Source of the DNA: Candidatus Omnitrophota bacterium | GTDB lineage: Bacteria > Omnitrophota > Gorgyraeia > Zapsychrales > Zapsychraceae | NCBI GenBank assembly: GCA_020632515.1 | Contig: JACKFK010000006.1 | Location: 139,876 to 203,875, forward strand | Length of the DNA: 64,000 nucleotides | Direction of reading: 5' to 3' | Part shown: positions 1 through 64,000 of the stretch, piece after piece | How positions within the stretch are numbered: position 1 is the stretch's first letter | How the letters are laid out: each line of letters starts with the position of its first letter | Position numbers and translations under genes: made by a program | Notes under the pieces: model-generated | Databases searched by the model: none | What the model saw: only the letters and a program-made list of their open reading frames with translations | What the model was told of the DNA's origin: nothing

Positions 1-203
1 AAAAGAATCGGTGGCTTTTTTTATTGAGCAGACCCTTTATGGAACGAAGTGACATAAAGGGTAGGCCCGTAGCGTCTGAGGTCAGGGAAAAGTATGGTAG
101 AATGTCTGAATGAAATATTTGAGACAGAACCATGCGATATATTATGCTAAGTATCATATTGTTTTATGCGCGCGATATCGAAGAAAGATAATTAAAGGGA
201 ATG

Positions 204-690
204 GGTGAGTATGCAATGCGATGTGTTAAAGGGGTAGATCTGAAAGCACCGCAGAAAGGAATAGAAGAAATTAATGTAGATAAAGATCAAATGCATATGA
301 TGGTCACGATACCAAAGTATTCGGTGAGTAGCGTTAAAGTAATTTGATAAAAAATAATGTAGCAAGATTAATGAGAAAAAAATATGGAATTTTGGCGAAG
401 ATGTATGTGAATAAAGCGAATTATGGTCGGTGGGATATTTTGTGTCAACGATAGGGCATGAACGAAGAGAGCAATAAGAAAAGTATATAGAATGAAGCAA
501 ATCGGAAAATGAGCGAAACGAATTTACGGGGTGAGTATTAAGTTAAAGTAAGATCTGTAACCGAACGCAGAGAGGTTTACGGGGTAAGTCTTAGAATGAA
601 GCAAATCGGAAAATGAGCGAAGCGAATTTACGGGGTGAGTATTAAGTTAAAGTAGGATCCGTAACCGAACTACGGTGTTAGTTCTAAAAT
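204..690. repeat. Degenerate tandem array (about 5 units, period 100-119 nt) inside an ORF-free purine-skewed tract; the two youngest units (489-566, 593-670) are 75/78 identical
   Basis: Core GGTGAGT (GGTGGGA at 429) recurs at 204, 323, 429, 529, 633. The 78-nt copies, aligned by hand, differ at 3 positions. Sub-motif TTTACGGGGTRAGTNTTA occurs at 523, 576, 627 and degenerately at 671. All + frames are closed by stops. Confidence 0.7.
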
Positions 691-772
691 AGAGCAGGGG
701 GTAATTCGGCCAATAAACTTATGATCGCTGTGTTCTATAAGTTTTGGCCTCATTCGAAAGGAGGTGATCAGA

Positions 773-865
773 ATGGATATGACAGGTATTAGTGTCATTA
801 TTTTTATGGATTTTTTTGCGCGGCAGCGTCATTTGGAAAATTCCATGAAAAAAGAAAAAGGATAA
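773..865 (+). CDS. Possible 30-aa small protein (MDMTGISVIIFMDFFARQRHLENSMKKEKG)
   Basis: ATG is preceded by AAGGAGG with 5-nt spacing. Hydrophobic core followed by a basic tail. Too short for the ORF track; no homology recognised. Confidence 0.3.
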   Translation: MDMTGISVIIFMDFFARQRHLENSMKKEKG

Positions 866-894
866 AAATAAAAATTTAGTAAAGGAGGTTAATT

Positions 895-1155
895 ATGGAA
901 CGAAATTTAATTTTCAAGAAAAGAAAAAAGAGAAGTAATCCTGATGAAATATTAAAAGTGACGGCGTTAGTTTATTTAAAGGACGCGCTTGCCACTGAAC
1001 GTTTTGAAGAATGCGCTGAATTGATTGTAAAAGCTAAGGAATTTGGCGCTGATCCAAGTGAGATCAATTCTATCATTACACGATATGTTGATCAGGTGAG
1101 AACTTCTCTCAATAGTGCGGCAGACAATAAAGCTAAAAACCGTTTGCCCATCTAA
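895..1155 (+). CDS. Hypothetical 86-aa protein with basic N-terminus and a helical UVR-like segment (LKDALATERFEECAELIVKAKE)
   Basis: ORF with strong SD (AAAGGAGG, 6 nt before ATG), followed by an intrinsic terminator. Confidence 0.5.
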   Translation: MERNLIFKKRKKRSNPDEILKVTALVYLKDALATERFEECAELIVKAKEFGADPSEINSIITRYVDQVRTSLNSAADNKAKNRLPI

Positions 1156-1190
1156 GGAGGAAGGCGCATGATGCCTCATAAGCATGATTA

Positions 1191-1224
1191 AAAAGGACAG
1201 TTCGTTATTGAACTGTCCTTTTTA
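1191..1224 (+). terminator. Rho-independent terminator
   Basis: GGACAGTTC (1195-1203) pairs perfectly with GAACTGTCC (1210-1218); 6-nt loop; then TTTTT. Confidence 0.7.
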
Positions 1225-1250
1225 ATGAGTAGGGAATTTAGTGAGCTTTA

Positions 1251-1279
1251 TTGCCAAGAAGACTTTAGGATGATAGAAT
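1251..1279 (+). promoter_or_regulatory. Sigma70-like promoter candidate for gspE-H
   Basis: TTGCCA (1251-1256), 17-nt spacer, TAGAAT (1274-1279), about 37 nt upstream of the gspE ATG. Confidence 0.45.
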
Positions 1280-1315
1280 TTATTAAATTAAAATATATAT
1301 TAATCTTATTTTATT

Positions 1316-3013
1316 ATGAATATTAAATCTAAATTTCCTTTAGGGCAGTTACTTGTTGAAAAAGGTGTTATCAGCCAGGAACAGCTTAATACGGCATTAC
1401 AAAAACAAAAAGAAACCGGTGAGCTCTTGGGGGCCACGTTAATGGCCTTGGGCTTTATTGATGAGGAAACGATTTTTCTTCCGGTTCTCGCCGGGCAAAT
1501 AGGTGTTGATTTCGTCAATATTAAAAATATTGATATTCCCCAGGATGTAATTAATAAAATACCTGTCAAATTTGCCAGCCATTATAAAGTCATCCCTATT
1601 GATTTTAAAGATAACGTAATTACCTTAGCCACAACGGAACCGTTGGATATTCAAATTATTGATGAAATCGGTTTAGTGGTTGATTATCGTATTAATACGG
1701 TTTTAGCCAGTGAGAAAGATATTTTGGAAGCGATTCGTAAATATTACGGTGTTGGGGCAGATACTATTGAAAAAATGATGGATAATGTTTTGCCGAGTTC
1801 TCAGTTTGAAGACGAATTTTCTGATTTAGAGGAATTAGATTCGGAAGCATCAATCAGTAAGTTTTTAAATCAGATTTTGTTGGAAGCATACCGGGATCGG
1901 GCTACGGATATTCATATTGAACCCTTTGAAGATGAGCTTCATATACGCTATCGCGTTGATGGTATTCTTAATGACGCTAAGGTTCCACCTAATATCAGAC
2001 ATTTCAAAGATTCAATTGTATCGCGCATCAAAATTCTTTCTAAATTAAATATAGCGGAGAAACGAAAACCCCAGGATGGTCGATTTAAAGTTCATGTCGG
2101 TGAAATTGATTTAGATTTACGGGTTTCATTTTTGCCGACGCCTTACGGGGAAAGTGTTGTTATGAGGCTTTTGAATTCAACCAGATTATTTACTTTAGAA
2201 GAATTAGGCCTTTCAGCGGAAGATAGGAAAACTCTTGAAGGATTGATTAAAAAACCGCATGGGATTATTTTTGTTACGGGGCCAACTGGATCAGGAAAAA
2301 CAACAACGCTTTATTCGTGTTTAGCGCGCGTGAATACGGAAGATAAAAAAATTATTACGATTGAAGATCCGATTGAATATCAGATGAAGGGGATCACGCA
2401 GATTCAAATCAACCCGCCGGTCGGATTAACATTTGCCCAGGGGCTGCGCTCTATGCTGCGCCATGATCCTGATATCATGATGGTAGGAGAGGTGCGGGAT
2501 AAAGAAACCGCAGATATTTCCATTCAAGTTGCTTTAACAGGCCACTTGGTTTTATCTACTTTGCATACAAACGATGCGCCGACGGGTGTAACAAGGCTTC
2601 TGGATATGGGAGTAGATCCGTTTTTAATTACTAGCACGGTTGAATGTTTTATTGCGCAACGGCTGGTACGGACATTATGCAAAAAATGTCGACAGCCTCT
2701 TCAGATTACTCCAGAACTTATGGAAGATTTTCAAGATATTGAGATCGACAAAGAGTTAAGCATTTATGAGAGTAAAGGCTGTGAGAGCTGTAAGTTTACC
2801 GGTTACAGCGGCCGTCAGCCTATTTACGAGATACTATTGATGACTGAAGAAATTCGTCAGTTGATTATGGAACGTGCCACAGCGAATCAGATTAAAGATA
2901 AAGCATTGCAAAATGGGATGAAAACATTGCGTCAGTCTGGTTGGGAAAAAGTTCGTGCAGGATATACGGATCCGCAGGAAGTGTTAAGGGTTACGCAAGA
3001 GGAAAGTGATTAG
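1316..3013 (+). CDS. gspE: Type II secretion / type IV pilus assembly ATPase (GspE/PilB family)
   Basis: N-terminal T2SSE_N-type helical repeats (LGQLLVEKGVISQEQL...). Walker A GPTGSGKTTT. Asp/His box region (MLRHDPDIMMVGEVRD, LTGHLVLSTLHTND). Tetracysteine CKKC...CESC motif. Confidence 0.93.
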   Translation: MNIKSKFPLGQLLVEKGVISQEQLNTALQKQKETGELLGATLMALGFIDEETIFLPVLAGQIGVDFVNIKNIDIPQDVINKIPVKFASHYKVIPIDFKDNVITLATTEPLDIQIIDEIGLVVDYRINTVLASEKDILEAIRKYYGVGADTIEKMMDNVLPSSQFEDEFSDLEELDSEASISKFLNQILLEAYRDRATDIHIEPFEDELHIRYRVDGILNDAKVPPNIRHFKDSIVSRIKILSKLNIAEKRKPQDGRFKVHVGEIDLDLRVSFLPTPYGESVVMRLLNSTRLFTLEELGLSAEDRKTLEGLIKKPHGIIFVTGPTGSGKTTTLYSCLARVNTEDKKIITIEDPIEYQMKGITQIQINPPVGLTFAQGLRSMLRHDPDIMMVGEVRDKETADISIQVALTGHLVLSTLHTNDAPTGVTRLLDMGVDPFLITSTVECFIAQRLVRTLCKKCRQPLQITPELMEDFQDIEIDKELSIYESKGCESCKFTGYSGRQPIYEILLMTEEIRQLIMERATANQIKDKALQNGMKTLRQSGWEKVRAGYTDPQEVLRVTQEESD

Positions 3014-3024
3014 GGATAGAAAAA

Positions 3025-4254
3025 ATGGCGCGATTTACTTATAAAGCGAAAGAAGGGCCTGGTAAGTTGATTTCGGGTGTTATTGAAGCAAATAACAATG
3101 ATCATGCAGTCAGTAAAATTATTAAATTAGGATTAACGCCTATTGATGTTCAGGTTGAGAATTTAAATGAAGCAGATACTGTTAAAAGTAAGAAAAATTT
3201 ATCTATTCCGATATTCCAGAAAGTTAAACTGAGCGATTTAGTTTTGTTCACGCGGCAGATGAGTGATTTAGTCGGCGCGGCAGTGCCGATTTTAAAGGCT
3301 TTGCAAATCGTAAATAATCAAACCAGCAATCCTCATTTAAATAGTGTTATCCAGTCGATGTATTTATTTGTCAAAGATGGAGGTTCTTTTTCCGACGCGC
3401 TGGCGCGTAATTCAACGATATTTTCACCGCTCTATATCAACATGGTTCGCACCGGCGAGGCTAGTGGTCAATTAGAATTAACCTTGAGTCGTTTAGCGGA
3501 ATATTTGGAGAAACAACAAGAAACGAATAGTAAGGTAAAGGCGAGTTTGGCGTATCCATTTGTTATTCTCGGTGTAGGGATCATAACAATGTTTGTATTG
3601 TTTACTTGGATTATTCCCCGTTTGTCGGAAATGTTTAATGATCTTGATCAGGAATTGCCGTTACCGACGATTATTTTGACAAATATCAGTGAAGTTTTTG
3701 CTCAATTTTGGTGGTTGATGTTAATTCTTATCATTGGAGGAGTTGTTTATTTTAAACAATATACCAGTTCTGAGAATGGACGGATTTGGTTTGATTCTTT
3801 AAAGTTAAGACTGCCGATTTTTGGAAGTTTTATTAAGTTGGTTGAAGTTGGAAGGTTCTCGAGAACGTTGGGTACTCTGGTGGAAAGTGGCGTTTCTATT
3901 ACTTCAGCGCTTACGTCGGTCTGGGCGACAATTAATAATGTGGTTTTACGGTCAGAAGTAAAATCTGTTTCAGAAGAAGTGGCTAACGGGTCTAGTATTA
4001 AAGCCGCGTTAAGCCGGTGTCATTTCTTTCCGGAGATGGCTGTCAATATGATTTCAGTTGGAGAGGAGACTGGAAATTTAGAACACGGTCTTTATAAAAT
4101 TGCGGATACATATGAACGGGAAGCGGATCGTACAATTAAAACATTTATTTCATTGTTAGGACCGTTGGTCTTGGTTTTTATCGTTGTCTTAGTCGGTTTT
4201 GTGGTGATCGCGATGCTGCTGCCGATATTGCAAATGAATTTAGTTATTGAATAA
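3025..4254 (+). CDS. gspF: Inner-membrane platform protein (GspF/PilC family)
   Basis: Typical N-terminus (F.YKAK...G.IEA......A...LGLTPIDV). Duplicated T2SSF-type domains with three TM segments. Position directly after gspE. Confidence 0.92.
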   Translation: MARFTYKAKEGPGKLISGVIEANNNDHAVSKIIKLGLTPIDVQVENLNEADTVKSKKNLSIPIFQKVKLSDLVLFTRQMSDLVGAAVPILKALQIVNNQTSNPHLNSVIQSMYLFVKDGGSFSDALARNSTIFSPLYINMVRTGEASGQLELTLSRLAEYLEKQQETNSKVKASLAYPFVILGVGIITMFVLFTWIIPRLSEMFNDLDQELPLPTIILTNISEVFAQFWWLMLILIIGGVVYFKQYTSSENGRIWFDSLKLRLPIFGSFIKLVEVGRFSRTLGTLVESGVSITSALTSVWATINNVVLRSEVKSVSEEVANGSSIKAALSRCHFFPEMAVNMISVGEETGNLEHGLYKIADTYEREADRTIKTFISLLGPLVLVFIVVLVGFVVIAMLLPILQMNLVIE

Positions 4255-4290
4255 TTGTAGTGCTTTTTTAAATTAGAGAAAGGATTGTTT

Positions 4291-4728
4291 ATGAGGTTAC
4301 GCAGATTAAAAAAGGTGCAAAATTCTTTTGGTTTTACACTCATTGAGATTATGCTTGTCGTGATTATTATTGGTGTTTTGGCGGCGATGGTTATTCCTAA
4401 TATTTCTGGACGGGGAAAACAGGCCCGAGAAGCAGCCGCGCGTGCGGATATTGACGCGAATATGTCGGCGGCTCTGGATTTATATGAGTTGGATAATGGT
4501 GTTTATCCATCAACTGAAGAGGGATTAAAGGCTTTGGTTGAAGATCCTGGTTCTGCCAATAATTGGAATGGCCCTTATCTTAAGAAGAAGCAAATTCCTA
4601 AAGATCCTTGGGGTCGGGAATATGTCTATGCTTCACCGGGAGTCCATAATTCTGATGAATACGATTTGTCATCCTTAGGCCCGGATGGCACACCGAGCGA
4701 CGATGATGTTGTTAATTGGGTTAAATGA
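4291..4728 (+). CDS. gspG: Major pseudopilin GspG
   Basis: Prepilin site G|FTLIE with E at +5. Close match to the PulG/GspG core (DLYELDNG.YPSTEEGL.ALV...PKDPWG.EY.Y.SPG...D..SLGPDG). I prefer ATG 4291 (SD GAAAGGA, 6-nt spacer) over the track start TTG 4285. Confidence 0.9.
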   Translation: MRLRRLKKVQNSFGFTLIEIMLVVIIIGVLAAMVIPNISGRGKQAREAAARADIDANMSAALDLYELDNGVYPSTEEGLKALVEDPGSANNWNGPYLKKKQIPKDPWGREYVYASPGVHNSDEYDLSSLGPDGTPSDDDVVNWVK

Positions 4729-4749
4729 CATTACGGCATTCTCTCATTC

Positions 4750-5232
4750 ATGAAAAAAATAAGGAATAGTTACGGATTTACTTTAGTTGAGTTGATGCTG
4801 GTTGTTTTGTTATTGACTGTAATTGCTGGGCTAACTTTGCCGAATTTCAGCCGTGGTTTTGATTCTATGAAGTTAAAACAAACGGCGAAAGATCTCACCT
4901 ATATGATGCGTTATGCGCAAAGCCGCGCGATCACCAAGAATAAACATGTCCGGTTGGTATTTGAAGAGAATTATCAGCGTTATCACTTAGAAGAAGAAAA
5001 CGGTAGTGATAATTTTGTGCAAGTGAACGGACGAGCTGGTCGGATTTTTCATATCCCTTCAGGAATACAAATTGAGAGTGATAATGATGAAATTCTTTTT
5101 TTTCCTGACGGGCAAATTGAGAAATTGTATGTTTACATTTGTCAGCGGGAAAAATGTTTTACGGTTTCCACAAAAGAACAGCGTGGTCATGCGTTGTTAT
5201 ACAACGAGAGGGTTGAGGAAGAAAGGTTATAG
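4750..5232 (+). CDS. gspH: Minor pseudopilin, GspH/FimT-like
   Basis: Prepilin site G|FTLVELMLV, size about 160 aa, TAKDL..MMRYAQSRAI motif typical of the GspH family, position after gspG. Confidence 0.75.
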   Translation: MKKIRNSYGFTLVELMLVVLLLTVIAGLTLPNFSRGFDSMKLKQTAKDLTYMMRYAQSRAITKNKHVRLVFEENYQRYHLEEENGSDNFVQVNGRAGRIFHIPSGIQIESDNDEILFFPDGQIEKLYVYICQREKCFTVSTKEQRGHALLYNERVEEERL

Positions 5233-8200
5233 ATCTATGTTGCCTGAAATGTTAATGCTACTCGTATTAGGCCCTAATTGAACATTTGGTTTTCCGTTGG
5301 CTTTAAAAGTGTTGCGTAAAACATCTACGTCTATTGAATTTGAAATGTACATAGCTCCGGTATTTCCTTCTAGATAATTGTCAGTGATATCAATAGCGCC
5401 GAGCATACCACGCTCAACTTTAACACCCCAACGGTTATTGAGCATACGATTGTTATGGACTTTAACTTGGGTTGAATCGCTTTGCATATAAACACCAATC
5501 TGTAGAGAACCAGTGAAAGTATTGTCATAAATATCCGCGCCTACTGTTGAACCTACCCGCACTCCACCGCCGGTGTTGCTGCCGCGCTGGCTGTTGTCAT
5601 GAATGTTACAGCCAAAAATGGTGACATCATCCCAGCCGACACTGGCCTGAATACCGTGATACCAGTTTGAATAGATTTCGCTATTTTTGATAACAACGCC
5701 TGAGCTGTGTTTTTCAACCGTATTCGAAGCGAGTTTAATACCGTGTCCGTTTCCGCCGCCGCCAGCTAAATTTGTTGTTGAGACTTTCACATTATCAATC
5801 GTGACATTGTGTGTTGGGTGTTGTAGGCTTCCTGTAATTCCGATTCCCCAATGGCCGTGGCCATGCGTTTCAGAGTTTTTAACGGTAATGAATTCTGTTT
5901 TTCCAGAACCGGAGAAACTGTCGTTTCCAATACGGAATCCAACAACCGCATTTTTGACGATGATACCGTCAACGATGATATGGCTCACATCATGAATATA
6001 AAGATTATTAACGCCAGTGCTGGTTTGAATTGTGACTTTCTTAGAGTTCACAGCTTTAATTGTGATCGGTTTAGTGCTGGTTCCACTGTTGGTGTGGCAT
6101 TCAACCGACTCATTATATAATCCATCTTCGATAAATAATGTTTCACCGGCTTTGACAGTATTACATCCTTTATTAATAGTTCTCCAAGGGCTTGTTTTAC
6201 TTCCGCTGTTACTATCATTTCCTATTAGCGAAACATAATAACTGGCTCCTGTTGAAGGTGGCGGAGGAGGCGGCGGTGGTGGAGGGGGCTCTGGTGATGG
6301 TAATTCAATATCAGTCTTGATTAAATAAGTTGAAAATTCAGCTGATGCGACAGGCACATCCACCGGGCCGTTATAATTTCCCGAAACTAAAGGTAACCCA
6401 AAGGCATCTTTGATATCATAAATTCCGAATGTTTGATTTTGTTCGACAACTTGTGATAAGTCGACGGCGACGGTTGTGTTGAGCTTCCAATTAAAGATAA
6501 GTAAGAAACTTTTCTTTGGATTGTAATCATTTGGAATGATACTGATCTTATTAGAAAGCGTTAAAGGGATTTCAGTGGAATTGTTATCAAACATTTTTCC
6601 AGCTAAAGAAGTTTCATTTTGCCATTGATTGATATTCAAAGACGTAAATGTTAGATTATCTGCTTTGAGAGATCCTTTAAATGTTCCAGAGAAAGTGTTG
6701 TCATCAATTACATCATCAGGATCTAAGTTTGAGCATCCTTCACAATTATTGTCAGTTGTTACAGCTGTAGAAATAGTGATATGATCTGCCGGCGGAAGAA
6801 GGAAGCTGTTTCCAGTATAAATATTTGGTGTAGGTTTAGAATTGTCAGCAATGTCATCGCCCCAGAATTTGGAAATTGTTAGTCCTCCTCGTCCGAGATA
6901 GTTGTTTTTAAATTCAGCTTGAAGCGGCATTAGCGCACCTAATATTGGTGAAGTGTTATAAAAGTAATTCTTATTTAAGGTGATGTGACTGGAAGAGTTT
7001 GTAAATTCTCCGATGATAAATGGACGGTTGGCAAAAATGTTTGATTCAAGGTATAGGCCGGTCACAGATGGAGTACAGTTTTGACATTCGCTGTAGGCGT
7101 GGAAATTGTAGGCTGCGTTAGCATCATTATCGATGAGAATATTATTTACAAAGTATTTCCATCCATTATTTTCATACGAATTACGGATTGTAATTCCATG
7201 CGCATTTGTTGTAGCCGTGGCACTTCCTTTTCCGGCTGAATGAATGATATTTCCGTAAAAGACATGATCCCGTCCGAAATCCCAGGCCTGAACACCTATC
7301 TTATTGAAGGTGTGGTGAATGTAGTTGTTAATAAGATGCAAACCTTCCGCTAGAACAACAACCCCGGCCCCACTGCTAATGCCGTCAGGGTCAGTGATCT
7401 CCATGCCCCAGATCCAGTTATATTTTCCTTTGATCGTGAAATTTCCTTCAATCGTAACTTGATTGTTATTGATCGCACGGAAAACAATAGGGTACTGTTT
7501 GCTTCCATTGGCTATTAATGTGTATGCGCCTTGATAGGTGCCATCCATCAGCCAGTATAAATCTCCGGCTGTGGCGTTGCTGATGGCCTGGTCGATATTC
7601 ATTGGATTTGCAGAGGTTCCAGCACCGGTACCGTTCGCGGAAACATAAAACTCTCTTAAAGGGATAAAAGTATTGATCCAAGGCAAGGGTTCATTATATT
7701 CAAAGGCTCCGATGTCATAATTAAAATCTAATGGGCGGTTTAGACCGTCAAAATCTTCGAATATATTTAAAATTTCTTTTCCGGAATTAACCGCAGGACT
7801 GGTTCGGCTTAATTTATAATCTTTGCTAGCCAGGCTGATAAAAAGCGGATCAAATTCATCTCCAATAAGATTATCCGTCAATATTGCTGTCGAGGAATTA
7901 TTCTTAAGGTTGGTGTTGTTTAAAGAGAGAAGGTTATTGGTTAAACTAACAGTTTTTGCCTGTGCGGATATTTCGATACCGGTATTAGTATGATAGGAGA
8001 TTAGATTGTTTGTTAAATCCGCTGTCTCGGCATTATTCGTCAAGAAAACGCCGTTTTGGTTATTTTGTGCAATTGTATTATTATGGATTGTTACGTTACT
8101 GGCTTGATCCATATAAATCCCGTTTTGACCAAAATGATGAATAAGTGAATTTGTGATAGCGATATTGTCGGCGGTTCCGGTGATAATGATTCCATGATTT

Positions 8201-11200
8201 GTTCCGTCTTTGAATTCACAGCGTTCAACTTTGATATGATTCGCGGTGGAATTGATTTCAAGGCCGTTAAGGATATTTTTTGCATCAAACGTCAGGTGAA
8301 TTAACTTAATAAATTGTTCACCCTGATTAAATTTTAATATCGAAGAGCCGGTAGTAGTTTTTAATACGACTATTTCATCAGGATAGCTTGTGATTATAAT
8401 TGGATCATCCCATGAAGTTCCGTTTGGAATGATAGTGTTTGCTGGAATTGTGTACATACCGTCGCGTAGATATAGAGTGTCTCCTGGAAGAAGCAGGCTT
8501 AAGGCTTTGGTGATTGTCTTTAATGGAAAGTTTTCAGTTCCAGGATTTGTGTCATTTCCTGTTGGCGAAAGATAATAGCTTTTATGATTTGTCTGCGTGT
8601 GATTCTCAACCGTGACATTGATAACGGATGATGTGGTTTGATTACCGGCAGCATCTTTGGCCACAGCTTTTAATGTATGAGTTCCGTTTGTATCCAACGT
8701 TGTGTTCCAATTGATAGTGAATGGTTCTTGTGTTTTGGCAATGCCTAAAGGTTTATTATCCAGCATGAATTGAACACTTGTTACACCGACATTATCGTTG
8801 GCTTGCGCGGTAATTGTAATCGTATTAAAAATAAGCGCGTTATTTAATGGTGCTGTTAATGAAATAGAAGGGGCGATATTGTCAACAGCTGGAGTTAATG
8901 AACAATCTATTTCACAACCGTCTCCGGAAATATCATTCGCATCATCACATTCTTCATTGAGTCCTGATTGCACAATGCCATCGCCGCAAGTTTCAACGAT
9001 ACAGTTGGCCGAGCATCCATCATTTGAGGTTTGATTACCATCATCGCACTGTTCGGGAGTTTCGGTTGTTCCGTTCCCGCATTGGGCAGCCGTAATTCCA
9101 GAGCAAGTGACGTTGCATTGGTTTGGTTGGCCATTTTGTTGACCGTCATCACAAATTTCGTTGCCATCAATGGATCCGTCTCCACAGAATAATTGACTGG
9201 AACAGTTGTTAAATCCTGAACACTGTTGATTACAACTTTTATTTCCAGGATATCCGGCTGTTGTTGTGCAGGATGTAAGGTTGCCATCACAAAGTTCACC
9301 AATGCCGGTTTGAATAATCTGATCTCCACAAATCTCATTTTTACATTGTGCGTTACAGCCATCATTCGATTTTATATTACCATCATCACATTGCTCGCCG
9401 GATTCGAGAATATTGTTGCCGCAGACTGCTGTAGTTTTAGCAGAGCAGGAGGCATTACATTTGTTAGGTTGGCCATTTAAAGAGCCATCATCGCATGTTT
9501 CAGTGCCATTGATGACGCCATCGCCGCAAAATTCGCTTTGACATTGCGCGTTACAACCGTCATTAGAGATAATGTTACCATCGTCGCATTCTTCGCCGGA
9601 TTCAAGAACGTTGTTGCCGCAGATACCTGTGGTCTGTCCGGAGCAGGTGCTGTTGCAATGATTTGGCTGTCCGTTTAACTGAGCTTCATCACAAATTTCC
9701 GATCCATTAACAATGCCGTCGCCGCAAGACTCACTGCTGATACAGGCTGTGAAACCAGTACATAAATTGTTGCATTCCTTTGTTCCTTTATAGCCTTTGT
9801 TCGTTGTGCAGCCTCTGCTGTTAGCATCGCATATTTCATGAACTCCTGAGCCATTATTCATTTGAACAATCCCATCGCCACAAATTGTAAGCTGACATGA
9901 GCTTGTACATTGTGAAGATCCTGTAGACCCGTCGTCGCATTCTTCGCCGTTTTCCTGGATGGAATTTCCGCAAACAGCAGTGGTGATGGCTGTACAACTG
10001 CTGTTACAATGATTGGCTTGCCCGTTAATTGTGCCTTCGTCACAGATTTCATGACCGTTTATAATGCCATCGCCGCAAAATTCTGAAGATACGCATGATG
10101 AAAAAGCTGTGCATTGATCGTTGCAGTATTTTGTTCCAGCATAACCGGTGCTAGTTAAACAGGATTCATTATTCGAATCGCAGATTTCAGTAACTTGATT
10201 TCCGTTTGGAGATTGTATAAGATGATCCCCGCATTGCGTGATTTTGCAGTCTATATTACATTGAGAAGATCCTGCAGAGCCGTCATCGCATTCCTCACCG
10301 TCTTCTATAATATCGTTACCACAAGTGCTGGGAACTTTACCATTACAGCTTATATTACACTGATTCGGTTGACCATTTAAAGAAGCGTCATCACAGGTTT
10401 CTTGGCCGTTAATGATGCCGTCGCCGCAGAAATTTGAACTCACACACATTGAAAATCCACTGCATTCTGTATTGCAGTCTTGAGAACCAACATACCCATC
10501 GGTAGTGATACATTGCTGCGAATTGCTATCGCAGGTTTCTGTTTTTTTCATGCCATTGAGAGATTGAATAATTTGATCGCCGCATTTGGTTAATTGACAT
10601 TGAGAGGTGCATTGATCAGATCCTTCACTTCCGTCATCACATGATTCTCCAGATTCTTGAACGCTATTGCCGCAAACAGGGGAAGTGATGGCTGTACATT
10701 GTTGATTACAATGGTTTGGTTGCCCGTTGAGGGTGCCATCATCACATTGCTCATGTCCATTGATAATTCCATCACCGCAAGATTCAATGGCTGTACATGT
10801 ATTGAAATTAGAGCATTGATTGTTACATTGTTGAGTACCTTTATATCCACTATCAGTCGTACAGGATTGACTGTTCGAATCACAGATTTCGTTAAAGTTA
10901 AATCCGTTTGGTTTTTGAATAGTTCCATCATTACAGTAGGTGAAGTTACATTGTGCGCTGCAACGCTGAGATCCATTGGGGCCATCGTCACAAATCTCAC
11001 TGCCTTCGATGATGTTGTTCCCACAAATTGCGGCGGTTAATCCGGAACAGGAGGTGTTGCATTTATTCGGCTGGCCGTTGGCAGTTCCGTTATCACAAAC
11101 CTCATTATTATTTTTTATACCATCGCCGCAAAATTCCAACTGACATGTATTGGTGCAGCCATCCCCGGAAACTGTATTACCATCATCACATTTCTCTCCG

Positions 11201-14200
11201 AGGGATGTCTGAAGAATACTGTCTCCACAGAATTCAATCTGACATTTGTTGGAACAGCCGTCACCGGAGAAAATATTATGATCGTCACATTGTTCGCCTA
11301 ATCCTTTTTGAATGATATTGTCTCCGCAAATTTCCAATTTACAGGAAGAAGAGCAGCCGTCTCCTGAGACTTTGTTGCCGTCATCGCAAAATTCTCCGAT
11401 AGCCGATTGACGGATGCCGTCGCCGCAAAATTCTAAAGTACAGGATGAGGAACAACCGTCTTTATCTGTTAAATTGCTGTCGTCGCATTCCTCACCAGAT
11501 TCTTTAAAACCGTTGCCGCAAACAGCGGGTGTGGTGCCGGAACATGTTGCATTACATTGATTCGGTTGACTGTTTAAATTTCCGTCATCACATTGCTCAT
11601 TTTGTTCAAGGATTTGGTTTCCGCAAATAGGAGCGGTAATTCCGCTGCAAGACGTGTTGCAAGCATTCGGTTGACCGTTTTGAACACCGTCGTCACAAAC
11701 TTCGTTATTGTTTTTGATGTTGTCCCCGCAAACTTCTTTTAAACATTGCGCGGTACAACCGTCGTTAGAAACAGTATTGCCATCGTCACATTGCTCGCCT
11801 AAAGTGCTTTGCGTGATGCCGTCTCCGCAGGACTCGCTGCGGCAGGTTTGGCTGCAGCCGTCACCGGATACTGTATTACCGTCATCACAGACTTCACCGA
11901 TTGTATTTTGAATGAGACCGTCTCCACAGAATTCTGTAATACACGATTTATTACAGCCGTCACCGGAAAGGTTGTTGCCGTCATCGCATTGCTCGCCTAA
12001 ACCAATTTGTGTGATTCCATCTCCACAGGTTTCAATTTGACAGGAGCTGGAGCAAGTATCTTCGGAGATTGTATTATGATCATCACAACTTTCCCCAGTT
12101 TCTTGAACACCGTTGCCGCAGATAGAAGGCGAGACGCCGTCGCAAGTTGTGCTGCAGGCATTGGGCGCGCCGTTGTTAATACCATCATCACACGTTTCTC
12201 CTAATTGAGATTGGATAATGCCGTCTCCACAAATTTCCTGAACACATTCATTGGTGCAACCATCGCCGGATATTTGATTACCGTCATCACATTCTTCATT
12301 AAGTCCAGGTTGAACGATCTGATCGCCACAGCTTTCCAAATGACATTGTGAAGAGCATCCATCTTCGGATTGGATGTTTCCATCGTCACAAACTTCATTG
12401 GCTTCTATAATACTATTGCCGCATGCTGAAGGAGTAACACCGTTGCAAGTTGCATTACAATGATTAGGAGTATTGTTTTGATTGCCATCATCACACGTTT
12501 CTTGGCCATTCAAAATACCGTCTCCACAAAACTCGACAGGTGAACATGACGTGAAGCTTAAGCAATCTCCTTGGCATACTTGAGTTCCTTGATAACCGTC
12601 GTTTGTAACACAGTTCTGCGTGTTGGAATCACAAATTTCTTGAACGGTATGTCCATTCGGTGTTTGCACAGTGCCGTCTCCGCAGGATGTTAAAAGACAG
12701 GAGGGTGTACAAAGAGAAGAGCCTTGCGTACCATCATCGCATTCTTCATTAGATTCTTTAACACCATTACCGCAGATAGGGTTCGTTATGCCGCTGCAGG
12801 AGTTGTTGCACGCATTCGGTGTTCCATTGTTTTCGCCATCATCACATGTTTCCGTACCGTTTTTAATGCCGTCGCCGCAAAATTCCGTGGAAGAACATCC
12901 CAAAAATCCAGAGCATGAAGTATTGCAGCTTTGAGAACCTGCATATCCTTCAGGTGTTGTACAGTTTTGTATATTTTTATCACAGACTTCGCTTAAATTT
13001 GGTTGAATGATACCGTCGCCACAAATTTCCTGTTTACAGCTGGCGTTACATCCATCCCCGCTGATCGTGTTATGATCGTCACAGTTTTCACCAAGCTTTG
13101 GTTGGATAATGCCATCGCCGCAAAATTCGATCTTACATTTCGAAGAGCATCCGTCTCCGGAAAAGAGGTTGTGGTCATCACATTCTTCACCCAGTCCTGG
13201 TTGAACAATGCTGTCTCCACAGATTTCAATTTGACACGATGCCGAACACCCATCGCCAGAGATGTTGTTCCCATCATCACATTTTTCACCAAGATTATTT
13301 TGACGAATGCCATCCCCACAGGATTCATTGTGGCATTGATTGTCACACCCATCACCATTAGCGGTGTTGCCGTCATCACATTCTTCTCCTAAACCGGATT
13401 GACGGATATTATCTCCGCAAAATTCCTTAATACAGTTTTGGGTGCAGCCGTCACCGGAAGAATGATTGCCATCATCGCATTCTTCAGAAGGTTCAATAAC
13501 GTTGTTACCGCAAACAGAGGGGCAGTCTTGTGAACATGTTAAGGAAGACTCTGCTGGTTCTGTACAAACACCGTCACCACAAAATAAATCAGAGCGGCAG
13601 TTTTCAAATGATGAGCATTGATCGTTACAATTTTGAATGCCCGGATAGCCGTTGGTTGTTGTACAATTTTTTTGCTCTGAATCACAGGTTTCATTTAATC
13701 CTGGTTGAATGATGCCGTCACCGCAAGATTCAATAATACATTGATTGGAACATCCATCTTCGGAGGATTGATTGCCGTCATCACATTGTTCACCTAGGCC
13801 TGATTGGATAATGCCGTCGCCACAAATTTCAATTTGGCAAGAAGCTGAACAACCGTCCTCGGAGTTTACGTTGTTGTCATCACATTCTTCCTGGGGTTCA
13901 AGAATTCCGTTTCCGCATTCAGCCGGACAATCAGTAGAACAATTAAGTGATGATTCAGCTGATGATGTACAGATGCCGTCTCCGCAGAATAAAGAAGTGG
14001 CACACTCGTTGAATGAAGCGCAGTTATCATTACAAGATTGTTCTCCTGGATATCCTTCTGCTGTTGTACAGTTTTGTGTGTTGGAATCGCAGGCTTCTCC
14101 AATACCTGTTTGCGTTATTTCATCTCCACAGAATTCGTTGATACAATTCGCTGAACAACCGTCGCCGGAATTAAGGTTGCCGTCATCACATTCTTCTTGC

Positions 14201-16407
14201 GGTTCGGTAATGCCATTTCCGCATTGGGCCGGACAATCGGTTAAACAATTGAAAGGTGATTCAACTGAAGAGGTGCAAATTTGGTCGCCGCAAAAGAGAT
14301 CGCTTTGACAAGTATTAAAAGCAGAACAGTCGTTTGTACACGTTTGAGTTCCGGGATATCCTGTGTCAGTGGTACAGTCTTGAATGTTGGTATCACAAAT
14401 TTCGTTTAATCCAGGTTGGGTGATTTGATCTCCACAGAATTCCAATTGGCAGGAAGAGGAGCAACCGTCTTCAGATGTTTGATTGCCGTCATCGCAAGCT
14501 TCATTAAGGGCGGATTGTTGAATACCGTCCCCGCAAAATTCGATAATACAATTTTCATTACAACCGTCTCCGGATTCGTTGTTTTGGTCGTCACATTCTT
14601 CACTTAAATTCGGATGGACAATGCCGTCGCCGCAAAATTCTACAATACATAGGTGATTACATCCATCTCCATCAATAGTGTTTTGATCATCACATTCTTC
14701 ACCAAGTTGAGGATGAAGAATGCCATCGCCGCAGATTTCAGCAACACAGTTGGTGTCACACCCATCGCCAATAATGCTGTTGCCATCATCGCATTGTTCG
14801 TTTAAAGATTTTTGGGTAATGCCATCCCCGCAGATTTCGATCTGACATGTGGCTGAACAACCGTCTTCGGAATCTTGATTTCCATCATCGCATGCTTCAC
14901 CATTTTCGATGACACTATTGCCGCAGACAGGTTGGCAATCATTGCCGCAGATATTTGCGTTCTCTGGTTGAGAACAGATACCATCGCCGCAAAAGAGGGT
15001 TGTTATACATGGCTCAAAGGCAGAACATTCAGTGTTACATGTTTGTGTTCCAGCGTACCCATCTGTTGTGGTACAAGCGATAATGTCTTGATCGCAGAAT
15101 TCATCGAGTCCTTTTTGGGTAACACCGTCGCCACAAAATTCTTTTAAACAGGCATCGGAACAACCGTCTTCGGATTGTTGGTTTGCATCGTCACATTCTT
15201 CACCGATTCCGGTTTGAATTGTTCCATCCCCGCAGAATTCGAGTTGACAAGAACTGGAGCATCCGTCTCGGTTAACAGTGTTTTGGTCGTCGCATTCTTC
15301 ACCAAGTCCTTTTTGGATGATTCCGTCTGAGCAGAACTCACGTTGACAAGAAGAGGAACATCCATCTTCAGAGTTTTGGTTACCGTCATCGCATTGTTCA
15401 CCTTGATTGGGATGCACAATTCCGTCACCACAAAATTCTAATAAACATTGCGCAGTACAGCCATCCCCATTGAGTTTATTTCCATCATCACATTCTTCGC
15501 CGAAAGAAGTTTGAATGTTACCATCTCCGCAGCGGTCAACGGTTCCTACTGTGATGCTGCCACCATAAATAACAGTTGGCGTGGTTGGGGCGGATGTATT
15601 TGTTGTTTGTTGGTTATTGGTTGAAGGCGCGTTTTCAGTTGAAGGTGATTCAGTAAATGTGCTGTTACTTGATGATGAGCTGTTAGATTGTTGCTTTTTA
15701 TTATTGGAGTCGTTCTTCGAAGATTTTTCCAGATCAGGACAGTCTAACGGACAAGATCGATTGTTTTCCCGCGGAGAAGAACAGATGCTGTCGCCGCAAA
15801 ATTCTCTCTGACAGTTTGCGGAACAACCGTCTCCGGAATTGATGTTACGGTCGTCGCATTGTTCCCCTAACCCAACCTGAACCAGCCCGTCTCCGCAGAA
15901 TTCGGTTTGACAGGTCGCAGAGCAACCGTCTTCAGATTTAAGGTTACCATCATCACATAATTCTCCTAAAGAGGTTTGAACAATACCATCAGAGCATAGT
16001 TCATACTGGCAATTTGCGGAACAGCCGTCTTCCGATTGGGTGTTGCCGTCATCGCATTGTTCATCGGAATCAATTTGCAAAATATTGTCGCCGCAGAATC
16101 CAGGGGTTGAAGCGTCTTCAGTTAATTGGGGCGAGTAAATCATTTCGAATGGCGCTGTTTTACCAGAATCTATGGTGTCGTATAGAGCTTCATAATCAAA
16201 AGCATTGGATGAAAAAGAATTGTAATTATTGGAGGAAATTATAGAGTTTTTGTTGGTATAGGAATTAAGGGGATTAAATCCATTTACTGTGATTCTATAA
16301 GGATTTTGCGAGCGAGCATAGTCCTGCCCAGACGCAGTCTTTATATGTAATCCGATTGTTGCGAATACGGTAATAATGAGTACGCTCTTTAAATAAGACT
16401 TAAACAT
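5227..16407 (-). CDS. Giant secreted protein 1 (3726 aa): signal peptide, about 67 Cys-rich repeats, Ig-like domain, 3 parallel beta-helix modules, poly-Pro linker
   Basis: Single uninterrupted ORF. N-terminal MFKSYLKSVLIITVFATIGLHIKTASG|Q looks like a Sec signal peptide. AGAGGA lies 3 nt upstream of the ATG. Domain content is listed in the sub-features. Confidence 0.9.
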   Translation of the reverse strand: MFKSYLKSVLIITVFATIGLHIKTASGQDYARSQNPYRITVNGFNPLNSYTNKNSIISSNNYNSFSSNAFDYEALYDTIDSGKTAPFEMIYSPQLTEDASTPGFCGDNILQIDSDEQCDDGNTQSEDGCSANCQYELCSDGIVQTSLGELCDDGNLKSEDGCSATCQTEFCGDGLVQVGLGEQCDDRNINSGDGCSANCQREFCGDSICSSPRENNRSCPLDCPDLEKSSKNDSNNKKQQSNSSSSSNSTFTESPSTENAPSTNNQQTTNTSAPTTPTVIYGGSITVGTVDRCGDGNIQTSFGEECDDGNKLNGDGCTAQCLLEFCGDGIVHPNQGEQCDDGNQNSEDGCSSSCQREFCSDGIIQKGLGEECDDQNTVNRDGCSSSCQLEFCGDGTIQTGIGEECDDANQQSEDGCSDACLKEFCGDGVTQKGLDEFCDQDIIACTTTDGYAGTQTCNTECSAFEPCITTLFCGDGICSQPENANICGNDCQPVCGNSVIENGEACDDGNQDSEDGCSATCQIEICGDGITQKSLNEQCDDGNSIIGDGCDTNCVAEICGDGILHPQLGEECDDQNTIDGDGCNHLCIVEFCGDGIVHPNLSEECDDQNNESGDGCNENCIIEFCGDGIQQSALNEACDDGNQTSEDGCSSSCQLEFCGDQITQPGLNEICDTNIQDCTTDTGYPGTQTCTNDCSAFNTCQSDLFCGDQICTSSVESPFNCLTDCPAQCGNGITEPQEECDDGNLNSGDGCSANCINEFCGDEITQTGIGEACDSNTQNCTTAEGYPGEQSCNDNCASFNECATSLFCGDGICTSSAESSLNCSTDCPAECGNGILEPQEECDDNNVNSEDGCSASCQIEICGDGIIQSGLGEQCDDGNQSSEDGCSNQCIIESCGDGIIQPGLNETCDSEQKNCTTTNGYPGIQNCNDQCSSFENCRSDLFCGDGVCTEPAESSLTCSQDCPSVCGNNVIEPSEECDDGNHSSGDGCTQNCIKEFCGDNIRQSGLGEECDDGNTANGDGCDNQCHNESCGDGIRQNNLGEKCDDGNNISGDGCSASCQIEICGDSIVQPGLGEECDDHNLFSGDGCSSKCKIEFCGDGIIQPKLGENCDDHNTISGDGCNASCKQEICGDGIIQPNLSEVCDKNIQNCTTPEGYAGSQSCNTSCSGFLGCSSTEFCGDGIKNGTETCDDGENNGTPNACNNSCSGITNPICGNGVKESNEECDDGTQGSSLCTPSCLLTSCGDGTVQTPNGHTVQEICDSNTQNCVTNDGYQGTQVCQGDCLSFTSCSPVEFCGDGILNGQETCDDGNQNNTPNHCNATCNGVTPSACGNSIIEANEVCDDGNIQSEDGCSSQCHLESCGDQIVQPGLNEECDDGNQISGDGCTNECVQEICGDGIIQSQLGETCDDGINNGAPNACSTTCDGVSPSICGNGVQETGESCDDHNTISEDTCSSSCQIETCGDGITQIGLGEQCDDGNNLSGDGCNKSCITEFCGDGLIQNTIGEVCDDGNTVSGDGCSQTCRSESCGDGITQSTLGEQCDDGNTVSNDGCTAQCLKEVCGDNIKNNNEVCDDGVQNGQPNACNTSCSGITAPICGNQILEQNEQCDDGNLNSQPNQCNATCSGTTPAVCGNGFKESGEECDDSNLTDKDGCSSSCTLEFCGDGIRQSAIGEFCDDGNKVSGDGCSSSCKLEICGDNIIQKGLGEQCDDHNIFSGDGCSNKCQIEFCGDSILQTSLGEKCDDGNTVSGDGCTNTCQLEFCGDGIKNNNEVCDNGTANGQPNKCNTSCSGLTAAICGNNIIEGSEICDDGPNGSQRCSAQCNFTYCNDGTIQKPNGFNFNEICDSNSQSCTTDSGYKGTQQCNNQCSNFNTCTAIESCGDGIINGHEQCDDGTLNGQPNHCNQQCTAITSPVCGNSVQESGESCDDGSEGSDQCTSQCQLTKCGDQIIQSLNGMKKTETCDSNSQQCITTDGYVGSQDCNTECSGFSMCVSSNFCGDGIINGQETCDDASLNGQPNQCNISCNGKVPSTCGNDIIEDGEECDDGSAGSSQCNIDCKITQCGDHLIQSPNGNQVTEICDSNNESCLTSTGYAGTKYCNDQCTAFSSCVSSEFCGDGIINGHEICDEGTINGQANHCNSSCTAITTAVCGNSIQENGEECDDGSTGSSQCTSSCQLTICGDGIVQMNNGSGVHEICDANSRGCTTNKGYKGTKECNNLCTGFTACISSESCGDGIVNGSEICDEAQLNGQPNHCNSTCSGQTTGICGNNVLESGEECDDGNIISNDGCNAQCQSEFCGDGVINGTETCDDGSLNGQPNKCNASCSAKTTAVCGNNILESGEQCDDGNIKSNDGCNAQCKNEICGDQIIQTGIGELCDGNLTSCTTTAGYPGNKSCNQQCSGFNNCSSQLFCGDGSIDGNEICDDGQQNGQPNQCNVTCSGITAAQCGNGTTETPEQCDDGNQTSNDGCSANCIVETCGDGIVQSGLNEECDDANDISGDGCEIDCSLTPAVDNIAPSISLTAPLNNALIFNTITITAQANDNVGVTSVQFMLDNKPLGIAKTQEPFTINWNTTLDTNGTHTLKAVAKDAAGNQTTSSVINVTVENHTQTNHKSYYLSPTGNDTNPGTENFPLKTITKALSLLLPGDTLYLRDGMYTIPANTIIPNGTSWDDPIIITSYPDEIVVLKTTTGSSILKFNQGEQFIKLIHLTFDAKNILNGLEINSTANHIKVERCEFKDGTNHGIIITGTADNIAITNSLIHHFGQNGIYMDQASNVTIHNNTIAQNNQNGVFLTNNAETADLTNNLISYHTNTGIEISAQAKTVSLTNNLLSLNNTNLKNNSSTAILTDNLIGDEFDPLFISLASKDYKLSRTSPAVNSGKEILNIFEDFDGLNRPLDFNYDIGAFEYNEPLPWINTFIPLREFYVSANGTGAGTSANPMNIDQAISNATAGDLYWLMDGTYQGAYTLIANGSKQYPIVFRAINNNQVTIEGNFTIKGKYNWIWGMEITDPDGISSGAGVVVLAEGLHLINNYIHHTFNKIGVQAWDFGRDHVFYGNIIHSAGKGSATATTNAHGITIRNSYENNGWKYFVNNILIDNDANAAYNFHAYSECQNCTPSVTGLYLESNIFANRPFIIGEFTNSSSHITLNKNYFYNTSPILGALMPLQAEFKNNYLGRGGLTISKFWGDDIADNSKPTPNIYTGNSFLLPPADHITISTAVTTDNNCEGCSNLDPDDVIDDNTFSGTFKGSLKADNLTFTSLNINQWQNETSLAGKMFDNNSTEIPLTLSNKISIIPNDYNPKKSFLLIFNWKLNTTVAVDLSQVVEQNQTFGIYDIKDAFGLPLVSGNYNGPVDVPVASAEFSTYLIKTDIELPSPEPPPPPPPPPPPSTGASYYVSLIGNDSNSGSKTSPWRTINKGCNTVKAGETLFIEDGLYNESVECHTNSGTSTKPITIKAVNSKKVTIQTSTGVNNLYIHDVSHIIVDGIIVKNAVVGFRIGNDSFSGSGKTEFITVKNSETHGHGHWGIGITGSLQHPTHNVTIDNVKVSTTNLAGGGGNGHGIKLASNTVEKHSSGVVIKNSEIYSNWYHGIQASVGWDDVTIFGCNIHDNSQRGSNTGGGVRVGSTVGADIYDNTFTGSLQIGVYMQSDSTQVKVHNNRMLNNRWGVKVERGMLGAIDITDNYLEGNTGAMYISNSIDVDVLRNTFKANGKPNVQLGPNTSSINISGNIDL
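5230..6255 (-). other. Parallel beta-helix module 3 (C-terminal) of giant protein 1
   Basis: SYYVSLIGNDSNSGSKTSPWRTINKGCNTVKAGETLFIEDGLYNES cap. Repeated turns (HGIGITG, HGIKLAS, HGIQASV, NN.W). Confidence 0.7.
6256..6288 (-). repeat. 11 consecutive proline codons (linker PSPE-P11-S)
   Basis: Read directly: ccc cct cca cca ccg ccg cct cct ccg cca cct on the minus strand. Confidence 0.95.
6301..7670 (-). other. Parallel beta-helix module 2 plus a C-terminal beta-sandwich-like domain (about 6301-6700) of giant protein 1
   Basis: FYVSANGTGAGTSANPMNIDQAISNATAGDLYWLMDGTY cap. Repeated NN.I.H turns. Distal segment SLNINQWQ...FSTYLIKTD. Confidence 0.55.
7690..8585 (-). other. Parallel beta-helix module 1 of giant protein 1
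   Basis: N-cap YYLSPTGNDTNPGTENFPLKTITKAL....PGDTLYLRDGMY. Repeated N.I..N....GI turns. C-terminal SPAVNSG....DFDG..RP....YDIGAFEY. Confidence 0.7.
8600..8890 (-). other. Ig-like (bacterial Ig / cadherin-like) domain of giant protein 1
   Basis: DNIAPSISLTAP...ANDNVGVTSVQF.LDNKPLG...PF.INWNT....NGTHTLKAVAKDAAGN...S..INVTV. Confidence 0.6.
8900..16098 (-). repeat. Array of about 67 cysteine-rich repeats (33-52 aa units; consensus CGDG(I/V).Q..LGE.CDDGN..SGDGCS..C..E.), interrupted once by an S/N/T/Q-rich linker (about 15560-15735)
   Basis: Hand parse of the translation gives 4 units before the linker and 63 after. The consensus matches my memory of the Myxococcus cysteine-rich repeat (TIGR02232 / Pfam DUF4215, PF13948). 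Not verified by HMM. Confidence 0.8.
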
Positions 16408-16617
16408 TCATCCTCTGCTTAAGTCCTAAATAAGGAAGCCTGTTTCTTGAACTACAAGAGACAGGCCTAAACCATTCAAAATCAAAATTACCATCTTGAT
16501 TTTGGCGGCTAGGCTATCCTTATTTAAGGACCCTTGGCTTTGCTCTTACAAGTAATTGCTTGTAAGACTCTTCAAAACTTAATTAATGTTTGAAGAGGTC
16601 CCTGGGTTACCCCAGGT
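16408..16617 (-). promoter_or_regulatory. Highly structured candidate 5' leader of giant gene 1 (six helices)
   Basis: Pairings read directly:
- 16423-16440 with 16512-16531 (18 bp, 2 bulges), enclosing hairpins 16441-16449/16455-16463 and 16477-16485/16496-16504.
- 16544-16552/16559-16567.
- 16568-16576/16589-16597.
- 16601-16606/16611-16616, whose loop reads GUAA on the minus strand.
Strand assignment is inferred. Confidence 0.4.
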
Positions 16618-16778
16618 TTGCCTTTTACATTTCAAGAATTTGCTGTTTGCTTATTCAAGTATATACGGTAATTGAATAAAAATAATCGAGTGAATTGGAG
16701 ATGCAGGAAAACGTTTTCTTTTGCTGTTTTTTAGAGTTTTTTAAATATGGGGTATTTACGTATTACTAAATACATATC

Positions 16779-16796
16779 AATGATCATATGATCATT
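16779..16796. promoter_or_regulatory. 18-bp perfect palindrome AATGATCATATGATCATT in the divergent intergenic region
   Basis: Sequence equals its own reverse complement. It lies between the giant gene 1 start (16407) and gspI (17115). Confidence 0.35.
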
Positions 16797-17114
16797 AATA
16801 ACAAATATTGTGAAGAAAAAGATTGTCAAAAAAATGAAAAAATATCGAAAATATTTATAACTATAAGAGTACTAATATGTTTTAAATTAGGGTGAAACTA
16901 GTCAATTTAAGTAAAGGTTGCATAAAAATTAGATAATACGCGATTTAAACAAGTATGGAAATTTGATGATGATTAATCGTGAAGTAAAAAGGAATGGGCT
17001 ATGTAGAAAGTTTATATCAGGGTATTTCTAAAATAAAGTTGACGAAGTAGTATAAAAAAGATTTTAGTTTTGTTATGATGAAATAATCTATAAATAAAAA
17101 GGATTTTTGATTAT

Positions 17115-17507
17115 ATGAAAAATGAGAGTGGTTCAGTTTTATTAGAAGCCCTGCTGGCAACTGTTATTTTATCTGTTAGTATTACAATTATTATTCAGTC
17201 ATTAACCTCGAGTTTACGGGCCGCGCAGTATAGTTCTCAATATACCGAAGGTTTAATTCTCATTGATGATCAGTTAACCGAATATTTTCAAGAGGGGGTA
17301 GTTGAGTCGGATTTGAATGAGAATGGAAATCTTGCCGCCCCTTATGAAAAATATCAATATAAAGCAAGCACAGAACCTGCAGAGGAATTCGGTGAAAATA
17401 TTAATATTCTTGACTACCAACTAAATTGGCAAAGCGGACGACGGAAGAATAATATTAAAGTGCAAACATTATTGTTTAAAAAAGATGATGAAACAGCAAT
17501 TCAATAA
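17115..17507 (+). CDS. gspI: Minor pseudopilin, GspI-like
   Basis: N-terminus MKNESG|SVLLEALLATVILSV has G at -1 and E at +5, with an atypical S at +1. Size 130 aa. Position before a GspJ-like gene. Confidence 0.6.
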   Translation: MKNESGSVLLEALLATVILSVSITIIIQSLTSSLRAAQYSSQYTEGLILIDDQLTEYFQEGVVESDLNENGNLAAPYEKYQYKASTEPAEEFGENINILDYQLNWQSGRRKNNIKVQTLLFKKDDETAIQ

Positions 17508-18234
17508 TATTTCAAGAGCAAGGCTTATAACGAATAATGGATTTACACTTATCGAGTTATTATTAGCTATAAGCATTTTTTCAATTATAGGGTTAACAGT
17601 TTATAGTGTTTTTTCAAGTGGTATTCGGTTAAGTGAATATTCCGAAGGGCAAGGAGATATTTATCGTCAAGCTAGATGGATTTTGGATTTAATGAGTGCT
17701 GATTTAGAAGCTGCTGTAAATTATGATTTTAGTAGTTTTTATGCTGAAAAAAGTGCTTTTTTAGGAAATAAAGAAGAAATTCAATTCTTGAAAGAAACTA
17801 CGGGAGGTTTAAAAGTTATTAAATATTTTTTGATTGTTCCGGAGAGTTCATCTATTCATAAGGTTATTATTGGAAAAAAATATAAAAAGAATGTTGATAT
17901 TAATTTAGTAAACTCTCAAGCAGAAAGTAGGTATTTTTTAGTTCGAGAAGAAAAATCTTTTTTAGATTTCTTAACTGATGTTAATAGTGATAAAAATAGT
18001 TTGGAAGTTATAGCAACGAATTTCGCGGCAGATGGTTTGCGTTTTAGTTATGGTTTCTTAGATCAGCAAGATTCGTCTGAATCTAGTTGGCGTGATCAAT
18101 GGGACAGGAAGTATGTGCCTATAAACGTTTACGTTGAGATGGATTTAATATCAGAATCAGAAGAAAAAATTATTCATTTTGAAAAGAAAGTCTTAATTCC
18201 AACCGGATTCTGGGGGGAAGAACAGCAGGCATAA
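17485..18234 (+). CDS. gspJ: Minor pseudopilin, GspJ/PulJ-like
   Basis: Prepilin site NNG|FTLIELLLAISIFSIIG, about 250 aa, overlaps the end of gspI. Confidence 0.65.
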   Translation: MMKQQFNNISRARLITNNGFTLIELLLAISIFSIIGLTVYSVFSSGIRLSEYSEGQGDIYRQARWILDLMSADLEAAVNYDFSSFYAEKSAFLGNKEEIQFLKETTGGLKVIKYFLIVPESSSIHKVIIGKKYKKNVDINLVNSQAESRYFLVREEKSFLDFLTDVNSDKNSLEVIATNFAADGLRFSYGFLDQQDSSESSWRDQWDRKYVPINVYVEMDLISESEEKIIHFEKKVLIPTGFWGEEQQA

Positions 18235-18311
18235 AGTTGTTTTTATCTTCATAGAAGATTTTACTTTTTGTTATAATGAGCAATATATAAAAAATAAACA
18301 CACATCTATTT

Positions 18312-19736
18312 ATGAAAAAAGATTTGTTAACCACCGTTGAAATTACGGATTCTCATGTAAAAATTTATCAAAGCCGAGGAGCTAAGACTGGCTCATCGGT
18401 TGGATATTGTGAAGTAAGAGCTTTAAGAAGTCAATCCGATGAAGAGATAAGTAATGTTTTAATTGAAAGCAGATTTCCTAAAAATATATCAAAAGATAAA
18501 TTGACAGTAGTTTTACCGAGAAAATCCGTTATTTTAAAACAGATTAAACTTCCTTCTCATGATTTTGAAGAAATAAAAAAAATGGTGGCATTACAGTTGG
18601 TGAGTTTAATTCCATACGCATTGGATGAAGTTGTTTATGATTTTCATGTTTTAGAAAAAGATTCTGGAGGGTATACAAAAGTTTTAGTTGTTGTGGTTAA
18701 TAAAGACGTTTGTCGGCGATATATTAATATCTTTCAAAGAGCGGGGGTGGTATTTGATAAGTTTGTTTTAAGTTCTTTAGGAATGTTGCAATGGTTACAA
18801 CATCAACAAGTGGATATAAAAATGCCTTCTGTTTTTGTTGATGTGGATTATTCACATTGTGAAATCGGATTTGTTTATCAAAAGACTTTGTTATTCTCGA
18901 GAAGTATTAATTATGGGGCGAAAGATTTTTCGAGTGATAATATGTTGGGTTTGATTGATCAGTTACAGCGTAGTTTGGCAGCTTATCATAAAGAAGGTAT
19001 GGGATCTGAACCGCAAAGAATTTTTCTGATTATTAATGTGATGGAAAAGGATGCTTTGAAGGAACGATTGGAAAGAGAATTTAAGAAGCCGGTTGAAATT
19101 TTATCTGGTTTTGAAAAATTTTCTTTTGCCCGAAATGTGAATATCAATCAAATAAGAAATCAAGGCGGTGTATCATTAGCTGTGGGTTTGGGTATGCTTT
19201 TGAAAGAACCGCAAAAGATGATGAGTTTATTTCCTGCCGAGATTCAGGAAGGAAAAAGAATAAAGGGGCGGCGGAGAAGCTGGGTTATATTTTTCTTATT
19301 ACTTTTAATCAATTTAGGTTTATTTAGCGTTTTACCGACTCTACATTGGCAGCAAAAGGAAAAATATTTAAAACAATTAGAAAACGAAATTCAATCAATT
19401 AAACCGCAGATTGAAGAAGAAAAAAAGAAAAAACAATTCGTTGAAATATTTTATCAAGAGCTAAAGCGGCGTATTATAATTGTGGATTTAATTCATGAAT
19501 TAAACAAATTAACGCCTAATGATATTTCTTTTAGATCTTTATTATTAGACGATAATGGATCGTTTACAATTCAAGGATATGCGCAAACTAGTACTGGAGT
19601 AAATGATTTTCAATCCAGGTTGGTTCGTTCAGCTATTTTTAATGAAGTCAATTTGCAATTTGCGACTAAGCGTAAGATTTTTAATATGGAAGTAACTGAT
19701 TTTAAAATTATATCGAAATTGAAAATTAAAGAATAA
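18312..19736 (+). CDS. PilM-like actin-fold domain fused through one TM helix to a PilN-like periplasmic domain (functional GspL analogue)
   Basis: N-terminal about 300 aa is cytoplasmic. TM helix WVIFFLLLLINLGLFSVLP. Then a coiled coil (QQKEKYLKQLENEIQSIKPQIEEEKKK) and a PilN-type C-terminal fold (ISFRSLLLDDNGSFTIQGYAQT...FQSRL). Gene order supports the call. Confidence 0.6.
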   Translation: MKKDLLTTVEITDSHVKIYQSRGAKTGSSVGYCEVRALRSQSDEEISNVLIESRFPKNISKDKLTVVLPRKSVILKQIKLPSHDFEEIKKMVALQLVSLIPYALDEVVYDFHVLEKDSGGYTKVLVVVVNKDVCRRYINIFQRAGVVFDKFVLSSLGMLQWLQHQQVDIKMPSVFVDVDYSHCEIGFVYQKTLLFSRSINYGAKDFSSDNMLGLIDQLQRSLAAYHKEGMGSEPQRIFLIINVMEKDALKERLEREFKKPVEILSGFEKFSFARNVNINQIRNQGGVSLAVGLGMLLKEPQKMMSLFPAEIQEGKRIKGRRRSWVIFFLLLLINLGLFSVLPTLHWQQKEKYLKQLENEIQSIKPQIEEEKKKKQFVEIFYQELKRRIIIVDLIHELNKLTPNDISFRSLLLDDNGSFTIQGYAQTSTGVNDFQSRLVRSAIFNEVNLQFATKRKIFNMEVTDFKIISKLKIKE

Positions 19737-19753
19737 GTTGAATAAGGAATAAA

Positions 19754-20284
19754 ATGCGAAGTTTTACAACCCGAGAACAAAATATATTCATTTTTTGTCT
19801 AATTTTAATCTTTGTGTATCTAGGATATCAAGGGATTTATAAGAATTTGCAGAATAAATCTCAAGTCTTAGATGATGAGATTAGTAGTATGGAGAGAAAA
19901 ATCCGTAAAGATAGGAAAACGCTCGCCGAGGCAAAGGCTTTTGAAGTTCCATATGAACAATTAGTAAATCAGTTTGAGCAAAAGGTGCCTAATGAGCAGG
20001 TTATGTCAAATTTGATTTCGTTAATTGAAGAAGCTGCTGGAGATTTGGATTTAAGAATTTCTGATCTAAAACCCCAAAGGGTTAAACGAAGTGATACTTA
20101 TAATCGATTTTCTGTGAGTTTAACGATTGATAGTAATTTCGCGGCTATTATGGAATTTCTTTATGTGCTGCAGCAAGATCCTCATAATTTTGATGTTGAT
20201 GAGTTCCGTTTTGACAAGGGAAGTCGTCAGGATACTGATGCGATTAAATCGCGGTTAGTTTTAAGTAAGATATTCATTCCGTAA
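19754..20284 (+). CDS. PilO/GspM-like bitopic assembly protein
   Basis: Single N-terminal TM helix, a coiled coil, and a C-terminal ...RFSVSLTIDSNFAAIMEFLYVLQQ... ferredoxin-like signature typical of PilO. Position after the PilMN fusion. Confidence 0.55.
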   Translation: MRSFTTREQNIFIFCLILIFVYLGYQGIYKNLQNKSQVLDDEISSMERKIRKDRKTLAEAKAFEVPYEQLVNQFEQKVPNEQVMSNLISLIEEAAGDLDLRISDLKPQRVKRSDTYNRFSVSLTIDSNFAAIMEFLYVLQQDPHNFDVDEFRFDKGSRQDTDAIKSRLVLSKIFIP

Positions 20285-20466
20285 AAGTTTTTTAAGTTTT
20301 AAATATTGACTTCTTTCCACCGGAAATGGCATAAATTTCCTTAAATCTGATTGACAGACTAAAACGGATATATAACAATACCTTTATATATAATATTATT
20401 TTAATGTATAAATTATTCTGTAAATTTACTATTAATAAAAATTTTTAGGACGATTGAAAGTGTGGA

Positions 20467-21039
20467 ATGAAACAAAAGAAAAAAGTAGGGGCGAAGTCTA
20501 ATTTATTATTTTTTCTAAACCGTTTTTTCATTTTGGTCGTTATATGTTTAGTAGGTTGGATAGGATATAAATTAAAAAAAATACAAGATGGTAATACACC
20601 CGCGAACTTTCAAGGGAATATTTTTAAAACCGAAGGAACTTTTAAAGGTGAATATAATTTGAAGTTAGAAGGTGTTTTAGATAAACCTTTTAATTATTAT
20701 CAAGGTGAATTGGATAAGCGTAATTTTTTTGAAGCCCCCTGGGAAAAACCACAGATTGAAAAACGTGAAGAGCAAGTCAAGGAGCCGCCAAAACCAAAAA
20801 TTGATTTAAAAACTTTAATTAATTTAGTCGGGATTGTGCTGGATGATGATCCCAAAGCAGTTATTGAAGATTTAAAAACGCAGGAAACTGTTTTTTTGTC
20901 AATTGGTCAGGAAATTAATGAAGCTAAATTAATTGAGATTCATGAGGAAAAGATTATTTTTTTGTATCATGAAGAAAAGCAGGAAATATTTCTAGATAAT
21001 AAAAAAAGCCTTGAAGGGAACGAAGGCGTTGAGATTTAA
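20467..21039 (+). CDS. PilP / GspC(HR-domain)-like secretin-coupling protein
   Basis: N-terminal TM anchor, a Pro/Lys-rich linker, and a small C-terminal beta domain (LVGIVLDDDPKAVIEDLKTQETVFLSIGQEI.EAKLIEIHEEKIIF). Position immediately before the secretin. No PDZ domain. Confidence 0.45.
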   Translation: MKQKKKVGAKSNLLFFLNRFFILVVICLVGWIGYKLKKIQDGNTPANFQGNIFKTEGTFKGEYNLKLEGVLDKPFNYYQGELDKRNFFEAPWEKPQIEKREEQVKEPPKPKIDLKTLINLVGIVLDDDPKAVIEDLKTQETVFLSIGQEINEAKLIEIHEEKIIFLYHEEKQEIFLDNKKSLEGNEGVEI

Positions 21040-22585
21040 TTATATATATATCGTCGGTGTATTATTTTTATTAACAGGGAGTTTATTGGTTCCTGAAGGG
21101 GTTGCCCAGAATTCATCAAGCTCGCCGGAAGATACATACAATTATCCTGAATTTGAAACCCCAGTTCTTACTCCAACCCATCGTGTGCAAAAAGCCCGCA
21201 ATAAAAATCAAACGGTCATTGATGTCCTTGATTTAAAAAATATGGATGTGCTGGACGTTATGAAATTAATTTCACAAAAAAGTGGGATTAATATTGTTCC
21301 TGCGCAGAATGTCAGAGGAAAAGTTACTATTTATTTAAAGGATATTGAAGTTTATGAAGCTTTGTCATTAATTGTTGATGCGTATGGGTGGGCATATGTT
21401 GAAGATCGAGATGTTATTAAGATTATGACCGCACAAGATTATGAGAATAAATATGGGCATAAATTCGGCAAGAAAATTCATACAAGGATTAAACAAATAA
21501 TGTTTGCGAACGCGAATGATTTGGTAGCTATTTTAAATCAAGTTAAAAGCGCGTTAGGTAAAGTAATTTCAGATGATAAAACAGGGACATTGATTCTGAT
21601 TGATGAATATCCAAGGTTGGAAGAGATGGAATTAATTATTACAAAAATAGATGTTCCTTATCGAACAGAGGTTTTTGAGCTGACGTATGCCAGTGTTGAG
21701 GATATTTCGGGTAAAATTACGGAAGTTCTAACGCCAGGTTTAGGAAATTTGAAATTTGATGAACGTTCCAATAAAATTATTGTTTCAGATACTCCTCTGA
21801 AAATTAATGAAATACGGCATATTATAGAGGCCTTTGATCAAAAAGACCGTGAAGTTAATATTGAAGCGAAGATTATTCAAATCGCGTTAAACAATGAACA
21901 TAAATTGGGTGTAGATTGGGAAGCGATTGTTTCTGATTATCATGCGCTTAATCTCAAGAGTGATTTAGATGTCTTGTCGGCTTCTGAGAAGAGTGGGCGT
22001 CTAAGTATCGGGACCTTGGATAATGATGATTATACGTTTTTAATTGAAGCTTTGGATACAGTTGGTTCAACAGATATATTATCGAGCCCAAGGATTACTG
22101 CTTTAAACAATAAAGAAGCCAAGATTCTTGTTGGTTCAACAGAGCCTTACGTAACGTCCACGACAACAACACCGTCTTCCGGGCCAACAACAACCGCTGA
22201 AAGTGTCAATTTTATTGAAGTAGGTGTTAAACTATTTGTTACTCCGACGATTCATAAAGATGGTTTTATTACTATGAAAATAAAACCGGAGGTGAGTTCC
22301 GTTGTCGATAATGTTACAACAAGTAATAATAATACAATTCCGGTTGTTGAAACGTCTGAAGCGGAAACCACAGTTATGGTGCGCGATGGTGTGACTATTG
22401 TTATCGGGGGGCTTATTAAAGAAGAAAGTTTGAGAACGACAAAAACGATTCCTGTTTTAGGTAAACTGCCGGTGTTAGGTATGGTTTTCAAAAGTGAAGA
22501 TGAACGGGTCGGTAAGACGGAATTGGTTATATTTTTGACACCAATCATTGTTACTGGCGATGTTGATGAAGACATTTTTATGTAA
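21011..22585 (+). CDS. gspD: Outer-membrane secretin (GspD/PilQ family)
   Basis: Signal peptide, N-domains, and a canonical secretin C-domain (ILSSPRITALNNKEAKILVGS...IPVLGKLPVLGMVFKS......TELVIFLTPIIV). TTG start overlaps the upstream gene. Confidence 0.9.
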   Translation: MKGTKALRFNYIYIVGVLFLLTGSLLVPEGVAQNSSSSPEDTYNYPEFETPVLTPTHRVQKARNKNQTVIDVLDLKNMDVLDVMKLISQKSGINIVPAQNVRGKVTIYLKDIEVYEALSLIVDAYGWAYVEDRDVIKIMTAQDYENKYGHKFGKKIHTRIKQIMFANANDLVAILNQVKSALGKVISDDKTGTLILIDEYPRLEEMELIITKIDVPYRTEVFELTYASVEDISGKITEVLTPGLGNLKFDERSNKIIVSDTPLKINEIRHIIEAFDQKDREVNIEAKIIQIALNNEHKLGVDWEAIVSDYHALNLKSDLDVLSASEKSGRLSIGTLDNDDYTFLIEALDTVGSTDILSSPRITALNNKEAKILVGSTEPYVTSTTTTPSSGPTTTAESVNFIEVGVKLFVTPTIHKDGFITMKIKPEVSSVVDNVTTSNNNTIPVVETSEAETTVMVRDGVTIVIGGLIKEESLRTTKTIPVLGKLPVLGMVFKSEDERVGKTELVIFLTPIIVTGDVDEDIFM

Positions 22586-22650
22586 ATTATTTATAAATCT
22601 GTAATTCTAAAATATATCAGAATTAATATTTTTTGTTGAGGGAGGATCTA

Positions 22651-23010
22651 TTGCAGAAGAAAGTTTTAATTATTGATGATGACCCAGATATGCTCAAGCT
22701 CGTAAAAGTTAACTTGGAAGCTAAAGGTTTTAAGATTTATGCAACGCATAGTGGCAAGGAAGGATTGGCGATTTGGAAAAAGGATCAGCCTGACTTGATT
22801 CTTTTAGACGTTTTGATGCCGGAAATGGATGGGTTAAGTTTTATGCGGGAAGTGCAGTCTCGAACAGATTTAAAAAATATTCCAATTGTTGTTTTAAGCG
22901 CGAAAGAAGGCATTCGTGAATTATTTACAATGGATGGTATCGTTGGGCATGTTTCAAAACCGTTTGAATATGACGAATTATTATCCATCATTAATCTTCA
23001 CCTTCAATGA
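22651..23010 (+). CDS. Stand-alone response-regulator receiver (CheY-like) 1
   Basis: KVLIIDDD...DLILLDVLMPEMDG...VLSAK...KPF. I prefer TTG 22651 (SD GAGGGAGGA) over the track start 22633. Confidence 0.85.
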   Translation: MQKKVLIIDDDPDMLKLVKVNLEAKGFKIYATHSGKEGLAIWKKDQPDLILLDVLMPEMDGLSFMREVQSRTDLKNIPIVVLSAKEGIRELFTMDGIVGHVSKPFEYDELLSIINLHLQ

Positions 23011-23369
23011 AAAAAATGGTTTTAATTATTGATGATGAAAAAGATATTACGACATTAATTAATGTCCGGCTCAAAATGGCGGGGGTGGAATCTTTTGTGG
23101 CATCGAACGGGATGGAGGGGTTGGATTTATTAAAGAATAAAAATATTGATTTAATTATATTAGATTTTATGATGCCTAAGATGGACGGACAACAAGTTTT
23201 GCAGGAGTTAAAAAAAGATAATCGGTTAAAAACAATTCCTGTGATCATGTTAACCGGACAGGAACGGGATTCGTCCATGGAAGAAGAATGGATAGAAGCG
23301 GATGCATATATTTCTAAGCCATTTGAAGGTCAAGTCCTCATGGATGAGGTAAATAGATTTATTAAATAA
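23007..23369 (+). CDS. Stand-alone response-regulator receiver (CheY-like) 2
   Basis: VLIIDDE...DLIILDFMMPKMDG...MLTG...KPF. Start overlaps the stop of receiver 1. Confidence 0.85.
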   Translation: MKKMVLIIDDEKDITTLINVRLKMAGVESFVASNGMEGLDLLKNKNIDLIILDFMMPKMDGQQVLQELKKDNRLKTIPVIMLTGQERDSSMEEEWIEADAYISKPFEGQVLMDEVNRFIK

Positions 23370-23394
23370 TATAAGTTTGATTGAGGAAGTTGCT

Positions 23395-24294
23395 ATGATT
23401 AAAAAAGTGTTGGTTATAGATGATGAAACTGATATCCAAACTCTAATTCAAATTGGATTAGAGACTGCTGGGTATGAGGTGATTATCTCGGAAAATGCTC
23501 AAAACGGTCTTGACTTAGCGCGTTTGCAAACACCTGACTTAATTATTTTAGATGTGGTGATGCCAGGGATTGATGGTGCGGACATTTTTAAAGTTTTAAA
23601 AAATCATGATGATACTAAGCATATTCCGATAATTATTTTAACCGCACGGGCTAAAATGGAAGATTCATTTTTAGCGTTAGGTGCAACAGCTTTTGTGGAG
23701 AAGCCTTTTCAGGCTGATTTTTTAGAAAATAAAGTTCGTGAAATTATCGGAGAAAGTTCATCTTCAGTTGATGGAGCATCTGCGGATAATAAAATTAAAG
23801 CTGATTTAGATGATGATCTTCAAGCGCAAGAAAAATATAATTTCCATGATAATTCTGGCGCAGGTGATGGGGAATTAGATCGTAAATTTGCTGGAAAAGT
23901 TCTGGTGGCTGGTACGATTGATCACATTGTGGCTTTTATGAAAAATGATTTGGAAAAAGCAAATTGTCTTGTTGAGATTGTAGAAGATGGTGACAAAGTA
24001 GCGGAAACGGCGTTTGATTTTAATCCGGATTTGATTTTATTAGAAACGCAAATGGGAACTGTATCAGCTTATGATTTAATTCAATCATTAAGAAAGAGAG
24101 AAGATTTCCGCACGCAGATACTGCTTTATACTTATCATATGGATCCGGAAACTGCACGAAATTCAATCGTACATCTTCTTTATGACGATAATCAGCGAGA
24201 AGAAAAAGCTGCTGATTTACGACAGCCGATTTATTATTTTGGAATTTATAATAAGAAAACTTTTAATAAAAAGATTAAACGTTTTATTAATTAA
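23395..24294 (+). CDS. Receiver domain plus acidic linker plus degenerate second receiver (pseudo-receiver)
   Basis: The first domain is canonical (VLVIDDE...DLIILDVVMPGIDG...ILTAR...KPF). The second (from about 23896) keeps the fold pattern, but the acidic pair is AG and the phospho-Asp position is Glu (DLILLETQM). ATG 23395 (SD GAGGAAG) is preferred over 23377. Confidence 0.8.
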   Translation: MIKKVLVIDDETDIQTLIQIGLETAGYEVIISENAQNGLDLARLQTPDLIILDVVMPGIDGADIFKVLKNHDDTKHIPIIILTARAKMEDSFLALGATAFVEKPFQADFLENKVREIIGESSSSVDGASADNKIKADLDDDLQAQEKYNFHDNSGAGDGELDRKFAGKVLVAGTIDHIVAFMKNDLEKANCLVEIVEDGDKVAETAFDFNPDLILLETQMGTVSAYDLIQSLRKREDFRTQILLYTYHMDPETARNSIVHLLYDDNQREEKAADLRQPIYYFGIYNKKTFNKKIKRFIN

Positions 24295-24326
24295 ACCACC
24301 GTTTTAAACCTTCCTATATTCCATTC

Positions 24327-24854
24327 ATGTCTATGGAGAAATTATCCCACGAAGAAATTGTTAGTCGCCAAAAAATAAAAGTAAAGTCAAAGCGTTTACC
24401 GTTTGTTGTCCTTTTAAATAATATTCGCAGTCTTTATAACGTTGGATCTATTTTTCGCACGAGCGATGCTGCAGGGGTTTCTAAAATTTGGCTATGCGGC
24501 ATCACAGGGCATCCGCCAAATAATCAGATCGCCAAGACAGCCTTAGGAGCGCAAGAACACGTGCCGTGGGAGTATCATGAAAATGCCATTTCAGTTGTAC
24601 AACAACTTAAACAAGAGAAATACCAAATTGTTTTCTTAGAACAAACAAAGGACAGTACTTTATTTGAGAAATTCCAACCACAATCACCAGTTTGTTTGAT
24701 CGTCGGCAATGAAATTGAAGGTGTTTCTTCGGAATTGCTTGCTTATTGTGATGAAGCGGTTGAAATTGAGATGGATGGTATTAAGAATTCGTTAAATGTT
24801 GCCGTGGCTTTTGGTATTGTGGCGTATCATATTCGGAATTGTTTGAAAATCTAA
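24327..24854 (+). CDS. SpoU/TrmH-family RNA 2'-O-methyltransferase
   Basis: SLYNVGSIFRTSDAAGV...LIVGNEIEGVS......EIEM.G...SLNVAVAFGIVAY motifs. Confidence 0.8.
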   Translation: MSMEKLSHEEIVSRQKIKVKSKRLPFVVLLNNIRSLYNVGSIFRTSDAAGVSKIWLCGITGHPPNNQIAKTALGAQEHVPWEYHENAISVVQQLKQEKYQIVFLEQTKDSTLFEKFQPQSPVCLIVGNEIEGVSSELLAYCDEAVEIEMDGIKNSLNVAVAFGIVAYHIRNCLKI

Positions 24855-25123
24855 GAGGAAAGAGATTTCTTAATTTTTTGTTTTGTTTCTTCGGATAAAT
24901 TTTCCTGGGGTAAGGTAATTGTTGGGGTGTTTTCATCAAGATTTGTGAGAAGATCTTGCAGTGATTTTATCTGTTGTCCGTAATGAAAACAGGCGCGGCA
25001 GAGGTTTGTGTGGAGGCGTAAAGCGATTTTCTTATGAATGGGAAGAGAATGATCCAATTGCTGCGACATAAGTTCAGTAGCCCGGCGGCAGCTGATCATA
25101 AATTTTTTTAATAATTTTTGCAC
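24851..25123 (-). CDS. Small soluble zinc-binding anti-sigma factor (ZAS, zf-HC2 type)
   Basis: Cys12 ... His38-x3-Cys42-x2-Cys45 (LHTNLCRAC). No TM segment. Immediately downstream of the ECF sigma gene. Confidence 0.7.
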   Translation of the reverse strand: MQKLLKKFMISCRRATELMSQQLDHSLPIHKKIALRLHTNLCRACFHYGQQIKSLQDLLTNLDENTPTITLPQENLSEETKQKIKKSLSS

Positions 25124-25184
25124 AATAATTTATTTAATCCTTTTTAGTTAGTCTGATAAATATATCAATCCTTACAAGGGAATT

Positions 25185-25781
25185 CTAATGAGGGTTTGGG
25201 ATTTCAAACCAATTTCTTTCTAAACATTCCCTAAGTTGAAGACGGGAGCGATGTAAAAGGATCCAGTAATTCGATTGACTGATATTCATTATCTTGCATA
25301 TTGTTTTACCATCTAATTTTTGCAGTTCTTTCAGCGTAAACGCGTCAGCAGCGGCCTTGGGAAGTTTTCTTAAACATTGATGAAAGGTCTGCCAAAACTC
25401 TTTTTGCTCTAATAGATTTTTTGGATTTAAATCCCATTGAGACGGTTGTTTCTTTAAATGATTCGCCTGGTCAAAGAAATCATCAACGGATTGTTCAACG
25501 TTTTTTATATCTGTGACGGCTTTTTCTTTATACTTAGCACGGATATGATCAATAATTTTATTTCTCAGTATACTGATAAGCCAGGTCCGTTCGCTGGAAT
25601 TTCCGGCAAAGCTGTCTTTGCTTTTAAAAGCAGCTAAGAATGTTTCCTGGACGACGTTTTCTGCTTCTGTTTGATTGCGTAATTGTCCTAAGGCGTAATT
25701 GAAAAGATAATTCCCGTGAGTGTCTATCCATTGATCAGGGAAGAGTTTGTTTTTGACGGTTGTTGATTGTTCTTTTGCCAT
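25185..25781 (-). CDS. ECF-type RNA polymerase sigma factor
   Basis: Region 2 (AENVVQETFLAAFKS...F.G.S...TWLISILRNKIIDHIR) and region 4 (LKELQKLDGKTICKIMNISQSNYWILLHRSRLQLRECL). Confidence 0.88.
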   Translation of the reverse strand: MAKEQSTTVKNKLFPDQWIDTHGNYLFNYALGQLRNQTEAENVVQETFLAAFKSKDSFAGNSSERTWLISILRNKIIDHIRAKYKEKAVTDIKNVEQSVDDFFDQANHLKKQPSQWDLNPKNLLEQKEFWQTFHQCLRKLPKAAADAFTLKELQKLDGKTICKIMNISQSNYWILLHRSRLQLRECLERNWFEIPNPH

Positions 25782-25943
25782 AGGATTATTACAAATTTAT
25801 CAGAAAAGAGGTGTATGAGCAACTTCATAATGATCATTTAAATTTATATAGAATTTTATTGAATAGAAAAATGTTGTAAGGTTTGACGTTGGATGTCGAC
25901 TATTTAATAGTTTTTATGAGTAACATTAAAACAGGAGATGATT

Positions 25944-26630
25944 ATGAAATCAAAAAAAAGTCTTATTATTGCGCTGGTAATGTTGGGGATAGCGATTCTT
26001 ATTATTCTAGGATTAACAAGTCATAAAAATAGTTGTTTAAGTTGCATAAACTTAAGCTCTTTTTCTCCGGAATCAATCAGGCATTATATTGAAGGTTTTG
26101 GATCTTGGGCGATTGTGGTATATGTGCTTCTTTATACGGTTAATACTTTTTCTCCATTTTTCCCACCGATCTTCATAATGTCGCTGGCGGCCGGCGCTGT
26201 TTTTGGTCCAATTTTAGGTACGGTTGCTTTAACCTTAGGAACTTTTGCTGGAACAACGGCAGCTTTTTTTGCGGCGCGCTATATTGGAGGCAGCTGGATA
26301 CAGAAGTTAGTTCAAGGCAAAGGAGCTGATCTTTATAATAAATTAAGTAATAATGGATTCTTTATTTTACTGCCTGCGCGATTGGTTGGGTTTCCGCCAT
26401 ATGGATTAATCGATTTTATTTGCGGTCTTTCGAAAATGAAGTATGTGGATTTTGTCGCGGCAACAATGATTGGCGCCGTACCTTGGATTATTACGCAGGT
26501 TTTGCTGGCAGATCGGTTCGCTAATTTTAATCCTAAGGATCCGGTTCTTTGGGGATTATTAATTGTTTTTATTCTGATGATTGTGATTACCGGAAAGATC
26601 GTAAAAAATAAGCAGGCAAAAGAAACTTAA
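25944..26630 (+). CDS. DedA / TVP38-TMEM64 family membrane protein
   Basis: Multi-TM protein with a SNARE-associated-type core (VYVLLYTVNTFSPFFPP.....AAGAVFGP.LGT......T.G...AFF.ARYIG). ATG 25944 has better SD spacing than 25938. Confidence 0.8.
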   Translation: MKSKKSLIIALVMLGIAILIILGLTSHKNSCLSCINLSSFSPESIRHYIEGFGSWAIVVYVLLYTVNTFSPFFPPIFIMSLAAGAVFGPILGTVALTLGTFAGTTAAFFAARYIGGSWIQKLVQGKGADLYNKLSNNGFFILLPARLVGFPPYGLIDFICGLSKMKYVDFVAATMIGAVPWIITQVLLADRFANFNPKDPVLWGLLIVFILMIVITGKIVKNKQAKET

Positions 26631-26680
26631 TTCCTAATTTATTTTAAAATATTTGGATTGTTGATAAGAAAGGAACTCAT

Positions 26681-28108
26681 ATGCCTAAATATGATTATGA
26701 CATGATTGTGATCGGTGGTGGAGCAGCCGGCTTGACTGCATCAACAGCTTGTGCAAGTGTCGGTGCTAAGACGTTATTAATAGAGAAGGAGGAACAATTA
26801 GGCGGCGATTGTCTTCATTATGGATGTGTTCCTTCAAAATCATTGATCAAAAGCGCGTATGCGTATCATGTGATGCGAAATTCTACGAAATATGGGTTGC
26901 CGCAAATAGATGTGCCGGAAGTTGATTATCAACAGATTGCTTGTCGAATTAAAGATATTATTAATACTATTCAAGTTCATGATGAGCCTGGGTATATTAA
27001 AGAAAAATATAATGTGGAAACGCGTTTTGGTTCAGCTAAGTTTTTAGATCAGCATGCGATTGAATTAGATGGTCAAAAGATGAGTTCAAAGAACTTTGTG
27101 TTAGCTATGGGATCGTCGCCGGCGGTTCCGCCAATTGAAGGAATTAATGATGTCCCTTATATCACCAATGTTGAAATTTTTTCGTTAAAAAAATTGCCAA
27201 AATCTATGATTGTGTTGGGGGCGGGGCCGATTGGCATGGAAATGGCGCAGTCGTTTAACCGATTTGGTACAAAAGTCATGGTTGTCGAATTCGCGCCGCA
27301 TGTTTTACCACGGGAAGATGAAGATATTTCAGAAACTGTTGAAGCATTTTTACAGGCAGAGGGTGTGCAGTGTATGCTATCAACGAAAGGCGTTAAAGTT
27401 GAGCATAAGAATGATACCTTTTACTTAACAGTTGAAAGAGCTGGACAGCAATCAACTATTGACGCTGAATGTTTGTTGGTTGCAACGGGACGTGCTCCAA
27501 ATGTGAATGGTTTAGATCTTGAAAAAGCTGGTGTGGAATATGACCGGCGCGGCATTAAGGTTGACAAACGTTTGCGGACTAAATCCAAGAATATTTATGC
27601 GTGTGGTGATATCAATGGCAGTTTTCCTTTTACTCATGTGGCTGCTTATGAAGCTGGAACTGCTATGATGAACGCAATTTTTCATTTGCCTTTAAAAGTC
27701 AATTATACAAATGTTCCTTGGTGTACGTATTTGGATCCTGAGGTGGCATCAATTGGATTGAATGAAAAAAGGGCGAAAGAAGTAGGTATCACATACACGG
27801 TTCAGCGTGAAGAGTTGAAAAGTAACCATCGGGCGCAGGCCGAAGGTGAAACCAAAGGATTTATTAAGTTGCTTGTTAATAAGAAAGGGGTTCCTATTGG
27901 ATGCCAAATTGTAGGCGCTCATGCAGGAGACCTTATTCATGAATGGGTAGCGGTTATCAATGGAAAGGTAAGTTTAAATACAATTGGTAACGCTATTCAT
28001 GCTTATCCCACCTTATCTGAAATAAATAAGACCGCAAGTTTTAATTACTTCATTAATGCCTCGTTTTGGACAAAATTAAGGCTTCTTTTAAATTGGCGTT
28101 GTGTGTAA
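26681..28108 (+). CDS. Class I pyridine nucleotide-disulfide oxidoreductase (dihydrolipoamide dehydrogenase / mercuric-reductase-like)
   Basis: FAD site YDMIVIGGGAAG. Redox-active GGDCLHYGCVPSK. NAD site VLGAGPIGMEMA. C-terminal dimerisation HAYPTLSE. Confidence 0.88.
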   Translation: MPKYDYDMIVIGGGAAGLTASTACASVGAKTLLIEKEEQLGGDCLHYGCVPSKSLIKSAYAYHVMRNSTKYGLPQIDVPEVDYQQIACRIKDIINTIQVHDEPGYIKEKYNVETRFGSAKFLDQHAIELDGQKMSSKNFVLAMGSSPAVPPIEGINDVPYITNVEIFSLKKLPKSMIVLGAGPIGMEMAQSFNRFGTKVMVVEFAPHVLPREDEDISETVEAFLQAEGVQCMLSTKGVKVEHKNDTFYLTVERAGQQSTIDAECLLVATGRAPNVNGLDLEKAGVEYDRRGIKVDKRLRTKSKNIYACGDINGSFPFTHVAAYEAGTAMMNAIFHLPLKVNYTNVPWCTYLDPEVASIGLNEKRAKEVGITYTVQREELKSNHRAQAEGETKGFIKLLVNKKGVPIGCQIVGAHAGDLIHEWVAVINGKVSLNTIGNAIHAYPTLSEINKTASFNYFINASFWTKLRLLLNWRCV

Positions 28109-28148
28109 AGATTTTGGTTCTATGCCATTTTGTTTAAGGAGGATTCTT

Positions 28149-28238
28149 TTGCAAGCCTCTCTACTCTATACATATCTTCCAAAAGAGAAATATTTTTATT
28201 TTTCTAGAAAAAAAAGTAATTTTTTTTATATTTTTTAA
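28149..28238 (+). CDS. Possible 29-codon upstream ORF in the leader of giant gene 2 ((M)QASLLYTYLPKEKYFYFSRKKSNFFYIF)
   Basis: AAGGAGG (28136-28142), 6 nt, then TTG. Aromatic/Lys-rich. No homology recognised. Speculative. Confidence 0.2.
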   Translation: MQASLLYTYLPKEKYFYFSRKKSNFFYIF

Positions 28239-28495
28239 GTATGGTATTTTTTATATTTATAAGTTGTTGTTATAGAATTATTTACGAATCTAATTTAATG
28301 GTTTTGTAAAAGCGTTTTCAAGAAAAAATTGGCGTTAGTTGGCAATATGTGAATATATAATATATACTTGAATAAAAGTAGTAAAAGGTATGAATTTATA
28401 GAAGAGACTTCATCTTGTAACAAACTGAAAATAAGAGAGTTAGGATGAAAAGCAAAAATTGGCAAAGAGTCTATAAAAAGAAGGAAAACGAATAA

Positions 28496-28527
28496 CCTAT
28501 CTTTAGAAAAAAGAGATAGGTTTTTTT
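28496..28527 (+). promoter_or_regulatory. Terminator-shaped hairpin plus T7 tract ending exactly at the ATG of giant gene 2
   Basis: CCTATCTTT (28496-28504) pairs with AGAGATAGG (28512-28520), 9 bp including one G-U; 7-nt loop; TTTTTTT 28521-28527; ATG 28528. No SD between hairpin and ATG. Confidence 0.45.
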
Positions 28528-31500
28528 ATGTCTATGAACAGAGTTTTAAACAATAAACTATTGCAAACAATTGGGTTAGGGGTATTTTTGAGTATAATCC
28601 CAGTTGGTGTGCATGCCGGAGTACCCGAAGGGCCACAGGTGTATAGTCCAGTCAACGGAAGCCGGTTAGAAGGAAAGAGTGTGACATTTCGTTGGAGTAG
28701 TGGTGGCGTTGGGGTATCCGATATTAAGACATTATTGGTAGGGCGAAGTCCGGGATCGGCTGATATTTATGGGAATGCAATGATGGGGAATGCGGTCACA
28801 GTTAATAATATGCCAAATGATGGAAATCCAGTATATGTCCGATTGTGGTATCAATTAGATAATGAGAATTATTTTCAAGATTATGTTTATAACGTGACAG
28901 GAAGGTTAATGGGGATTAAACCAGTAGGGGTGGGTGTTGTTGTTGAGCCGGTGGTAGAACCGTTAGTACGAGAAGTAGCCGCGGGAGGATTCAGGAATAT
29001 TAGGGCCCCTAGTGTTTTAAATAATCCAATAGCGGGGGTTGAGAAACGGATGTGGATAAGTGGTTGGTGGAATGATACCGATGTGGGCGAGCAGCTGGAT
29101 AAGATTTATTATATGGATTATGCGAATGGAGGATGGGAAGTAAAGCGGCAGACGATAGAATGGGATGTTCGTAGCGTGAAGGAACATTTGGAAGCTGGAG
29201 CGATGGAAGGCGCAAGTATTAATAATCCAACGGTGATCCGACGGGATGGTGATGGAAATCTTGTGATGTATTATGATTATTTAGCAGAAACAGCTGAGAA
29301 TGGGGTAGAAAGTAAAGTCGGGGTAGCAGAGAGCGAAGATGGAGGAAGGACGTGGATAGATTATAGTTTTGACCGAGACGTGTTAGGGGGCCGGGATTTT
29401 GTGATAGACGAAGTAAATGGGGCTATAGGACCGAGCGCGGTGAAGGTCAATAATGGGGTATGGTTATATTATCATGATGGATTAGAGCCGATGAATGTAT
29501 GGCGGCAGCAGATGGGTACAGATGGGATTAGTTTAGTAGGGACAAGGGAGAAAGTGAATATACCAAGCGGGTATACCGGGAATGTGAGAAATGTAGATGT
29601 TACTTGGGATGGAGATAAGTATTTGTTAGCGGGAAATACGGGAGATTTAAAGAATGTCGTGGTATTTAGTTCGATAGATGGGATTAATTTTGAAGATCCA
29701 ATGAGTGTGGATAATCCATTTATTCGGGGAGGAAGCAGTTATGTGCTTACGCCGCATCTTGAGTATGTCGAAAATGATAAATTTAAGATATATCTTGGAT
29801 TTAATAATAGTCAAGAAGTTAACGGTAGTGAAAGTATTCTAGAGTGGTTGTATGAAAATCCGACGAAATCTAATCAGGCTCAAGTGAGTATACAAGCAAA
29901 TCCAAGCGAAATTGAGGCAGGCGAATCAACTGTTTTAAGCTGGGAAGCAACGAATGTGGATAGTTGTAGCGCGTCATGGATGACAAGTGCGAACTTAGGA
30001 AAGTTAAGTGGGGCGCAAGTTATTAGTCCACAAGTAACAAGTATTTATGAAGTTGAGTGTTTGAGTGAGACTGGAGATGTAGGGGCGAGTGTGACGGTGC
30101 AGGTAAAGGTGTCTAATGGAAGCGGAGAAAGTCAAGCGGCGGAGATGTTAAGACCAGGAGCTGGAGAAGTTATAAAGACATCGAGTGTGGTGTTCAGTTG
30201 GGATGGTGGAGTAAATGTTAGTGAATATTATTTGGGGGTGGCGACAGCGGCGGGGAAATTAGCAGTGAGTCCGTATGGTGATATTTATGCGAAGAACGTT
30301 GGGCAGGTGAAGGAAGTAACGGTTAACGGGATACCAAATGGAGTATCAACAATATATGCACGGTTATGGTCGAAGATTAGCGGTATATGGGAGTATAAGG
30401 ATTATAGTTATGCTGTTACAAATGGAAACAATAATAACGAGGGTGTTGAAGAGTTAGGGTCAGGGCAAGCACAAGAAGGAACAGCCAAATTAATTAAACC
30501 AGTCTTAGGAGAAAAGATTAAGTCAACAACGACATTTGAGTGGAGTTTAGGTCCGGATGTAAGTGAAGTGACATTATGGATAGGCGGGATTAATGGTGAA
30601 GCAGATATATATAAACAAAATCAAGGATTAAATACGTCGGTGACAGTGGAGAATATTCCGATGCATTTTGTGTGGATTTATGTCACGTTGTGGTCGAAGG
30701 TTAATGGGGAATGGTTATTTGAGCAGTATCAGTTTAGACCAGGAGAAGATGCTGGTGGTGATGGTGGTGGAGATGGCGGAAATAATGGTCCTAGTGGAAC
30801 TTTAGCCAAGATGATTAAACCAACATCAGGAACTGTTATAAATGGAACAAGCGTAACTTTTGAATGGGATGCTGGAGAAAAGGTAAGTGCGTATTGGTTA
30901 TATATTGGAAGTGAGGTTGGCCAGCGAAATTTAGTCGATAGCGGAGAGTTAAATGGGTTAACATTTCAATATAGTGAAGTTCCTCAAGACGGGATTAGAT
31001 TATATGTGCGTCTTTTTTCTCAAATAGAGGGGCAATGGTTTTATAACGATTATCAATATGGAACCCCAGGGGGCAATGATGGAGGCGGGGGTGATGGCGG
31101 CGGAGGAGGAGTAGTAGAGGTTCCTGCTGAGTTAATTAGACCTGCAACAGGGGCAGTTATTAATAGTAATCCAGTTCAATTTGAATGGAATAGCGGAGCT
31201 GGTGTAGGAGAATATTTTCTTAAGATAGGGACTGTTTCAGGTTCTGGCAATATATTGCAGGAATCAATGAAAAAAAGTCAAAGCAAATCTGTCGAGATCC
31301 CGTTAAATGTATCAAAGATATATGTGCAGCTTTTATCAAGAATTAATGGAACTTTTCATACCCGTAGCTATGAATTTCTTATAGATACAACTGTAGATGT
31401 TGATCCCGCAGATGCAGCGGAAATGCTAAGCCCTAAACCTGAGACAATGATTGATCAAACAAGTGTGACTTTTGAGTGGAGTTCAGGATCAGGTGTAAGT

Positions 31501-34500
31501 GAATATTTTCTGACGGTGGGAACAAAATCTGGTTTAGGAGATGTTTATGAACAATCTCAGGGATTAAATCGGAGTGTTACAATAAACAATCTTCCTTTGG
31601 TGAATTTAGAATTATATGTACGATTATGGTCGAAGATTAAGAATGAATGGATTATTAATGATTATTTTTATCCTACTAAGAGTAATTTACAGAAAAATCC
31701 AGATGCAGGGGATGTTGTTAAACCTGAACCAGGATCAACAATTTATTTTCCAGATGTGACCTTTGAATGGACGCCGGGTAAAGGTGTAGAAGAATTCTTT
31801 TTTGCGATAGGTCAAGATCCTGAGATTTTTGATATATATCGACAATTACAGGGGAAAAACACAAGTGTTTCTGTTGTGATTCCGATTGATGATCAAGTTA
31901 AATATGTGCATTTATGGTCAAAGATTGCGGGAGTTTGGTATGCCAATAATTATATTTATAAAACTGACGGCAGTAAAATTCCACCAACCGTGCCGACGAA
32001 TTTAAAAGTAACAGGAGTAACTGCAAACAGTGTATCGTTATCTTGGGGACCGTCAACCGACAATTATACGGATAGTCGAGGATTAAAAGGATATCGAATT
32101 TATCGTAATGGACAGTTAGTGGGGACAACGAGTGGCCGCACTTATACAGATGTAGGATTGTCGCCAAATCGGACTTATACATATCAAGTAGCTGCTTATG
32201 ACGGACATAATAATGAATCAAGTAGATCAAACAGTGTGAGTGCGACTACTTTAAATGGGGGTTTTAGTGGTCCGGTCTGTAGCGGAGGAGGATTTGATGG
32301 TGGCGGCACAGGAGTCGAACCTTTATGTCAGAATATTAAAGATTGTCCGCCAAATGGTATAGTTTATTTTGTGGCAGAAAATGGAGATGACAATAATCCA
32401 GGAACAGAAAATCAGCCCTTTAAGACAATTCAAAAGGCTGCGGATGTAGTTAAGGGAGGCGAAACGGTATTTGTCCGTAGCGGAACATATGCAGGATTTC
32501 GGGTTGTGAATCTGCACCCACCAGCAGGTCAATGGATTACTTTTAAATCCTATCCAGGAGAAACAGCCACTGTCAATACACAAAATGGCCCAGTCAGGTT
32601 GTCTGGAGCCAGTTATTTAATTTTCGAAGGATTAGAAATTACTAATAAAGGATTCGATAATTCTCAAAGATGTGATTTAGTGAATGATCCAACTGGTTCT
32701 TGTAAAGCCTTGGCTATTCAAGAATCAGGGGGGAATCCAGGGATACTAGTCGATAGTACTTATTTTGGTAATGCGGATACGGATACGCATCATATCATTA
32801 TCCGCCATAATAATATCCATCATAATAGAAGTCATGGGATTAATGCTTCAACAGGAGCTGATCCAGTAAAATATCCAAATGGGCAGGGGAATTATAAATT
32901 TGAGATTGTAAATAATCAAATTCATAATAATGGAATTAAAGGATTGACTGGAGGATATGGTACTTATGTTACGGGGACAGATTTAATCATCAAAGGAAAT
33001 ATTTTTCATGATAATAATGGACAAGGGATGCGTTTAGGAAACATTAGTACAAATAACAATATAGTTAATTCAATTATAGAAAATAATATTAGTTATAACA
33101 ATACTGGACCGTTGTGGCATAGTGGCAACGGTGGTAAAGTTGAGACCACCGCTGGATTCGGATTTATTCTTTATGGCGGACGAAATAATATTATGCGTAA
33201 CAATGTCGCGTATGGAAATTATGGGGGAGGATTGCAGGATACTACTCTAGAAAAAGCCAGGCCAGATAAGATTTATAATAACACTTTCTTTCATAATGGA
33301 ACTTATGGCATAACTATGACAGGTTATGGGGTCGCACAAAATAATATATTTTGGGGAAATGCCAAGAGAATTCCCGCATATGAAGTTGAGCTTTGGGATG
33401 AATCTTCAGCAAAGAATAATTTAGTTGGTGGAAATCAATTGTTAGTAAGAGCTAATAATAGCAGCACAGCGAGTAATAATATTTTGAATAAAGATCCTTT
33501 ATTGATTAACGCGGCAAATGGAAATTTTAGATTAAAAGAAGGAAGTCCAGCTGTTGATGCCGGGGTTTCAGTATCGGAAGTAACCACGGATTTTGATGGT
33601 AGCTTTCGTCCGCAAGGAGATAATTATGATATAGGTGCTTATGAAGAATTCAAAGGCAACAGCGGTGGCGGAGTTAAACCTGGAAATGGAATAATTTATT
33701 ATACAGCGACCAATGGAAACGATAGCAATCCTGGAACCGAGGCACAGCCGTTTCGGACAATTAAAAAGGGCGTTGAAACTCTTCAAGCCGGTGATACATT
33801 ATATGTCAAACAAGGAACTTACAATGAATCTATTATAAGTTGGGAAACAACCGTCCGTAGTGGCGCTTCATGGTCGAATCCAATTACAATATCCGCTTAT
33901 CCAGGGGACACGGTGACTATCCGTCCCAAACCAGGAAACGCAGCGTTTTGGTTTAAGCATGGACCAAATCTAGCTACGATTCAGTATATCGTCATTAACG
34001 GATTTATCATTGACGGACAGGGTACTGCTCTTCATGGAATTAAGTTTCAAAATAGTAAACCGCCCAAACAAGGATCAGATGCCTATAACGGACCGCATAA
34101 TATCCGTGTTAGCAATACAGAAATTAAGAATGTGACTGCCAGCGGGCTTTTGGTTAGTGGGGACGGGCATGAATTTTTACGATTGAAAGTGCATAATTGT
34201 GGAACAAGTTTCTTTGATCATGGGATTTACGCAAGTGGCAACAGAAACATCATTGCGGATTCCGAATGGTATAGTAACGCGGGATATGGCATCCAGATTA
34301 ATCATGAATCTAAAGGGTGGGATGGTAAAGTGTCAGAGCTTAACTCCCAAGAGAATATTATTAAAGGGAATTATGCGCATAACAACGGAACAGATACAGC
34401 TAAACCATTTGGCTGTGGGATTGTTTTTTGGTATACAAGCAATAATGTGGCATATAACAACATACTCAGTAATAATATAAACTGTGGAATACAACTGCGA

Positions 34501-37500
34501 CATAATAATTCAGTCTATAATAATACAATTTATGGGAATAAAAATAATGCAATTGTCACAGGTACGAATGCTGATAATTCAGAGTTTATCAATAATCTTA
34601 GTTTTAATAGCGGTCCGCATTCAATAAAGGCAGGTGATTTTGTTTTTGAGAATAACCTGACGGGGGTTGATCCTTTGTTTGTGAATCCTGCGAGTGGCGA
34701 TTTTCGCTTACGATCAGGATCGCCGGCGATAGATAAGGGTTTAGCTTTATCTATTGTAAAGGATGATTATCTTAAGGTTAAAAGACCGTTGGGTAACGAT
34801 TTTGACATTGGAGCGTTTGAATACAGGCCATTAATCGGAATTAATGGAATTAAAAGTGTTCAAACAAGTGTGAATCAAGGGGATCATAGTGTAAATAAGA
34901 CAACGTTGAGTTTATATGAGGCCTTTGAATTAAGTGTGATCAATAATGATACGTATTTTGATCCATCTGATCCGAAAGAAATAGCTCTGTTGGTGACATT
35001 CAATCATGAATCCGGAGAGTCCAGTTATAAATTGCCGGGAGTATACATAAAGAATGAAAGTGGTAATGTTTGGAATGTAAGTTTTATAGCTCCTAAAGCT
35101 GGTCAATGGGGATATACCTTTGAATGGGTTGGAGCATCACCAAATAAACCTGTACGAGGGCAAGGAGAATTTACGATTACATCAGATGAAGTTGTACAGA
35201 ATCAGGAAAGAATCTTAGGGGTGGTATCACAAAACAATTTAGTAGGTATAAAAGCTTCCGGGAAAACTTATTATGTGGCCACCTATGGTAATGATGCTGA
35301 TCCTGGTTCCGAATTGCAGCCATTTCGTACGATTAAAAAAGGTGTAAGTATTCTTGATGCGGGTGATACGTTATTGGTCCGGGCTGGGACTTATCAGGAA
35401 GCTATTTTAAGTTGGGAAACGACGGTTCGCAGTGGAGATTCATGGTCGAATCCTATTACTATATCTTCCTATCCAGGAGAGGTAGTAATTATCAAACCAT
35501 CTTCACAAAGTGCTGCTTTCTGGTTTAAAACTGGACCAAATAATTCTGTGATTCAGTATGTTGTGATTAACGGTTTTGTTATTGATGGTGGAGTACATGG
35601 TATTAAATTACAAGGATGTTTGTCTGGTGGAACAGATTCGTGGTGTTCAAACGAACCTGCACCAAGAAATATTCAGGTTAGTAATGTTGAAATAATGAAT
35701 ACTGATTTAAGCGGACTTCAGACAAATGGTGATGGGCACAGATTTCTTAATTTGAAAATTCATGATACAGGTAAATCAGGCTCTGGTCATGGTATTTATC
35801 ATGAGGGTACTAATAGTATTATTGCGCATTCAGAGATTTATTCAGGGACAGGTTATGGTATTCAACTTAATAACGAACATGCTGGACAAGTTTCAGAAAA
35901 TAATTTTCTTTATAACAATTATTCACATGGACATGAAGATTGTGGCATTGTTTTTTGGGTATCAAAAAATAATACTGCTTATAATAATATTCTTAGTAGT
36001 AATAAAAATTGTGGCATTAGAGTTCGTTTGGGAGGCGCTAAAGTTTTCAATAATACTATTTACAAAAATGGACCTTACGCTGGTGTTGTTGTGCAAGAAT
36101 TTGCGGATAATGTTCAAGTAGTGAATAATATTGTTTACCAAAATGGAACGGATATTCTTGATGCGGGTCCAAATACTATTAAGAGTAACAATTTGGTTGG
36201 AGTTGATCCATTATTGGTAAATCCAGCTGGAGGAAATTTTCATCTTAAAGCAGAATCTCCGGCAATTGATGTAGGTAAAACATTATCTGAAGTAAAGTTT
36301 GACTTTAATAATGGAGCTCGTCCTTTTGGTGTGCGCTACGATATTGGCGCGTATGAATATGGAGCTGCTCCGTCGAAACCTAGTGATAGTGGGGGGGGCT
36401 CTTCTGGTGGTTCAGGTGTATTTGATGATGAAACTCCAACAAGTCCAACTAATTTGATAGCGACAGCAACATCAAGTTCAACAATTCAATTATCCTGGAA
36501 TGGGTCATCTGACAATGTTGGTGTGATTGGGTATTATATTGTCCGTGATGGACAAATTATTAATTCAGTCGCGGGAACAAGCTTCACTGATGCAGGGCTC
36601 TCTCCAAAGACAACGTATACGTATCAAGTCATTGCTTTTGATGATGCGTGTAATGAATCCTCCCCATCTAATATTGCTTCTGATACGACACCAGAAATGC
36701 TTGTTGTGGGTGGTGTGGGAGGGAGTGAACCATGTCAAAATATCGCAGATTGTCCAGTAACGGGAATCGCATATTTTGTGGCAATGAATGGAGATGATGC
36801 TAATCCGGGAACATTTGATAAACCATTTAAAACTTTGAATAAAGCGGTTAACGTTGTTAAGCCAGGGGAAACGATATTTTTGCGAAACGGGGGTCCGTAT
36901 GCGGGGGTGCGACTTGAAAATATGGCGAACCGGAATGATGCATGGGTTACGATCAAATCTTATCCAGGTGAGCATGCGGTTATAGATGCGTCTTTGTCCA
37001 AAGGTGTTGGTTTTGATTTAAGAGGCGTAAGTTATTTGATTCTTGAAGATTTGGAAATTATGAATAGTCGATTTACCAATGATAAAGAGCCTGGTTTATG
37101 GTGTGATATTAATGAATTATCCTGCCAACAAGATGCAGAAAATTATCACCAACATAGAGCAATTGTAATTCATTCGACAAAAGAGGGGAATGCCCCGTGG
37201 ACACCTCATGATCTTGTAATGCGACGTTTAAATATTCATAGTCATGGTGGAACTGCAATTTTAGGATCTTGGGGGTCGTACAATATTCAAGTTTTGGATA
37301 GTCACCTTCATGATAATGGGGTTAAAGGGGTTTCGGAAGGGTATGGAACGTATATTTCCACGAACAATGGATTATTTAGAGGGAATATTGTTCATGATAA
37401 TAGTGGAAATGGAATGAGGTTTGGGAATACGCCGGAAGAGAATTATTGGATTCGAAATTCCATTATGGAGAATAATATTGTTTATGATAATGGCGGCCGT

Positions 37501-37995
37501 TTTTGGCATTCACAGCGTGTGGTCGATGATGGTTCTGGTATTCTGCTTTTTGGTGGCGAAAATAATATTGTTCGCAATAATGTTATTTGGAGGCAATATG
37601 GATCAGGGATTCAGGTAACCGGACGAGGCGCGCAAAATAATCGGATTTATAATAATACAATTTCAAATTCAGGAAAGTGGGGGCTTTTTTTAACCGTCGA
37701 AGATGCTTCGATCGTAGAAAATAATATAGTTTTTAATAGCGCTATGAATAAAGAAACAACAAAGAATGTTATTCAACCAGGAAGTAAATTGAGTAATAAT
37801 CTTATTGATATTGATCCATTATTCGTTAATCCGAGTGCGGGTAATTTTAAACTTCAATCAGGCAGTCCCGCGATTAATAAGGGGAAGACGGTTGCTGAGG
37901 TGCCAACTGATATGGAAGGTGTTGCTCGTCCACAAGGAGGAACGTATGATATTGGCGCGTATGAATATCGTTCAATAGTAGGAACAGGGATTTAA
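28528..37995 (+). CDS. Giant secreted protein 2 (3155 aa): signal peptide, 7 aromatic ~90-aa modules, Asp-box propeller-like domain, Ig-like domains, 2 FN3, 4 parallel beta-helix modules
   Basis: Single ORF. N-terminus MSMNRVLNNKLLQTIGLGVFLSIIPVGVHAG looks like a Sec signal peptide. Domains are listed separately. Confidence 0.9.
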   Translation: MSMNRVLNNKLLQTIGLGVFLSIIPVGVHAGVPEGPQVYSPVNGSRLEGKSVTFRWSSGGVGVSDIKTLLVGRSPGSADIYGNAMMGNAVTVNNMPNDGNPVYVRLWYQLDNENYFQDYVYNVTGRLMGIKPVGVGVVVEPVVEPLVREVAAGGFRNIRAPSVLNNPIAGVEKRMWISGWWNDTDVGEQLDKIYYMDYANGGWEVKRQTIEWDVRSVKEHLEAGAMEGASINNPTVIRRDGDGNLVMYYDYLAETAENGVESKVGVAESEDGGRTWIDYSFDRDVLGGRDFVIDEVNGAIGPSAVKVNNGVWLYYHDGLEPMNVWRQQMGTDGISLVGTREKVNIPSGYTGNVRNVDVTWDGDKYLLAGNTGDLKNVVVFSSIDGINFEDPMSVDNPFIRGGSSYVLTPHLEYVENDKFKIYLGFNNSQEVNGSESILEWLYENPTKSNQAQVSIQANPSEIEAGESTVLSWEATNVDSCSASWMTSANLGKLSGAQVISPQVTSIYEVECLSETGDVGASVTVQVKVSNGSGESQAAEMLRPGAGEVIKTSSVVFSWDGGVNVSEYYLGVATAAGKLAVSPYGDIYAKNVGQVKEVTVNGIPNGVSTIYARLWSKISGIWEYKDYSYAVTNGNNNNEGVEELGSGQAQEGTAKLIKPVLGEKIKSTTTFEWSLGPDVSEVTLWIGGINGEADIYKQNQGLNTSVTVENIPMHFVWIYVTLWSKVNGEWLFEQYQFRPGEDAGGDGGGDGGNNGPSGTLAKMIKPTSGTVINGTSVTFEWDAGEKVSAYWLYIGSEVGQRNLVDSGELNGLTFQYSEVPQDGIRLYVRLFSQIEGQWFYNDYQYGTPGGNDGGGGDGGGGGVVEVPAELIRPATGAVINSNPVQFEWNSGAGVGEYFLKIGTVSGSGNILQESMKKSQSKSVEIPLNVSKIYVQLLSRINGTFHTRSYEFLIDTTVDVDPADAAEMLSPKPETMIDQTSVTFEWSSGSGVSEYFLTVGTKSGLGDVYEQSQGLNRSVTINNLPLVNLELYVRLWSKIKNEWIINDYFYPTKSNLQKNPDAGDVVKPEPGSTIYFPDVTFEWTPGKGVEEFFFAIGQDPEIFDIYRQLQGKNTSVSVVIPIDDQVKYVHLWSKIAGVWYANNYIYKTDGSKIPPTVPTNLKVTGVTANSVSLSWGPSTDNYTDSRGLKGYRIYRNGQLVGTTSGRTYTDVGLSPNRTYTYQVAAYDGHNNESSRSNSVSATTLNGGFSGPVCSGGGFDGGGTGVEPLCQNIKDCPPNGIVYFVAENGDDNNPGTENQPFKTIQKAADVVKGGETVFVRSGTYAGFRVVNLHPPAGQWITFKSYPGETATVNTQNGPVRLSGASYLIFEGLEITNKGFDNSQRCDLVNDPTGSCKALAIQESGGNPGILVDSTYFGNADTDTHHIIIRHNNIHHNRSHGINASTGADPVKYPNGQGNYKFEIVNNQIHNNGIKGLTGGYGTYVTGTDLIIKGNIFHDNNGQGMRLGNISTNNNIVNSIIENNISYNNTGPLWHSGNGGKVETTAGFGFILYGGRNNIMRNNVAYGNYGGGLQDTTLEKARPDKIYNNTFFHNGTYGITMTGYGVAQNNIFWGNAKRIPAYEVELWDESSAKNNLVGGNQLLVRANNSSTASNNILNKDPLLINAANGNFRLKEGSPAVDAGVSVSEVTTDFDGSFRPQGDNYDIGAYEEFKGNSGGGVKPGNGIIYYTATNGNDSNPGTEAQPFRTIKKGVETLQAGDTLYVKQGTYNESIISWETTVRSGASWSNPITISAYPGDTVTIRPKPGNAAFWFKHGPNLATIQYIVINGFIIDGQGTALHGIKFQNSKPPKQGSDAYNGPHNIRVSNTEIKNVTASGLLVSGDGHEFLRLKVHNCGTSFFDHGIYASGNRNIIADSEWYSNAGYGIQINHESKGWDGKVSELNSQENIIKGNYAHNNGTDTAKPFGCGIVFWYTSNNVAYNNILSNNINCGIQLRHNNSVYNNTIYGNKNNAIVTGTNADNSEFINNLSFNSGPHSIKAGDFVFENNLTGVDPLFVNPASGDFRLRSGSPAIDKGLALSIVKDDYLKVKRPLGNDFDIGAFEYRPLIGINGIKSVQTSVNQGDHSVNKTTLSLYEAFELSVINNDTYFDPSDPKEIALLVTFNHESGESSYKLPGVYIKNESGNVWNVSFIAPKAGQWGYTFEWVGASPNKPVRGQGEFTITSDEVVQNQERILGVVSQNNLVGIKASGKTYYVATYGNDADPGSELQPFRTIKKGVSILDAGDTLLVRAGTYQEAILSWETTVRSGDSWSNPITISSYPGEVVIIKPSSQSAAFWFKTGPNNSVIQYVVINGFVIDGGVHGIKLQGCLSGGTDSWCSNEPAPRNIQVSNVEIMNTDLSGLQTNGDGHRFLNLKIHDTGKSGSGHGIYHEGTNSIIAHSEIYSGTGYGIQLNNEHAGQVSENNFLYNNYSHGHEDCGIVFWVSKNNTAYNNILSSNKNCGIRVRLGGAKVFNNTIYKNGPYAGVVVQEFADNVQVVNNIVYQNGTDILDAGPNTIKSNNLVGVDPLLVNPAGGNFHLKAESPAIDVGKTLSEVKFDFNNGARPFGVRYDIGAYEYGAAPSKPSDSGGGSSGGSGVFDDETPTSPTNLIATATSSSTIQLSWNGSSDNVGVIGYYIVRDGQIINSVAGTSFTDAGLSPKTTYTYQVIAFDDACNESSPSNIASDTTPEMLVVGGVGGSEPCQNIADCPVTGIAYFVAMNGDDANPGTFDKPFKTLNKAVNVVKPGETIFLRNGGPYAGVRLENMANRNDAWVTIKSYPGEHAVIDASLSKGVGFDLRGVSYLILEDLEIMNSRFTNDKEPGLWCDINELSCQQDAENYHQHRAIVIHSTKEGNAPWTPHDLVMRRLNIHSHGGTAILGSWGSYNIQVLDSHLHDNGVKGVSEGYGTYISTNNGLFRGNIVHDNSGNGMRFGNTPEENYWIRNSIMENNIVYDNGGRFWHSQRVVDDGSGILLFGGENNIVRNNVIWRQYGSGIQVTGRGAQNNRIYNNTISNSGKWGLFLTVEDASIVENNIVFNSAMNKETTKNVIQPGSKLSNNLIDIDPLFVNPSAGNFKLQSGSPAINKGKTVAEVPTDMEGVARPQGGTYDIGAYEYRSIVGTGI
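28618..28893 (+). repeat. Aromatic ~90-aa module, copy 1 of 7
   Basis: P.NGS.L....VTFRWS.GGVGVS...LLVG...G..DIY.......AVTV.NMP.DG.PVYVRLWY......YFQDYVY. Confidence 0.7.
28990..29862 (+). other. Beta-propeller-like domain with an Asp-box (BNR) motif; glycoside-hydrolase/sialidase-like
   Basis: SEDGGRTW fits S-x-D-x-G-x-T-W. Repeated hydrophobic-strand / Gly-Asp turn pattern (RRDGDGNLVMYY, VWLYYHDG, VTWDGDKYLLAGN, FSSIDGINF). Confidence 0.45.
29875..30114 (+). other. Ig-like domain
   Basis: VSIQANPSEIEAGESTVLSWEATNVDSC........G...V.P..T..YEVEC....G..GASVTVQV. Confidence 0.5.
30139..31962 (+). repeat. Aromatic ~90-aa modules, copies 2-7 (30139-30417, 30484-30738, 30802-31062, 31117-31380, 31417-31674, 31708-31962), separated by G/D-rich linkers
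   Basis: Consensus read from the translation: (L/I).P..G..I....V.FEW..G.GVSEY.L.(V/I)G...G..D(I/V)Y......N.SVTV..(I/L)P.....(I/L)YV.LWSKI.G.W...DY.Y. Confidence 0.8.
31981..32250 (+). other. Fibronectin type III domain 1
   Basis: PTNLKVTGVTANSVSLSW.PSTDN......GY.IYRNG..VGTT....YTD.GLSPN.TYTYQV.AYD...NES. Confidence 0.8.
32323..33648 (+). other. Parallel beta-helix module A
   Basis: EPLCQNIKDCP lead-in. VYFVAENGDDNNPGTENQPFKTIQKAADVVKGGETVFVRSGTY cap. NN.I.(H/Y)(N/D)N turns. SPAVDAG.......DFDG..RPQG..YDIGAYE end. Confidence 0.75.
33682..34827 (+). other. Parallel beta-helix module B
   Basis: IYYTATNGNDSNPGTEAQPFRTIKKGVETLQAGDTLYVKQGTYNE cap ... SPAIDKG...FDIGAFEY end. Confidence 0.75.
34828..35181 (+). 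other. Central beta-sandwich-like domain (resembles Ig-like N-terminal domains of some glycosidases)
   Basis: LSLYEAFELSV........DPSDP.EIALLVTF.HESGES.YKLPGVY......WNVSF.APKAGQWGYTFEW. Family name uncertain. Confidence 0.35.
35257..36363 (+). other. Parallel beta-helix module C (paralogue of B)
   Basis: Roughly half of positions are identical to module B by eye (YYVATYGNDADPGSELQPFRTIKKGVSILDAGDTLLVRAGTYQEAILSWETTVRSGDSWSNPITISSYPGE...). Confidence 0.75.
36433..36690 (+). other. Fibronectin type III domain 2
   Basis: PTNLIATATSSSTIQLSWNGSSDNVGVIGYYIVRDG.......GTSFTDAGLSPKTTYTYQVIAFD...NES. Confidence 0.8.
36727..37992 (+). other. Parallel beta-helix module D (paralogue of A)
   Basis: SEPCQNIADCP lead-in. 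AYFVAMNGDDANPGTFDKPFKTLNKAVNVVKPGETIFLRNGG.Y. GYGTYI..N...RGNIVHDNSGNGMRFGN parallels module A. Confidence 0.75.
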
Positions 37996-38106
37996 AAACC
38001 TTACAATAAATATCCGCATCTTTCATCAACTTCCAATTCTTTAGTGCATTGATTCATCATCATTAGGATGTATAATAATTGAAATTAAAAACAATGGAAT
38101 AAGATT

Positions 38107-39048
38107 ATGCCTGAAATAGAAATTTTTCATGAAAGTTATTATGACTGGAAGTGCATTCGTATGCAGTTAGGAGAAATATCTTTAGGCCTGACACCGGATA
38201 TCGGCGGCCGAATTATGTCTTTGCGACAGATGGGTAAAGAATTATTATTTGTCCAGGAAGAACACCGAGGGGAAACGTTTGATTTTAAAGAAGTTGGTGA
38301 TTTAAAAGCGGAGAAATATAAGCTTGGATTTCGTCTTTGGGGTGGTGATAAAACCTGGGTTGCCCCTGAGAAGAAATGGTGGGGGAAGATTCCTCCGCTT
38401 GATTTGGACGCGCTTCCATATCAGGTAGAAATATTCGGTTCACGAGTTAAGATGACTAGTCCAATATGTCGGGAAACAGGTGTTCGGCTTATTCGAACTG
38501 TGGAGTTAAAGGAAGGTGGAGTTATTATTTTAGAGCAAACGATTGTTAATGAAAGTTCGAAAAAGGTAGAGCGGGGGATATGGGATGTAACCCAATGTAT
38601 TAGACCTACAGAAGTTTATCTGCCAAGCAGTCCTGATAAAATATGGCCTTACCCGGATGCCGGGAAAATTCAAGAAGCGATTAAAAAAATCAGTCCATAT
38701 AAGAATTGGATGAAAATTCAATGTAATGACTTTACAGCGTTTAAGTTTGGTGCGGTTTTAACAAAAGGTGTTGTGGTTGCTATCCGTCGATTAAAAGATG
38801 ATGATCAGGCTATATCGTTTACTCGGTTTTTTGAAATTGATCAAGAAACTGCTTACGCACACAAGGTTATGGCTGAAGTATATAATTCGAAAGATTATCC
38901 TTATTTAGAAGTTGAGGTGCACGCCCCAATGAAAAGTTTAAATAAGGGTGAAGAATTTTCGCATAGACAAACATGGAAAATAGCCCGTCATAATATTCAC
39001 ATCACACCAGATGAAGTATTAGATTTTCATTCTGTCAAGAATTCATAA
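38107..39048 (+). CDS. Hypothetical cytoplasmic protein, possibly with a galactose-mutarotase-like beta-sandwich fold
   Basis: 313-aa ORF with no signal peptide. The G...L.PDIGGRIMSL...GKELLF pattern is reminiscent of aldose-epimerase-like families. Weak. Confidence 0.5.
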   Translation: MPEIEIFHESYYDWKCIRMQLGEISLGLTPDIGGRIMSLRQMGKELLFVQEEHRGETFDFKEVGDLKAEKYKLGFRLWGGDKTWVAPEKKWWGKIPPLDLDALPYQVEIFGSRVKMTSPICRETGVRLIRTVELKEGGVIILEQTIVNESSKKVERGIWDVTQCIRPTEVYLPSSPDKIWPYPDAGKIQEAIKKISPYKNWMKIQCNDFTAFKFGAVLTKGVVVAIRRLKDDDQAISFTRFFEIDQETAYAHKVMAEVYNSKDYPYLEVEVHAPMKSLNKGEEFSHRQTWKIARHNIHITPDEVLDFHSVKNS

Positions 39049-39151
39049 GCAATCCACAATTTACTAGATAAAATTTGTTCACATTTATTGTCCTTTAAAA
39101 TAAACAATGATATAGTAAAGCCATTGAAAAACAAAACACTCCTATGAAAGT

Positions 39152-40741
39152 GTGGGTATGGTTAGAAGAATTTTTTTATTAATATCATTCTTTATCATTA
39201 CGTTGCATTATACTCTTTCCTTTTATTTTTCTAATATTTGGTGGGGGATGTTATTTTGGGGGCCGGTTATTTTGGTTGGCCTTCTTGACATGGTGCAAAA
39301 CAAAAAGGCTGTCCGTAAGAATTTTCCAATTATAGGAAATCTTCGGTATTTGTTTGAAGCTGTCCGACCGGAAATTAATCAATATTTCGTGGAATCAAAT
39401 TCATCGGGAAGACCTTTTAGTCGAGAAGAGAGATCGCTCGTTTATCAACGCGCGAAAAGTACGCGTGATACATTGCCATTTGGAACCCAAAAAGATTTTT
39501 ACGAAGTAGGTTATGAATGGACAAATCACTCGATTAATCCTATTAAGGTTGATTCAAAAAAACTACGTATTACGGTAGGTGGGCTGCAATGTAAAAAACC
39601 ATATAACGCCAGTGTTTTAAATATCGGAGCTATGAGTTTTGGCGCGTTAAGTAAAAACGCGATCCGCGCTTTGAATGAAGGCGCTAAGATGGGTGGTTTT
39701 GCGCATAATACGGGTGAAGGCGGGATTAGTCCATATCATATGTGCGGCGGAGATTTAATTTGGCAAATTGGCACGGGATATTTTGGTTGTCGGAATGAGC
39801 AAGGGCGATTCTGTAAAGACCGGTTTAAAGATCGCTCGCAGATTGATTACGTAAAAATGATTGAATTAAAAATTTCTCAAGGTGCTAAGCCTGGTGGGGG
39901 AGGGATTGTCCCAGGGGTTAAGGTAACGAAAGAAATTGCTGCGATTCGAGGCGTTCCTCAAGGTAAGACAGTTGTTTCTCCGGCAGCGCATTTGGAGTTT
40001 AATACGCCTGTAGGACTGCTTGAATTTATTGATAAGTTGCGGGATTTAAGCGGAGGGAAACCTGTTGGATTTAAATTGTGTGTTGGTCGTCGTCGGGAAT
40101 TCTTTTCAATCTGCAAGGCTATGGTTAAGACGGGTATTTTACCTGATTTTATTTCGGTTGATGGCGCTGAAGGCGGAACCGGGGCCGCGCCTTTAGAGTT
40201 TTCCAATCACTTAGGCTGTCCGTTGACAGAAGGTCTTATTTTTGTTCATAACGCGCTTGTTGGTTTTGGATTAAGAGAAAATATTAAGATTTTTGCCAGC
40301 GGTAAGGTTACAACAGGTTTTGGCATGGTTCATCGGCTTGCGATTGGCGCTGACGCGATTTATTCCGCGCGCGGCATGATGCTGGCTTTGGGCTGCATTC
40401 AAGCAATCAAATGCAATTCCAATAAATGTCCGGTTGGCATTGCGACACAAGATCCAGGTTTAGTCGTAGGGCTTGTTGTTGCGGACAAGAATAAAAGGGT
40501 TGCAAACTTTCATAATAATACAGTGCAAAGCTTAGGCCATTTACTTGGCGCTATGGGCATTGAACATCCAGAACAGTTACAACCCTGGCATATTATGCGC
40601 CGGGTTGATAAGACGAGCATAAAGAATTATAACGAAATATATCACTTTCTCAAAAAAGGGCAGTTATTAAACGAACCGTTTCCGCCAGATTTTGACAGGG
40701 CTTTACGAATGTCAAGAGCTGAAAGTTTTGCTTCGAATTAA
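39152..40741 (+). CDS. Membrane-anchored FMN-binding glutamate-synthase-family protein (GltB FMN-domain homologue)
   Basis: Two N-terminal TM helices. GAMSFGALS..A..AL..GA...G...NTGEGG. KISQGAKPGGGG.(V/L)PG.KVT.EIA..RG. DG.EGGTGA. Confidence 0.85.
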   Translation: MGMVRRIFLLISFFIITLHYTLSFYFSNIWWGMLFWGPVILVGLLDMVQNKKAVRKNFPIIGNLRYLFEAVRPEINQYFVESNSSGRPFSREERSLVYQRAKSTRDTLPFGTQKDFYEVGYEWTNHSINPIKVDSKKLRITVGGLQCKKPYNASVLNIGAMSFGALSKNAIRALNEGAKMGGFAHNTGEGGISPYHMCGGDLIWQIGTGYFGCRNEQGRFCKDRFKDRSQIDYVKMIELKISQGAKPGGGGIVPGVKVTKEIAAIRGVPQGKTVVSPAAHLEFNTPVGLLEFIDKLRDLSGGKPVGFKLCVGRRREFFSICKAMVKTGILPDFISVDGAEGGTGAAPLEFSNHLGCPLTEGLIFVHNALVGFGLRENIKIFASGKVTTGFGMVHRLAIGADAIYSARGMMLALGCIQAIKCNSNKCPVGIATQDPGLVVGLVVADKNKRVANFHNNTVQSLGHLLGAMGIEHPEQLQPWHIMRRVDKTSIKNYNEIYHFLKKGQLLNEPFPPDFDRALRMSRAESFASN

Positions 40742-40750
40742 GGGGGGATT

Positions 40751-41116
40751 ATGGCTAAAATTATACTTATTGTCGATGATGATCCAACGATGATTAAATT
40801 GGTAGGCACTATTTTAAAGAAAGAAGGATTTATCGTGGAAACAGCCTATGATGGCTTAGATGCGTTAGCTAAGTTAAAGAAAATTAATCCGGACTTAATT
40901 ATTTTGGATGTTATCATGCCGGAAATTAATGGTTATGATGTTTGTTATCAATTACGTTTTAATAAAGAATTCGAGAAAATCCCAATTATTCTATTAACAG
41001 AACGATCGCAGGAAATTGTTGACGATATTGGACAAAAGGTTAACATTGCTTATATACAAAAACCGTTGGATCAAAAAATTCTACTTAATCAAATTCATCA
41101 GCTGATATCAGCATAA
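40751..41116 (+). CDS. Stand-alone response-regulator receiver
   Basis: ILIVDDDP...DLIILDVIMPEINGYD...LLTER.... Confidence 0.85.
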   Translation: MAKIILIVDDDPTMIKLVGTILKKEGFIVETAYDGLDALAKLKKINPDLIILDVIMPEINGYDVCYQLRFNKEFEKIPIILLTERSQEIVDDIGQKVNIAYIQKPLDQKILLNQIHQLISA

Positions 41117-41133
41117 TTCTTTAATTGATTTAA

Positions 41134-41991
41134 ATGAAAATATCTATTTTGGGAACAGGGTTATTAGGTTCCGCTTTAGCGCAACGGCTTTTATTTGCGG
41201 GCAATGAAGTTTGTGTTTACAATCGAACTTCAGCGAAAGCAAAGGCTTTGGTTAAAGACGGAGCCATTGTCGCAGAAAGTGTGCAAGAAGCAATTAATCA
41301 AAGTGAATGCACTATTTTAATGTTGGCGGATATAGATGCGATTAATAATGTGTTATTTAAAAAAGATATTAAGAGTTTTTATGGAAAAACAATTATTCAA
41401 ATGGGAACCATCTCTCCAGCGCAAAGCGTGCAGTTGAATCAAGCGTTGAAAGAATTGGAAGGAGATTATTTCGAATGTCCTGTTTTAGGCAGTCGGAAGG
41501 AAGCAATATCTGGAAATTTAATTCTTATGGCAGGGTCCACGCCGGAACAATTTAACAAATGGTTGAATTTGTTGAAAATGCTTGGACCAAACCCGCAACA
41601 CATAGGGGGTGTGGGCAAAGCTGCGGCTATGAAGCTGGCGTTGAATCATTTAATTGCTGCGCATGCTGTTGCTTTTTCTGTGAGCTTGGGATTAATTGAG
41701 AAAAATGGGATTGATCAGGATGTGTTTATGGGTATATTGCGGGAAAGTGCTTTGTATGCTTCAATGTATGATAAGAAATTGCAAAATTGGAAAAATCGTG
41801 AATATGCGAATCCGAATTTTCCTGTTAAACATTTATTGAAAGATGTAGAATTGGTATTGCATGAAACTCAAGAAAAGCAGATTAATAGTGAAGAAGTTAA
41901 AGCCTTAAGTCATATTCTTCAAGAAGCGATTAACCATCAGCTTGGGGATTTAGATTATTCAGCAGTTTTTAATACGATTAATAATATATGA
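41134..41991 (+). CDS. NAD(P)-dependent oxidoreductase (3-hydroxyisobutyrate / 6-phosphogluconate dehydrogenase-like)
   Basis: MKISILGTGLLGSALAQRL Rossmann start, and a C-terminal all-helical domain (GKAAAMKLALN). Confidence 0.8.
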   Translation: MKISILGTGLLGSALAQRLLFAGNEVCVYNRTSAKAKALVKDGAIVAESVQEAINQSECTILMLADIDAINNVLFKKDIKSFYGKTIIQMGTISPAQSVQLNQALKELEGDYFECPVLGSRKEAISGNLILMAGSTPEQFNKWLNLLKMLGPNPQHIGGVGKAAAMKLALNHLIAAHAVAFSVSLGLIEKNGIDQDVFMGILRESALYASMYDKKLQNWKNREYANPNFPVKHLLKDVELVLHETQEKQINSEEVKALSHILQEAINHQLGDLDYSAVFNTINNI

Positions 41992-42006
41992 TTAGGTTCA
42001 TTATTT

Positions 42007-42927
42007 ATGATTAGTTGCGATAAGGTTTCAAAATATTTCGGAGATTTTTGTGCGGTTAATAATGTTTCTTTTGAGATTAACCGGGGAGAAATTGTAGGTT
42101 TCCTTGGACAAAATGGTGCAGGCAAAACAACTTTGATGCGGCTGTTGACAACGTATTTATCTCCTTCCGCAGGTGCCATTAAAATTAATAGTATTGATGT
42201 TAAAAATTCTTCGTTACTTGTTCGTCAGAAAATTGGTTATCTGCCGGAAAACCCTCCATTATATGAAAATATGAATGTGCAGGACTATTTAACTTACGCG
42301 GCGCAATTAAAGAATGTTGAACATAAGAAGATTAAGGTGGAAGTTGAGCGTGTCTTATCAGAATGTAATCTTTCTAAAGTAAAAGATCAAACGATACAGA
42401 CTTTATCGAAGGGATATAAGCAGCGTGTAGGTATTGCGCAAGCCATTCTTAATGATCCGCCGGTGTTGATTCTTGATGAACCAACATCAGGTCTTGATCC
42501 TGTTCAGATTAAGCAGGTCAGAAAATTAATTAAAAGCTTTGAGCATAAAAAAACGATATTGCTTAGTACCCATATTCTCCCGGAGATCGAACAGATGGCT
42601 AAGCGGGTTATCATGATTAGAGCGGGAAAAATTATCGTTGATAATTATATTGAAAAATTAATAACAACTGAAGAAGATAGGGTTTTAGTTTGTATTAAAG
42701 GTATGGAGAGTAGAATTCATGAAGCGGTAGAACACACGGAAGGAATAAGATTGATTAATTCTATCGCAACGGATGACGTTTTATCTCTTGAGCTGGGAGT
42801 GAAAAAAGAATTAGAACATTTTAACGGATTTATTGAAAATGTTTTTAAGGTGCATGGACGTATTCTCGAAATTAAAGAACAACGATCCACATTAGAGGAA
42901 ATATTTTTAAACCTTCATAAGAATTAA
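42007..42927 (+). CDS. ABC transporter ATP-binding protein (GldA-like, ABC-2 type)
   Basis: Walker A GQNGAGKTT, signature LSKGYKQR, Walker B LILDEPTSGLD. Confidence 0.9.
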   Translation: MISCDKVSKYFGDFCAVNNVSFEINRGEIVGFLGQNGAGKTTLMRLLTTYLSPSAGAIKINSIDVKNSSLLVRQKIGYLPENPPLYENMNVQDYLTYAAQLKNVEHKKIKVEVERVLSECNLSKVKDQTIQTLSKGYKQRVGIAQAILNDPPVLILDEPTSGLDPVQIKQVRKLIKSFEHKKTILLSTHILPEIEQMAKRVIMIRAGKIIVDNYIEKLITTEEDRVLVCIKGMESRIHEAVEHTEGIRLINSIATDDVLSLELGVKKELEHFNGFIENVFKVHGRILEIKEQRSTLEEIFLNLHKN

Positions 42928-42932
42928 TTAAA

Positions 42933-43640
42933 ATGAAAATTGCCGCGATTGCTAAAAAAGAACTTAAGTCTTACTTTCATTCTCCTATGGCGTATATTGT
43001 TTTATTTTTGACGATTACCGTATTTAATGTCTTTTTTTATTTAATTATTAATGAGAATAGAGAAGTAAACTTACGGGACATGTTTAAGTTAATGGAGTTT
43101 ATGTTTGTCTTTCTGCTTCCTTTGTTGACAATGAGGCTTTTTTCAGAAGAAAAAGCTACAGGAACGGTGGAGTTTCTAATGACAACGCCAACATCAAACT
43201 GGACGATCGTATTAGGAAAGTATTGGGCGAGTGTTTTATTCTATTCAATTATTATAATTTCTTCGTTTGTTTACTACATAATTATGGAAATATTTGCAGA
43301 GCCGGATCGCTTAGCTGTCTTGAGTGGATATTTTGGGATTTGGTTGGAGGGGGCCTTTTTCATTGCGATCGGAATGTTGGCTTCATCATGGACAAAGAAT
43401 TCAATTATCGCGGCAATTACGTCATATGTTTTTATTTTATTTCTTTATTTTTCTCTCGCGCTGGAAAAATATACAACGGGAATTGTGACAGAGTTTATTC
43501 GATTTGCAAATACTCTAGCGCATATGGAGAATTTTGCTATTGGTTTAGTTACGACTGCGGATATTGTTTATTATCTTAGTGGAATTCTTATTTGTTTAAT
43601 ATTAACTCGATACAGTATTGAAACGCGCATATGGCGATAA
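42933..43640 (+). CDS. ABC-2 family permease (GldF-like)
   Basis: Six predicted TM segments. Conserved EEKATGT.E.L.TTP loop. Adjacent to the ATPase. Confidence 0.8.
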   Translation: MKIAAIAKKELKSYFHSPMAYIVLFLTITVFNVFFYLIINENREVNLRDMFKLMEFMFVFLLPLLTMRLFSEEKATGTVEFLMTTPTSNWTIVLGKYWASVLFYSIIIISSFVYYIIMEIFAEPDRLAVLSGYFGIWLEGAFFIAIGMLASSWTKNSIIAAITSYVFILFLYFSLALEKYTTGIVTEFIRFANTLAHMENFAIGLVTTADIVYYLSGILICLILTRYSIETRIWR

Positions 43641-45235
43641 GAAAAAATAAAAGACGGGCTTTATTATTGTTGTTGGGATGGGGGGGGTTGTTTTTTGGAT
43701 TGGGCAAAGGATATATTGACCAAGAATATAACTATGTTCTTATAGGTTTGGCTTGTGTTGGAGCGTTGTGTTTGGTTGTTTATTTGAAAAACTTACAACA
43801 ACAATGTTCACAAGCGAAGAGAATTAGAAATCCAAAAAAGGTTTTATTTTTTGTTTTATTGATATTTTTCAATATGTTGGCTTATATCGGGATTAATTAT
43901 GCTGCGTATAAAAATAATATTCGTTTTGATGTAACTCAATTTAAACAGCACACTTTGTCTGAGAACACTTTAAAACTTATTACAAGTTTAAAGGAGAACT
44001 TAAAAATATCTATTCTCTATGTAGGGTTTCCTCCTAAGTATCTTGAAGATTTATTAAAAGAGTATGAACGGTTATCCGAGGGGAAGATTAGTACAGAAAT
44101 TATTGATCCTATTATTCAAATTGGTTATGCCGCGCAATTTGGACAAATTATTCAGGGTAAAGAAAGAAAGGCTGTTGTCCAAAGCGGTAATGAAAGGGCG
44201 GATGTAGATTTTAGTCAAACACCGTTAACTGAAGATCTTTTGAATAACGCGATTAAATCGGTAACAAGAAAGGCGCGCGCTGTTTATTTTTTAACCGGGC
44301 ATAACGAATATCCATTATTTAATAATGAAGATAATGGATTGAGCAAGTTTACGAAATATTTGATGACAAATAATGTTATTGCGAAGGAGCTTGTTTTAAC
44401 AAATAACGAAAATATTCCCACAGATTGTTCTGTGTTGATTATACCAGGGCCTAAAGAAAATTTATCGGAGTTAGAAGAGAATATTATTCGAGATTATCTA
44501 AAAGGAGGCGGTGACGCGTTATTTTTAATAGAAAATGTCGTGGTGACTACTCCGGATAAGCCATTGACTGAGGATGAAATTGATAAAAATCCTTCGTTAA
44601 ACAGTTTGTTAAATGAATGGGGTGTTAATGTGAATCAAGATATTGTTGTTGATTTGGCAAGTCATGCCAGTGGTGATGTGGGAAGCCCGGCGACAAGAAA
44701 CTATATGGCGCATCAGGATATTATTAAAAATATTGATTATACTTTTTATATAAGGCCGCGATCAATATCTTTAGAGAAAGATCGGCGGGAATCAATTAAA
44801 GCGGTGCCGTTTATTTTAACGCAGTCTAAGGAACAAAGCTGGGGAGAAACTAACCGGACTTTGGAAGTAAAATTTGATGCTGGTGTAGATCGTCCTGGCC
44901 CAGTTCCAATCGGATTTGTTATTTTTGAACCTTTAGCGGAAGATTTGTTGAAGGATATCAAGAGCAATAAAGGGACGAGAATCATTGTTGTATCTGACGC
45001 GGATTTTCTAACAAACGCTTATGTTGATTATTATAATAACGCGGAGATGGGGTTAAGGATTATTAATTGGTTAGCGCAGTTGGATTATGAAGTTTTTGTT
45101 GAGAAAGATTTCACAAAAGTAGAAGAGTTTAATTTGACTAGTCAACAAAAGCGAATGGTTATTGCACTTCTTTATATTTTCCCTGTCATGATTGTTTTTC
45201 TAGGATTTATAGCTAAAGCTAAACAATATTTCTAA
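43631..45235 (+). CDS. GldG-like ABC-transporter auxiliary protein
   Basis: N- and C-terminal TM anchors flank a large periplasmic domain. YFLTGH.E and VVSDADFL..... motifs as in the ABC_transp_aux/GldG family. Third gene of the unit. Confidence 0.7.
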   Translation: MAIRKNKRRALLLLLGWGGLFFGLGKGYIDQEYNYVLIGLACVGALCLVVYLKNLQQQCSQAKRIRNPKKVLFFVLLIFFNMLAYIGINYAAYKNNIRFDVTQFKQHTLSENTLKLITSLKENLKISILYVGFPPKYLEDLLKEYERLSEGKISTEIIDPIIQIGYAAQFGQIIQGKERKAVVQSGNERADVDFSQTPLTEDLLNNAIKSVTRKARAVYFLTGHNEYPLFNNEDNGLSKFTKYLMTNNVIAKELVLTNNENIPTDCSVLIIPGPKENLSELEENIIRDYLKGGGDALFLIENVVVTTPDKPLTEDEIDKNPSLNSLLNEWGVNVNQDIVVDLASHASGDVGSPATRNYMAHQDIIKNIDYTFYIRPRSISLEKDRRESIKAVPFILTQSKEQSWGETNRTLEVKFDAGVDRPGPVPIGFVIFEPLAEDLLKDIKSNKGTRIIVVSDADFLTNAYVDYYNNAEMGLRIINWLAQLDYEVFVEKDFTKVEEFNLTSQQKRMVIALLYIFPVMIVFLGFIAKAKQYF

Positions 45236-45238
45236 GTA

Positions 45239-45580
45239 TTATTCAAAAGAGATGATTTTTTTTTCTTCCGCGTAATTTTGAATTTTCTCGCGGTCAGGTA
45301 GATCTAATTTTTGTAGATATTTTTCCGCTGTTTCTTTTAAGTGTTTTTTTTCATCCACAGATATTGTCTTGCCGGAGATATAATCTTTGATTATTTTAAG
45401 GGAATTTTTATTGTTTTCTGTTGGAGATGCTATGGAAGAATAGATATTAGATCCTGTGGAAAGAACGATGGTAAGGGCAAATCCAATGAGAATACAAACA
45501 GTAAAAATTAAAATGTCAATATTTCTTGGCCGCCAAGAGGATAGTTTTGGTTTCTTTTTTATTCTTTTATAATAACCCAC
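45239..45580 (-). CDS. Hypothetical membrane-anchored protein
   Basis: Basic N-terminus, one TM helix (IDILIFTVCILIGFALTIVL), Lys/Glu-rich C-terminus. Confidence 0.5.
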   Translation of the reverse strand: MGYYKRIKKKPKLSSWRPRNIDILIFTVCILIGFALTIVLSTGSNIYSSIASPTENNKNSLKIIKDYISGKTISVDEKKHLKETAEKYLQKLDLPDREKIQNYAEEKKIISFE

Positions 45581-45661
45581 ATTAAACTCCTTAAAATGAT
45601 TAGATAATTTTATTATATTTATATTTTTACCGGAGTCTAGTCTCTGCGATACTATTTCGGT

Positions 45662-45690
45662 TTGACAATAAAAGGAAAAAAGGGTAGTAT
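45662..45690 (+). promoter_or_regulatory. Sigma70-like promoter candidate for the ABC-F gene
   Basis: TTGACA (45662-45667), 17-nt spacer, TAGTAT (45685-45690). Confidence 0.45.
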
Positions 45691-45789
45691 TGAACAGAAT
45701 TATTTGGAATAAATCGACTGGAAAGAGTTTTAGATGCCGGGAGCAGTTGTAATAGGTGTTTAATTAAAATGGGAAGATGGTGATGGCAA

Positions 45790-47424
45790 ATGATATCAGC
45801 TAATGGTGTTACAATTCAATTTGGAAAACGAAAATTATTCGAAAATGTTAATATTTCTTTTTCTCCAGGAAATTGTTATGGATTAATTGGTGCAAACGGA
45901 TCAGGAAAATCTACTTTTTTGAAAGTATTATCTGGTGAAATTGAATCAAATGCAGGAGATATTTCCATCGCTCCTAATCATCGTTTATCGATGCTAAAGC
46001 AAGACCAGTTCGCCTTTGATGACAAAGAAGTTTTAATGACTGTAATTATGGGCTATAAACGGTTATACGAAGTTATGACGGAAAAAGACGCGATTTATGC
46101 CAAAGAGAATTTTTCTGATGAAGATGGCATGCGCGCTTCAGAATTGGAAAGTGAATTCGCGGAACTTGACGGTTGGAATGCGGAAGCAGAGGCTGCAAAG
46201 TTATTAGGTGATTTAGGAATTAAGGAAGAATTTCACATGTTAAAAATGAAACAGCTTGAAGCCGGGCAGAAAGTACGGGTGTTGTTGGCTCAGGCTTTAT
46301 TCGGTAATCCAGATATCCTTCTTTTAGATGAGCCGACAAATCAGCTGGATATTGAAACGAGCATGTGGTTAGAGGAGTTTCTTATCAATTTTGAAAATAC
46401 GGCGATTGTTGTATCGCATGACCGGCATTTTTTGGATAAAGTATGTACGCATGTTTGTGATATCGATTTTGGCAAGATACAGCTTTATCCTGGGAATTAT
46501 TCATTTTGGGCAGAATCCAGTGAACTCGCCTTGAGACAACGGTCTGATAAAAATAAGCGGATAGAAGAAAAGCGTAAAGAAATGCAAGATTTTATTGCTC
46601 GGTTTAGCGCTAATGCGTCAAAATCTCGTCAGGCAACTTCACGTAAAAAGATTTTAGAAAAACTTAATCTTGAAGAAATTAAACCTTCTTCCCGAAAATA
46701 TCCTTTTATCCAATTCCCCAGCGAGCGAGATGCTGGAAACGATATTCTACGAATTGATCATATGAGTAAATCAATTGATGGCCAGATAATGTTTAAGGAT
46801 TTAAACATTGAATTAAACAAAGGAGATAAGGTTGCTTTAATTGGACGTAATGATTTAGCTAAAACAACGTTATTTCAAATTTTAATGGAGGAAATTAAAA
46901 GCGACGAGGGTGAATTAAAATGGGGAGCATCTACTTCCCGGGCTTATTTTCCTAAAGATAATACTAAATATTTTGAGAGGGATTTAAATTTAATTGATTG
47001 GCTGCGGCAGTATTCAACAGATACGGATGAAACATTTATTCGCGGTTTCTTAGGGCGGATGTTGTTTGCTGGTGAAGAAACTTTGAAAAAAGTAAAAGTT
47101 CTGTCTGGTGGAGAAAAAGTTCGGTGTATGTTGTCAAGGATGATGTTGGCGGGAGCTAATGTGATTATACTTGATGAACCGACGAATCATCTGGATTTGG
47201 AATCTATTACCGCGTTAAATAAAGGAATGAAAAGTTTTAATGGTACTGTTATTTTTTCCTCACATGATCATGAATTGATTCAAACAGTTGCTAACCGCAT
47301 TATCGAAATCACGCCCAATGGGTATATTGACTCTCAAAGCACGACATTTGATGAATATTTGGAAGATCCTCGAATAAAGAAAAGAAGAGAAGAGTTGTAT
47401 CAAGAAATTGAATCAAATGTTTAG
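45790..47424 (+). CDS. ABC-F family ATPase (YbiT-like; two ABC domains, no TM domain)
   Basis: Two Walker A/signature/Walker B sets. The N-terminus is close to E. coli YbiT as I remember it (..NVT.QFG.K.LFEN....F..GN.YGLIGANGSGKSTF.K.L.G). Confidence 0.9.
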   Translation: MISANGVTIQFGKRKLFENVNISFSPGNCYGLIGANGSGKSTFLKVLSGEIESNAGDISIAPNHRLSMLKQDQFAFDDKEVLMTVIMGYKRLYEVMTEKDAIYAKENFSDEDGMRASELESEFAELDGWNAEAEAAKLLGDLGIKEEFHMLKMKQLEAGQKVRVLLAQALFGNPDILLLDEPTNQLDIETSMWLEEFLINFENTAIVVSHDRHFLDKVCTHVCDIDFGKIQLYPGNYSFWAESSELALRQRSDKNKRIEEKRKEMQDFIARFSANASKSRQATSRKKILEKLNLEEIKPSSRKYPFIQFPSERDAGNDILRIDHMSKSIDGQIMFKDLNIELNKGDKVALIGRNDLAKTTLFQILMEEIKSDEGELKWGASTSRAYFPKDNTKYFERDLNLIDWLRQYSTDTDETFIRGFLGRMLFAGEETLKKVKVLSGGEKVRCMLSRMMLAGANVIILDEPTNHLDLESITALNKGMKSFNGTVIFSSHDHELIQTVANRIIEITPNGYIDSQSTTFDEYLEDPRIKKRREELYQEIESNV

Positions 47425-47430
47425 ATTTGC

Positions 47431-47619
47431 TTAATTCATACAGACATCTACAGTAAATGTATTGTCTTCATATATTTTTATATTTAATTGAATCGGTTTG
47501 CAGCATGTTTCACAGTCTGTCACAAGACTTTGAAAATTCTCACCTGTTATATCAATAAGAATAGAATTAGTTGAGCAGCAATAGGGGCAGGGGAAAGAGT
47601 GTTCTTCGGTAAGGGCCAT
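47431..47619 (-). CDS. CPXCG-motif cysteine-rich zinc-ribbon protein
   Basis: CPYCCS...(21 aa)...DCETCCKPI matches the CPxCG...DC..CC.P family pattern (Pfam Cys_rich_CPXG, from memory). Confidence 0.7.
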   Translation of the reverse strand: MALTEEHSFPCPYCCSTNSILIDITGENFQSLVTDCETCCKPIQLNIKIYEDNTFTVDVCMN

Positions 47620-47649
47620 AGATTATACGCTCGTTAAACTGAGAAGAAT

Positions 47650-47880
47650 TTAAAAGGTGATGATTTCTTTATCTTTATTGCCTTCTTCATCGTTTTCTTT
47701 TGTGGCCTCAAAGTATTTTAAATCAGGGCCGTTGACTTTAAGTAAGATTCGAATCGGTTTCTGACAATGTTCACAATCTACAATATAAGTTTGTTCCTCT
47801 CCCGCATCTAATTTAACCGTTTCTGTAACGGAAAACCAGCAGTAAGGGCAGGCGTAATCTTGTTCGAGTGTGTTGGACAT
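47650..47880 (-). CDS. CPXCG-type zinc-ribbon paralogue with acidic C-terminal tail
   Basis: CPYCWF...(23 aa)...DCEHCQKPI. I prefer ATG 47880 (SD GAAAGG) over the track start 47925. Confidence 0.65.
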   Translation of the reverse strand: MSNTLEQDYACPYCWFSVTETVKLDAGEEQTYIVDCEHCQKPIRILLKVNGPDLKYFEATKENDEEGNKDKEIITF

Positions 47881-48025
47881 ATTAAAAGCCTTTCTTTTTT
47901 TAACATTATAAGAAAATTGATTCATTTGTAAACATCTTATTCTAAAGTAAGGATATTTTTGTTTTAATTTGTGAGCAGCCTGGAATTATGTGGTATATTA
48001 TCAAATAAATAAAAGGCAGGAGCTT

Positions 48026-48709
48026 ATGAAGAAGGTGCAAAAAGTTAAATATCTTTTATACGGAGTGCTTATTGCCGTAGGTTTTTTCCTTGGATTTAAA
48101 TTATATCATCGATGGCAGAATGAAAATGCAGTGTTAAAGCAAGTAATTACCCGACTAGAAGCGCAGACGCGGGTGGCTGAAGTTTTGGTGACGGGTGTTA
48201 ATTATGATGAAAAAAACAAAAAAGCGTATACCACGATTAAATTTTTGGAGTATGATGAACATAAACAGCCACTGAAGCCTAGATACTTTACTTTTATTGG
48301 AAATATTATCCAATTTCAGGCGTTGATTATTCGGTTTGATAATATTCATATTCGTAATGGACATAAGTTAAAAGGAAAAAGCGCGCATATTTTTTGGAAA
48401 GCTTTTGTTCTTGACGGAGAAAATACGCAGGAATTCGAAATTAATAAACTTAATGAAATCCCGCAGGGATATAAGATTGAAGGATTGGAAAATCCTTTTG
48501 AATTGAAGCTGTGGCAGGAGTTCTGGGCGTACGCGTTAAATCCGGATTTGGCTAAAACGGATGGAATAAGAAACGCGCAGATTGAGGCTCCGGGTACCAT
48601 GTTTGTGCCAGGACATTTGTACACAATTTATATTGAACATGACGGAGGGTTATTGATTGATTCATCGCCCCTGTCTCCCATCTTAAAAGGGGAAACAATT
48701 TTAAAATGA
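48026..48709 (+). CDS. Hypothetical N-terminally anchored protein
   Basis: MKKVQKVKYLLYGVLIAVGFFLGF anchor. No recognised domain. ATG 48026 is preferred over 47990. Confidence 0.55.
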   Translation: MKKVQKVKYLLYGVLIAVGFFLGFKLYHRWQNENAVLKQVITRLEAQTRVAEVLVTGVNYDEKNKKAYTTIKFLEYDEHKQPLKPRYFTFIGNIIQFQALIIRFDNIHIRNGHKLKGKSAHIFWKAFVLDGENTQEFEINKLNEIPQGYKIEGLENPFELKLWQEFWAYALNPDLAKTDGIRNAQIEAPGTMFVPGHLYTIYIEHDGGLLIDSSPLSPILKGETILK

Positions 48710-48743
48710 TCAATGCCGAGTGGTTTTTAAAGAAAGGAAACGT

Positions 48744-49382
48744 ATGAATAAAATTCTTTTTCTAATGATTGTTATTAATTTATCTTTTGTGAATATATCT
48801 CAAGTAAAGGCGCAAGAAAATGCTTCTATTGAACAGATTGTGCAGCCGATTGTAAAAGCCATGGTGGATCAGACCTATCAGCAGATTATCGGACAAGCTT
48901 TGCAGAAAGCGGTTATTGAGCAAAGCATACAAAATGCTCAGCAGCAAGTTGTTCAGCAGGCGATTCAACAGGCGATTCTTGAAGGATTGCAAGAAACAAT
49001 TGTTCGGCAAACTGTTCAGGAAGCTTATAAGCAGGGCATTGCCGTAGCTGTAGCGCAACAACAGCAACGTGTTGCGCAAGCGGTTATCCAGCAGAGAGTA
49101 CAGGAAGTTATTAATGAGACATTGCGTCGAACCATGGTGCAGCAAGTTTATCAACAAGTCGTGCAAAGAGCGATTCAGCAACGCATTGTTCAGCAGGTTG
49201 TTGTCCAGCAACAACAGAGAGCGATCCAGCAGGCCGTTGTCCAACAAGCAGTTCAACAGCAAGTCCAGCAGGCGGTTGCTCAACAGATGATTCAACAGCA
49301 AGCAGCGCGTCAAATTGCCATTCAGCAAACCATTCAGCAGCAATATCAACAAGCTATGCAGCAGTTGTTGTCGGGTCAATAA
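48744..49382 (+). CDS. Secreted glutamine-rich low-complexity protein
   Basis: Signal peptide MNKILFLMIVINLSFVNISQVKA|Q. By hand count the mature part has 66 Gln in about 188 residues, in a (V/I/A)(V/I/A)QQ periodicity. Confidence 0.6.
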   Translation: MNKILFLMIVINLSFVNISQVKAQENASIEQIVQPIVKAMVDQTYQQIIGQALQKAVIEQSIQNAQQQVVQQAIQQAILEGLQETIVRQTVQEAYKQGIAVAVAQQQQRVAQAVIQQRVQEVINETLRRTMVQQVYQQVVQRAIQQRIVQQVVVQQQQRAIQQAVVQQAVQQQVQQAVAQQMIQQQAARQIAIQQTIQQQYQQAMQQLLSGQ

Positions 49383-49506
49383 TAGGATATAAAAAATAAA
49401 GTATTTTAATTGACAGGAAGAAAATGTTTTTCTATCATCTAGTGTGTAGTTAAGAGTGTTCCTTAATAAATAATTTTATTCAAACCTTTAATAATAGGGA
49501 GGTAAA

Positions 49507-51366
49507 ATGAGGTTAAACATTCAGAATAAGATTTTATTAATCATGGGTATTCCATTTTTAATCATTTTATATTTTGGGATTAAAGAATATAGCGCAAAAT
49601 CGCATGTTCTAACAGAAATGAAAAGTTTGGAGAGGTTAGTTAATGTATCTGTTAAGATTAGCGACTATGTGCATGAAACGCAAAAAGAACGGGGTTTTAC
49701 CGGCGGGTTTTTAGGTAGCAGTGGCAAGAATTTTGTTAGTGAGCTGCCTAAACAGCGGGAATTGACAGATACTAAAAGACAAGATCTTAATACGTTCTTA
49801 GAAAGTTTTGAAGCCAAGAAATATGGCGATGAATTTAAAGCTACGTTTGATCAGGCATTTACCCTTGCTGATGAAATTCCAGCCATGCGTAATAAAGTGA
49901 GTGGCTTACAAATTCCCGCAAGCGATGCATTAGGGTTTTATACCAAACATAACGCGGCCATGCTTGATATTATCGCCCAAATATCCAAAATTAGTTCAAA
50001 CGCGGAGCTTACGGCGCAACTTACCGCTTATACAAGTTTTTTAAAAGGTAAAGAACGGGCAGGGATTGAGCGTGCTGTCATGAGTGTAGCTTTTAGTAAA
50101 GATAAATTTGGGGAAGGGCAATTTAATAAGTTTAGTAAGTTGGTTACTGAACAAGATACTTATATAGATGGTTTCAAGTCTTCAGCTAAGAAGTCTCAAA
50201 TTGAGTTTCTTGATAATAAGATGCGGGATTCATCCGTCGCGGAAGTGAAACGGTATCGGGATATCGCTTTTGCCAACGCCAACGCGGAAAGTCTTGGGCA
50301 GGTTGATGCTGGCGCTTGGTTTAGTGCAATTACTCAGAAGATTAATGTATTAAAGGAAATTGAAACGCAATTATCTGATGATCTATTGAAGAGAACGGTA
50401 GAGTTAAAGTCTTCAGCAAATAGAGCATTATATATGATTGTGATTCTTTTATTATCAGTCATTGGAATTACGGTTTTTGTCAGTATTTTTATTACAAAAA
50501 AGATGATAGTTAAGCCGATAGAGCAGATTGTCAAGAGTTTGCAGATTATCGCTCAAGGGAATTTCACGGAAAAACTTAATATTGCGTCCAATGATGAACT
50601 TGGAGATTTAGCTACCAATGTAAATGGATTAGTTGAGAATATTTCTAATGTTATTAGGGAAATTCAAGGGATCTCAACATCCTTGGGGCAGGATGCTGGA
50701 AATGTCACGCAGAGTTCCCAGCAGATTTCCGATGGTTCGCAGCAACAAGCAGCTTCGTTTGAGGAGTTATCCAGTTCTGTTCAAGCAAATGCATCCAATG
50801 CTTCATCTGTAAATGAATTGGCTCAAGGAATGTCCAAAAATGCGAATACCTCTAAAGATGGGATGGAAAATACGATTGATGCAATTACCATGATTGAAAA
50901 AAGTGCGCAAAAAATCGCGGAATCAATTGAGATCATTACGGATATTGCCGATCAAACAAATTTATTGGCTTTAAATGCTGCTATTGAAGCTGCAAGAGCT
51001 GGTGAGCATGGCAAAGGGTTTGCTGTCGTAGCGGATGAAGTCCGTAAATTGGCAGAACGTAGCGCTGCGTCTGCTAATGATATTGTGGGTTTAATTCAAG
51101 AAAGTACTAGTCAGGTTCAAAATGGTGTGAGATTGTCGAAAGATGCAGGAACCAATTTAGAGAAAATGGTTGGTGATATTGGTAAAGTATCTGAGCAGAT
51201 TAACGCAATCAGTACAGCAACGCAGGAGCAAGCCGCGACTATGGAAGAAAATACTTCCATCACTGAAACAAATGCGACAGTGGCTGATGGACTTGCCACA
51301 GCAGCACGGGAATTAACCGGAAAAGCGCAGAAGTTAAATGAAATGATTGCGCAGTTTAAAGTGTAA
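49507..51366 (+). CDS. Methyl-accepting chemotaxis protein with a periplasmic NIT (nitrate/nitrite-sensing type) domain and HAMP
   Basis: [19 protein letters not shown]...L..QR..TD is a NIT signature. Second TM helix, then HAMP. Highly conserved MCP hairpin ([39 protein letters not shown]). Confidence 0.88.
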
Positions 51367-51392
51367 GTATTTTAAGAATAATAAGTTATTGT

Positions 51393-51433
51393 AAGACCTG
51401 CTGCATTTTAGAAATTTGTAGCAGGTCTTTTTT
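51393..51433 (+). terminator. Rho-independent terminator after the MCP gene
   Basis: AAGACCTGCT (51393-51402) pairs with AGCAGGTCTT (51420-51429), then a T-run. Confidence 0.7.
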
Positions 51434-51536
51434 GTTGATTTTGTTTTATGAATGTGTATAATTGGTGAATTATTCATTTGAGAAATAAATGTTAATTGGG
51501 GCATTAAGGTGTTCACAATCACGAAAGGACGGATGT

Positions 51537-51995
51537 ATGAAATTAAATCGTAATCTATTGCCATTAATTATGTTAAGTGTGTTAATGGTTGCTTGTGATC
51601 AAGCGAAGAAACAGGAACCGACAGCTGGAGAAAAGTTAGGCGGGTTTGTTGAGAAGACAGAAAAGGAAGCTTCATCAATTAAAGCAAGCATGGAACAAAA
51701 GATGGAACAGGGAACTTCAATGATGAAAGAAGCTGGTCAAGAAGTTGAAGCTGCCAAAGATTCGATGATGGGTAAGTTGAAAGAATTAATTGAAAAAGCG
51801 AAAAATTTTTTAGCAGATGGCAATTATGAAGAAGCCTTGAGTGCGGCGCAAAGCGCGTTAGCCATTGATAGTAATTCGCAAGAAGCGAAAGATATCATCG
51901 CTCAAGCAAAAGAAAAGATTCAAGCCATGGCTGGAGAGAAGTTAAATGATTTAAAAACCGGTATTGGTGATAAATTTAAAGGATTTGGTCAATAA
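51537..51995 (+). CDS. Helical lipoprotein
   Basis: Lipobox LMVAC after MKLNRNLLPLIMLSV. Glu/Lys/Ala-rich helical body. ATG 51537 has SD GAAAGGACGGA. Confidence 0.6.
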   Translation: MKLNRNLLPLIMLSVLMVACDQAKKQEPTAGEKLGGFVEKTEKEASSIKASMEQKMEQGTSMMKEAGQEVEAAKDSMMGKLKELIEKAKNFLADGNYEEALSAAQSALAIDSNSQEAKDIIAQAKEKIQAMAGEKLNDLKTGIGDKFKGFGQ

Positions 51996-52026
51996 TTTTT
52001 TCATAGTGCTTATTTAAATTTTTCAT

Positions 52027-52063
52027 TAAAAGGCTGATCGTATTATTTGATCAGCCTTTTTTT
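52027..52063 (+). terminator. Rho-independent terminator
   Basis: AGGCTGATC (52031-52039) pairs with GATCAGCCT (52049-52057), then T6. Confidence 0.75.
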
Positions 52064-52124
52064 CGTAGGATCATTTTGTAATTGAAGGTATAATAAATAA
52101 ATTAGACAAGGAGGAGAGTAAATT

Positions 52125-52307
52125 ATGGAATATTTATGCAGTCTTTGCGGGAAAACAGTCCAAGGGGATGCCGTTGAATTTATTAATCATACGGAAACAC
52201 ACATTATTGATGAAATAAAAGCCAACCATCCAGAATGGGAAGAAAAAGATGGGGTTTGTCGAAAATGTGTGGAGTATTTCCGTCGACAACTTAAAGGTGA
52301 AGAATAA
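52125..52307 (+). CDS. Small zinc-ribbon-like protein (60 aa)
   Basis: CSLCGK...(36 aa)...CRKC. Strong SD AAGGAGGAG. Confidence 0.5.
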   Translation: MEYLCSLCGKTVQGDAVEFINHTETHIIDEIKANHPEWEEKDGVCRKCVEYFRRQLKGEE

Positions 52308-52409
52308 AAATTTATAAAAGATCGTAAAAAATCTTGCAGATTTTATGGATATCTTTACAATTAACTTAATTAATAAATCTTTATGTACTGTCATTGAATT
52401 AGTTTTTTA

Positions 52410-54626
52410 ATGAACCCTTTCAGACAAAATTCTGTTCTATTTCTCGTCAGTTTTATTACCCTTTTTTTAGAAATTGCCCTAATTCGCTGGGTCTCGACAG
52501 AGATTCGGATATTTGCTTATCTCAGTAATTTTGTTCTTTTGGCGTGTTTTATTGGTATCGGTTCCGGCTGTTATCTTTCCTCTCAAAAAAATCGTCTTTA
52601 TATATCTTTTCTCGCTTTAAGTCTTTTAATTATTTTTATTCAAATTCCGATTAAAATTAATCTAACTGGACATGAATTGGATATTTTTACAGATATCCCA
52701 GTTCTTTTAGCTGCTTTTAAAGATTCAGTTATTCATTATCAGCGTACCAGTGAAAAACTGCGGCTAATGCAGGCTATTGGAGTGATTTCCACATTAACTA
52801 TGTTCTTTGTCATCATGTTGGCGCTATTTCCATTAGGACAGATTCTAGGACGAGTATTTGATAATCATAAAGATACTATTAAAGCTTATTCTATTAATGT
52901 TGGGGCTAGTCTTTTAGGTGTTTGGGCGTTTAGTGGGATTTCATTTGTTTACGCGCCTCCGCAGATTTGGTTGGTTATCTCGCTTATTTTGACAGGGATT
53001 CTGATGATACTTTTAAAGGATTTTTCAAAGAAGAATATTGTTACTTTTTTTATTTGTTTAATTGTTATTTATTTTTGTTTTGCCCAGAAAGAAAATCCTA
53101 ATGATTTGCAGAAGACAATTTGGTCCCCATATCAAAAGTTAACATTACGTCCTGTGATGCCATTTAAAACAGGAATAGATCCATTTACAGAGCGCAGTAT
53201 TGCTGGCTATATGATCGATGTGAATAATGTTGGTTTTATGAATATGTTGAATTTATCAGATTCTTTTAAAAAAGCCTATAGTGAATATTTCGTCCGCCAG
53301 CCGATGTATAAAGGGGAACCACAAGGCTTTCAGAATCTTTTTAACTTTCCATATATGTTAAAAGCCGGAGCGGAATCAGTTGTAATTTTTGGCGCCGGCG
53401 CTGGCGCTGATGTGGCAGGAGCATTAAGAGCTGGAGTCAAAAAGGTTGATGCTGTTGAAATTGATCCAGGGATTTATCGTTTGGGATTGGACTATCATCC
53501 AGAAGAACCATATTCAGATCCTCGCGTTCATGTTTTTATTGATGACGCCCGATCTTACGTGAAAAAGACTAAAGATACTTATGATATTGTGTATTTCGGC
53601 TTATTGGACGCCCACGCACAATCTTCCAGTATGAATAATATGAGAATGGATCATTATGTTTATACAAAAGAAAGTTTTGAAGAGGCGAAGCAATTATTAA
53701 ATCCTGACGGCCTTTTTGTTGTAAATTTTTTTGTGCAACGAATTTGGATTGGAAAGAGGATTAAGGACCTAGTCCGTGATACTTTTGGTTGGGAACCAAT
53801 TGTGGTGGCTTTTGATCAACGGAAGAATGGTTTGGGGAAAGTTGCTATTATTTCAGGACACAACCGGGAGTATATTATCAATCTTATTAAAAATTCGGAA
53901 GGAGCTTTAGGGCCGTTTATTGTCAACCGATTACTTAATTATGATCAGGGAATGTTTGATAATAATTTAACTGTTACGGAGACAAATGATAATTGGCCGT
54001 ATTTATATTTGCGTCAACCCTTGATTCCTGAAATGTATCTTTTGATGACAGGGATTTTAATTGGTCTTTTTATTTTGTCAAAGGGGATATTTATAAAGAA
54101 AGGACAGCGTTTGGATTTTCATTTCTTCTTTCTTGGAGCCGCGTTTTTGTTATTAGAGTTTCAGAATATTAATAAAACCGCTTTGCTTTTTGGATCGACG
54201 TGGATTGTTAATGCGGTTAATATTTCCGCTATATTAATTTTTATTTTGTTGGCCAATTTGTTTGTATCTAAAATTACGATTAGAAATTTAAAAATCCCGT
54301 ATCTTTGTCTTTTTCTGTCGCTTTTGATTATTTTTGTTGTGCCATTGAATATTTTTAATGCTTTAGGGTATTGGCCAAAATCAATTCTCGCAGGCATTAT
54401 GCTTAATTTGCCGATATTCTTCGCAGGTATTATTTTTATTACGTCATTTAAAGCAACAGATAATAAATCGGTTGCTTTTGGTTCGAATTTAATTGGCGCG
54501 GCTGCTGGTGGTTTACTGGAGTGTTTACCATTCTTAATTGGCATTCGTATGCTTGTCTTAGTCACAATGGGGGTGTATTTTCTGTCGCTTCTTTTTATAA
54601 AAAGGGTTGAATTCTGTGCGCGATAA
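52410..54626 (+). CDS. Polytopic membrane protein with an embedded spermidine-synthase-like (class I SAM-MTase fold) domain
   Basis: N- and C-terminal TM bundles. Central VVIFGAGAGADVAGALRAGVKKVDAVEIDP......Y........DPRV.VFIDDAR.Y.....D.YD.V.FGLLD. Confidence 0.75.
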   Translation: MNPFRQNSVLFLVSFITLFLEIALIRWVSTEIRIFAYLSNFVLLACFIGIGSGCYLSSQKNRLYISFLALSLLIIFIQIPIKINLTGHELDIFTDIPVLLAAFKDSVIHYQRTSEKLRLMQAIGVISTLTMFFVIMLALFPLGQILGRVFDNHKDTIKAYSINVGASLLGVWAFSGISFVYAPPQIWLVISLILTGILMILLKDFSKKNIVTFFICLIVIYFCFAQKENPNDLQKTIWSPYQKLTLRPVMPFKTGIDPFTERSIAGYMIDVNNVGFMNMLNLSDSFKKAYSEYFVRQPMYKGEPQGFQNLFNFPYMLKAGAESVVIFGAGAGADVAGALRAGVKKVDAVEIDPGIYRLGLDYHPEEPYSDPRVHVFIDDARSYVKKTKDTYDIVYFGLLDAHAQSSSMNNMRMDHYVYTKESFEEAKQLLNPDGLFVVNFFVQRIWIGKRIKDLVRDTFGWEPIVVAFDQRKNGLGKVAIISGHNREYIINLIKNSEGALGPFIVNRLLNYDQGMFDNNLTVTETNDNWPYLYLRQPLIPEMYLLMTGILIGLFILSKGIFIKKGQRLDFHFFFLGAAFLLLEFQNINKTALLFGSTWIVNAVNISAILIFILLANLFVSKITIRNLKIPYLCLFLSLLIIFVVPLNIFNALGYWPKSILAGIMLNLPIFFAGIIFITSFKATDNKSVAFGSNLIGAAAGGLLECLPFLIGIRMLVLVTMGVYFLSLLFIKRVEFCAR

Positions 54627-54647
54627 AACGGATGTATAATTTTAAAA

Positions 54648-55715
54648 ATGAAAACTAAGCAAGAAGATGTTATTTTCGGGCGGGGAACGGCTATTAATCC
54701 GGCTAATCGGTTTGAACAGATTAAGATTGAGAAGAATGAAGATTTAGAAACGTTTGAAATGATATCGCCCAAGACAGAGTTTTTCAAAGATCAAACGAAG
54801 TCGTTTATTACGTATAATGACAGTCCGGATTTAGGCTTTGCTGCTGGAATTAATCCTTATCGAGGATGTGAACATGGATGTGTTTATTGTTTTGCCAGGC
54901 CGTATCATGAGTATTTAGGTTTTTCCATTGGATTGGATTTCGAAACAAAGATTTTAGTTAAAGAGAATGCGCCAGAAATTTTACGGAAAGAATTAATGGC
55001 AAAACGGTGGCAGCCGCAGGTTATTGCTCTGAGCGGGGCGACAGATTGTTATCAGCCTGTTGAACGGAAGCTTCAGATTACGCGAAAATGTTTGGAAGTA
55101 TTAAATGAATTTCGAAACCCGGTTTGCATCATCACTAAAAATCGTTTGGTGACGCGTGATATTGATTTATTAAAGCAAATGAATGGATATAAAGGCGCGG
55201 CAGTATTTATTTCGGTAACGACATTAGATCGAAAATTAGCTGGTGTCATGGAGCCGCGCGCGTCAAGACCGCAAGACCGGTTAAGAACGATTCAAATGTT
55301 AAGTGAAGCAGGTATTCCGGTTGGTGTCTTGGTTTCACCGGTAATTCCAGGATTAAATGATCATGAAATTCCATTAATTCTTAAAGAATGTGCTCAAGCC
55401 GGGGCTCAATTTGCTGGATATATTATTTTACGGTTACCTTTTGCGGTGAAAGATCTTTTTACGCAATGGTTAACACAGCATTTTCCTGACTGTAAGAATA
55501 AAATTCTTAACCGTATTCTTGACATCCGTGGGGGAAAGCTGAATGATCCAAATTTTAAATCACGAATGAAAGGCCAGGGTATATTCGCCGAGAATATTGC
55601 AAATCTGTTTTATGTTGCTAAGAAAAGAGTGGGGCTTTATACGAAAGGATTGGAGCTTTCAGTCGAGCATTTTGAGCGGCCAGCAGGGAAACAATTATTA
55701 TTATTTAAATATTAA
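54648..55715 (+). CDS. Radical SAM protein (PA0069-like family)
   Basis: N-terminal GRGTAINPANRF. CEHGCVYCFARP is a CxxxCxxC cluster motif. Confidence 0.85.
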   Translation: MKTKQEDVIFGRGTAINPANRFEQIKIEKNEDLETFEMISPKTEFFKDQTKSFITYNDSPDLGFAAGINPYRGCEHGCVYCFARPYHEYLGFSIGLDFETKILVKENAPEILRKELMAKRWQPQVIALSGATDCYQPVERKLQITRKCLEVLNEFRNPVCIITKNRLVTRDIDLLKQMNGYKGAAVFISVTTLDRKLAGVMEPRASRPQDRLRTIQMLSEAGIPVGVLVSPVIPGLNDHEIPLILKECAQAGAQFAGYIILRLPFAVKDLFTQWLTQHFPDCKNKILNRILDIRGGKLNDPNFKSRMKGQGIFAENIANLFYVAKKRVGLYTKGLELSVEHFERPAGKQLLLFKY

Positions 55716-55727
55716 GTGAGGGATTTT

Positions 55728-56087
55728 ATGAAGAAAGAAATAATAAATATTTTACTTATTATCTTTTTTTTAAACGGTTGTGCAACGGTAAGGTCTGTGG
55801 AAAGAGGTTATGCAAAAATTAATTATGAAGATGGGATTTCAAAAAAAGAGGCAAAATTAATAGCTTTTAAACATGTTATTGATAATGAAATCTCCGATAA
55901 GATATTGGGTATTAATGTGGCTCGGCATTTTTCCGGGAAAAAATATCCGAATACTTGGGTAAGTAAATTTGAATCTCATCCCATGGATCTGGTATGGCAG
56001 GGAACACATTGGTATGCGGTGTATGTTGATAAAGTGACGGGTAAAATTGTTGCAGCTGAATGGGGGCCGACGGATAAATTGTTTTAA
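55728..56087 (+). CDS. Hypothetical lipoprotein
   Basis: MKKEIINILLIIFFLNGC lipobox. SD GAGGGA before ATG 55728. Confidence 0.5.
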   Translation: MKKEIINILLIIFFLNGCATVRSVERGYAKINYEDGISKKEAKLIAFKHVIDNEISDKILGINVARHFSGKKYPNTWVSKFESHPMDLVWQGTHWYAVYVDKVTGKIVAAEWGPTDKLF

Positions 56088-56090
56088 GCG

Positions 56091-56930
56091 TTACATCCGT
56101 TTTAACTCATACATGAATTGATCCCAAGGGAAATGAGTTCCAGGACAATCGGTTGAACTTTCTTTGACTTGGCCGTGACCCATAATATTTTTCAAAGGAA
56201 TTTTATAGTATCGACGAAGCTCATTGACAAGGTAGGTTAGAGAATTCATTTGTTTAGGCGAAACTTTATCATGATTGAAATTGCCCACTAAAACAATTCC
56301 AATGGCTTTTACATTCATGTCAGAGGCTTTACAGTGAGCCCCATCTTGTTGTTTTAACCAACGAGGAGTTACTTCAATTTGTCCGTCACTTTTTTCCTGG
56401 GTGTTATTATCAATGACATAATGATACCCTACACCGTTTTCCCAGCCTTTATTCAAATGAGATTTATGAAAGGATAAAGAATTGCCTTCTTCGGTCGCGC
56501 TATGATGGATAATGATATATTTCCACTTTTTGGAAGGGATGAGAGAAATAACTGGTTTAATTTTTGATGCTCCGGGGATAATAATTTTTTGGCCTAATTT
56601 GAGTTCATTGATCTTTGTAATGTGATTTGCTTGCATAATTGTAGCAGTAGGAACATCATACATTTTACTAATCCGCCAAAATGTTTCGCCAGGGGCTACG
56701 ATATGCCAAACATCGGAATGTCTTGATAGTGGAATTTGTGGTGGAGGATTATATTGAGTTCTATTTGTTGGGAGAGAATAGTCTCTGGGAGTCGAATATA
56801 TATCAGTAGAAAGATTTTGATCTGGATCAGGAATAACTGTACAGGAAGAAAAGAGCAGCATCAATATGAGCAAGAAAGAATATTTCTTCATTTTTTGAAT
56901 TAAAAGAGATGCTTTAGAAAATTCTGACAT
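56091..56930 (-). CDS. LysM-domain N-acetylmuramoyl-L-alanine amidase (Amidase_2 / PGRP-type)
   Basis: Lipoprotein-like N-terminus (LLFSSC). LysM (HIVAPGETFWRISKMYDV...I...N.I......L.LGQKIIIP). Amidase_2 (IIIHHSAT...H...GW..VGYHYVI...G.I...R). Confidence 0.85.
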   Translation of the reverse strand: MSEFSKASLLIQKMKKYSFLLILMLLFSSCTVIPDPDQNLSTDIYSTPRDYSLPTNRTQYNPPPQIPLSRHSDVWHIVAPGETFWRISKMYDVPTATIMQANHITKINELKLGQKIIIPGASKIKPVISLIPSKKWKYIIIHHSATEEGNSLSFHKSHLNKGWENGVGYHYVIDNNTQEKSDGQIEVTPRWLKQQDGAHCKASDMNVKAIGIVLVGNFNHDKVSPKQMNSLTYLVNELRRYYKIPLKNIMGHGQVKESSTDCPGTHFPWDQFMYELKRM

Positions 56931-57212
56931 AGTTATTATTCTATTTAAGTTTCTTTATTGTACAAGATATTAATTTGGAATATTGCGGGTTTGATGGTTG
57001 ATCGACAAGATGAATAATTCTTAAAAAAAAGTAACATTTTTTTAATTTCATGGTATTTTACGAGTGATAGATTATAGTCAATAAACTTCTTAGAGTCACC
57101 ATATTAATAAGATGTTATAGAAATAGATCTTCAGTATCTTCATGAATCTAATCTTTATAAAATATCTGCCAACTTTTTTTCAAAGAAAATTAAGTAGTGA
57201 AAGATTTTATCT

Positions 57213-58511
57213 ATGATCCAAACAGATAGTGTTTTTCAGGAACTGGGTTTCGAATATAAAACAGATAATCTTTATTACAAAACTATTGATACGATTTTAC
57301 AGGCAGCTGTTTATCTTAATATTCCACGACGGTTAGAACTAATTCTGGCGCAACCTAAGAATGAAATTATTGTCCATTTTCCTGTAAAGATGGATAATGG
57401 GCAATTTAAATTATTCAAAGGTTATCGTATTCAACATAACAATGTCCTTGGACCGTATAAAGGCGGGATGCGTTTTGATAATACAGTTCATTTAGACCAT
57501 GTGAAAGCCCTGGCCGCGATTATGACAATTAAAACAGCTTTGGTGCAACTTCCCTTCGGCGGAGCAAAAGGGGGCGTGCAGATTAATCCTAAATCTTTAT
57601 CGAGAGATGAATTGATGCGAATGACAAGGAGATTTACCAGTGCGTTAGGGAATAACATTCATCCAGATTTTGATATACCTGCCCCTGATGTTGGAACAAA
57701 TGCGCAGATTATGGCTTGGATGGCGGATACTTATGTGAATCTTGACACGCAGCGACGAGCGACAAGTCATAGTGTTGTGACTGGAAAACCTTTGGCGTTT
57801 GGAGGATCTCAGGGACGGGATAAAGCCACAGGACAGGGGTTAGTGTATGTGCTTGAAGAAATTTTACCAGAGAAGAATATAGCTTTTGGACAATGCCGAT
57901 TCAGTTTGGTTGGTTTTGGGAATGTTGGGTCTTGGACGGGACGATTATTGTGCGAACGTGGAGCAACTCTGTTGGCTGTGGGGGATCATAGTGGTTTTAT
58001 CAAAAATGATCAAGGGATTGATGCTATCAAATTGACCCGTTACGTTGAAGAAAAGGGAGGCGTTAAAGGATTTGCAGAGGCCGAGAGTATATCAGAAGAT
58101 GAATTTTATCAAACAAAGGTGGATTTATTTATTCCAGCGGCTTTAGAACAGATGATCAATTTAAAGAAGGCGCAACAATTAGATTGCCGGATATTAGCCG
58201 AGGCTGCAAATATACCGGTAACGCCTGAAGCTGAAGAGTTTCTTTTGAAGAAAGGTGTTGAGATTCTGCCGGCGGTGCTTTGTAATGCTGGCGGAGTGAC
58301 AGTAAGTTATTTTGAATGGAAACAAAATCGACAGACGGAAACTTGGGATTTAGATGTGGTTGACCATAAGTTGAAAAAGTGTATGATTCAGGCAACGCAC
58401 CGGGTTAAACAAGCTGCTAAAAAGTATAAATGTAATTTGCAATTAGCTGCTTATTGCGCCGCGTTGAAACATATTGAAGAAGTTTATGAACATAGAGGCA
58501 TATTCCCTTAG
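57213..58511 (+). CDS. gdh: Glutamate dehydrogenase (Glu/Leu/Phe/Val dehydrogenase family)
   Basis: GPYKGGMRF, LPFGGAKGG, PAPDVGT, GFGNVG Rossmann. Confidence 0.92.
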   Translation: MIQTDSVFQELGFEYKTDNLYYKTIDTILQAAVYLNIPRRLELILAQPKNEIIVHFPVKMDNGQFKLFKGYRIQHNNVLGPYKGGMRFDNTVHLDHVKALAAIMTIKTALVQLPFGGAKGGVQINPKSLSRDELMRMTRRFTSALGNNIHPDFDIPAPDVGTNAQIMAWMADTYVNLDTQRRATSHSVVTGKPLAFGGSQGRDKATGQGLVYVLEEILPEKNIAFGQCRFSLVGFGNVGSWTGRLLCERGATLLAVGDHSGFIKNDQGIDAIKLTRYVEEKGGVKGFAEAESISEDEFYQTKVDLFIPAALEQMINLKKAQQLDCRILAEAANIPVTPEAEEFLLKKGVEILPAVLCNAGGVTVSYFEWKQNRQTETWDLDVVDHKLKKCMIQATHRVKQAAKKYKCNLQLAAYCAALKHIEEVYEHRGIFP

Positions 58512-58530
58512 GAGAACAGGATAGGATTTT

Positions 58531-59553
58531 ATGGAAGGATCGTGGTTAGGCATCGCTATTTGTCTGCTGCATTCTGCTCTTTTTTCCGGCTTAAATATTG
58601 GATTTTTCGGATTAAGTCGCTTGCGCCTGGTTGTTCAGGCGGAAACTTTTAATAAAGATGCGTTGCGAATTTTGGAGCTGCGTAAAGATGCCCACTTATT
58701 GTTAGCGACATTGTTGTGGGGGAATGTGGCCAGCAATGTTTTATTAGCGTTATTGGCGGATTCTGTTATGGCAGGCGTAAGTGCTTTTTTGTTTTCCACC
58801 GTCGGTATTACTTTCTTTGGGGAAATTATACCCCAAGCGTATCTTTCCAAACATGCCTTACGATATAGTGTTATTTTGGTTCCAATTGTAAAGTTTTATC
58901 AAATATTGTTTTATTTTATCGCCAAACCTACAGCATTACTATTAGATCAGTGGTTGGGGAAAGAACAGATTTCTTATTTTACTGAAAATGAAATTAAGAT
59001 TTTGCTGCAGCGCCACGCGCATTCTACCCTTTCAGATTTAGAAAATTTAGAAACCCTGGGGGCTATTAATTTCTTAAAACTAGATGATATTCTTGTTGTT
59101 GAAGAGGGGGAAATCATCAATCCGAAAAGTGTTATTTCTTTAGAGACCACAAAGAAGAATTTACCAATCTTTCCTGATTTTGACATTGATCCTAACGATC
59201 CTTTTTTACAAAAGATTCATGTTTCGCAGGAAAAATGGGTCATTATAACGAATGAAGAGAATTTTCCTGTTTTAGTTTTAAATGCAGATCAGTTTTTACG
59301 GGATGTTTTATATAATAAAGAAATCCGCAGTATTTTTACCTACTGTCACCGTCCGATTTTGGTGACAGATCCTGCCGTAAAGTTAGGCGAAGCGTTACTT
59401 AAATTTAAAGTTCAGGCGGAGCATTTGGAAGATGATGTGGTGGATAAAGATTTGATTTTATTTTGGGGAGAACAGAAACGTATCATTACTGGAGCCGATA
59501 TCCTCGGACGGTTGCTTCGGGGAATTGTTAATAGAACTCGTCGTATTAAGTAA
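58531..59553 (+). CDS. DUF21/CNNM-family membrane protein
   Basis: Four-TM DUF21 core (SALFSGLNIGFF.LS...L..........LLATLLWGNV..N........FGEIIPQA). The C-terminal region is not a clear CBS pair. Confidence 0.7.
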   Translation: MEGSWLGIAICLLHSALFSGLNIGFFGLSRLRLVVQAETFNKDALRILELRKDAHLLLATLLWGNVASNVLLALLADSVMAGVSAFLFSTVGITFFGEIIPQAYLSKHALRYSVILVPIVKFYQILFYFIAKPTALLLDQWLGKEQISYFTENEIKILLQRHAHSTLSDLENLETLGAINFLKLDDILVVEEGEIINPKSVISLETTKKNLPIFPDFDIDPNDPFLQKIHVSQEKWVIITNEENFPVLVLNADQFLRDVLYNKEIRSIFTYCHRPILVTDPAVKLGEALLKFKVQAEHLEDDVVDKDLILFWGEQKRIITGADILGRLLRGIVNRTRRIK

Positions 59554-59646
59554 GCGCCTTACCATATTCCAAGTTGACAGAAATTTTCTAAGTTGTTATG
59601 ATGTCTTAAATTATCACGAATCCTGAAATTAGGGGAGATAAAGGTC

Positions 59647-60489
59647 ATTAAAGACATTTTTTCAGTCTGGCAGCATTTACCTGAGCATATCAATCCAGTA
59701 TTCTGTCAAATTGGTCCCATACAAATTCGATATTACGGATTAATGTATTTGTCGTCTATTCTTGTGGCGTATGGTCTTTTGTTGTACCGCTTAAAGCATG
59801 AAAAGTTTTCTTATACTAAAGAATTGATTGAAGATTATTTCTTTAGGTTGATTATCGGTATTCTTATTGGCGCCCGGTTGGGATATGTAATTTTTTATGA
59901 TTTTGCATATTTTTCTCAGAAACCATGGCAGATTATTTTGCCATTTGATGTGGAAAATGGATTTCGGTTTACCGGGATTAGCGGTTTGTCGTATCATGGC
60001 GGATTATTGGGTGTAATTGTGGCATCGTTTTTATTTTGTCGTAAGAATAATATTGATTTTTGGGAGCTTGGAGATTTTCTTGTTCCGGCGGTGCCGTTGG
60101 GGTATGCGTTTGGTCGATTAGGAAATTTTCTTAATGGAGAATTGTATGGACGCGTAACGGATATGCCTTGGGGGATGTATTTTGCAAACGCCGCAACTTA
60201 TGAATTGCGTCATCCCTCCCAATTATATGAAATGTTTTTTGAAGGCATTGTGCTGTTTATTTTCTTTTGGCTTATTCGAAAGCGGCGTGATATTTTTCAG
60301 CGAAAGTTTTTAGGATTATATTTAATAGGCTACGGAGGAGTTCGTTTTTTTATCGAATTTTTTCGTCAACCAGATGAGCATCTGGGGTTTGTTTTGGGGG
60401 TATTAAGTATGGGGCAGGTATTATGTTTAGGGATGATAATGGCGGGGATTTTTATTATTATAAAGAATATTAAATTAGTTAAAAGTTAA
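59647..60489 (+). CDS. lgt: Prolipoprotein diacylglyceryl transferase, probably initiating at a non-canonical codon
   Basis: PVF.QIGP..IRYYGLMY, HGGLLG, GR.GNF.NGELYG and PSQLYE motifs. The conserved N-terminus extends upstream of the first ATG (59743). ATT 59647 follows AGGGGAG by 9 nt. Confidence 0.85.
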   Translation: MKDIFSVWQHLPEHINPVFCQIGPIQIRYYGLMYLSSILVAYGLLLYRLKHEKFSYTKELIEDYFFRLIIGILIGARLGYVIFYDFAYFSQKPWQIILPFDVENGFRFTGISGLSYHGGLLGVIVASFLFCRKNNIDFWELGDFLVPAVPLGYAFGRLGNFLNGELYGRVTDMPWGMYFANAATYELRHPSQLYEMFFEGIVLFIFFWLIRKRRDIFQRKFLGLYLIGYGGVRFFIEFFRQPDEHLGFVLGVLSMGQVLCLGMIMAGIFIIIKNIKLVKS

Positions 60490-60496
60490 TAACATT

Positions 60497-60964
60497 ATGA
60501 CAGATCAAAAACGAGACGAAGAATATATGCGCGCGGCAATTGAAGAGGCGGTTAAAGGGAAAGGAAAAACATTTCCTAATCCTGTGGTCGGAGCCGTGAT
60601 TATTTCTGGTGATGAAATTATTGCAAAAGGATATCATGAGAAATCGGGTGGCCCCCATGCTGAAGTTGTGGCTTTGGAATCGTATGATAAAGTGCGGTAT
60701 CCAAATGCGGAAATGTATGTCACTTTAGAACCTTGTAGCACGCAAGGACGGACAGGTTCTTGTTGTGCAGCAATTATTCAAGCCCAGATAAAACGGGTGG
60801 TCTTTGGTTCTATAGATTTAAATCCGATTCATAACGGCCGAGCAGTTAAGATATTGCAAGATGCAAATATTGATGTAACTGCGGGAGTTCTTAAAAGAGA
60901 ATGTGATCAATTAAATGACGTATATTTTCATCAGATGAGAGAATCAAATTTAAATCAGGACTAG
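60497..60964 (+). CDS. ribD: CMP/dCMP-type zinc deaminase resembling the N-terminal (deaminase) domain of RibD
   Basis: HAEVVAL ... TLEPCSTQGRTGSCCAAI. Only 155 aa, so no reductase domain. Confidence 0.75.
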   Translation: MTDQKRDEEYMRAAIEEAVKGKGKTFPNPVVGAVIISGDEIIAKGYHEKSGGPHAEVVALESYDKVRYPNAEMYVTLEPCSTQGRTGSCCAAIIQAQIKRVVFGSIDLNPIHNGRAVKILQDANIDVTAGVLKRECDQLNDVYFHQMRESNLNQD

Positions 60965-60972
60965 GGAAGAAA

Positions 60973-62001
60973 ATGAGTGATAAAGATATTTGGATGCTGA
61001 ATCAAAGGCCGCGAAGGAATCGAAAGAACGAATCATTACGTTTACTTTTAACTGAGACACAATTGTCTGTTAATGATTTGGTGATGCCGTTATTCGTTAT
61101 TGAAGGTAAAAAACAGTCTATTAAGATTCCTTCTATGCCGGGTATTGAGAAAATGAGTGTGGATCTTTTATGTCGAGAAGTGGAGGATCTTTTTGATTTA
61201 GGGATCAAAGCTGTGGCTTTGTTTCCCAGTATTTCTGAACATTTGAAAGATAAGAAAGCTACCGAAAGTAAAAATCCAAATGGATTATTGCAGAAAGCGG
61301 TTAAAGCGATTAAACAAAAGTTGCCGGAAATGGTAGTTATTACCGATGTGGCGATGGATCCGTATTCCAGCGATGGACATGATGGGTTTGTAAAGAATGG
61401 AAAAATATTAAATGATGAAACTTTGCCGATTTTAGCTGAGATGGCGTTGGCGCAAGCCAAGGCAGGGTGCGATTTGGTGGCGCCAAGTGATATGATGGAT
61501 GGTCGGGTTAAATATATTCGAAAGGTGTTAGATCAAAATGGATTTCAGGATGTTGGAATATTATCGTATGCGGTTAAATATGCCTCGGCCTTTTATGGGC
61601 CATTCCGAGATGCTTTGGGCTCAGCGCCTAAGCAAGGCGATAAGAAAACATATCAAATGAATCCAGCTAATATTCGAGAAGCCGTTCGTGAAGTTGAGTT
61701 GGATGTGAAAGAGGGCGCGGATATTGTGATGGTTAAGCCAGGGTTGCCTTATTTAGATGTGATTCGTCTGGTTAAAGAGGTTGTGAACATTCCTGTTGCA
61801 GCATACAATGTCAGTGGAGAATATGCGATGATTAAAGCCGCAGCGCAGAAAGGTTGGCTTGATAGCCAGTCGACTAGTTTGGAGATGTTGCTTTCTATAA
61901 AACGGGCGGGTGCCGATATTATTTTTACATATTTTGCTAAAGAAACAGCGGAACATTTTAAGCATAAGAGTAGAGAAGTTCAAAAAAAGAAATTATTGTA
62001 A
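60973..62001 (+). CDS. hemB: Porphobilinogen synthase (delta-aminolevulinate dehydratase)
   Basis: RPRRNR...LR.L..ET.L...DL..PLFV.EG. SDMMDGRV. Active-site region VKPG.PYLD. Confidence 0.93.
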   Translation: MSDKDIWMLNQRPRRNRKNESLRLLLTETQLSVNDLVMPLFVIEGKKQSIKIPSMPGIEKMSVDLLCREVEDLFDLGIKAVALFPSISEHLKDKKATESKNPNGLLQKAVKAIKQKLPEMVVITDVAMDPYSSDGHDGFVKNGKILNDETLPILAEMALAQAKAGCDLVAPSDMMDGRVKYIRKVLDQNGFQDVGILSYAVKYASAFYGPFRDALGSAPKQGDKKTYQMNPANIREAVREVELDVKEGADIVMVKPGLPYLDVIRLVKEVVNIPVAAYNVSGEYAMIKAAAQKGWLDSQSTSLEMLLSIKRAGADIIFTYFAKETAEHFKHKSREVQKKKLL

Positions 62002-62349
62002 TCGGTAAATGATTTTTATTTGCATTTGGTAAAATGTAGTTTACATTTAAAAGAATTTTGCTATTATTAATTCTTAACAATTGTACAGGAGGAGTCGTTC
62101 CGGGATTTATTTTATAATATGTTGTCTTATCAAAAGACAAGGTATTATGTTGAGTATTTAGTGTAAGATATATCTTCTTATACGGCCACGGAAAGAAAGT
62201 TTAACGCATTTGAGTTTGATGAGTTTTTAGGTTCTTATTTATAAGAATTCTAGGGGCTTTAAACTTAAATGTGTTTTTTTTTGTCATTTCGTTTTAAGGG
62301 AATTAAATTCTAATAATTAACGTTTTTTTTAAGAAAAGGAGAAGTAAAG

Positions 62350-62745
62350 ATGAGAAAATTAATTGGGTTAGTATTGATGATGTTGGTTTTATATATCCCA
62401 GGGGCATCAGCTCAAGAGGATATGGAAAACTTGCGTTATGCTTATGGCAGTATTGTTAAAGTAACACCAAATGAAATTAGTATTTCGGAATATAATTATG
62501 AAACAGATCAAGAAGTTGTTAGTGTTTATGTTTTGAATGAAGAGTCGGTCTTGGAAGATATGGAATCTGTAAATGAAATTACTGTTGGTGAAGAAGTTGA
62601 AATTATGTATGAGGAAAAAGGAAGTGAAAAAATCATTGTTATGCTTTCCAAGGCTTCAGATTTAGATGACGATGCATTGGAATATAATGTTGATGGTGTT
62701 GAAGAAGATATGCAAGAAGAGGTTCGGGAAATTACGGTTGAATAA
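62350..62745 (+). CDS. Small acidic secreted protein
   Basis: Signal peptide MRKLIGLVLMMLVLYIPGASA|Q. Glu/Asp-rich C-terminus. SD AAAGGAGAAG. Confidence 0.5.
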   Translation: MRKLIGLVLMMLVLYIPGASAQEDMENLRYAYGSIVKVTPNEISISEYNYETDQEVVSVYVLNEESVLEDMESVNEITVGEEVEIMYEEKGSEKIIVMLSKASDLDDDALEYNVDGVEEDMQEEVREITVE

Positions 62746-62748
62746 TTT

Positions 62749-63774
62749 ATGAAGAAGATTAAAAAAGGAATTGTTGTTCCTAGCGCCGCTTATTCTATTA
62801 ATGCAAAGAATCTTCGTCTTTACAGTGAAGTAAAAAAGATTCCTCAGGCGGGGGATGTGGTCTTTGGAATTGTCCGGCGGATTGGAGAGCATTCTTCTCT
62901 CGAAAATAAATCTGGACGGATTCATATGATTCATAATGGATCAATGGGAATTTTTGTTTTTGGTAATCGGTATGCGCCTGATTTTTATGAAGGGCTTGTA
63001 CCGGAACAGTATATTCCTGAAGTAGATTTATTAGCACGGTCGGGTCTTATTGGGATTATGAAAACTAAGAATTCTATGCGTAAAGATCCTACCAAAATAG
63101 AAATTCTCGGGTATGTTTGTTCCAATAATGGAAAAGTTATCAATACATGTGAATATAGTATTATTGATCCTAAAAGTTGTGAAAAGAAATACCCTCGATC
63201 TAAGATGATTCTTGTTTGTGGAACATCTATGAATTCAGGAAAAAGTATCGCGGCTGTATCCTGTTGCTGGGCGTTGTCAACTCTCGGGTTTACTGTTCGG
63301 GCAGCGAAAGTAACAGGAACAGCCAGTTTGAAAGATATTCTTACTATGAATGACGCTGGGGCAGAACACTACGCGGATTTCACCTTTCTAGGACATCCTT
63401 CCACGTATAAATTAGGCAAAGAGAAACTTATTGAAGTCTTTAATAAATTAGACTTGAAATACGCGAATAATTCGAAAAATTATTGGGTTGTTGAATTTGC
63501 AGATGGAATTATTCAGCCGGAAACAGCTATTTTATTAGAATCTGAAGAGGTGAAGTCAAGAATTCACCGGCTGATTTTTTGCGCGAGCGATGCATTTGGT
63601 GCCATTGGCGGTTTACGGATACTTAAAGAGCGTTTTAATTTAAGACCGCACGCTGTATCGGGAATTTGTTCGAGCTCACCATTACATATTCGTGAATTAG
63701 CACAGTTTACAGACATTCCAGTTTTTAATAGTATTAATGCTGACTTAAAGTTGTTAGAAAAAATACTTATTTAA
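62749..63774 (+). CDS. Hypothetical protein with a P-loop-like motif (GTSMNSGKS), DUF1611-like
   Basis: 341-aa ORF. GxxxxGKS motif at mid-protein. Family assignment is tentative. Confidence 0.5.
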   Translation: MKKIKKGIVVPSAAYSINAKNLRLYSEVKKIPQAGDVVFGIVRRIGEHSSLENKSGRIHMIHNGSMGIFVFGNRYAPDFYEGLVPEQYIPEVDLLARSGLIGIMKTKNSMRKDPTKIEILGYVCSNNGKVINTCEYSIIDPKSCEKKYPRSKMILVCGTSMNSGKSIAAVSCCWALSTLGFTVRAAKVTGTASLKDILTMNDAGAEHYADFTFLGHPSTYKLGKEKLIEVFNKLDLKYANNSKNYWVVEFADGIIQPETAILLESEEVKSRIHRLIFCASDAFGAIGGLRILKERFNLRPHAVSGICSSSPLHIRELAQFTDIPVFNSINADLKLLEKILI

Positions 63775-63809
63775 AATGTTTTTAACAATTGTTAGCAGAA
63801 AGTGAAAAA

Positions 63810-64000
63810 ATGGAACCTAAATTAATTATTCACGGCGGTGCCGGGCAGTTGGAAGGCAGTATTTTTACATTTCTTGATTACCATAATGCTTTGTTGGAGA
63901 TTGTAGGAGATGCTTATGCTAAGTTGAAAGTAACCAACGCACGTGAGGCTGTCTTGCATGGAATCCGGTTGATGGAAGAAAATCCGATTTTTAATGCAGG
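63810..64000 (+). CDS. Isoaspartyl peptidase / L-asparaginase (Ntn-hydrolase, Asparaginase_2), N-terminal fragment running off the window
   Basis: LIIHGGAG ... A...G..LMEENP.FNAG is the typical N-terminus of this family. Confidence 0.7.
   Translation, partial: MEPKLIIHGGAGQLEGSIFTFLDYHNALLEIVGDAYAKLKVTNAREAVLHGIRLMEENPIFNA

Follow-up and report, generated by a model that had tools for sequence, protein, structure and literature searches.

A giant beta-helix protein gene within an Omnitrophota type II secretion operon: a probable lineage-specific insertion beside a plausible export route

The operon for a type II secretion system (T2SS) found in the 64-kb stretch of Omnitrophota DNA analyzed here (hereafter, the window) is divided by an oppositely oriented gene, giant1, which encodes 3,726 aa. 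The explanation that we favor, with moderate confidence, is that giant1 was inserted in one lineage into a vertically inherited Omnitrophota T2SS operon and that this T2SS is its most plausible export route. The ancestral order would have been gspE-F-G-H-I-J-K-L(PilM::PilN)-M(PilO)-A-C-D, with SpoU and VTT after it. An 11.9-kb block, composed of the oppositely oriented 11.2-kb gene and a 707-bp regulatory region, would have entered precisely where gspH and gspI had been coupled; this lineage would also have lost gspK and the gspA-like ATPase gene, and its operon would now form two transcription units, E-H and I-D.

The ORF map gives gspE-F-G-H on the + strand, the 3,726-aa ORF on the - strand, and then gspI-J, PilM::PilN, PilO/GspM, a GspC-like gene and the secretin gene on the + strand; an earlier reading of this DNA (the sequence-only reading) had described the same order, and the component identities that it proposed proved right in Pfam and NCBIfam profile searches. 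The secretion ATPase gene gspE (1316-3013, +) has Pfam T2SSE (447 bits), a Walker A motif GPTGSGKT at aa 322, and an N-terminal MshEN/c-di-GMP-binding motif at aa 8-53 (MshEN, 65 bits; NF053729, 65.6 bits, above the cut-off of 38), and its NCBIfam scores are 599.6 bits as GspE (cut-off 630) versus 586.9 as PilB. The inner-membrane platform protein gene gspF (3025-4254, +) is supported by Pfam T2SSF (216 bits in two stretches) and TIGR02120 GspF (384 bits), and an NCBI "Candidatus Omnitrophica" MAG protein (P0001) is 100% identical to its product, which bears out the Omnitrophota origin suggested by the sequence-only reading. The major pseudopilin gene gspG (4285-4728, +) has T2SSG (116.6 bits) and N_methyl in Pfam, TIGR01710 (143.4 bits, above the cut-off of 88.85), and the leader G/FTLIE. 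Concerning the minor pseudopilins, GspH (4750-5232, +) has Pfam GspH (23.8 bits) and N_methyl and aligns at full length with eight orthologues. GspI (17115-17507, +) has zero matches in the Pfam search and is assigned by end-to-end alignment with GspI of eight relatives, with which it has in common the G-S-x-L-L-E leader, conserved as GS(L/V)LLEALL. GspJ (17485-18234, +) has Pfam N_methyl, with TIGR01711 gspJ at 33 bits, below its cut-off.

In the assembly platform, PilM_2 (52.7 bits) and PilN (39.3 bits) are found on a single polypeptide (18312-19736, +), the GspL equivalent, and it is followed by a PilO/GspM-like protein (19754-20284, +; PilO, 32.8 bits; T2SSM, 28.4 bits). The next bitopic protein (20467-21039, +) is called GspC-like or PilP-like on the basis of its position and of matches below cut-off, T2SSC at only 16.7 bits and TIGR01713 at 27 bits. 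The secretin gene gspD (21011-22585, +) has Pfam Secretin (161 bits), Secretin_N in two stretches and the GspD N0 domain, and its NCBIfam scores are 253 bits for TIGR02517 versus 244 for PilQ. All ten remaining gsp genes are intact; gspK and a GspA-like gene were not found by tblastn anywhere in the 64-kb window, nor was a prepilin peptidase found in it. Judged from these profiles, the machine is a Gsp-type T2SS. PilM plus PilN is the evolutionary equivalent of GspL, and PilO that of GspM; the "T2SS/type IV filament hybrid" of the sequence-only reading is therefore an artefact of naming, and relatives also carry T2SSK (GspK).

Evidence on the insertion came from related loci. Among the 16 in which both gspH and gspI are visible, these two genes are adjacent in every case (gap, -29 to +173 nt); the giant gene is absent from this junction in all of them, and synteny of giant1 with the T2SS is not conserved in any. 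The T2SS loci of Omnitrophota MAGs (L012-L019 and L024-L035; e.g., GCA_015232535.1 and GCA_029261065.1) resemble that of the window in that each of the ten genes has a one-to-one orthologue and in sharing the PilM::PilN fusion, which is found in all relatives, MshEN-GspE and the downstream SpoU-VTT, but differ in being contiguous, with no gene between gspH and gspI. Orthologue identities are as usual for each component: 66-71% for E, 57-62% for F, 63-70% for G, 40-48% for H, 36-58% for I, 35-45% for J, 39-46% for L, 41-51% for M, about 34-39% for the GspC-like protein against the protein at the same position, and 63-70% for D. Upstream, the conserved flank comprises MGDG synthase, PriA, Fmt and GAPDH; downstream, it comprises SpoU and VTT, and the sharing of GAPDH and SpoU-VTT shows the loci to be orthologous. 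The context is chromosomal and conserved, namely a variable slot, gspE to gspD, SpoU and VTT. Unrelated insertions occur at the locus or its borders in relatives (AbiEii toxin-antitoxin genes, a KilA-N protein, a sensor kinase, and an HTH/nucleotidyltransferase pair), and in one locus (L032) gspE is missing from its usual site upstream of gspF. Most relatives possess both gspK and the gspA-like AAA_22 gene, yet one (L019) lacks GspK and has no giant gene, showing that losing K and gaining the giant gene are uncoupled. We read the physical embedding as an accident of this lineage in an insertion-tolerant locus and not as a conserved, co-evolved machine-cargo architecture.

The placement of the giant gene exactly at the H/I junction, which had been noted before, holds in independent assemblies. 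Contigs of the NCBI MAG GCA_020430025.1 and of four Logan runs are collinear with positions 625-8132 and 9592-20406 at 99.3-100% identity and span both giant1 junctions, and an assembly artefact as the source of the split operon is thereby ruled out. The genes gspH and giant1 converge with zero spacer at a TTA|TAG (TTATAG) junction, a 6-nt stop-to-stop overlap in which the stop codon of each gene is the last Leu codon of its partner; the TAG stop of gspH is the last sense codon of giant1 on the opposite strand. This spacer-free convergence, at which no convincing terminator was found, predicts transcriptional interference rather than co-expression.

On the other side, giant1 and gspI diverge from an intergenic region of 707 bp (16408-17114). 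It contains a hairpin-rich giant1 leader (16408-16650; RNA fold, z = -7.4 against shuffles), an 18-bp perfect palindrome (16779-16796) and the 15-mer TATATACTTGAATAA (16651-16665), which has only one other occurrence (28361-28375), upstream of giant2, and is absent upstream of gspE and of gspI. Consensus promoter matches in this region are no commoner than in shuffles, and no promoter motif common to giant1 and the T2SS genes was found.

The giant1 protein (5227-16407, -) starts with a signal peptide (aa 1-27), whose segment MFKSYLKSVLIITVFATIGLHIKTASG/QD is its sole hydrophobic segment, in keeping with the Sec-type signal ascribed to it earlier. About 70 Cys-rich DUF4215/TIGR02232 units with 289 Cys make up the stalk that follows (aa 105-2500, nt 8908-16095), and then come a Big_7 Ig domain (aa 2513-2581, nt 8665-8871), beta-helix module A (aa 2606-2910, nt 7678-8592), module B with an unassigned region (aa 2913-3357, nt 6337-7671), a poly-Pro linker (aa 3374-3384) and module C (aa 3387-3726, nt 5230-6249). 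Pfam assigned DUF4215 (597 bits in 32 stretches), Big_7, NosD and DUF1565, and NCBIfam assigned TIGR02232 (1027 bits in 37 stretches) and choice_anch_Q; a PelN-like match of 73 bits is far below the equivalog cut-off of 740. Cap motifs are present at aa 2611, 2920 and 3390. In the AF2 model (pLDDT 78) the fold of module C is PL9-like, the top PDB matches being Pel9A (1ru4) and a rhamnogalacturonan lyase (5olr) at TM of about 0.6, and the three PL9-like right-handed beta-helix modules are probably polysaccharide lyases or binders. Neither Pfam nor NCBIfam detected an anchor, autotransporter, T1SS, T9SS, PEP-CTERM or LPXTG signal, in agreement with the sequence-only reading. Among 5.8 billion proteins, giant1 is without an orthologue other than its own partial database copy, and no database protein was found to join about 70 Cys-rich units with three modules of this type. 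The third-position GC skew on its coding strand (-0.43 to -0.65) is the same as the + strand bias of its neighbors, indicating long residence in the present orientation; its codon usage is explained by strand bias and not by recent transfer. The repeats are also old, with DNA copies matching at 75-77%.

A second giant signal-peptide protein with related modules is present, as had been pointed out. This giant2 (28528-37995, +; 3,155 aa) has a signal peptide, its only hydrophobic segment being N-terminal, fn3, multiple beta-helix modules with 28-32% identity to those of giant1, and four choice-of-anchor-Q domains, and it is another candidate for a secreted protein active on polysaccharide. Choice-of-anchor-Q domains are a mark of extracellular proteins. 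The gene lies 6 kb off, outside the T2SS cluster.

Whether the T2SS exports giant1 is the point at which the favored explanation meets its main alternative, in which the two are unrelated neighbors: the giant gene landed, or grew, at an intergenic site where a housekeeping T2SS operon is permissive; giant1 takes a different route to the surface or remains periplasmic or on the outer membrane; and the T2SS secretes other proteins. We regard this alternative as possible but rather doubtful. The non-conserved position in all 16 related loci, the lack of an orthologue, the unrelated insertions in relatives, the opposite orientation with stop-to-stop overlap, and the location of giant2, with its similar modules, outside the cluster are all consistent with it. 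Against it, giant1 (0.41 MDa) has a Sec signal, about 145 potential disulfides and no anchor or alternative secretion signal, and no other outer-membrane export system was seen in the window. Large secreted proteins also recur beside the T2SS in relatives: a gene directly upstream of gspE for a beta-helix protein of 2,260 aa or more (L013), a beta-helix protein of 389 aa that carries a signal peptide (L012), adhesin-like proteins of 962 and 1,008 aa (the P0008 locus), and sedolisin proteases with signal peptides (L001 and L005). Such neighbors make export of giant1 by the adjoining T2SS plausible, though by raw count a large secreted neighbor occurs in only 4-5 of about 12 T2SS loci with visible flanks. 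To our knowledge, a 0.41-MDa substrate would far exceed any characterized T2SS cargo. We consider giant1 a reasonable candidate for a T2SS substrate, which would be exported by Sec, fold oxidatively in the periplasm, cross the outer membrane most plausibly through the adjoining T2SS, and act outside the cell on surface or prey/host polysaccharide.

It is improbable, in our view, that the machine is a type IV-like surface filament instead of a secretion piston, with giant1 as a filament-associated tip or adhesin fiber. Canonical T2SSs need GspK, and PilY1 is encoded among minor pilin genes; giant1 would be analogous to PilY1 in function and might assume the tip role of the lost GspK. The missing GspK, together with the near-equal NCBIfam scores of GspE as PilB and of the secretin as PilQ, makes a pilus function possible, and the position of the giant gene within the minor-pseudopilin series, the MshEN c-di-GMP domain typical of pilus ATPases, NCBIfam matches of GspH and GspI to ComGD and ComGE, and a weak match of PilM::PilN to the Akkermansia Amuc_1101 pilus family point in the same direction. 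On the other hand, the major subunit scores above the curated cut-off of the GspG equivalog, T2SSK is present in most relatives, the relative without GspK has no giant gene, no retraction ATPase was found in the window, and giant1 is on the opposite strand, without a pilin leader, vWA or PilY1 domain.

The co-evolved machine-cargo unit of the sequence-only reading, a conserved T2SS dedicated to giant1 and embedded for coordinated expression, is scarcely credible: the embedding itself, the shared divergent regulatory region, the long residence of giant1 and published Omnitrophota giant-gene/T2SS-like neighborhoods speak for it, but synteny contradicts it: every relative examined has the same T2SS, contiguous, lacking the giant gene and set in conserved housekeeping surroundings. 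The lack of a giant1 orthologue and the different protein class and secretion-gene set of the published loci also count against it, as does the convergent overlap, which speaks against simple co-transcription.

Among known systems, T2SS clusters with a linked substrate gene include Klebsiella pulA beside pulC-O and E. coli sslE(yghJ)-pppA-yghG-gspC-M. The window resembles the Gsp/Pul/Xcp systems in having D, E, F, G, H, I, J and L-, M- and C-like components in one cluster and in encoding at the locus a candidate for a Sec-dependent, folded, polysaccharide-active substrate. It differs in that the gene of this candidate lies on the opposite strand within the pseudopilin series and encodes 3,726 aa, versus about 1,100-1,500 aa for PulA and SslE; GspK and the GspA-like gene are absent, GspL is recognized only as PilM plus PilN, and GspE has the MshEN c-di-GMP motif. 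Concerning giant1 itself, the stalk units strongly match DUF4215/TIGR02232 "Myxococcus cysteine-rich repeat" proteins, and module C has a fold like that of PL9 (Pel9A-type) lyases, the modules beginning with DUF1565-type N-terminal caps. The sequence-only reading also referred to reports of giant genes near T2SS homologues in Omnitrophota; such loci have been published, but their protein class and machine differ from those in the window. The published giants exceed 30,000 aa, reaching 85,804 (West-Roberts et al. 2023, bioRxiv 10.1101/2023.11.21.568195) and 147,155 aa (Nielsen 2026, bioRxiv 10.64898/2026.06.07.730766); they have many transmembrane regions and mostly SecA DEAD-like domains, are preceded by a gspD/E/F system that numbers more than 10 genes, among them those for rcpC (Tad-type) and a Rotamase_2 PPIase, and are followed by pilZ and sugar transporters (bioRxiv 10.1101/2023.11.21.568195; 10.64898/2026.06.07.730766). 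In contrast, giant1 is about 10 times smaller, lacks a SecA domain and has a single hydrophobic segment, of the signal type; its neighboring machine is encoded by a Gsp cluster of the classical kind, which includes G/H/I/J pseudopilins. The two kinds of loci are alike in phylum, in the occurrence of very large proteins with beta-helix/carbohydrate modules near gspD/E/F homologues, and in the proposed role, attachment to prey/host or attack on its polysaccharides.

This locus is best read as a conserved T2SS operon of Omnitrophota that was divided in two by an old, lineage-specific insertion of giant1, a single 3,726-aa ORF on the minus strand (5227-16407). In the ORF map, gspE (1316-3013), gspF (3025-4254), gspG (4285-4728) and gspH (4750-5232) precede giant1 on the plus strand, and on its other side follow, likewise on the plus strand, gspI (17115-17507), gspJ (17485-18234), a PilM::PilN fusion gene (18312-19736), a PilO/GspM gene (19754-20284), a GspC-like gene (20467-21039) and the gene of the secretin GspD (21011-22585). 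This map agrees exactly with the gene order proposed in the sequence-only reading, and most components could be named by Pfam and NCBIfam HMM searches. Third-position GC is 0.35-0.375 in gspE-H versus 0.21-0.29 in gspI-D. Two direct repeats of 79 nt, 96% identical and spaced by 104 nt, were found at 488-670, ahead of a short ORF (86 aa) that is itself followed by gspE; they contain a sub-repeat of some 52 nt, TTTACGGGGT(G/A)AGT.

The components differ in how firmly the HMMs assign them. GspE (Pfam T2SSE 447 bits, with MshEN) and GspF (T2SSF 216 bits) have NCBIfam GspE (599.6 bits against a cut-off of 630) and GspF (384 bits against 424) as their top-scoring subfamilies, yet stay slightly under these equivalog cut-offs. 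GspG exceeds the curated equivalog cut-off of TIGR01710 (143.4 bits against 88.85), besides having a T2SSG match of 116.6 bits and a G/FTLIE leader, and GspH clears its Pfam cut-off (23.8 bits against 21). The own HMM scores of GspI and GspJ are below cut-off, and the two were named from their leaders and from their orthologues in relatives: the 130-aa GspI, which has no Pfam match, aligns at full length to GspI of eight relatives with the leader G-S-x-L-L-E in common, and GspJ (249 aa) has an N_methyl match. The counterpart of GspL is PilM together with PilN, and that of GspM is PilO; in the window, GspL and GspM are present as PilM_2 and PilN on a single polypeptide and as PilO/T2SSM (Pfam), respectively. 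The GspC-like protein stays under every cut-off (T2SSC 16.7 bits, TIGR01713 27 bits). The secretin, with N0 and N1 domains, gives Pfam matches to Secretin (161 bits), to Secretin_N in two stretches and to GspD N0 (31.6 bits), and its top NCBIfam match, GspD at 253 bits, falls short of the 351-bit equivalog cut-off and is near PilQ at 244.

On these assignments the machine is a Gsp-type T2SS, for which secretion of folded periplasmic substrates is putative. The label of a T2SS/type IV filament hybrid, attached to the cluster earlier, was dropped because the PilM::PilN fusion is present in every relative and T2SSK in most. A filament function may nevertheless belong to the cluster, since GspE and GspD score nearly as high as PilB and PilQ in NCBIfam and GspE carries the c-di-GMP-binding MshEN. 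This MshEN-type motif lies at aa 8-53 of GspE (window 1337-1474; NF053729 65.6 bits, cut-off 38) and is present in all orthologues listed with Pfam annotation, which suggests that the T2SS is under c-di-GMP control. When GspK of three relatives was used as tblastn query, no match was obtained in the 64-kb window (best E 0.21-0.46), and tblastn detected no trace of the GspA-like gene, the AAA_22 ATPase gene of relatives, in the whole 64 kb; compared with L012-L018, loci of related Omnitrophota, the corresponding gaps in the window cluster are at 18234-18312 and 20284-20467. No Peptidase_A24 match was found among the window ORFs scanned, and the gene for the prepilin peptidase (GspO/PilD) may be elsewhere in the genome.

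Orthologous loci were collected by a scan of species-representative genomes, by exact look-ups of the closest GspF homologues and by scanning metagenomes with GspI as seed. An NCBI 'Candidatus Omnitrophica' MAG encodes a protein with 100% identity to GspF, whose next relatives, at 57-63% identity, are likewise of Omnitrophota; exact look-ups of GspF and GspJ gave matches, and that of the PilM::PilN protein gave none. In all 16 distinct loci in which both genes are visible, gspH and gspI overlap or are at most 173 nt apart. The order in close relatives is gspE-F-G-H-I-J-K-PilMN-PilO-(AAA_22 GspA-like)-C-like-secretin, followed by SpoU and VTT, both of which are downstream of the secretin in the window too, and several relatives have MGDG synthase, PriA, Fmt and GAPDH upstream. 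The gene order and flanks held in common indicate one vertically inherited chromosomal locus. All ten secretion proteins of the window have a one-to-one orthologue, with identities typical of the respective component on both sides of giant1; specific to the window are an 11.9-kb insertion between gspH and gspI and the loss of gspK and the GspA-like gene. The data do not support the proposal of the sequence-only reading that machine and giant protein form a dedicated, co-evolved system for giant-effector export: the T2SS genes are contiguous in 16 of 16 related loci, the arrangement which that reading had itself named first as speaking against it.

The surroundings of the cluster vary. Three genes for CheY-like response regulators (22633-24294) lie between the secretin and SpoU genes of the window, and an ECF sigma factor gene (25185-25781, minus strand) lies between SpoU and VTT; these additions are missing from most relatives, and response regulators around SpoU occur also in L032 (1-7750, JGI Ga0209417_1000033), which has gspF-G-H-I-J-K-L-M-C-D with no gspE upstream of gspF and an HTH/nucleotidyltransferase pair in the slot after GAPDH. 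Among the few minus-strand genes of the window is one for a LysM plus Amidase_2 (N-acetylmuramoyl-L-alanine amidase) protein (56091-56930). An AsmA/DUF748 protein after the secretin of L014 (13649-14470), absent from the window, recalls the AsmA-like GspN recently tied to T2SS lipoprotein transport (PMC12802150).

The giant1 protein has only one hydrophobic segment, of the signal type, and Pfam and NCBIfam detected no sorting signal, anchor or autotransporter domain in it, in accord with the Sec-type signal and missing anchor described before. Its aa 105-2500 form a stalk of some 70 Cys-rich units, each 30-52 aa long with four or six Cys, which hold 289 of the approximately 298 cysteines of the whole protein; matches to DUF4215 (Pfam, 597 bits in 32 stretches) and TIGR02232 (NCBIfam, 1027 bits in 37 stretches) identify them as tandem Cys-rich acidic repeat units of this kind. 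C-terminal to the stalk are a Big_7 domain and three beta-helix modules, A, B and C, each opening with a DUF1565-type (F/Y)Y(L/V)S cap (aa 2611, 2920 and 3390), with a poly-Pro linker ahead of the third. NCBIfam also found a choice-of-anchor-Q domain, which is typical of extracellular proteins. Database searches with the C-terminal 1,117-1,227 aa gave no orthologue except its own partial copy: the first search, with 1,227 aa, was swamped by Big_7, and the search without Big_7 gave only weak module-level matches with coverage of at most 30%.

Structure prediction of giant-protein segments, as had been recommended, was successful for module C and not for the stalk. The AlphaFold2 model of module C (pLDDT 78.3, pTM 0.81) has as top Foldseek matches 1ru4 (Pel9A; E 6.7e-9, TM 0.63) and the rhamnogalacturonan lyase 5olr (TM 0.60-0.63), with the polysaccharide-active beta-helix folds of GH136, GH120 and PL6 matching almost as well. 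As modelled, module C is a Pel9A-type right-handed parallel beta-helix, PL9-like. The PelN equivalog score of the modules is 73 bits against a cut-off of 740, and lyase activity is putative. A PDB sequence search with the stalk gave no match, and a 180-aa stalk segment modelled by AlphaFold2 with a paralogue alignment reached a pLDDT of 48.7, from which no stalk geometry can be derived.

The genes gspH and giant1 converge without any spacer (TTA followed by TAG), each stop codon being the final Leu codon of the other gene. Scans for consensus promoters and terminators at both giant1 junctions gave no more matches than shuffled sequences, and the spacer-free convergence together with the lack of a convincing terminator predicts interference, not co-transcription, for gspH and giant1. 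Directly upstream of the giant1 start codon is a leader of about 240 nt (16408-16650, minus strand) with five or six near-perfect hairpins in a chain (folding energy -93.6 kcal/mol, z = -7.4 versus shuffles), which may serve as a 5' UTR with a stabilising or regulatory role; neither the Rfam scan, the leader included, nor the tRNA scan gave a match anywhere in the window. The 15-mer TATATACTTGAATAA occurs at 16651-16665 (minus strand) and 28361-28375 (plus strand), two sites in 64 kb even with two mismatches tolerated, both sense-oriented and 150-260 nt upstream of giant1 or of giant2, a second large signal-peptide protein (3,155 aa, 28528-37995, plus strand). At least two matches were obtained in 7 of 100 shuffles, and the 15-mer, which is not present in the T2SS promoter regions, may be a promoter or operator common to both giant genes. 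A perfect 18-bp palindrome, AATGATCATATGATCATT (16779-16796), located centrally in the divergent region between giant1 and gspI, may be an operator, and a half-site-like copy, ATGATCATTA, is in the ECF-sigma/VTT intergenic region (25782-25937). No ECF-type promoter motif was found in a search of upstream regions.

Because giant1 has a Sec signal, very many potential disulfides and no signal for another export pathway, the T2SS is its most plausible outer-membrane route, and from its sequence features giant1 is plausibly an orphan 0.41-MDa secreted stalk-plus-lyase-like protein that is a T2SS client. Several relatives have large secreted or beta-helix proteins directly beside the T2SS: L012 has a beta-helix protein of 389 aa that carries a signal peptide, the P0008 locus a pair of roughly 1,000-aa adhesin-like proteins, and L001 and L005 have sedolisin proteases. 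The type and position of such cargo vary among relatives, and unrelated genes occupy the same slot in others. A further such neighbour is found in L013 (2-6782, ENA ERZ26222911), which is among the closest relatives: four successive ORFs of the same orientation (103, 312, 1,256 and 600 aa) without signal peptides, the large two with NosD/beta-helix matches and the small two without Pfam match, appear to be a single frameshifted beta-helix gene of 2,260 aa or more, which ends 161 nt upstream of the co-oriented gspE and has weak similarity to giant2. A fuller reading makes giant1 a true client of a GspK-less T2SS, which would secrete it whole or show it on the pseudopilus tip as a 'fishing-rod' that brings its three polysaccharide-lyase heads to the surface of prey or host; expression of machine and cargo would be coupled through the stop-to-stop overlap with gspH and the shared divergent control region, and the structured 240-nt leader would be a further regulatory layer. 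We regard this combination as improbable.

That giant1 replaces GspK would fit the joint absence of gspK and presence of giant1 in the window, and is weakened by L019 (GCA_029261065.1): T2SSK_1st is found in most relatives and not in L019, which retains the GspA-like gene and has no giant gene, so that loss of gspK and gain of a giant gene are uncoupled. The higher GC content of giant1 (0.41-0.44, compared with 0.32) and its atypical score for codon usage might suggest a recent horizontal transfer, which was ruled out: the GC excess comes from the first and second codon positions (Cys, Gly and Asp codons), and the third-position GC skew of the coding strand (-0.43 to -0.65) mirrors the plus-strand bias of the neighbours, as the skew of two other minus-strand genes likewise matches the local strand bias. 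These features, together with DNA repeats matching at only 75-77%, show that giant1 is not a recent arrival. A mobile element was rejected, with no transposase or integrase match in any ORF scanned and no second copy of the giant1 leader within the window. An assembly artefact is ruled out and both giant1 junctions are real, because five independent assemblies of the same organism (NCBI MAG GCA_020430025.1 and four Logan runs) are collinear, covering 625-8132 and 9592-20406 at 99.3-100% identity.

The main value of the split-operon reading is corrective: adjacency of a giant gene and a T2SS in Omnitrophota can come from lineage-specific insertion into a conserved housekeeping secretion operon, and adjacency alone is not proof of a dedicated machine-cargo module. 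Apparently, a tightly coupled pseudopilin operon can survive when 11.9 kb of antisense coding DNA divide it. If the client reading were true, giant1 (0.41 MDa, about 145 disulfides) would be the largest T2SS cargo known by far, and its export by the T2SS would widen the known substrate size range several-fold and offer a tractable model for very large surface-active proteins in ultra-small, possibly predatory or epibiotic Omnitrophota.

Substrate genes tied to T2SS operons are classical, such as pulA beside pulC-O and sslE heading the E. coli gsp-beta operon. PilY1-type tip adhesins are co-oriented in a minor-pilin operon and carry vWA and/or a PilY1 beta-propeller, whereas giant1 is antisense and has no vWA or PilY1 (Neisseria_PilC) domain in Pfam and NCBIfam. 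The giant-gene loci of Omnitrophota described by West-Roberts et al. (2023) encode proteins of more than 30,000 aa that are rich in transmembrane regions and in most cases have a SecA DEAD-like domain, with an upstream system of more than ten genes, including gspD/E/F, rcpC and a Rotamase_2 PPIase, and with pilZ and sugar importers downstream. In contrast, giant1 has 3,726 aa, one hydrophobic segment and no SecA domain; RcpC, Rotamase_2 and PilZ gave no match in any scanned ORF of the window, which has gspD/E/F in common with those loci. The sequence-only reading had mentioned reports of Omnitrophota giant genes with T2SS homologues as possibly describing this type of locus, and the comparison separates the two, the protein and the machine both being different.

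What the first reader, a model, noticed from the sequence alone, without database searches (positions are those of the whole stretch)
5227..37995. The two giant proteins share beta-helix modules on different targeting arrays
Beta-helix modules 1 and 3 of giant protein 1, and B and C of giant protein 2, share the same cap (YY(L/V/T)(S/A)..GND.N(P/S)G....P(F/L/W).TI.K........GDTL......G.Y). Module 1 of giant protein 1 and all four giant protein 2 modules share the tail (SPA(V/I)(N/D).G...........RP.....(Y/F)DIGA(F/Y)E). Module 3 ends the protein differently (GPNTSSINISGNIDL).

The N-terminal arrays are unrelated: Cys-rich repeats in one, aromatic modules with propeller and FN3 in the other.

This looks like module shuffling within a locus-specific effector family. 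The modules are paralogous catalytic or adhesive units mounted on alternative stalks or binding arrays, and both proteins flank the same secretion and regulatory genes.
Basis: partly seen in the sequence, partly recalled or inferred. Interest (0 to 1): 0.6.

Follow-up and report, generated by a model that had tools for sequence, protein, structure and literature searches.

The report
Generic beta-helix domains in two giants
Two very large secreted proteins of an Omnitrophota bacterium carry several copies of a common sugar-enzyme-like beta-helix domain, and the "shared" head and tail motifs are the standard end-caps of that huge domain family, not evidence that the two genes swapped modules.

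Summary
The motifs are real. Both ORFs (5227-16407 minus, 3726 aa; 28528-37995 plus, 3155 aa) carry right-handed parallel beta-helix modules with the described cap and tail.

The cap is the Pfam DUF1565/Pel9A-like N-terminal cap. The tail is NCBIfam NF041518 (choice-of-anchor Q). Both are the near-invariant columns of a family with about 16,000 50%-identity clusters, and both occur in the solved pectate lyase Pel9A (1RU4).

In a 302-module NJ tree only A+D and B+C of giant protein 2 are sisters (100% bootstrap). These are old intragenic block duplications. Giant-protein-1 modules never group with each other or with giant-protein-2 modules, and 100-230 foreign modules are closer. The two genes share no DNA similarity.

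Seven foreign homologues lie in Wzy-type polysaccharide clusters, phage-tail or contractile-injection regions, or beside BamA/TamB. None lies near a T2SS. Of 80 related GspE loci, 79 lack the modules.

In relatives the T2SS operon is contiguous, so giant protein 1 is a lineage-specific insertion that splits it, and gspK is missing here.

Best reading: these are ordinary new members of known domain families, probably secreted glycan-binding or glycan-degrading proteins. The "locus-specific shuffled effector family" is not supported.

The parts
5227..16407 (-). Giant protein 1 (GP1), 3726 aa: Sec-type signal peptide, Cys-rich DUF4215 array, Big_7 Ig domain, three beta-helix modules
   Evidence: ORF, translation, Pfam and NCBIfam. 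The signal peptide (MFKSYLKSVLIITVFATIGLHIKTASG) was read from the sequence.
8938..16110 (-). GP1 Cys-rich acidic repeat array (aa ~100-2490): 32-37 DUF4215/TIGR02232 repeats, 289 cysteines
   Evidence: PF13948 at E 4e-184 with 32 stretches. TIGR02232 at 1027 bits with 37 stretches. Cys count.
8665..8871 (-). GP1 Big_7 bacterial Ig domain (aa 2513-2581)
   Evidence: PF17957 at E 6e-17.
7693..8586 (-). GP1 beta-helix module M1 (aa 2608-2905), with cap and choice-of-anchor-Q tail
   Evidence: DUF1565 and NosD hits. NF041518 at aa 2863-2905. Motifs located. Exhaustive search.
6283..7656 (-). GP1 module M2 (aa 2918-3375): divergent beta-helix with a chondroitinase-B-like cap plus an unassigned ~135-aa C-terminal domain; no tail
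   Evidence: PF14592 at 26.2 bits against a cut-off of 24. Module HMM hit at aa 2918-3239. BLASTP to the other modules is confined to the N-terminal part of the module and is weak (best E 4e-4 to 5e-5 with M1 and M3).
5230..6249 (-). GP1 module M3 (aa 3387-3726), preceded by a poly-Pro linker; has the cap but no tail; forms the C-terminus of the protein
   Evidence: PelN-like partial hit at aa 3384-3530, far below the cut-off.
28528..37995 (+). Giant protein 2 (GP2), 3155 aa: signal peptide, FN3-like repeat array with a BNR-like insert, and four beta-helix modules interspersed with FN3 and DUF5060 domains
28627..28899 (+). GP2 aromatic FN3-like repeat 1 (aa 34-124)
   Evidence: 27-37% identity to the other six repeats. 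Alignment A3.
28915..29892 (+). GP2 unassigned domain (aa 130-455) with Asp-box motifs; possible BNR-type propeller
   Evidence: BNR_2 at E 0.009, below threshold. No PDB sequence match. Asp-box SEDGGRTW read.
30130..31971 (+). GP2 six tandem aromatic FN3-like repeats (aa 535-1148)
   Evidence: Internal BLASTP. AF2 model at pLDDT 92.4. Foldseek hits to FN3 domains at TM 0.6-0.69.
31981..32247 (+). GP2 canonical FN3 number 1 (aa ~1152-1240); together with the CQNIxDCP linker and module A it forms one duplicated block
   Evidence: PF00041. 47% identity to the FN3 number 2 plus linker.
32356..33651 (+). GP2 module A (aa 1277-1708), with cap (YF variant) and tail
   Evidence: Sister of D with 100/100 bootstrap.
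33688..34827 (+). GP2 module B (aa 1721-2100), with cap and tail
   Evidence: 54% identity to C. Sister of C with 100/100 bootstrap.
34909..35121 (+). GP2 DUF5060 beta-sandwich between B and C (aa 2128-2198)
   Evidence: PF16586 at E 1e-8.
35260..36363 (+). GP2 module C (aa 2245-2612), with cap and tail; this is the module that was modelled
   Evidence: AF2 at pLDDT 95.5, a right-handed beta-helix. Foldseek best TM to Pel9A 1RU4, 0.72.
36436..36717 (+). GP2 canonical FN3 number 2 (aa ~2637-2730)
   Evidence: PF00041.
36763..37971 (+). GP2 module D (aa 2746-3148), with cap (YF variant) and tail
   Evidence: 41% identity to A.
1316..5232 (+). T2SS genes gspE, gspF, gspG and gspH. The gspH stop overlaps the GP1 stop; the two genes converge.
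   Evidence: Translations. Synteny and identity to Omnitrophota loci. Pfam T2SSG and GspH.
17115..22585 (+). Remaining T2SS genes: two minor pseudopilins, a PilM/PilN fusion, PilO/GspM, a 190-aa protein, and the secretin GspD. There is no gspK.
   Evidence: Pfam, synteny, gspK absence.

Best explanation
Organism and proteins. The window is a chromosomal stretch of a Candidatus Omnitrophota bacterium. The two giant ORFs encode Sec-exported, multi-domain extracellular proteins.

Modules. Their C-terminal halves are strings of autonomous right-handed parallel beta-helix domains of 300-430 aa, belonging to the Pel9A-like/DUF1565 superfamily.

Cap and tail. The shared 'cap' (YYV..G.D.N.G....PF.TI..A......GDT.....G.Y) and 'tail' (SPAID.G....D..G..RP.....YDIGAYE, NCBIfam choice-of-anchor Q) sit at the two termini of this domain. 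They are conserved across the whole superfamily, from Dickeya Pel9A to thousands of single-domain proteins. That they act as structural end-caps of the helix is inferred from their position and conservation. Any two members therefore look alike at their ends.

Origin of the modules. GP2's four modules arose by two old intragenic duplications: the block FN3-linker-helix gave A and D, and a helix duplication gave B and C. GP1's three modules belong to three different subfamilies. They are not specifically related to GP2's modules or to each other. The N-terminal parts (DUF4215 Cys-knot repeats; FN3-like sandwiches plus a possible BNR domain) are generic stalk or binding repeats.

Inferred function. 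These are secreted or surface-exposed glycan-binding or glycan-cleaving proteins that act on foreign (prey, host or environmental) polysaccharide, possibly exported by the adjacent T2SS.

Linkage to the T2SS. The linkage is lineage-specific. GP1 is an insertion on the opposite strand that splits an operon which is contiguous in relatives. It is not a property of the module family.
For: SHOWN
- Pfam and NCBIfam identify the cap as DUF1565/Pel9A-like and the tail as NF041518.
- The cap and tail positions are the invariant or >=90%-conserved columns in an alignment of modules C and B with 72 foreign proteins.
- A profile of that alignment aligns full-length to Pel9A 1RU4, which itself has YYVAPNGNSSNNGS...PGELILLKPGTYT and ...DLGAFE.
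- Module C models as a beta-helix at pLDDT 95.5.
- The best structural match by TM is 1RU4 (0.72). The other top matches are GH136, GH120, PL9, PL6 and AlgE/AlgG enzymes, with phage depolymerases and a surface adhesin further down the list.
- An exhaustive phmmer search with GP1-M1 gives 15,914 cluster representatives at E<=1e-3 and 2,808 at E<=1e-10.
- More than 120 foreign ~400-aa proteins are 31-42% identical to module C over 91-100% of its length (97-100% for all but two). GP1-M1 is 27.7% identical.
- By per-domain score, GP2 modules rank 167th or lower for GP1-M1, and GP1 modules rank 243rd or lower for B and C.
- In the NJ tree of 302 modules, A+D and B+C each have 100/100 bootstrap. GP1-M1 formed an exclusive clade neither with M3 nor with B+C in any of the 100 bootstrap replicates, and the single NJ tree shows no exclusive GP1+GP2 grouping (smallest clades holding M1+B+C, M3+B+C or all six window modules: 52-59 members).
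- FN3+linker units are 47% identical and contiguous with the 41% identity of A and D.
- There are no DNA matches between GP1 and GP2. Patches of 67-78% DNA identity remain within B/C and A/D.
- Taxonomy and synteny: GspE is up to 71% identical to Omnitrophota MAGs. The order gspE-F-G-H-I-J-K-pilMN-pilO-x-gspD is contiguous in L002, L007, L008, L012, L014 and others.

INFERRED
- Glycan-related function. This rests on the structural neighbours and on the contexts of foreign homologues: 4 of 7 in Wzy-type polysaccharide clusters, 1 in a phage tail region, 1 beside a contractile injection system.
- Possible T2SS export. This rests on the signal peptides (read), the adjacency, the published observation that Omnitrophota giant genes neighbour T2SS-like loci (bioRxiv 10.1101/2023.11.21.568195), and the finding that 17 of 80 related GspE loci have a >=1000-aa ORF within 10 kb; the six of the seven scanned that gave Pfam hits carry varied extracellular domains.
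Against: - The trees are NJ trees on a 344-column alignment of very divergent domains (corrected distances >1). Deep branching is therefore unreliable. A weak, ancient GP1-GP2 relationship cannot be excluded, only a specific or recent one.
- The foreign set was collected with M1 and C as queries, so it is biased towards their relatives.
- Catalysis is unproven. The Pel9A Ca2+/Lys motif is not conserved: the family has GYGIH where Pel9A has DDGFD. PelN equivalog scores are far below the cut-off.
- T2SS export of 350-400 kDa proteins has no precedent that I know of.
- The operon here is split and lacks gspK, which may mean the T2SS is impaired.
- The rest of the genome was not available, so further paralogues could exist.
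Confidence: 0.8

Rival explanations
1. The seven modules are a locus-specific paralogous effector family, and modules have been shuffled between the two T2SS-flanking genes onto different targeting arrays.
For: - All modules belong to one superfamily and share the cap, and five of them the tail.
- Both genes lie within 12 kb of T2SS genes.
- Within GP2 there really has been duplication of modules.
Against: - Cross-protein identity is only 26-32%, while hundreds of foreign modules score higher.
- No bootstrap replicate recovered an exclusive M1+M3 or M1+B+C clade, and the NJ tree shows no exclusive GP1+GP2 grouping.
- GP1 and GP2 share no DNA similarity.
- The motifs are superfamily-wide and present in Pel9A.
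- None of 7 foreign homologue loci has T2SS genes, and 79 of 80 GspE loci have no module match.
- GP1 is absent from the orthologous position in relatives.
Confidence: 0.05
2. The beta-helix modules are non-catalytic. The two proteins are pure adhesins or surface fibres, like beta-helix adhesins such as PfbA or phage receptor-binding proteins, with the helices acting as rigid glycan-binding rods.
For: - The PL9 catalytic and Ca2+ residues are not conserved.
- PelN equivalog scores are far below the cut-off.
- The adhesin PfbA and phage tailspikes appear among the structural neighbours.
- There is a weak PHROG tail-spike hit for M1.
- The modules are mounted on long repeat stalks.
Against: - The best structural and profile neighbours are enzymes: PL9, GH136, GH120, PL6 and C5-epimerases.
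- Family-wide conserved polar residues in the central coils (E144, H168, Y180 in module C numbering) suggest a site under selection.
- Homologues sit inside polysaccharide biosynthesis clusters, where processing enzymes are usual.
- Several divergent helices in one protein resembles multi-catalytic CAZymes (my own knowledge).
Confidence: 0.25
3. The co-location with the T2SS is incidental, or even destructive. GP1 is a foreign insertion that split the operon, the T2SS (which also lacks gspK) is decaying, and the giant proteins use another route or stay cell-associated.
For: - The operon is contiguous in relatives but is interrupted here by an 11.9-kb segment on the opposite strand.
- gspK is present in relatives and absent from all 64 kb of this window.
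- GP1 synonymous codon usage deviates about twice as much as other large gene sets.
- No orthologues of GP1 or GP2 were found in the metagenome scans.
Against: - All other T2SS ORFs are intact and 35-71% identical to their orthologues.
- A 707-bp AT-rich spacer could hold divergent promoters, though the scan there is not above chance.
- Large extracellular-type ORFs next to gspE are frequent in related genomes: 17 of 80 loci. This is also reported in the literature.
- The codon-usage deviation may be a strand effect, because the other minus-strand genes also deviate.
- gspK could lie elsewhere in the genome.
Confidence: 0.3

Closest known systems
Pel9A (PelL) pectate lyase of Dickeya/Erwinia chrysanthemi, PDB 1RU4 (CAZy PL9); Pfam PF22842 Pel9A-like_beta_helix / PF07602 DUF1565
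   Same: - Same right-handed parallel beta-helix fold (TM 0.72 to the module C model).
- Full-length profile alignment.
- The same N-terminal cap motif and the same C-terminal ...D(I/L)GA(F/Y)E tail.
- From my own knowledge, Pel9A is a Sec-exported, T2SS (Out)-secreted enzyme.
   Different: - Only about 17% identity.
- Pel9A's Ca2+-binding DDGFD and its catalytic Lys are not conserved in the B/C-type family.
- The NCBIfam PelN equivalog scores 60-73 bits against a cut-off of 740.
- Pel9A is a single-domain 400-aa enzyme, not part of a 3-4 kaa multi-module protein.
Single-module 'right-handed parallel beta-helix repeat-containing proteins' with an NF041518 choice-of-anchor Q tail (about 400 aa; Anaerolineae, Nitrospirota and many metagenomic lineages)
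   Same: - 31-42% identical to modules B and C over the whole module.
- The same invariant cap and tail columns.
- They are closer to each window module than the window's other modules are, apart from the A/D and B/C pairs.
   Different: - They are stand-alone proteins. In the set analysed, 199 of 267 have one module, 28 have two, and 12 have three to seven.
- They lie mostly in Wzy-type polysaccharide biosynthesis clusters or in phage-tail or contractile-injection contexts, not near a T2SS.
Omnitrophota giant proteins (Archaeovorin-type and Dockerin-type) next to T2SS-like loci (West-Roberts et al. 2023, bioRxiv 10.1101/2023.11.21.568195; also bioRxiv 10.64898/2026.06.07.730766)
   Same: - Same phylum.
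- Very long extracellular-type proteins encoded beside gspD, gspE and gspF homologues.
- A proposed role in adhesion and carbohydrate degradation.
   Different: - The published giants reach up to 85,804 aa. They have many transmembrane regions, SecA DEAD domains and novel antiparallel beta-helix tubes, and their secretion locus includes rcpC and a rotamase.
- GP1 and GP2 are 3.2-3.7 kaa, have a single signal peptide, give no SecA or TM-rich hits in Pfam, and have classical parallel beta-helices.
DUF4215 / TIGR02232 cysteine-rich acidic repeat proteins (Myxococcota, Bdellovibrionota, Patescibacteria, some eukaryotes)
   Same: The GP1 array consists of 32-37 such repeats. More than 4,400 proteins match at E<=1e-10.
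   Different: - None of the top 120 DUF4215 proteins carries a beta-helix Pfam domain.
- None of 267 beta-helix homologues carries the Cys array.
- The DUF4215-plus-three-helix architecture therefore looks uncommon.

Membership tests
Pel9A-like / DUF1565 right-handed beta-helix superfamily (Pfam PF22842, PF07602, PF13229) | Pfam HMM match above the gathering score | tested here: met
   GP2: Beta_helix 150.7 bits, Pel9A-like 80.5 bits, DUF1565 66.6 bits. GP1: DUF1565 42.2 bits, NosD 52.2 bits. All are above their cut-offs.
Pel9A-like / DUF1565 right-handed beta-helix superfamily (Pfam PF22842, PF07602, PF13229) | Right-handed parallel beta-helix fold with an N-terminal cap | tested here: met
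   Module C AF2 model at pLDDT 95.5, with stacked short strands and a cap helix at residues 25-30. Foldseek to 1RU4 at TMq 0.72. Only module C was modelled; the others are inferred from the alignment.
NCBIfam NF041518 choice-of-anchor Q domain | HMM match above the 25-bit cut-off at the C-terminal end of the helix | tested here: met
   GP2: 177.7 bits in 4 stretches. GP1: 29.3 bits in 1 stretch, aa 2863-2905. M2 and M3 lack it.
CAZy PL9 pectate lyase (Pel9A/PelN) | Ca2+-binding Asp cluster (DDxxD) and catalytic Lys (residue identities recalled from the Pel9A literature, located here by the DDGFD motif in 1RU4) | tested here: not met
   In the profile-to-1RU4 alignment the family consensus is GYGIH opposite DDGFD, and there is no Lys opposite the GNGFKLGG lysine. 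This was tested for the B/C-type family only.
CAZy PL9 pectate lyase (Pel9A/PelN) | NCBIfam NF041899 PelN equivalog score >= 740 | tested here: not met
   73 bits for GP1 and 59.6 bits for GP2.
Omnitrophota giant proteins sensu West-Roberts et al. 2023 | Extreme length, numerous transmembrane regions, divergent SecA DEAD domain | tested here: not met
   Lengths are 3726 and 3155 aa. There is no SecA/DEAD hit in Pfam at E<=0.01. The only hydrophobic segment is N-terminal. Definition taken.
Omnitrophota giant proteins sensu West-Roberts et al. 2023 | Encoded adjacent to a T2SS-like secretion locus | tested here: met
   gspE-H and gspI-D flank GP1, and GP2 starts 6 kb downstream of gspD.
Type II secretion substrates | N-terminal Sec or Tat signal peptide for periplasmic delivery | tested here: inconclusive
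   Both N-termini read as n-h-c signal peptides (MFKSYLKSVLIITVFATIGLHIKTASG; MSMNRVLNNKLLQTIGLGVFLSIIPVGVHA). No predictor was available.
Type II secretion substrates | T2SS-dependent appearance outside the cell | not testable with these tools
   This needs secretome comparison or genetics. There is no sequence motif that defines T2SS cargo (established knowledge).
DUF4215 / TIGR02232 cysteine-rich acidic repeat proteins | Repeat HMM matches above the cut-off | tested here: met
   PF13948 at 597 bits with 32 stretches. TIGR02232 at 1027 bits with 37 stretches.
   Only A+D and B+C are sisters. GP1 modules rank behind 100-270 foreign modules.
   None of 7 homologue loci has T2SS genes. Only 1 of 80 GspE loci has a weak, tail-only match.

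The most novel reading that the evidence does not exclude
In Omnitrophota the neighbourhood of the T2SS operon may act as a hypervariable 'cargo slot'. Lineage-specific, very large extracellular proteins are inserted there, even inside the operon as GP1 is here. GP1 (about 400 kDa, about 290 cysteines) and GP2 (about 340 kDa) would then be genuine T2SS substrates, far larger than any characterised one, exported by a remodelled machine that lacks GspK and used to bind and cut prey or host surface glycans.
Probability: 0.2. Interest if true: 0.55.

Novelty: new member of a known kind. Interest (0 to 1): 0.25.

Why it matters
The main value is as a correction. The cap and tail motifs that look like a private signature are generic end-caps of a very large beta-helix superfamily. 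They should not be read as evidence of local module exchange.

What remains of modest interest:
1. Two more examples of large multi-helix, CAZyme-like secreted proteins next to a T2SS in Omnitrophota. This fits the published idea that this phylum invests in very large extracellular proteins for attachment and glycan degradation.
2. A clear case of intragenic block duplication (FN3-linker-helix).
3. An unusual fusion of about 35 DUF4215 Cys-knot repeats to three different beta-helices.
4. A T2SS operon split by a giant gene and lacking gspK.

None of these opens a new category.

Tried and rejected
- Exact look-up of the window's GspE in the contig index found nothing on record.
- The word-index homologue search with GP1-M1 gave only 4 hits. 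The exhaustive search was needed.
- Metagenome scans for orthologues gave nothing useful. GP1 M2-M3 found nothing. GP2 found only 6 generic matches at 23-35% identity. Conservation of either giant gene in another genome could therefore not be shown. The one exception is P0125, a near-identical truncated copy of the GP1 C-terminus, presumably from the same population.
- BLASTP of GP2 against itself returned only the identity hit. I replaced it with piecewise queries.
- A promoter and terminator scan of the 707-bp spacer between GP1 and the downstream T2SS genes was not above shuffled expectation.
- A PDB sequence search with the GP2 aa 121-471 domain found nothing. A Pfam scan of aa 130-455 gave only sub-threshold BNR_2, so the 'propeller' stays unproven.
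- PL9 pectate-lyase membership was considered and rejected, on catalytic residues and the equivalog score.
- Membership of the published Omnitrophota giant-protein types was considered and rejected.
- Phage origin was considered. Only weak PHROG hits turned up, although one homologue does lie in a phage tail region.
- Horizontal transfer of GP1 was considered from codon usage. The result is inconclusive because of a possible strand effect.
- A literature search for DUF1565 returned no paper about the domain itself or its fold.

Full report
**What is there**

The finding's coordinates coincide with two ORFs: 5227-16407 on the minus strand (GP1, 3726 aa) and 28528-37995 on the plus strand (GP2, 3155 aa).

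GP1, in order:
- a signal-peptide-like N-terminus;
- 32-37 DUF4215/TIGR02232 cysteine-rich acidic repeats, with 289 Cys in the first 2500 residues;
- a Big_7 Ig domain;
- three beta-helix modules: M1 (aa 2608-2905), M2 (aa 2918-3375, with a chondroitinase-B-like cap plus an unassigned C-terminal domain) and, after a poly-proline linker, M3 (aa 3387-3726).

GP2, in order:
- a signal peptide;
- one aromatic ~100-aa repeat;
- a ~330-aa domain with Asp-box motifs (BNR_2 only at E 0.009);
- six more aromatic repeats, which model as FN3-like sandwiches (pLDDT 92; Foldseek FN3 TM 0.6-0.69);
- FN3, module A, module B, DUF5060, module C, FN3, module D.

**Observation check**

The cap is also present in A and D as a YF variant and, degenerately, in M2. 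The tail motif DIGA[YF]E occurs five times in the two giants and nowhere else in any frame of the window. A module HMM finds no further copy in the window.

**What the motifs are**

- The cap is the Pfam DUF1565/Pel9A-like N-terminal region.
- The tail is NCBIfam NF041518, the 'choice-of-anchor Q domain'. It matches four stretches in GP2 (177.7 bits) and one in GP1 (29.3 bits; cut-off 25).
- I aligned modules C and B with 72 foreign proteins.
- A profile of this alignment aligns end-to-end with the solved pectate lyase Pel9A (1RU4). That protein begins YYVAPNGNSSNNGS...PGELILLKPGTYT and ends ...DLGAFE.
- Module C folds as a right-handed parallel beta-helix (pLDDT 95.5). Its best TM match is 1RU4 (0.72). 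GH136, GH120, PL9, PL6 and AlgE/AlgG enzymes also rank high, with phage depolymerases further down the list.

The motifs therefore sit at the two termini of a superfamily-wide domain. That they act as structural end-caps is my inference from position and conservation.

**Are the window's modules specifically related?**

Pairwise BLASTP:

| Pair | Identity |
|---|---|
| B / C | 54% |
| A / D | 41% |
| all other full-length pairs, including GP1 vs GP2 | 26-30% |
| pairs that align only in part | about 23-36% |

M2 matches the others only weakly, through its N-terminal part. The wider evidence is as follows.

- An exhaustive phmmer search of 1.84 billion cluster representatives with M1 finds 15,914 at E<=1e-3 and 2,808 at E<=1e-10.
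- The word-index search with module C lists more than 120 proteins, mostly of about 400 aa, at 31-42% identity over 91-100% of the module (97-100% for all but two).
- By best-domain phmmer score against 267 foreign proteins, the best GP2 module ranks 167th for M1. GP1 modules rank 243rd or lower for B and C. A/D and B/C are reciprocal top hits.
- An NJ tree of 302 full-length modules, with 100 bootstraps, gives A+D and B+C 100% support. In no replicate did M1 form an exclusive clade with M3 or with B+C, and in the single tree the smallest clades holding M1+B+C, M3+B+C or all six window modules have 52-59 members.
- The FN3+linker (CQNIxDCP) units preceding A and D are 47% identical. The unit FN3-linker-helix was therefore duplicated as a block.
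- GP1 and GP2 share no detectable DNA similarity. B/C and A/D retain patches of 67-78% DNA identity.

Conclusion: there were two old intragenic duplications inside GP2, and there is no specific relationship between the two giants.

**Linkage to secretion genes**

The window is from Candidatus Omnitrophota: its GspE is up to 71% identical to Omnitrophota MAGs. The genes around the giants are as follows.

- gspE, gspF, gspG and gspH (1316-5232, plus strand) are followed by GP1 on the opposite strand.
- Next come two minor pseudopilins, pilMN, pilO/gspM, a 190-aa ORF and the secretin (17115-22585).
- Then a response regulator, a SpoU methylase, an ECF sigma factor, a DedA protein and a flavoprotein disulfide reductase.
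- GP2 follows these.

In the closest relatives the operon runs gspE-F-G-H-I-J-K-pilMN-pilO-x-gspD without interruption. GP1 is therefore a lineage-specific 11.9-kb insertion that splits the operon. In addition, the gspK gene of the relatives (T2SSK_1st) has no homologue anywhere in the window.

Three results test linkage from the other direction.

- tblastn of all seven modules and both N-terminal arrays against 80 GspE loci (up to +/-10 kb) gives one weak tail-only match.
- Seven foreign homologues were located on contigs. Four lie in Wzy-type polysaccharide biosynthesis clusters, one in a phage tail region, one beside a contractile-injection system, and one beside BamA/TamB. None has T2SS genes within 10 kb.
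- 17 of the 80 GspE loci do carry some ORF of >=1000 aa. Of the seven I scanned with Pfam, six have quite different extracellular domain sets: CarboxypepD_reg+CBM60+Kelch, FG-GAP+He_PIG, subtilase+dockerin, Big_7+Laminin_G, Big_2+LTD+BNR. The seventh gave no Pfam hit.

This agrees with the published observation that Omnitrophota giant genes neighbour T2SS-like loci (bioRxiv 10.1101/2023.11.21.568195; bioRxiv 10.64898/2026.06.07.730766). The linkage is between 'large extracellular protein' and T2SS in this phylum. It is not between this module family and T2SS.

**How it most likely works**

Shown: the domain identities, the fold of module C, and the duplication history.

Inferred: both proteins are exported by Sec, then secreted or displayed, possibly through the adjacent T2SS. 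The repeat arrays (disulfide-knotted DUF4215; FN3-like) would serve as stalks or binding arrays. The beta-helices would bind or cleave polysaccharide of prey, host or the environment.

The glycan-related role rests on two things: the enzymatic nature of almost all structural neighbours, and the polysaccharide-cluster and phage-tail contexts of homologues.

The modules are not PL9 lyases. The Pel9A DDGFD Ca2+ site and the catalytic Lys are replaced, and PelN equivalog scores are 60-73 bits against a cut-off of 740. A purely adhesive role remains possible.

**Caveats**

- The NJ trees are built on very divergent domains.
- The foreign set is biased to M1-like and C-like sequences.
- Only one module was modelled.
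- The rest of the genome was unavailable.
- No orthologue of either giant was found in another genome, apart from a near-identical fragment, P0125.
- GP1's deviant codon usage may be a strand effect.

**Verdict**

The proteins are new members of known kinds. Interest is low to moderate.

Noticed in passing
window 5227-17115, compared with L002 5226-6093, L007, L008, L012 and L014: GP1 plus a 707-bp AT-rich spacer sits on the opposite strand between gspH and the gspI-like gene. In related Omnitrophota these two genes are about 50 bp apart. The T2SS operon is therefore split by a lineage-specific 11.9-kb insertion. The gspH and GP1 stop codons overlap (5227-5232).
   Followed up: yes
window 18234-18312, compared with L002:6825-7931, L007:14925-16058 and L014:10025-11095: Relatives encode a 360-400-aa GspK (Pfam T2SSK_1st) between the gspJ-like gene and pilMN. 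The window has only a 78-bp gap there, and tblastn finds no gspK homologue anywhere in the 64 kb.
   Followed up: partly
L003, L016, L019, L024, L027, L030, L033, L046, L051, L054 and others (GspE loci): 17 of 80 related GspE loci carry an ORF of >=1000 aa within 10 kb, often directly upstream of gspE. Six of the seven scanned with Pfam have varied extracellular domain sets (CBM60/Kelch/CarboxypepD_reg, FG-GAP/He_PIG, subtilase+dockerin, Big_7+Laminin_G_3, Big_2+LTD+BNR); L003 gave no hit. This suggests a variable 'cargo' neighbourhood.
   Followed up: partly
window 8938-16110 (GP1 aa ~100-2490): This is an extreme cysteine-rich array: 289 Cys in 32-37 DUF4215/TIGR02232 repeats of several subtypes. 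None of the top 120 DUF4215 proteins in the public set has a beta-helix domain, and none of 267 beta-helix homologues has this array.
   Followed up: partly
L082 (P0006), L083 (P0055), L084 (P0049), and the contig of P0001: The closest single-module homologues of the window's modules sit inside Wzy-type polysaccharide biosynthesis clusters (GT4/GT2 glycosyltransferases, Wzy_C, Asn synthase, PGA_cap, CapK_C). This hints that the B/C-type subfamily is a polysaccharide-processing enzyme.
   Followed up: partly
L081 (P0014) and L085 (P0075): Other homologues lie next to a phage tape-measure and Laminin_G tail region, and next to a contractile injection system (sheath, gp19 tube, Pvc16, eCIS_core).
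   Followed up: no
window 28627-28899 and 30130-31971: The seven 'aromatic' repeats of GP2 (consensus P..G..I....V.F.W..G.GVSEY.L.IG...G..DIY......SVTV..IP.....YVRLWSKI.G.W...DY.Y) have no Pfam match but model confidently as FN3-like beta-sandwiches. Only one of 267 foreign beta-helix proteins (P0255) has the repeat.
   Followed up: yes
window 28915-29892: GP2 aa 130-455 has Asp-box motifs (SEDGGRTW, SSIDGINF). It gets only a sub-threshold BNR_2 hit and no PDB sequence match. It may be a divergent sialidase-like propeller.
   Followed up: partly
window 5230-16107: GP1's synonymous codon usage deviates from the window background about twice as much as other gene sets of similar size (RSCU distance 0.14-0.155 against 0.065-0.07). 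The two other minus-strand genes also deviate, so strand bias and foreign origin cannot be told apart.
   Followed up: partly
P0125 (966 aa, from the representative library): This is a near-identical N-terminally truncated copy of the GP1 C-terminus (from mid-M1 to the end). The same gene, from the same or a very close population, therefore exists as a fragment in public metagenome data.
   Followed up: no
P0126 (4910 aa, 7 modules), P0143 (3154 aa, 4 modules), P0153 and P0264 (4 modules each): Multi-module strings of this beta-helix domain occur in other giant proteins elsewhere. Concatenating the domain is therefore a recurrent theme and not unique to this locus.
   Followed up: no
window 47990-49382, 51489-51995 and 62749-63774: Several medium-sized ORFs downstream have no Pfam match. 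One of them, 48720-49382, has a long antisense ORF (48780-49379). I did not examine them.
   Followed up: no

What the first reader, a model, noticed from the sequence alone, without database searches (positions are those of the whole stretch)
8900..16098. About 67 tandem cysteine-rich repeats (~290 Cys) form a 7-kb array in giant protein 1
My hand parse gives three unit types:
- 33-aa core units, CGDG(I/V).Q..LGE.CDDGN..SGDGCS..C..E., with 4 Cys each.
- 48-52-aa long units, which insert CD(S/T)N.Q.C(T/V)T..GY.GTQ.C...C..F..C, with 6 Cys each; there are 11 of them.
- 22-aa cap-like units such as CGDGICTSSAESSLNCSTDCPAE.

That totals about 290 cysteines, an even number per unit, which fits an all-disulfide rod. 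The consensus fits the Myxococcus cysteine-rich repeat (TIGR02232 / DUF4215) as I remember it. An array this long, fused to beta-helix enzyme-like modules and placed in a T2SS locus, is not something I know to be described.

Folding would need about 145 periplasmic disulfides before export, which is a strong demand on Dsb-type machinery.
Basis: partly seen in the sequence, partly recalled or inferred. Interest (0 to 1): 0.7.

Follow-up and report, generated by a model that had tools for sequence, protein, structure and literature searches.

The report
Long cysteine-rich repeat stalk protein
A 3,726-residue secreted protein of an uncultured Omnitrophota bacterium carries 67 tandem copies of a known calcium-and-disulfide mini-domain ahead of three sugar-binding or sugar-cutting modules; the array is real and very long, but it is neither the longest of its kind nor a new kind.

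Summary
One ORF on the minus strand (5227-16407, 3,726 aa) has 290 Cys between aa 104 and 2503. An automated parse by Cys spacing gives 67 units, including 11 six-Cys long units and 5 caps.

The family call is also right: TIGR02232 scores 1027 bits and PF13948/DUF4215 597 bits. The long and cap units, and weakly the e units, are not recognised by the family model on their own.

One unit of this family is already solved as domain M3 of human PAPP-A. Its authors report density for two Ca2+ there, and the AlphaFold core unit superposes on PAPP-A2 at 0.6 A.

The novelty claim is overstated:
- Public metagenome contigs hold arrays with 102 and 93 units.
- Another MAG protein has the same unit grammar plus a beta-helix.
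- Large proteins next to T2SS genes are already described in Omnitrophota.

Most likely this is a Sec/T2SS-exported, Ca2+- and disulfide-stiffened acidic spacer that carries beta-helix glycan-active heads. A candidate c-di-GMP-I-type riboswitch lies in its leader.

The parts
5227..16407 (-). Giant protein 1: complete ORF of 3,726 aa. It starts at an ATG preceded by the Shine-Dalgarno sequence GAGGA.
16327..16407 (-). Probable Sec signal peptide, aa 1-27: K3 and K7, then the hydrophobic stretch SVLIITVFATIGL, then ASG|Q. It is the only hydrophobic segment in the protein, and there is no lipobox Cys.
   Evidence: Read directly from the sequence. The hydropathy scan finds one segment only. No predictor was run, so the cleavage site is inferred.
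16096..16326 (-). N-terminal Cys-free region of unknown function, aa 28-104.
   Evidence: One search gives only a sub-threshold Pfam hit (GspA_SrpA_N, E = 0.011). One search finds no ortholog in the metagenome contigs.
15730..16095 (-). Array part 1, aa 105-226: units a a a cap.
15532..15729 (-). Low-complexity S/N/T/Q/P-rich linker that interrupts the array, aa 227-292.
8893..15531 (-). Array part 2, aa 293-2505: 63 units in the order aaaaLcb aaaaLcb Lcb aLcb aaaaL deL db a D' b aaa dd b aaa (deL)x4 db db L db a.
   Evidence: TIGR02232/PF13948
9622..11130 (-). Higher-order repeat, aa 1760-2262: four 117-aa d-e-L supra-units plus a closing d. A fifth d-e-L copy lies at aa 1177-1293.
   Evidence: Cys autocorrelation at lags 117 and 234; 51-64% aa identity between copies; AF2 model.
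8665..8871 (-). Bacterial Ig-like domain (Big_7), aa 2513-2581.
   Evidence: E = 6e-17; PDB entry 9kvu, a bacterial Ig domain.
7693..8562 (-). Right-handed parallel beta-helix module 1, aa 2616-2905. It hits Beta_helix, NosD, DUF1565 and Pel9A-like, plus choice-of-anchor Q.
6388..7527 (-). Module 2, aa 2961-3340. It has no Pfam hit. It opens with the same 'YVSxxG...' cap motif as modules 1 and 3, so it is presumed to be a beta-helix.
   Evidence: no family hit; the sequence. The fold is inferred, not tested.
6256..6288 (-). Run of 11 prolines (aa 3374-3384) forming a linker before the last module.
5230..6258 (-). Beta-helix module 3, aa 3384-3726. It hits Beta_helix and DUF1565, weakly Chondroitinase B, and partially PelN (73 bits against a cut-off of 740).
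16500..16631 (-). Candidate riboswitch aptamer of the c-di-GMP-I clan in the 5' leader, about 93 nt upstream of the ATG. It carries a 72-nt two-hairpin insertion.
   Evidence: RF03167: 33.1 bits against a gathering score of 59; E = 3e-6 to 9e-6. (fold z = -5.2). (core shared with a canonical c-di-GMP-I element in L010). It falls below the gathering score.
1316..5232 (+). First half of the T2SS cluster: gspE (1316-3013), gspF (3025-4254), gspG (4285-4728) and a gspH-like pseudopilin (4750-5232). This operon converges on the 3' end of the giant gene and overlaps it by 6 nt.
17115..22585 (+). Second half of the T2SS cluster. It holds a pseudopilin-like ORF (17115-17507, no family hit) and an N-methyl pseudopilin (17485-18234). 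These are followed by a PilM/PilN fusion (18312-19736), a PilO/GspM homolog (19754-20284), an unknown ORF (20467-21039) and the secretin GspD (21011-22585). This operon diverges from the giant gene.

Best explanation
Giant protein 1 is an extracellular modular protein of an uncultured Omnitrophota bacterium. It is the same species as MAG GCA_020430025.1.

**Proposed pathway**
1. A Sec signal peptide takes the protein across the inner membrane.
2. The 67 tandem TIGR02232/DUF4215-type mini-domains (2,335 aa, 290 Cys) fold one by one. Each is locked by two or three intra-unit disulfides and probably by Ca2+ bound to the invariant D/E/N positions.
3. Together the units form a thin, strongly acidic, extended spacer.
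4. The spacer carries one Ig-like domain and three right-handed beta-helix modules of the pectate-lyase/NosD type. These bind or cut polysaccharide.
5. The T2SS whose genes flank the gene on both sides is the likely export route.
6. The likely use is to reach, hold and digest glycan on a host or prey envelope, or on environmental polymer.
7. A c-di-GMP-type riboswitch candidate in the leader may set expression.

**Shown here**
- The ORF, the unit counts and family membership.
- The domain order and the gene neighbourhood.
- Identity of the core fold with PAPP-A M3.

**Inferred**
- Signal-peptide cleavage, and the presence of disulfides and Ca2+ in this protein.
- Rod-like rigidity, and a total length of roughly 0.1-0.2 um. 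That figure assumes 2-3 nm per unit by analogy with cbEGF-type modules; it was not measured.
- T2SS dependence, enzymatic activity, and the biological target.
For: **Family and fold**
- TIGR02232 scores 1027 bits and PF13948 597 bits.
- Scanned one unit at a time, a, b, d and D' pass the cut-off.
- The AF2 core units have pLDDT 84-95.
- Foldseek hits only PAPP-A and PAPP-A2; the hit to 8sl1_A has 0.6 A rmsd and 53% identity over 34 columns.
- The profile of the core units hits pappalysin-1 residues 866-898 at E = 2e-12. That peptide scores 55.7 bits on TIGR02232.

**Ca2+**
- D3, E12, D15, D16, N18 and D23 are invariant across 23 core units.
- The array holds 408 D+E against 62 K+R.
- The PAPP-A.STC2 cryo-EM paper reports map density for two Ca2+ ions in M3, residues S944-G995, which contains the unit (PMC9579167).

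**Extracytoplasmic location**
- There is one N-terminal hydrophobic segment with an ASG|Q site.
- The array is 12% Cys, against about 1% in neighbouring proteins.

**Heads**
- Hits to Big_7, Beta_helix, NosD, DUF1565, Pel9A-like and choice-of-anchor Q.
- PDB sequence hits to a rhamnogalacturonan lyase, a xylosidase and a mannuronan epimerase.

**T2SS link**
- gspE, gspF, gspG and gspH lie on one side; pseudopilins, a PilMN fusion, gspM and the secretin lie on the other.
- An independent 99%-identical MAG contig shows the same junction of the giant gene's 3' end with gspH, gspG and gspF.
- In related Omnitrophota, the same T2SS is flanked by other large repeat proteins (PKD/Ig, RHS, FG-GAP, Big_2). 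This pattern is published (bioRxiv 10.1101/2023.11.21.568195 and 10.64898/2026.06.07.730766).

**A family, not a one-off**
- P0222 has 19 units with the same vocabulary and order, followed by fn3 and a beta-helix.
Against: - No anchor was found: no lipobox, no C-terminal sorting tag, no second TM segment. It is therefore unclear what the 'stalk' stands on. If the protein is released, the purpose of a 2,300-aa spacer is unexplained.
- Model coordinates could not be read. Disulfide pairing, Ca2+ ligands, inter-unit geometry and length are all unmeasured. The pTM values of 0.48 and 0.35 say nothing firm about rigidity.
- Cap units (pLDDT 45-48) and the L inserts (54-80) are poorly or only moderately modelled. 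The d-e-L model has no significant PDB match.
- The T2SS association is not conserved. None of 80 related T2SS loci carries a DUF4215 ORF. None of 80 other DUF4215 loci has T2SS genes within 6 kb.
- No catalytic residues were checked in the beta-helices. The PelN hit is far below its cut-off (73 against 740 bits).
- No Dsb-type gene lies in the window. This is uninformative for the rest of the genome.
Confidence: 0.55

Rival explanations
1. The protein is a cell-surface-retained adhesin. It stays attached to the producer, through an uncleaved N-terminal signal-anchor or through the aa 28-104 domain. The array then acts as a presentation stalk for binding heads, in the manner proposed for the Cys-rich stalk of Myxococcus TraA. 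The beta-helices would be lectin-like rather than catalytic.
For: - TraA's Cys-rich repeats are proposed to be a rigid presentation stalk stiffened by dozens of disulfides (PMC3325183 and PMC12045341).
- L092, one of the longest DUF4215 arrays, ends in a hydrophobic stretch followed by RRRRR, which resembles a sorting tag. Some arrays of this family are therefore probably surface-anchored.
- Published work proposes adhesion roles for large Omnitrophota proteins.
Against: - This protein has no C-terminal tag, no lipobox and only an N-terminal hydrophobic segment.
- In a diderm, an inner-membrane anchor at the N-terminus would leave the array spanning the envelope.
- TraA's repeat is a different family, TIGR04201, and it is not hit here.
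Confidence: 0.2
2. The protein is an extracellular matrix or adhesive scaffold. The polyanionic, Ca2+-binding array is itself the functional part, cross-linking or sticking to surfaces through Ca2+ bridges. The C-terminal modules merely tether it to polysaccharide.
For: - Net charge is extreme: 408 D+E against 62 K+R.
- The only paper that mentions DUF4215 finds 12 repeats in a diatom adhesive-trail protein (bioRxiv 10.1101/2023.03.06.531300).
- The family is widespread and is fused to many different partners.
Against: - There is no evidence of self-association.
- The strict unit grammar and the conserved intra-unit Cys framework fit a defined spacer better than an amorphous glue.
- Three enzyme-like beta-helices make a large investment for a mere tether.
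Confidence: 0.15
3. The T2SS neighbourhood is coincidental. The gene inserted between gspH and gspI in this lineage and uses another export route, or none beyond Sec.
For: - The gene is on the opposite strand and splits the T2SS cluster into two operons.
- None of 80 related T2SS loci has a DUF4215 gene.
- None of 80 other DUF4215 loci has T2SS genes nearby.
Against: - The same junction appears in an independent MAG.
- Relatives carry other large secreted-type proteins next to the same T2SS, as published.
- GC3 of the gene (0.36-0.37) matches that of gspE-H (0.35-0.38), so there is no sign of recent foreign origin.
- From established knowledge of the Dickeya Out system, beta-helix pectate lyases are classical T2SS cargo.
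Confidence: 0.25
4. The array is an assembly artefact, with the repeat copy number inflated or collapsed, or the gene is a decaying pseudogene.
For: The short-read MAG contig that carries the 99%-identical gene breaks inside the gene before reaching the array. This shows that the region is hard to assemble.
Against: - The reading frame is uninterrupted for 11.2 kb.
- Every unit keeps its Cys framework.
- Copies share at most 68% DNA identity, so they cannot be confused by an assembler.
- About half of the conserved residues differ in codon between copies, which fits long purifying selection on the protein sequence.
Confidence: 0.02

Closest known systems
TIGR02232 'cysteine-rich acidic repeat' / Pfam PF13948 (DUF4215) arrays in other bacterial and metagenomic proteins
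   Same: The 4-Cys unit is the same: CGDG..Q..LGE.CDDGN...GDGCS..C..E. The units are arranged in tandem and the proteins are extracellular multidomain proteins. In a library of 1.84 billion representatives, 28,806 carry the repeat.
   Different: - This array uses six spacing classes in a fixed order, including 6-Cys long units and caps that the family models do not recognise.
- It is long (48 units by my HMM, 67 by Cys parse) but not the longest. L085 has 102 units and 445 Cys, L092 has 93, and L107 at least 62.
- No function has been published for the family.
Domain M3 of human PAPP-A / PAPP-A2 (for example PDB 8A7E, 7UFG, 8SL1)
   Same: It contains one bona fide TIGR02232 unit (55.7 bits; E = 2e-12). 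This is the only solved structure of the fold. The AF2 core unit matches it at 0.6 A. M3 is reported to show map density for two Ca2+ ions (PMC9579167).
   Different: In PAPP-A it is a single unit buried in a metazoan metalloprotease scaffold, not a tandem array. The PAPP-A authors state that no sequence similarity had been reported for M1-M6.
P0222, a 2,642-aa protein of MAG GCA_003522725.1 (contig DPIG01000053.1)
   Same: It has the same unit vocabulary (a, b, d, L, cap) and the same syntax (L-cap-b and d-b-L-d-b). The array is followed by fn3 domains and a DUF1565/Pel9A-type beta-helix.
   Different: It has 19 units rather than 67, Ig-like domains ahead of the array, and no e units. No T2SS genes are visible in its 9.4-kb contig, and there is no riboswitch-like element upstream.
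Cys-rich stalk of Myxococcus xanthus TraA (TIGR04201)
   Same: It is a tandem Cys-rich repeat region in a secreted bacterial protein. It is proposed to be a disulfide-stiffened presentation stalk.
   Different: It is a different repeat family and is not hit here. It has about 70 Cys, and the protein carries an N-terminal PA14-like head and a MYXO-CTERM anchor. Here the heads are C-terminal and no anchor was found.
Omnitrophota giant proteins (Archaeovorin and Dockerin types) next to T2SS-like loci
   Same: The phylum is the same, and both are large extracellular repeat proteins adjacent to T2SS genes. Both contain putative adhesion and carbohydrate-degrading content.
   Different: Those proteins exceed 30,000 aa and have many TM segments, SecA DEAD domains, or dockerin/TSP3 repeats. 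None of these features is present here. Neither paper mentions DUF4215 or cysteine.
Ca2+-binding, disulfide-rich tandem modules of eukaryotic extracellular proteins (cbEGF, LDL-A, TSP type 3 and LNR repeats)
   Same: The working principle is the same: a small module with two or three disulfides plus a Ca2+ site formed by D/E/N residues, repeated to build an extended element. This comparison comes from my own knowledge; LNR Ca2+ binding is described.
   Different: There is no sequence or significant fold match to these modules. The resemblance is functional only.

Membership tests
TIGR02232 / PF13948 (DUF4215) cysteine-rich acidic repeat | Whole-protein HMM score above the curated cut-off | tested here: met
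   TIGR02232 scores 1027 bits against a cut-off of 20.8, in 37 stretches. PF13948 scores 597.2 bits against 27, in 32 stretches.
TIGR02232 / PF13948 (DUF4215) cysteine-rich acidic repeat | Each unit on its own matches the model | tested here: inconclusive
   Scanning one or two representative units of each class against the 20.8-bit cut-off gives:
- a: 46.5 bits, pass.
- b: 49.6 bits, pass.
- d: 26.1 bits, pass.
- D': 22.1 bits, pass.
- e: 15.6 bits, below the cut-off.
- L (48 aa and 52 aa) and cap: no hit.

If each class behaves like its representative, 46 of the 67 units pass, 5 are marginal and 16 fail.
TIGR02232 / PF13948 (DUF4215) cysteine-rich acidic repeat | Four-Cys framework with conserved CDDGN and DGC acidic motifs | tested here: met
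   C1, D3, E12, C14, D15, D16, N18, D23, G24, C25, C29 and E32 are invariant in 23 core units. The spacing C-13/11-C-10/11/12-C-4-C holds in 51 units.
TIGR02232 / PF13948 (DUF4215) cysteine-rich acidic repeat | Same fold as the solved unit (PAPP-A M3) | tested here: met
   Foldseek matches the AF2 model to 8sl1_A over 34 columns at 0.6 A rmsd and 53% identity. No hits appear outside PAPP-A and PAPP-A2. This compares a prediction with an experiment; it is not an experimental structure of this protein.
TIGR02232 / PF13948 (DUF4215) cysteine-rich acidic repeat | Disulfide pairing and Ca2+ occupancy | not testable with these tools
   Model coordinates are not returned. Ca2+ in PAPP-A M3 is taken from PMC9579167.
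Type II secretion substrate | N-terminal Sec or Tat signal peptide | tested here: inconclusive
   The sequence has the classical n-h-c layout with ASG|Q, and there is a single hydrophobic segment. No dedicated predictor was available.
Type II secretion substrate | Genetic linkage to a T2SS | tested here: met
   The gene is embedded between gspE-F-G-H and the pseudopilin, PilMN, gspM and gspD genes. The same junction appears in an independent MAG.
Type II secretion substrate | Export depends on the T2SS | not testable with these tools
   This needs genetics or proteomics on an uncultured organism.
Omnitrophota giant proteins (Archaeovorin / Dockerin type) | Tens of thousands of residues, many TM segments, a SecA DEAD domain, or dockerin/TSP3 repeats | tested here: not met
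   The protein has 3,726 aa and one hydrophobic segment, with no SecA, dockerin or TSP3 Pfam hit.
TraA-type Cys-rich stalk (TIGR04201 with MYXO-CTERM) | TIGR04201 repeat and a C-terminal sorting tag | tested here: not met
   TIGR04201 is absent from the NCBIfam hits. The C-terminus ...SSINISGNIDL has no hydrophobic or basic tail.
Polysaccharide lyase or hydrolase of the right-handed beta-helix class | Beta-helix fold signature | tested here: met
   Modules 1 and 3 hit PF13229, PF05048, PF07602 and PF22842. Module 2 has no hit.
Polysaccharide lyase or hydrolase of the right-handed beta-helix class | Membership of a defined enzyme family, or presence of catalytic residues | tested here: not met
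   The PelN equivalog scores 73 bits against a cut-off of 740. Chondroitinase B scores 21.7 against 24. The PDB matches cover only short N-terminal cap segments. Catalytic residues were not examined.
c-di-GMP-I riboswitch clan (CL00126) | Covariance-model score at or above the gathering threshold | tested here: not met
   RF03167 scores 33.1 bits against a gathering score of 59, with E = 3e-6 to 9e-6 in a local search. It is absent from the whole-window gathering scan. The shortfall goes with a 72-nt insertion where the model has 18 nt.
c-di-GMP-I riboswitch clan (CL00126) | Conserved core motifs and a stable fold in a 5' leader | tested here: met
   The GGCAAACC motif, a GNRA-capped hairpin, the GCAAAGCC motif and a second hairpin are all present. 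The fold has z = -5.2. The core aligns with a canonical RF01051 element in L010. The element lies 93 nt upstream of the ATG.

The most novel reading that the evidence does not exclude
The array is a Ca2+-rigidified rod of roughly 0.1-0.2 um, about as long as the ultra-small Omnitrophota cell itself. It would be threaded lengthwise through the flanking T2SS secretin and used as a 'reach' element. That element would place three glycan-degrading beta-helix heads on a host or prey envelope. Production would be switched by c-di-GMP through an unusual GEMM-I variant riboswitch that carries a two-hairpin insertion. The ordered unit grammar (a-runs, L-cap-b, d-e-L) would then encode defined stiff segments and hinges.
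Probability: 0.12. Interest if true: 0.65.

Novelty: new member of a known kind. Interest (0 to 1): 0.35.

Why it matters
- DUF4215/TIGR02232 is very common, with 28,806 cluster representatives in this search, and it has no published function.
- This protein is a clean, fully assembled case. It has a long ordered array, identifiable heads, an export system next door and a possible second-messenger switch.
- The link to the solved PAPP-A M3 domain, with its reported Ca2+ density, gives the family a structural and chemical footing: two disulfides plus Ca2+ per unit. It also gives an annotation for a PAPP-A domain whose authors knew of no sequence relatives.
- For Omnitrophota biology, it adds a mid-sized, Cys-rich class to the variable large cargo genes found beside their T2SS loci.
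- None of this overturns current understanding. The value lies in annotation and in offering a tractable model for a neglected repeat.

Tried and rejected
1. **Exact look-up of GspE.** The window's GspE is not on record in the contig index. The organism was identified instead through P0001, which is 99% identical and belongs to a Candidatus Omnitrophota MAG.
2. **phmmer of a 233-aa array segment against PDB sequences.** It gave 0 hits even at E = 10. The PAPP-A match appeared only with Foldseek and with a profile of the core units.
3. **'Longest array' idea.** The representative-library search suggested this array ranked first, with 48 units against at most 47. I rejected that after the metagenome scan showed arrays of 102, 93, at least 62 and at least 53 units. 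That top-150 list was ranked with a profile built from this protein.
4. **Conservation of a DUF4215 gene in related T2SS loci.** It is absent from all 80 loci.
5. **General T2SS association of DUF4215 arrays.** T2SS genes are absent from all 80 metagenome loci.
6. **Orthologs of the N-terminal region, to compare leaders and array lengths.** None were found; only the repeat region matched.
7. **Third homolog search, with an L-cap-b block.** It returned only short fragments that cover the b unit.
8. **Foldseek of the d-e-L model against PDB.** Nothing was significant.
9. **Recent tandem expansion.** Rejected, because copies share 55-68% DNA identity.
10. **Horizontal transfer, inferred from the raised GC.** Rejected. 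The excess is in GC2 (0.48), which reflects Cys and Gly codons. GC3 (0.37) equals that of gspE-H.
11. **TraA as the family.** Rejected, because TraA's repeat is TIGR04201.
12. **Riboswitch-like elements elsewhere.** None were found upstream of giant protein 2 or of the P0222 gene.
13. **Dsb genes.** None are in the window. The rest of the genome was not available.

Full report
**1. What is there**

The interval 8900-16098 lies inside one ORF on the minus strand, 5227-16407, which encodes 3,726 aa. The ATG at 16407 is preceded by GAGGA.

The neighbouring proteins of the window have about 1% Cys; the array has 12.1%.

**2. Automated parse**

Segmenting by Cys-to-Cys spacing gives 67 units:

| Class | Count | Length | Cys spacing or note |
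|---|---|---|---|
| a | 24 | 33 aa | C13C11C4C5 |
| b | 10 | 31 aa | 4 Cys |
| e | 5 | 30 aa | 4 Cys |
| d | 11 | 35 aa | C11C12C4C8, 'NGQPNxCN' |
| D' | 1 | 37 aa | hybrid of a and d |
| L | 11 | 48 aa (6), 52 aa (5) | 6 Cys |
| cap | 5 | 22-23 aa | 4 Cys |

Its three-type scheme is too coarse.
- The order is not random:
  - L is always followed by cap or d.
  - Cap is followed by b, except for one case where the linker follows.
  - d is followed by e or b, with one d-d exception.
  - e is always followed by L.
- The N-terminal half is built from (a)n-L-cap-b blocks. The C-terminal half is built from 117-aa d-e-L blocks and d-b pairs.
- Cys autocorrelation peaks at lags 33, 66, 117 and 234.
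- A 66-aa S/N/T/Q/P-rich linker (aa 227-292) interrupts the array once.

**3. Real and old**

- Copies are 51-66% identical in protein and 55-68% in DNA.
- About half of the conserved residues use different codons.
- TRF reports only four short arrays at about 76% identity.

This excludes recent slippage and assembler confusion. It fits the general finding for Omnitrophota repeat proteins reported in bioRxiv 10.64898/2026.06.07.730766.

The raised GC of the array (0.44) comes from second codon positions (GC2 0.48). GC3 (0.37) matches gspE-H.

**4. Family**

- TIGR02232 scores 1027 bits in 37 stretches. PF13948/DUF4215 has E = 4e-184 in 32 stretches.
- Scanned singly, representative a, b, d and D' units pass the TIGR02232 cut-off. 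The e unit is below it. The L and cap units are not recognised.
- The core consensus is CGDGI.Q..LGE.CDDGN..SGDGCS..C..EF, with C1, D3, E12, C14, D15, D16, N18, D23, G24, C25, C29 and E32 invariant.
- The array carries 408 D+E against 62 K+R.

**5. Structure**

- AF2 on aa 293-525 (a a a a L cap b; 48-row alignment) gave mean pLDDT 80. The core units reach 84-95, the L insert 56-75 and the cap 45-48.
- Foldseek against the PDB returned only PAPP-A and PAPP-A2. The hit to 8sl1_A covers 34 columns at 0.6 A rmsd and 53% identity.
- A profile of the core units hits pappalysin-1 residues 866-898, CGDGIIQKDQGEQCDDMNKINGDGCSLFCRQEV, at E = 2e-12. That peptide scores 55.7 bits on TIGR02232.
- In prepro numbering this is 947-979, inside domain M3 (S944-G995). 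The cryo-EM paper on the PAPP-A.STC2 complex reports map density for two Ca2+ ions in M3. It also says no sequence similarity had been reported for M1-M6 (PMC9579167).
- One unit of this family therefore has an experimental structure, and Ca2+ binding by the acidic positions is plausible.
- AF2 on aa 1760-2028 (d e L d e L d) gave mean pLDDT 74. It places a beta-hairpin over the C.T..GY.G...C part of each L unit. Foldseek found no significant PDB match for this model.
Cys pairing, Ca2+ ligands, rise per unit and rigidity are unmeasured. My length estimate of 0.1-0.2 um rests only on an analogy with modules of similar size.

**6. Rest of the protein**

- The N-terminus has an n-h-c signal-peptide layout ending in ASG|Q. 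It is the only hydrophobic segment, with no lipobox and no C-terminal sorting tag.
- After the array come, in order:
  - a Big_7 Ig-like domain (aa 2513-2581);
  - a beta-helix hitting Beta_helix, NosD, DUF1565, Pel9A-like and choice-of-anchor Q (aa 2616-2905);
  - a module without any Pfam hit (aa 2961-3340);
  - an 11-proline linker;
  - a third beta-helix (aa 3384-3726).
- PDB sequence matches are to a rhamnogalacturonan lyase, a xylosidase and a mannuronan C5-epimerase, but they cover short segments only.
- The PelN and chondroitinase B hits are below their cut-offs. Enzymatic activity is an inference.

**7. Neighbourhood and organism**

- gspE, gspF, gspG and a gspH-like pseudopilin (1316-5232, plus strand) converge on the gene's 3' end.
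- Pseudopilins, a PilM/N fusion, a PilO/GspM homolog and the secretin (17115-22585, plus strand) diverge from its 5' end.
- P0001 is 99% identical to the C-terminal 966 aa and comes from a Candidatus Omnitrophota MAG (GCA_020430025.1). Its contig shows the same junction with gspH, gspG and gspF, and it breaks inside the gene.
- The best GspE relatives (62-71% identity) are all Omnitrophota MAGs.
- None of these 80 loci carries a DUF4215 ORF. Many carry other large repeat proteins (PKD/Ig, RHS, FG-GAP, Big_2) beside gspE.
- This matches the published picture of a conserved T2SS-like locus with variable large cargo (bioRxiv 10.1101/2023.11.21.568195 and 10.64898/2026.06.07.730766). Neither paper mentions DUF4215 or cysteine.

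**8. How unusual is it?**

- A profile search of 1.84 billion representatives found 28,806 proteins with the repeat. The top hits had up to 47 units, against 48 for this protein by the same HMM.
- That ranking was misleading. A scan of JGI metagenome contigs turned up ORFs with 102 units/445 Cys (L085), 93 units/386 Cys (L092), at least 62 (L107) and at least 53 (L091).
- P0222 (2,642 aa, MAG GCA_003522725.1) has 19 units with the same vocabulary and syntax, followed by fn3 domains and a beta-helix. P0258, an Omnitrophica fragment, has L units.
- The protein therefore belongs to an existing, unstudied family. It is long but not extreme.
- The literature holds one mention of DUF4215, in a diatom adhesive protein with 12 repeats.
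- TraA's Cys-rich 'stalk' is a different family, TIGR04201, and serves only as a functional analogue.

**9. Explanation**

- The best reading is a Sec-exported, probably T2SS-secreted protein. Its tandem mini-domains, each locked by disulfides and probably by Ca2+, form a long acidic spacer carrying glycan-binding or glycan-cutting beta-helix heads.
- The main weakness is that no anchor was found, so the role of so long a spacer is open.
- Rival readings are a surface-retained adhesin, a Ca2+-dependent matrix scaffold, and a coincidental T2SS neighbourhood.
No Dsb-type gene is in the window, and the rest of the genome was not available.

**10. Found in passing**

- The 5' leader holds a match to the c-di-GMP-I riboswitch clan (RF03167) at 16500-16631 on the minus strand. 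It scores 33.1 bits against a gathering score of 59, with E about 3e-6 to 9e-6.
- The match includes GGCAAACC, a GNRA-capped hairpin and GCAAAGCC, plus a 72-nt two-hairpin insertion. The fold has z = -5.2.
- A canonical c-di-GMP-I element (39.3 bits against a gathering score of 35) sits between gspE and gspF in a related Omnitrophota MAG, L010. It shares the core motifs.
- This is a candidate only, not a demonstrated riboswitch.

Noticed in passing
window 16500-16631 (-): A riboswitch-like element of the c-di-GMP-I clan sits in the 5' leader of the giant gene (RF03167: 33.1 bits, below the gathering score of 59; E about 3e-6 to 9e-6). It has GGCAAACC, a GUAA-capped hairpin and GCAAAGCC, with a 72-nt insertion that forms two extra hairpins. 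The fold z-score is -5.2.
   Followed up: partly
L010:11804-11926 (+): A related Omnitrophota MAG (JABMSB010000076.1) has a canonical c-di-GMP-I riboswitch above the gathering score (39.3 against 35 bits). It lies between gspE and gspF of the homologous T2SS cluster, followed by about 870 nt without an obvious ORF.
   Followed up: partly
L085:853-12033 (+) and L092:356-10975 (+): Two metagenome ORFs of about 3,700 and 3,540 codons consist almost entirely of DUF4215 units: 102 units/445 Cys and 93 units/386 Cys. L092 ends in GLGLLLLAALLLRRRRR, which resembles a C-terminal sorting or anchor tag.
   Followed up: partly
human PAPP-A, prepro residues 947-979 (PDB 8A7E, 7UFG, 8HGG; PAPP-A2 in 8SL1): Domain M3 of PAPP-A is a clear TIGR02232 unit (55.7 bits). 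The structure paper says no sequence similarity had been reported for M1-M6, and it reports density for two Ca2+ ions in M3.
   Followed up: yes
window 28528-37995 (+): A second large protein (3,155 aa) has several beta-helix regions (Beta_helix, Pel9A-like, DUF1565, NosD), fn3, DUF5060 and RGI-lyase-like segments. It has only 19 Cys (0.6%) and no DUF4215 unit. No riboswitch-like element lies upstream.
   Followed up: partly
window 1316-5232 versus 17485-22585: The giant gene splits the T2SS cluster into two operons. The halves differ in third-position GC: gspE-H have 0.35-0.38, while gspJ, pilMN, gspM and gspD have 0.21-0.29.
   Followed up: no
window 5227-5232: The 3' end of the giant gene overlaps the 3' end of the convergent gspH-like gene by 6 nt, so no intergenic terminator can sit between them.
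   Followed up: no
window, whole: GC skew is positive in every 2-kb bin except 10-16 kb, inside the array on the minus strand. Most ORFs of 150 aa or more in the window are on the plus strand.
   Followed up: no
L003, L016, L019, L046, L054 (ORFs flanking gspE): Related Omnitrophota T2SS loci carry different large repeat proteins next to gspE:
- PKD, Big_9 and He_PIG domains (ORF of 2,262 aa).
- RHS, TcdB and FG-GAP domains (2,072 aa).
- FG-GAP and CarboxypepD_reg domains (2,033 aa).
- Big_2, LTD and BNR domains (1,724 aa).
- One ORF of 1,619 aa with no Pfam hit.

   Followed up: partly
window 6256-6288 (-): A run of 11 consecutive prolines (aa 3374-3384) links the second and third C-terminal modules. 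The near-identical MAG copy, P0001, has one proline fewer.
   Followed up: no
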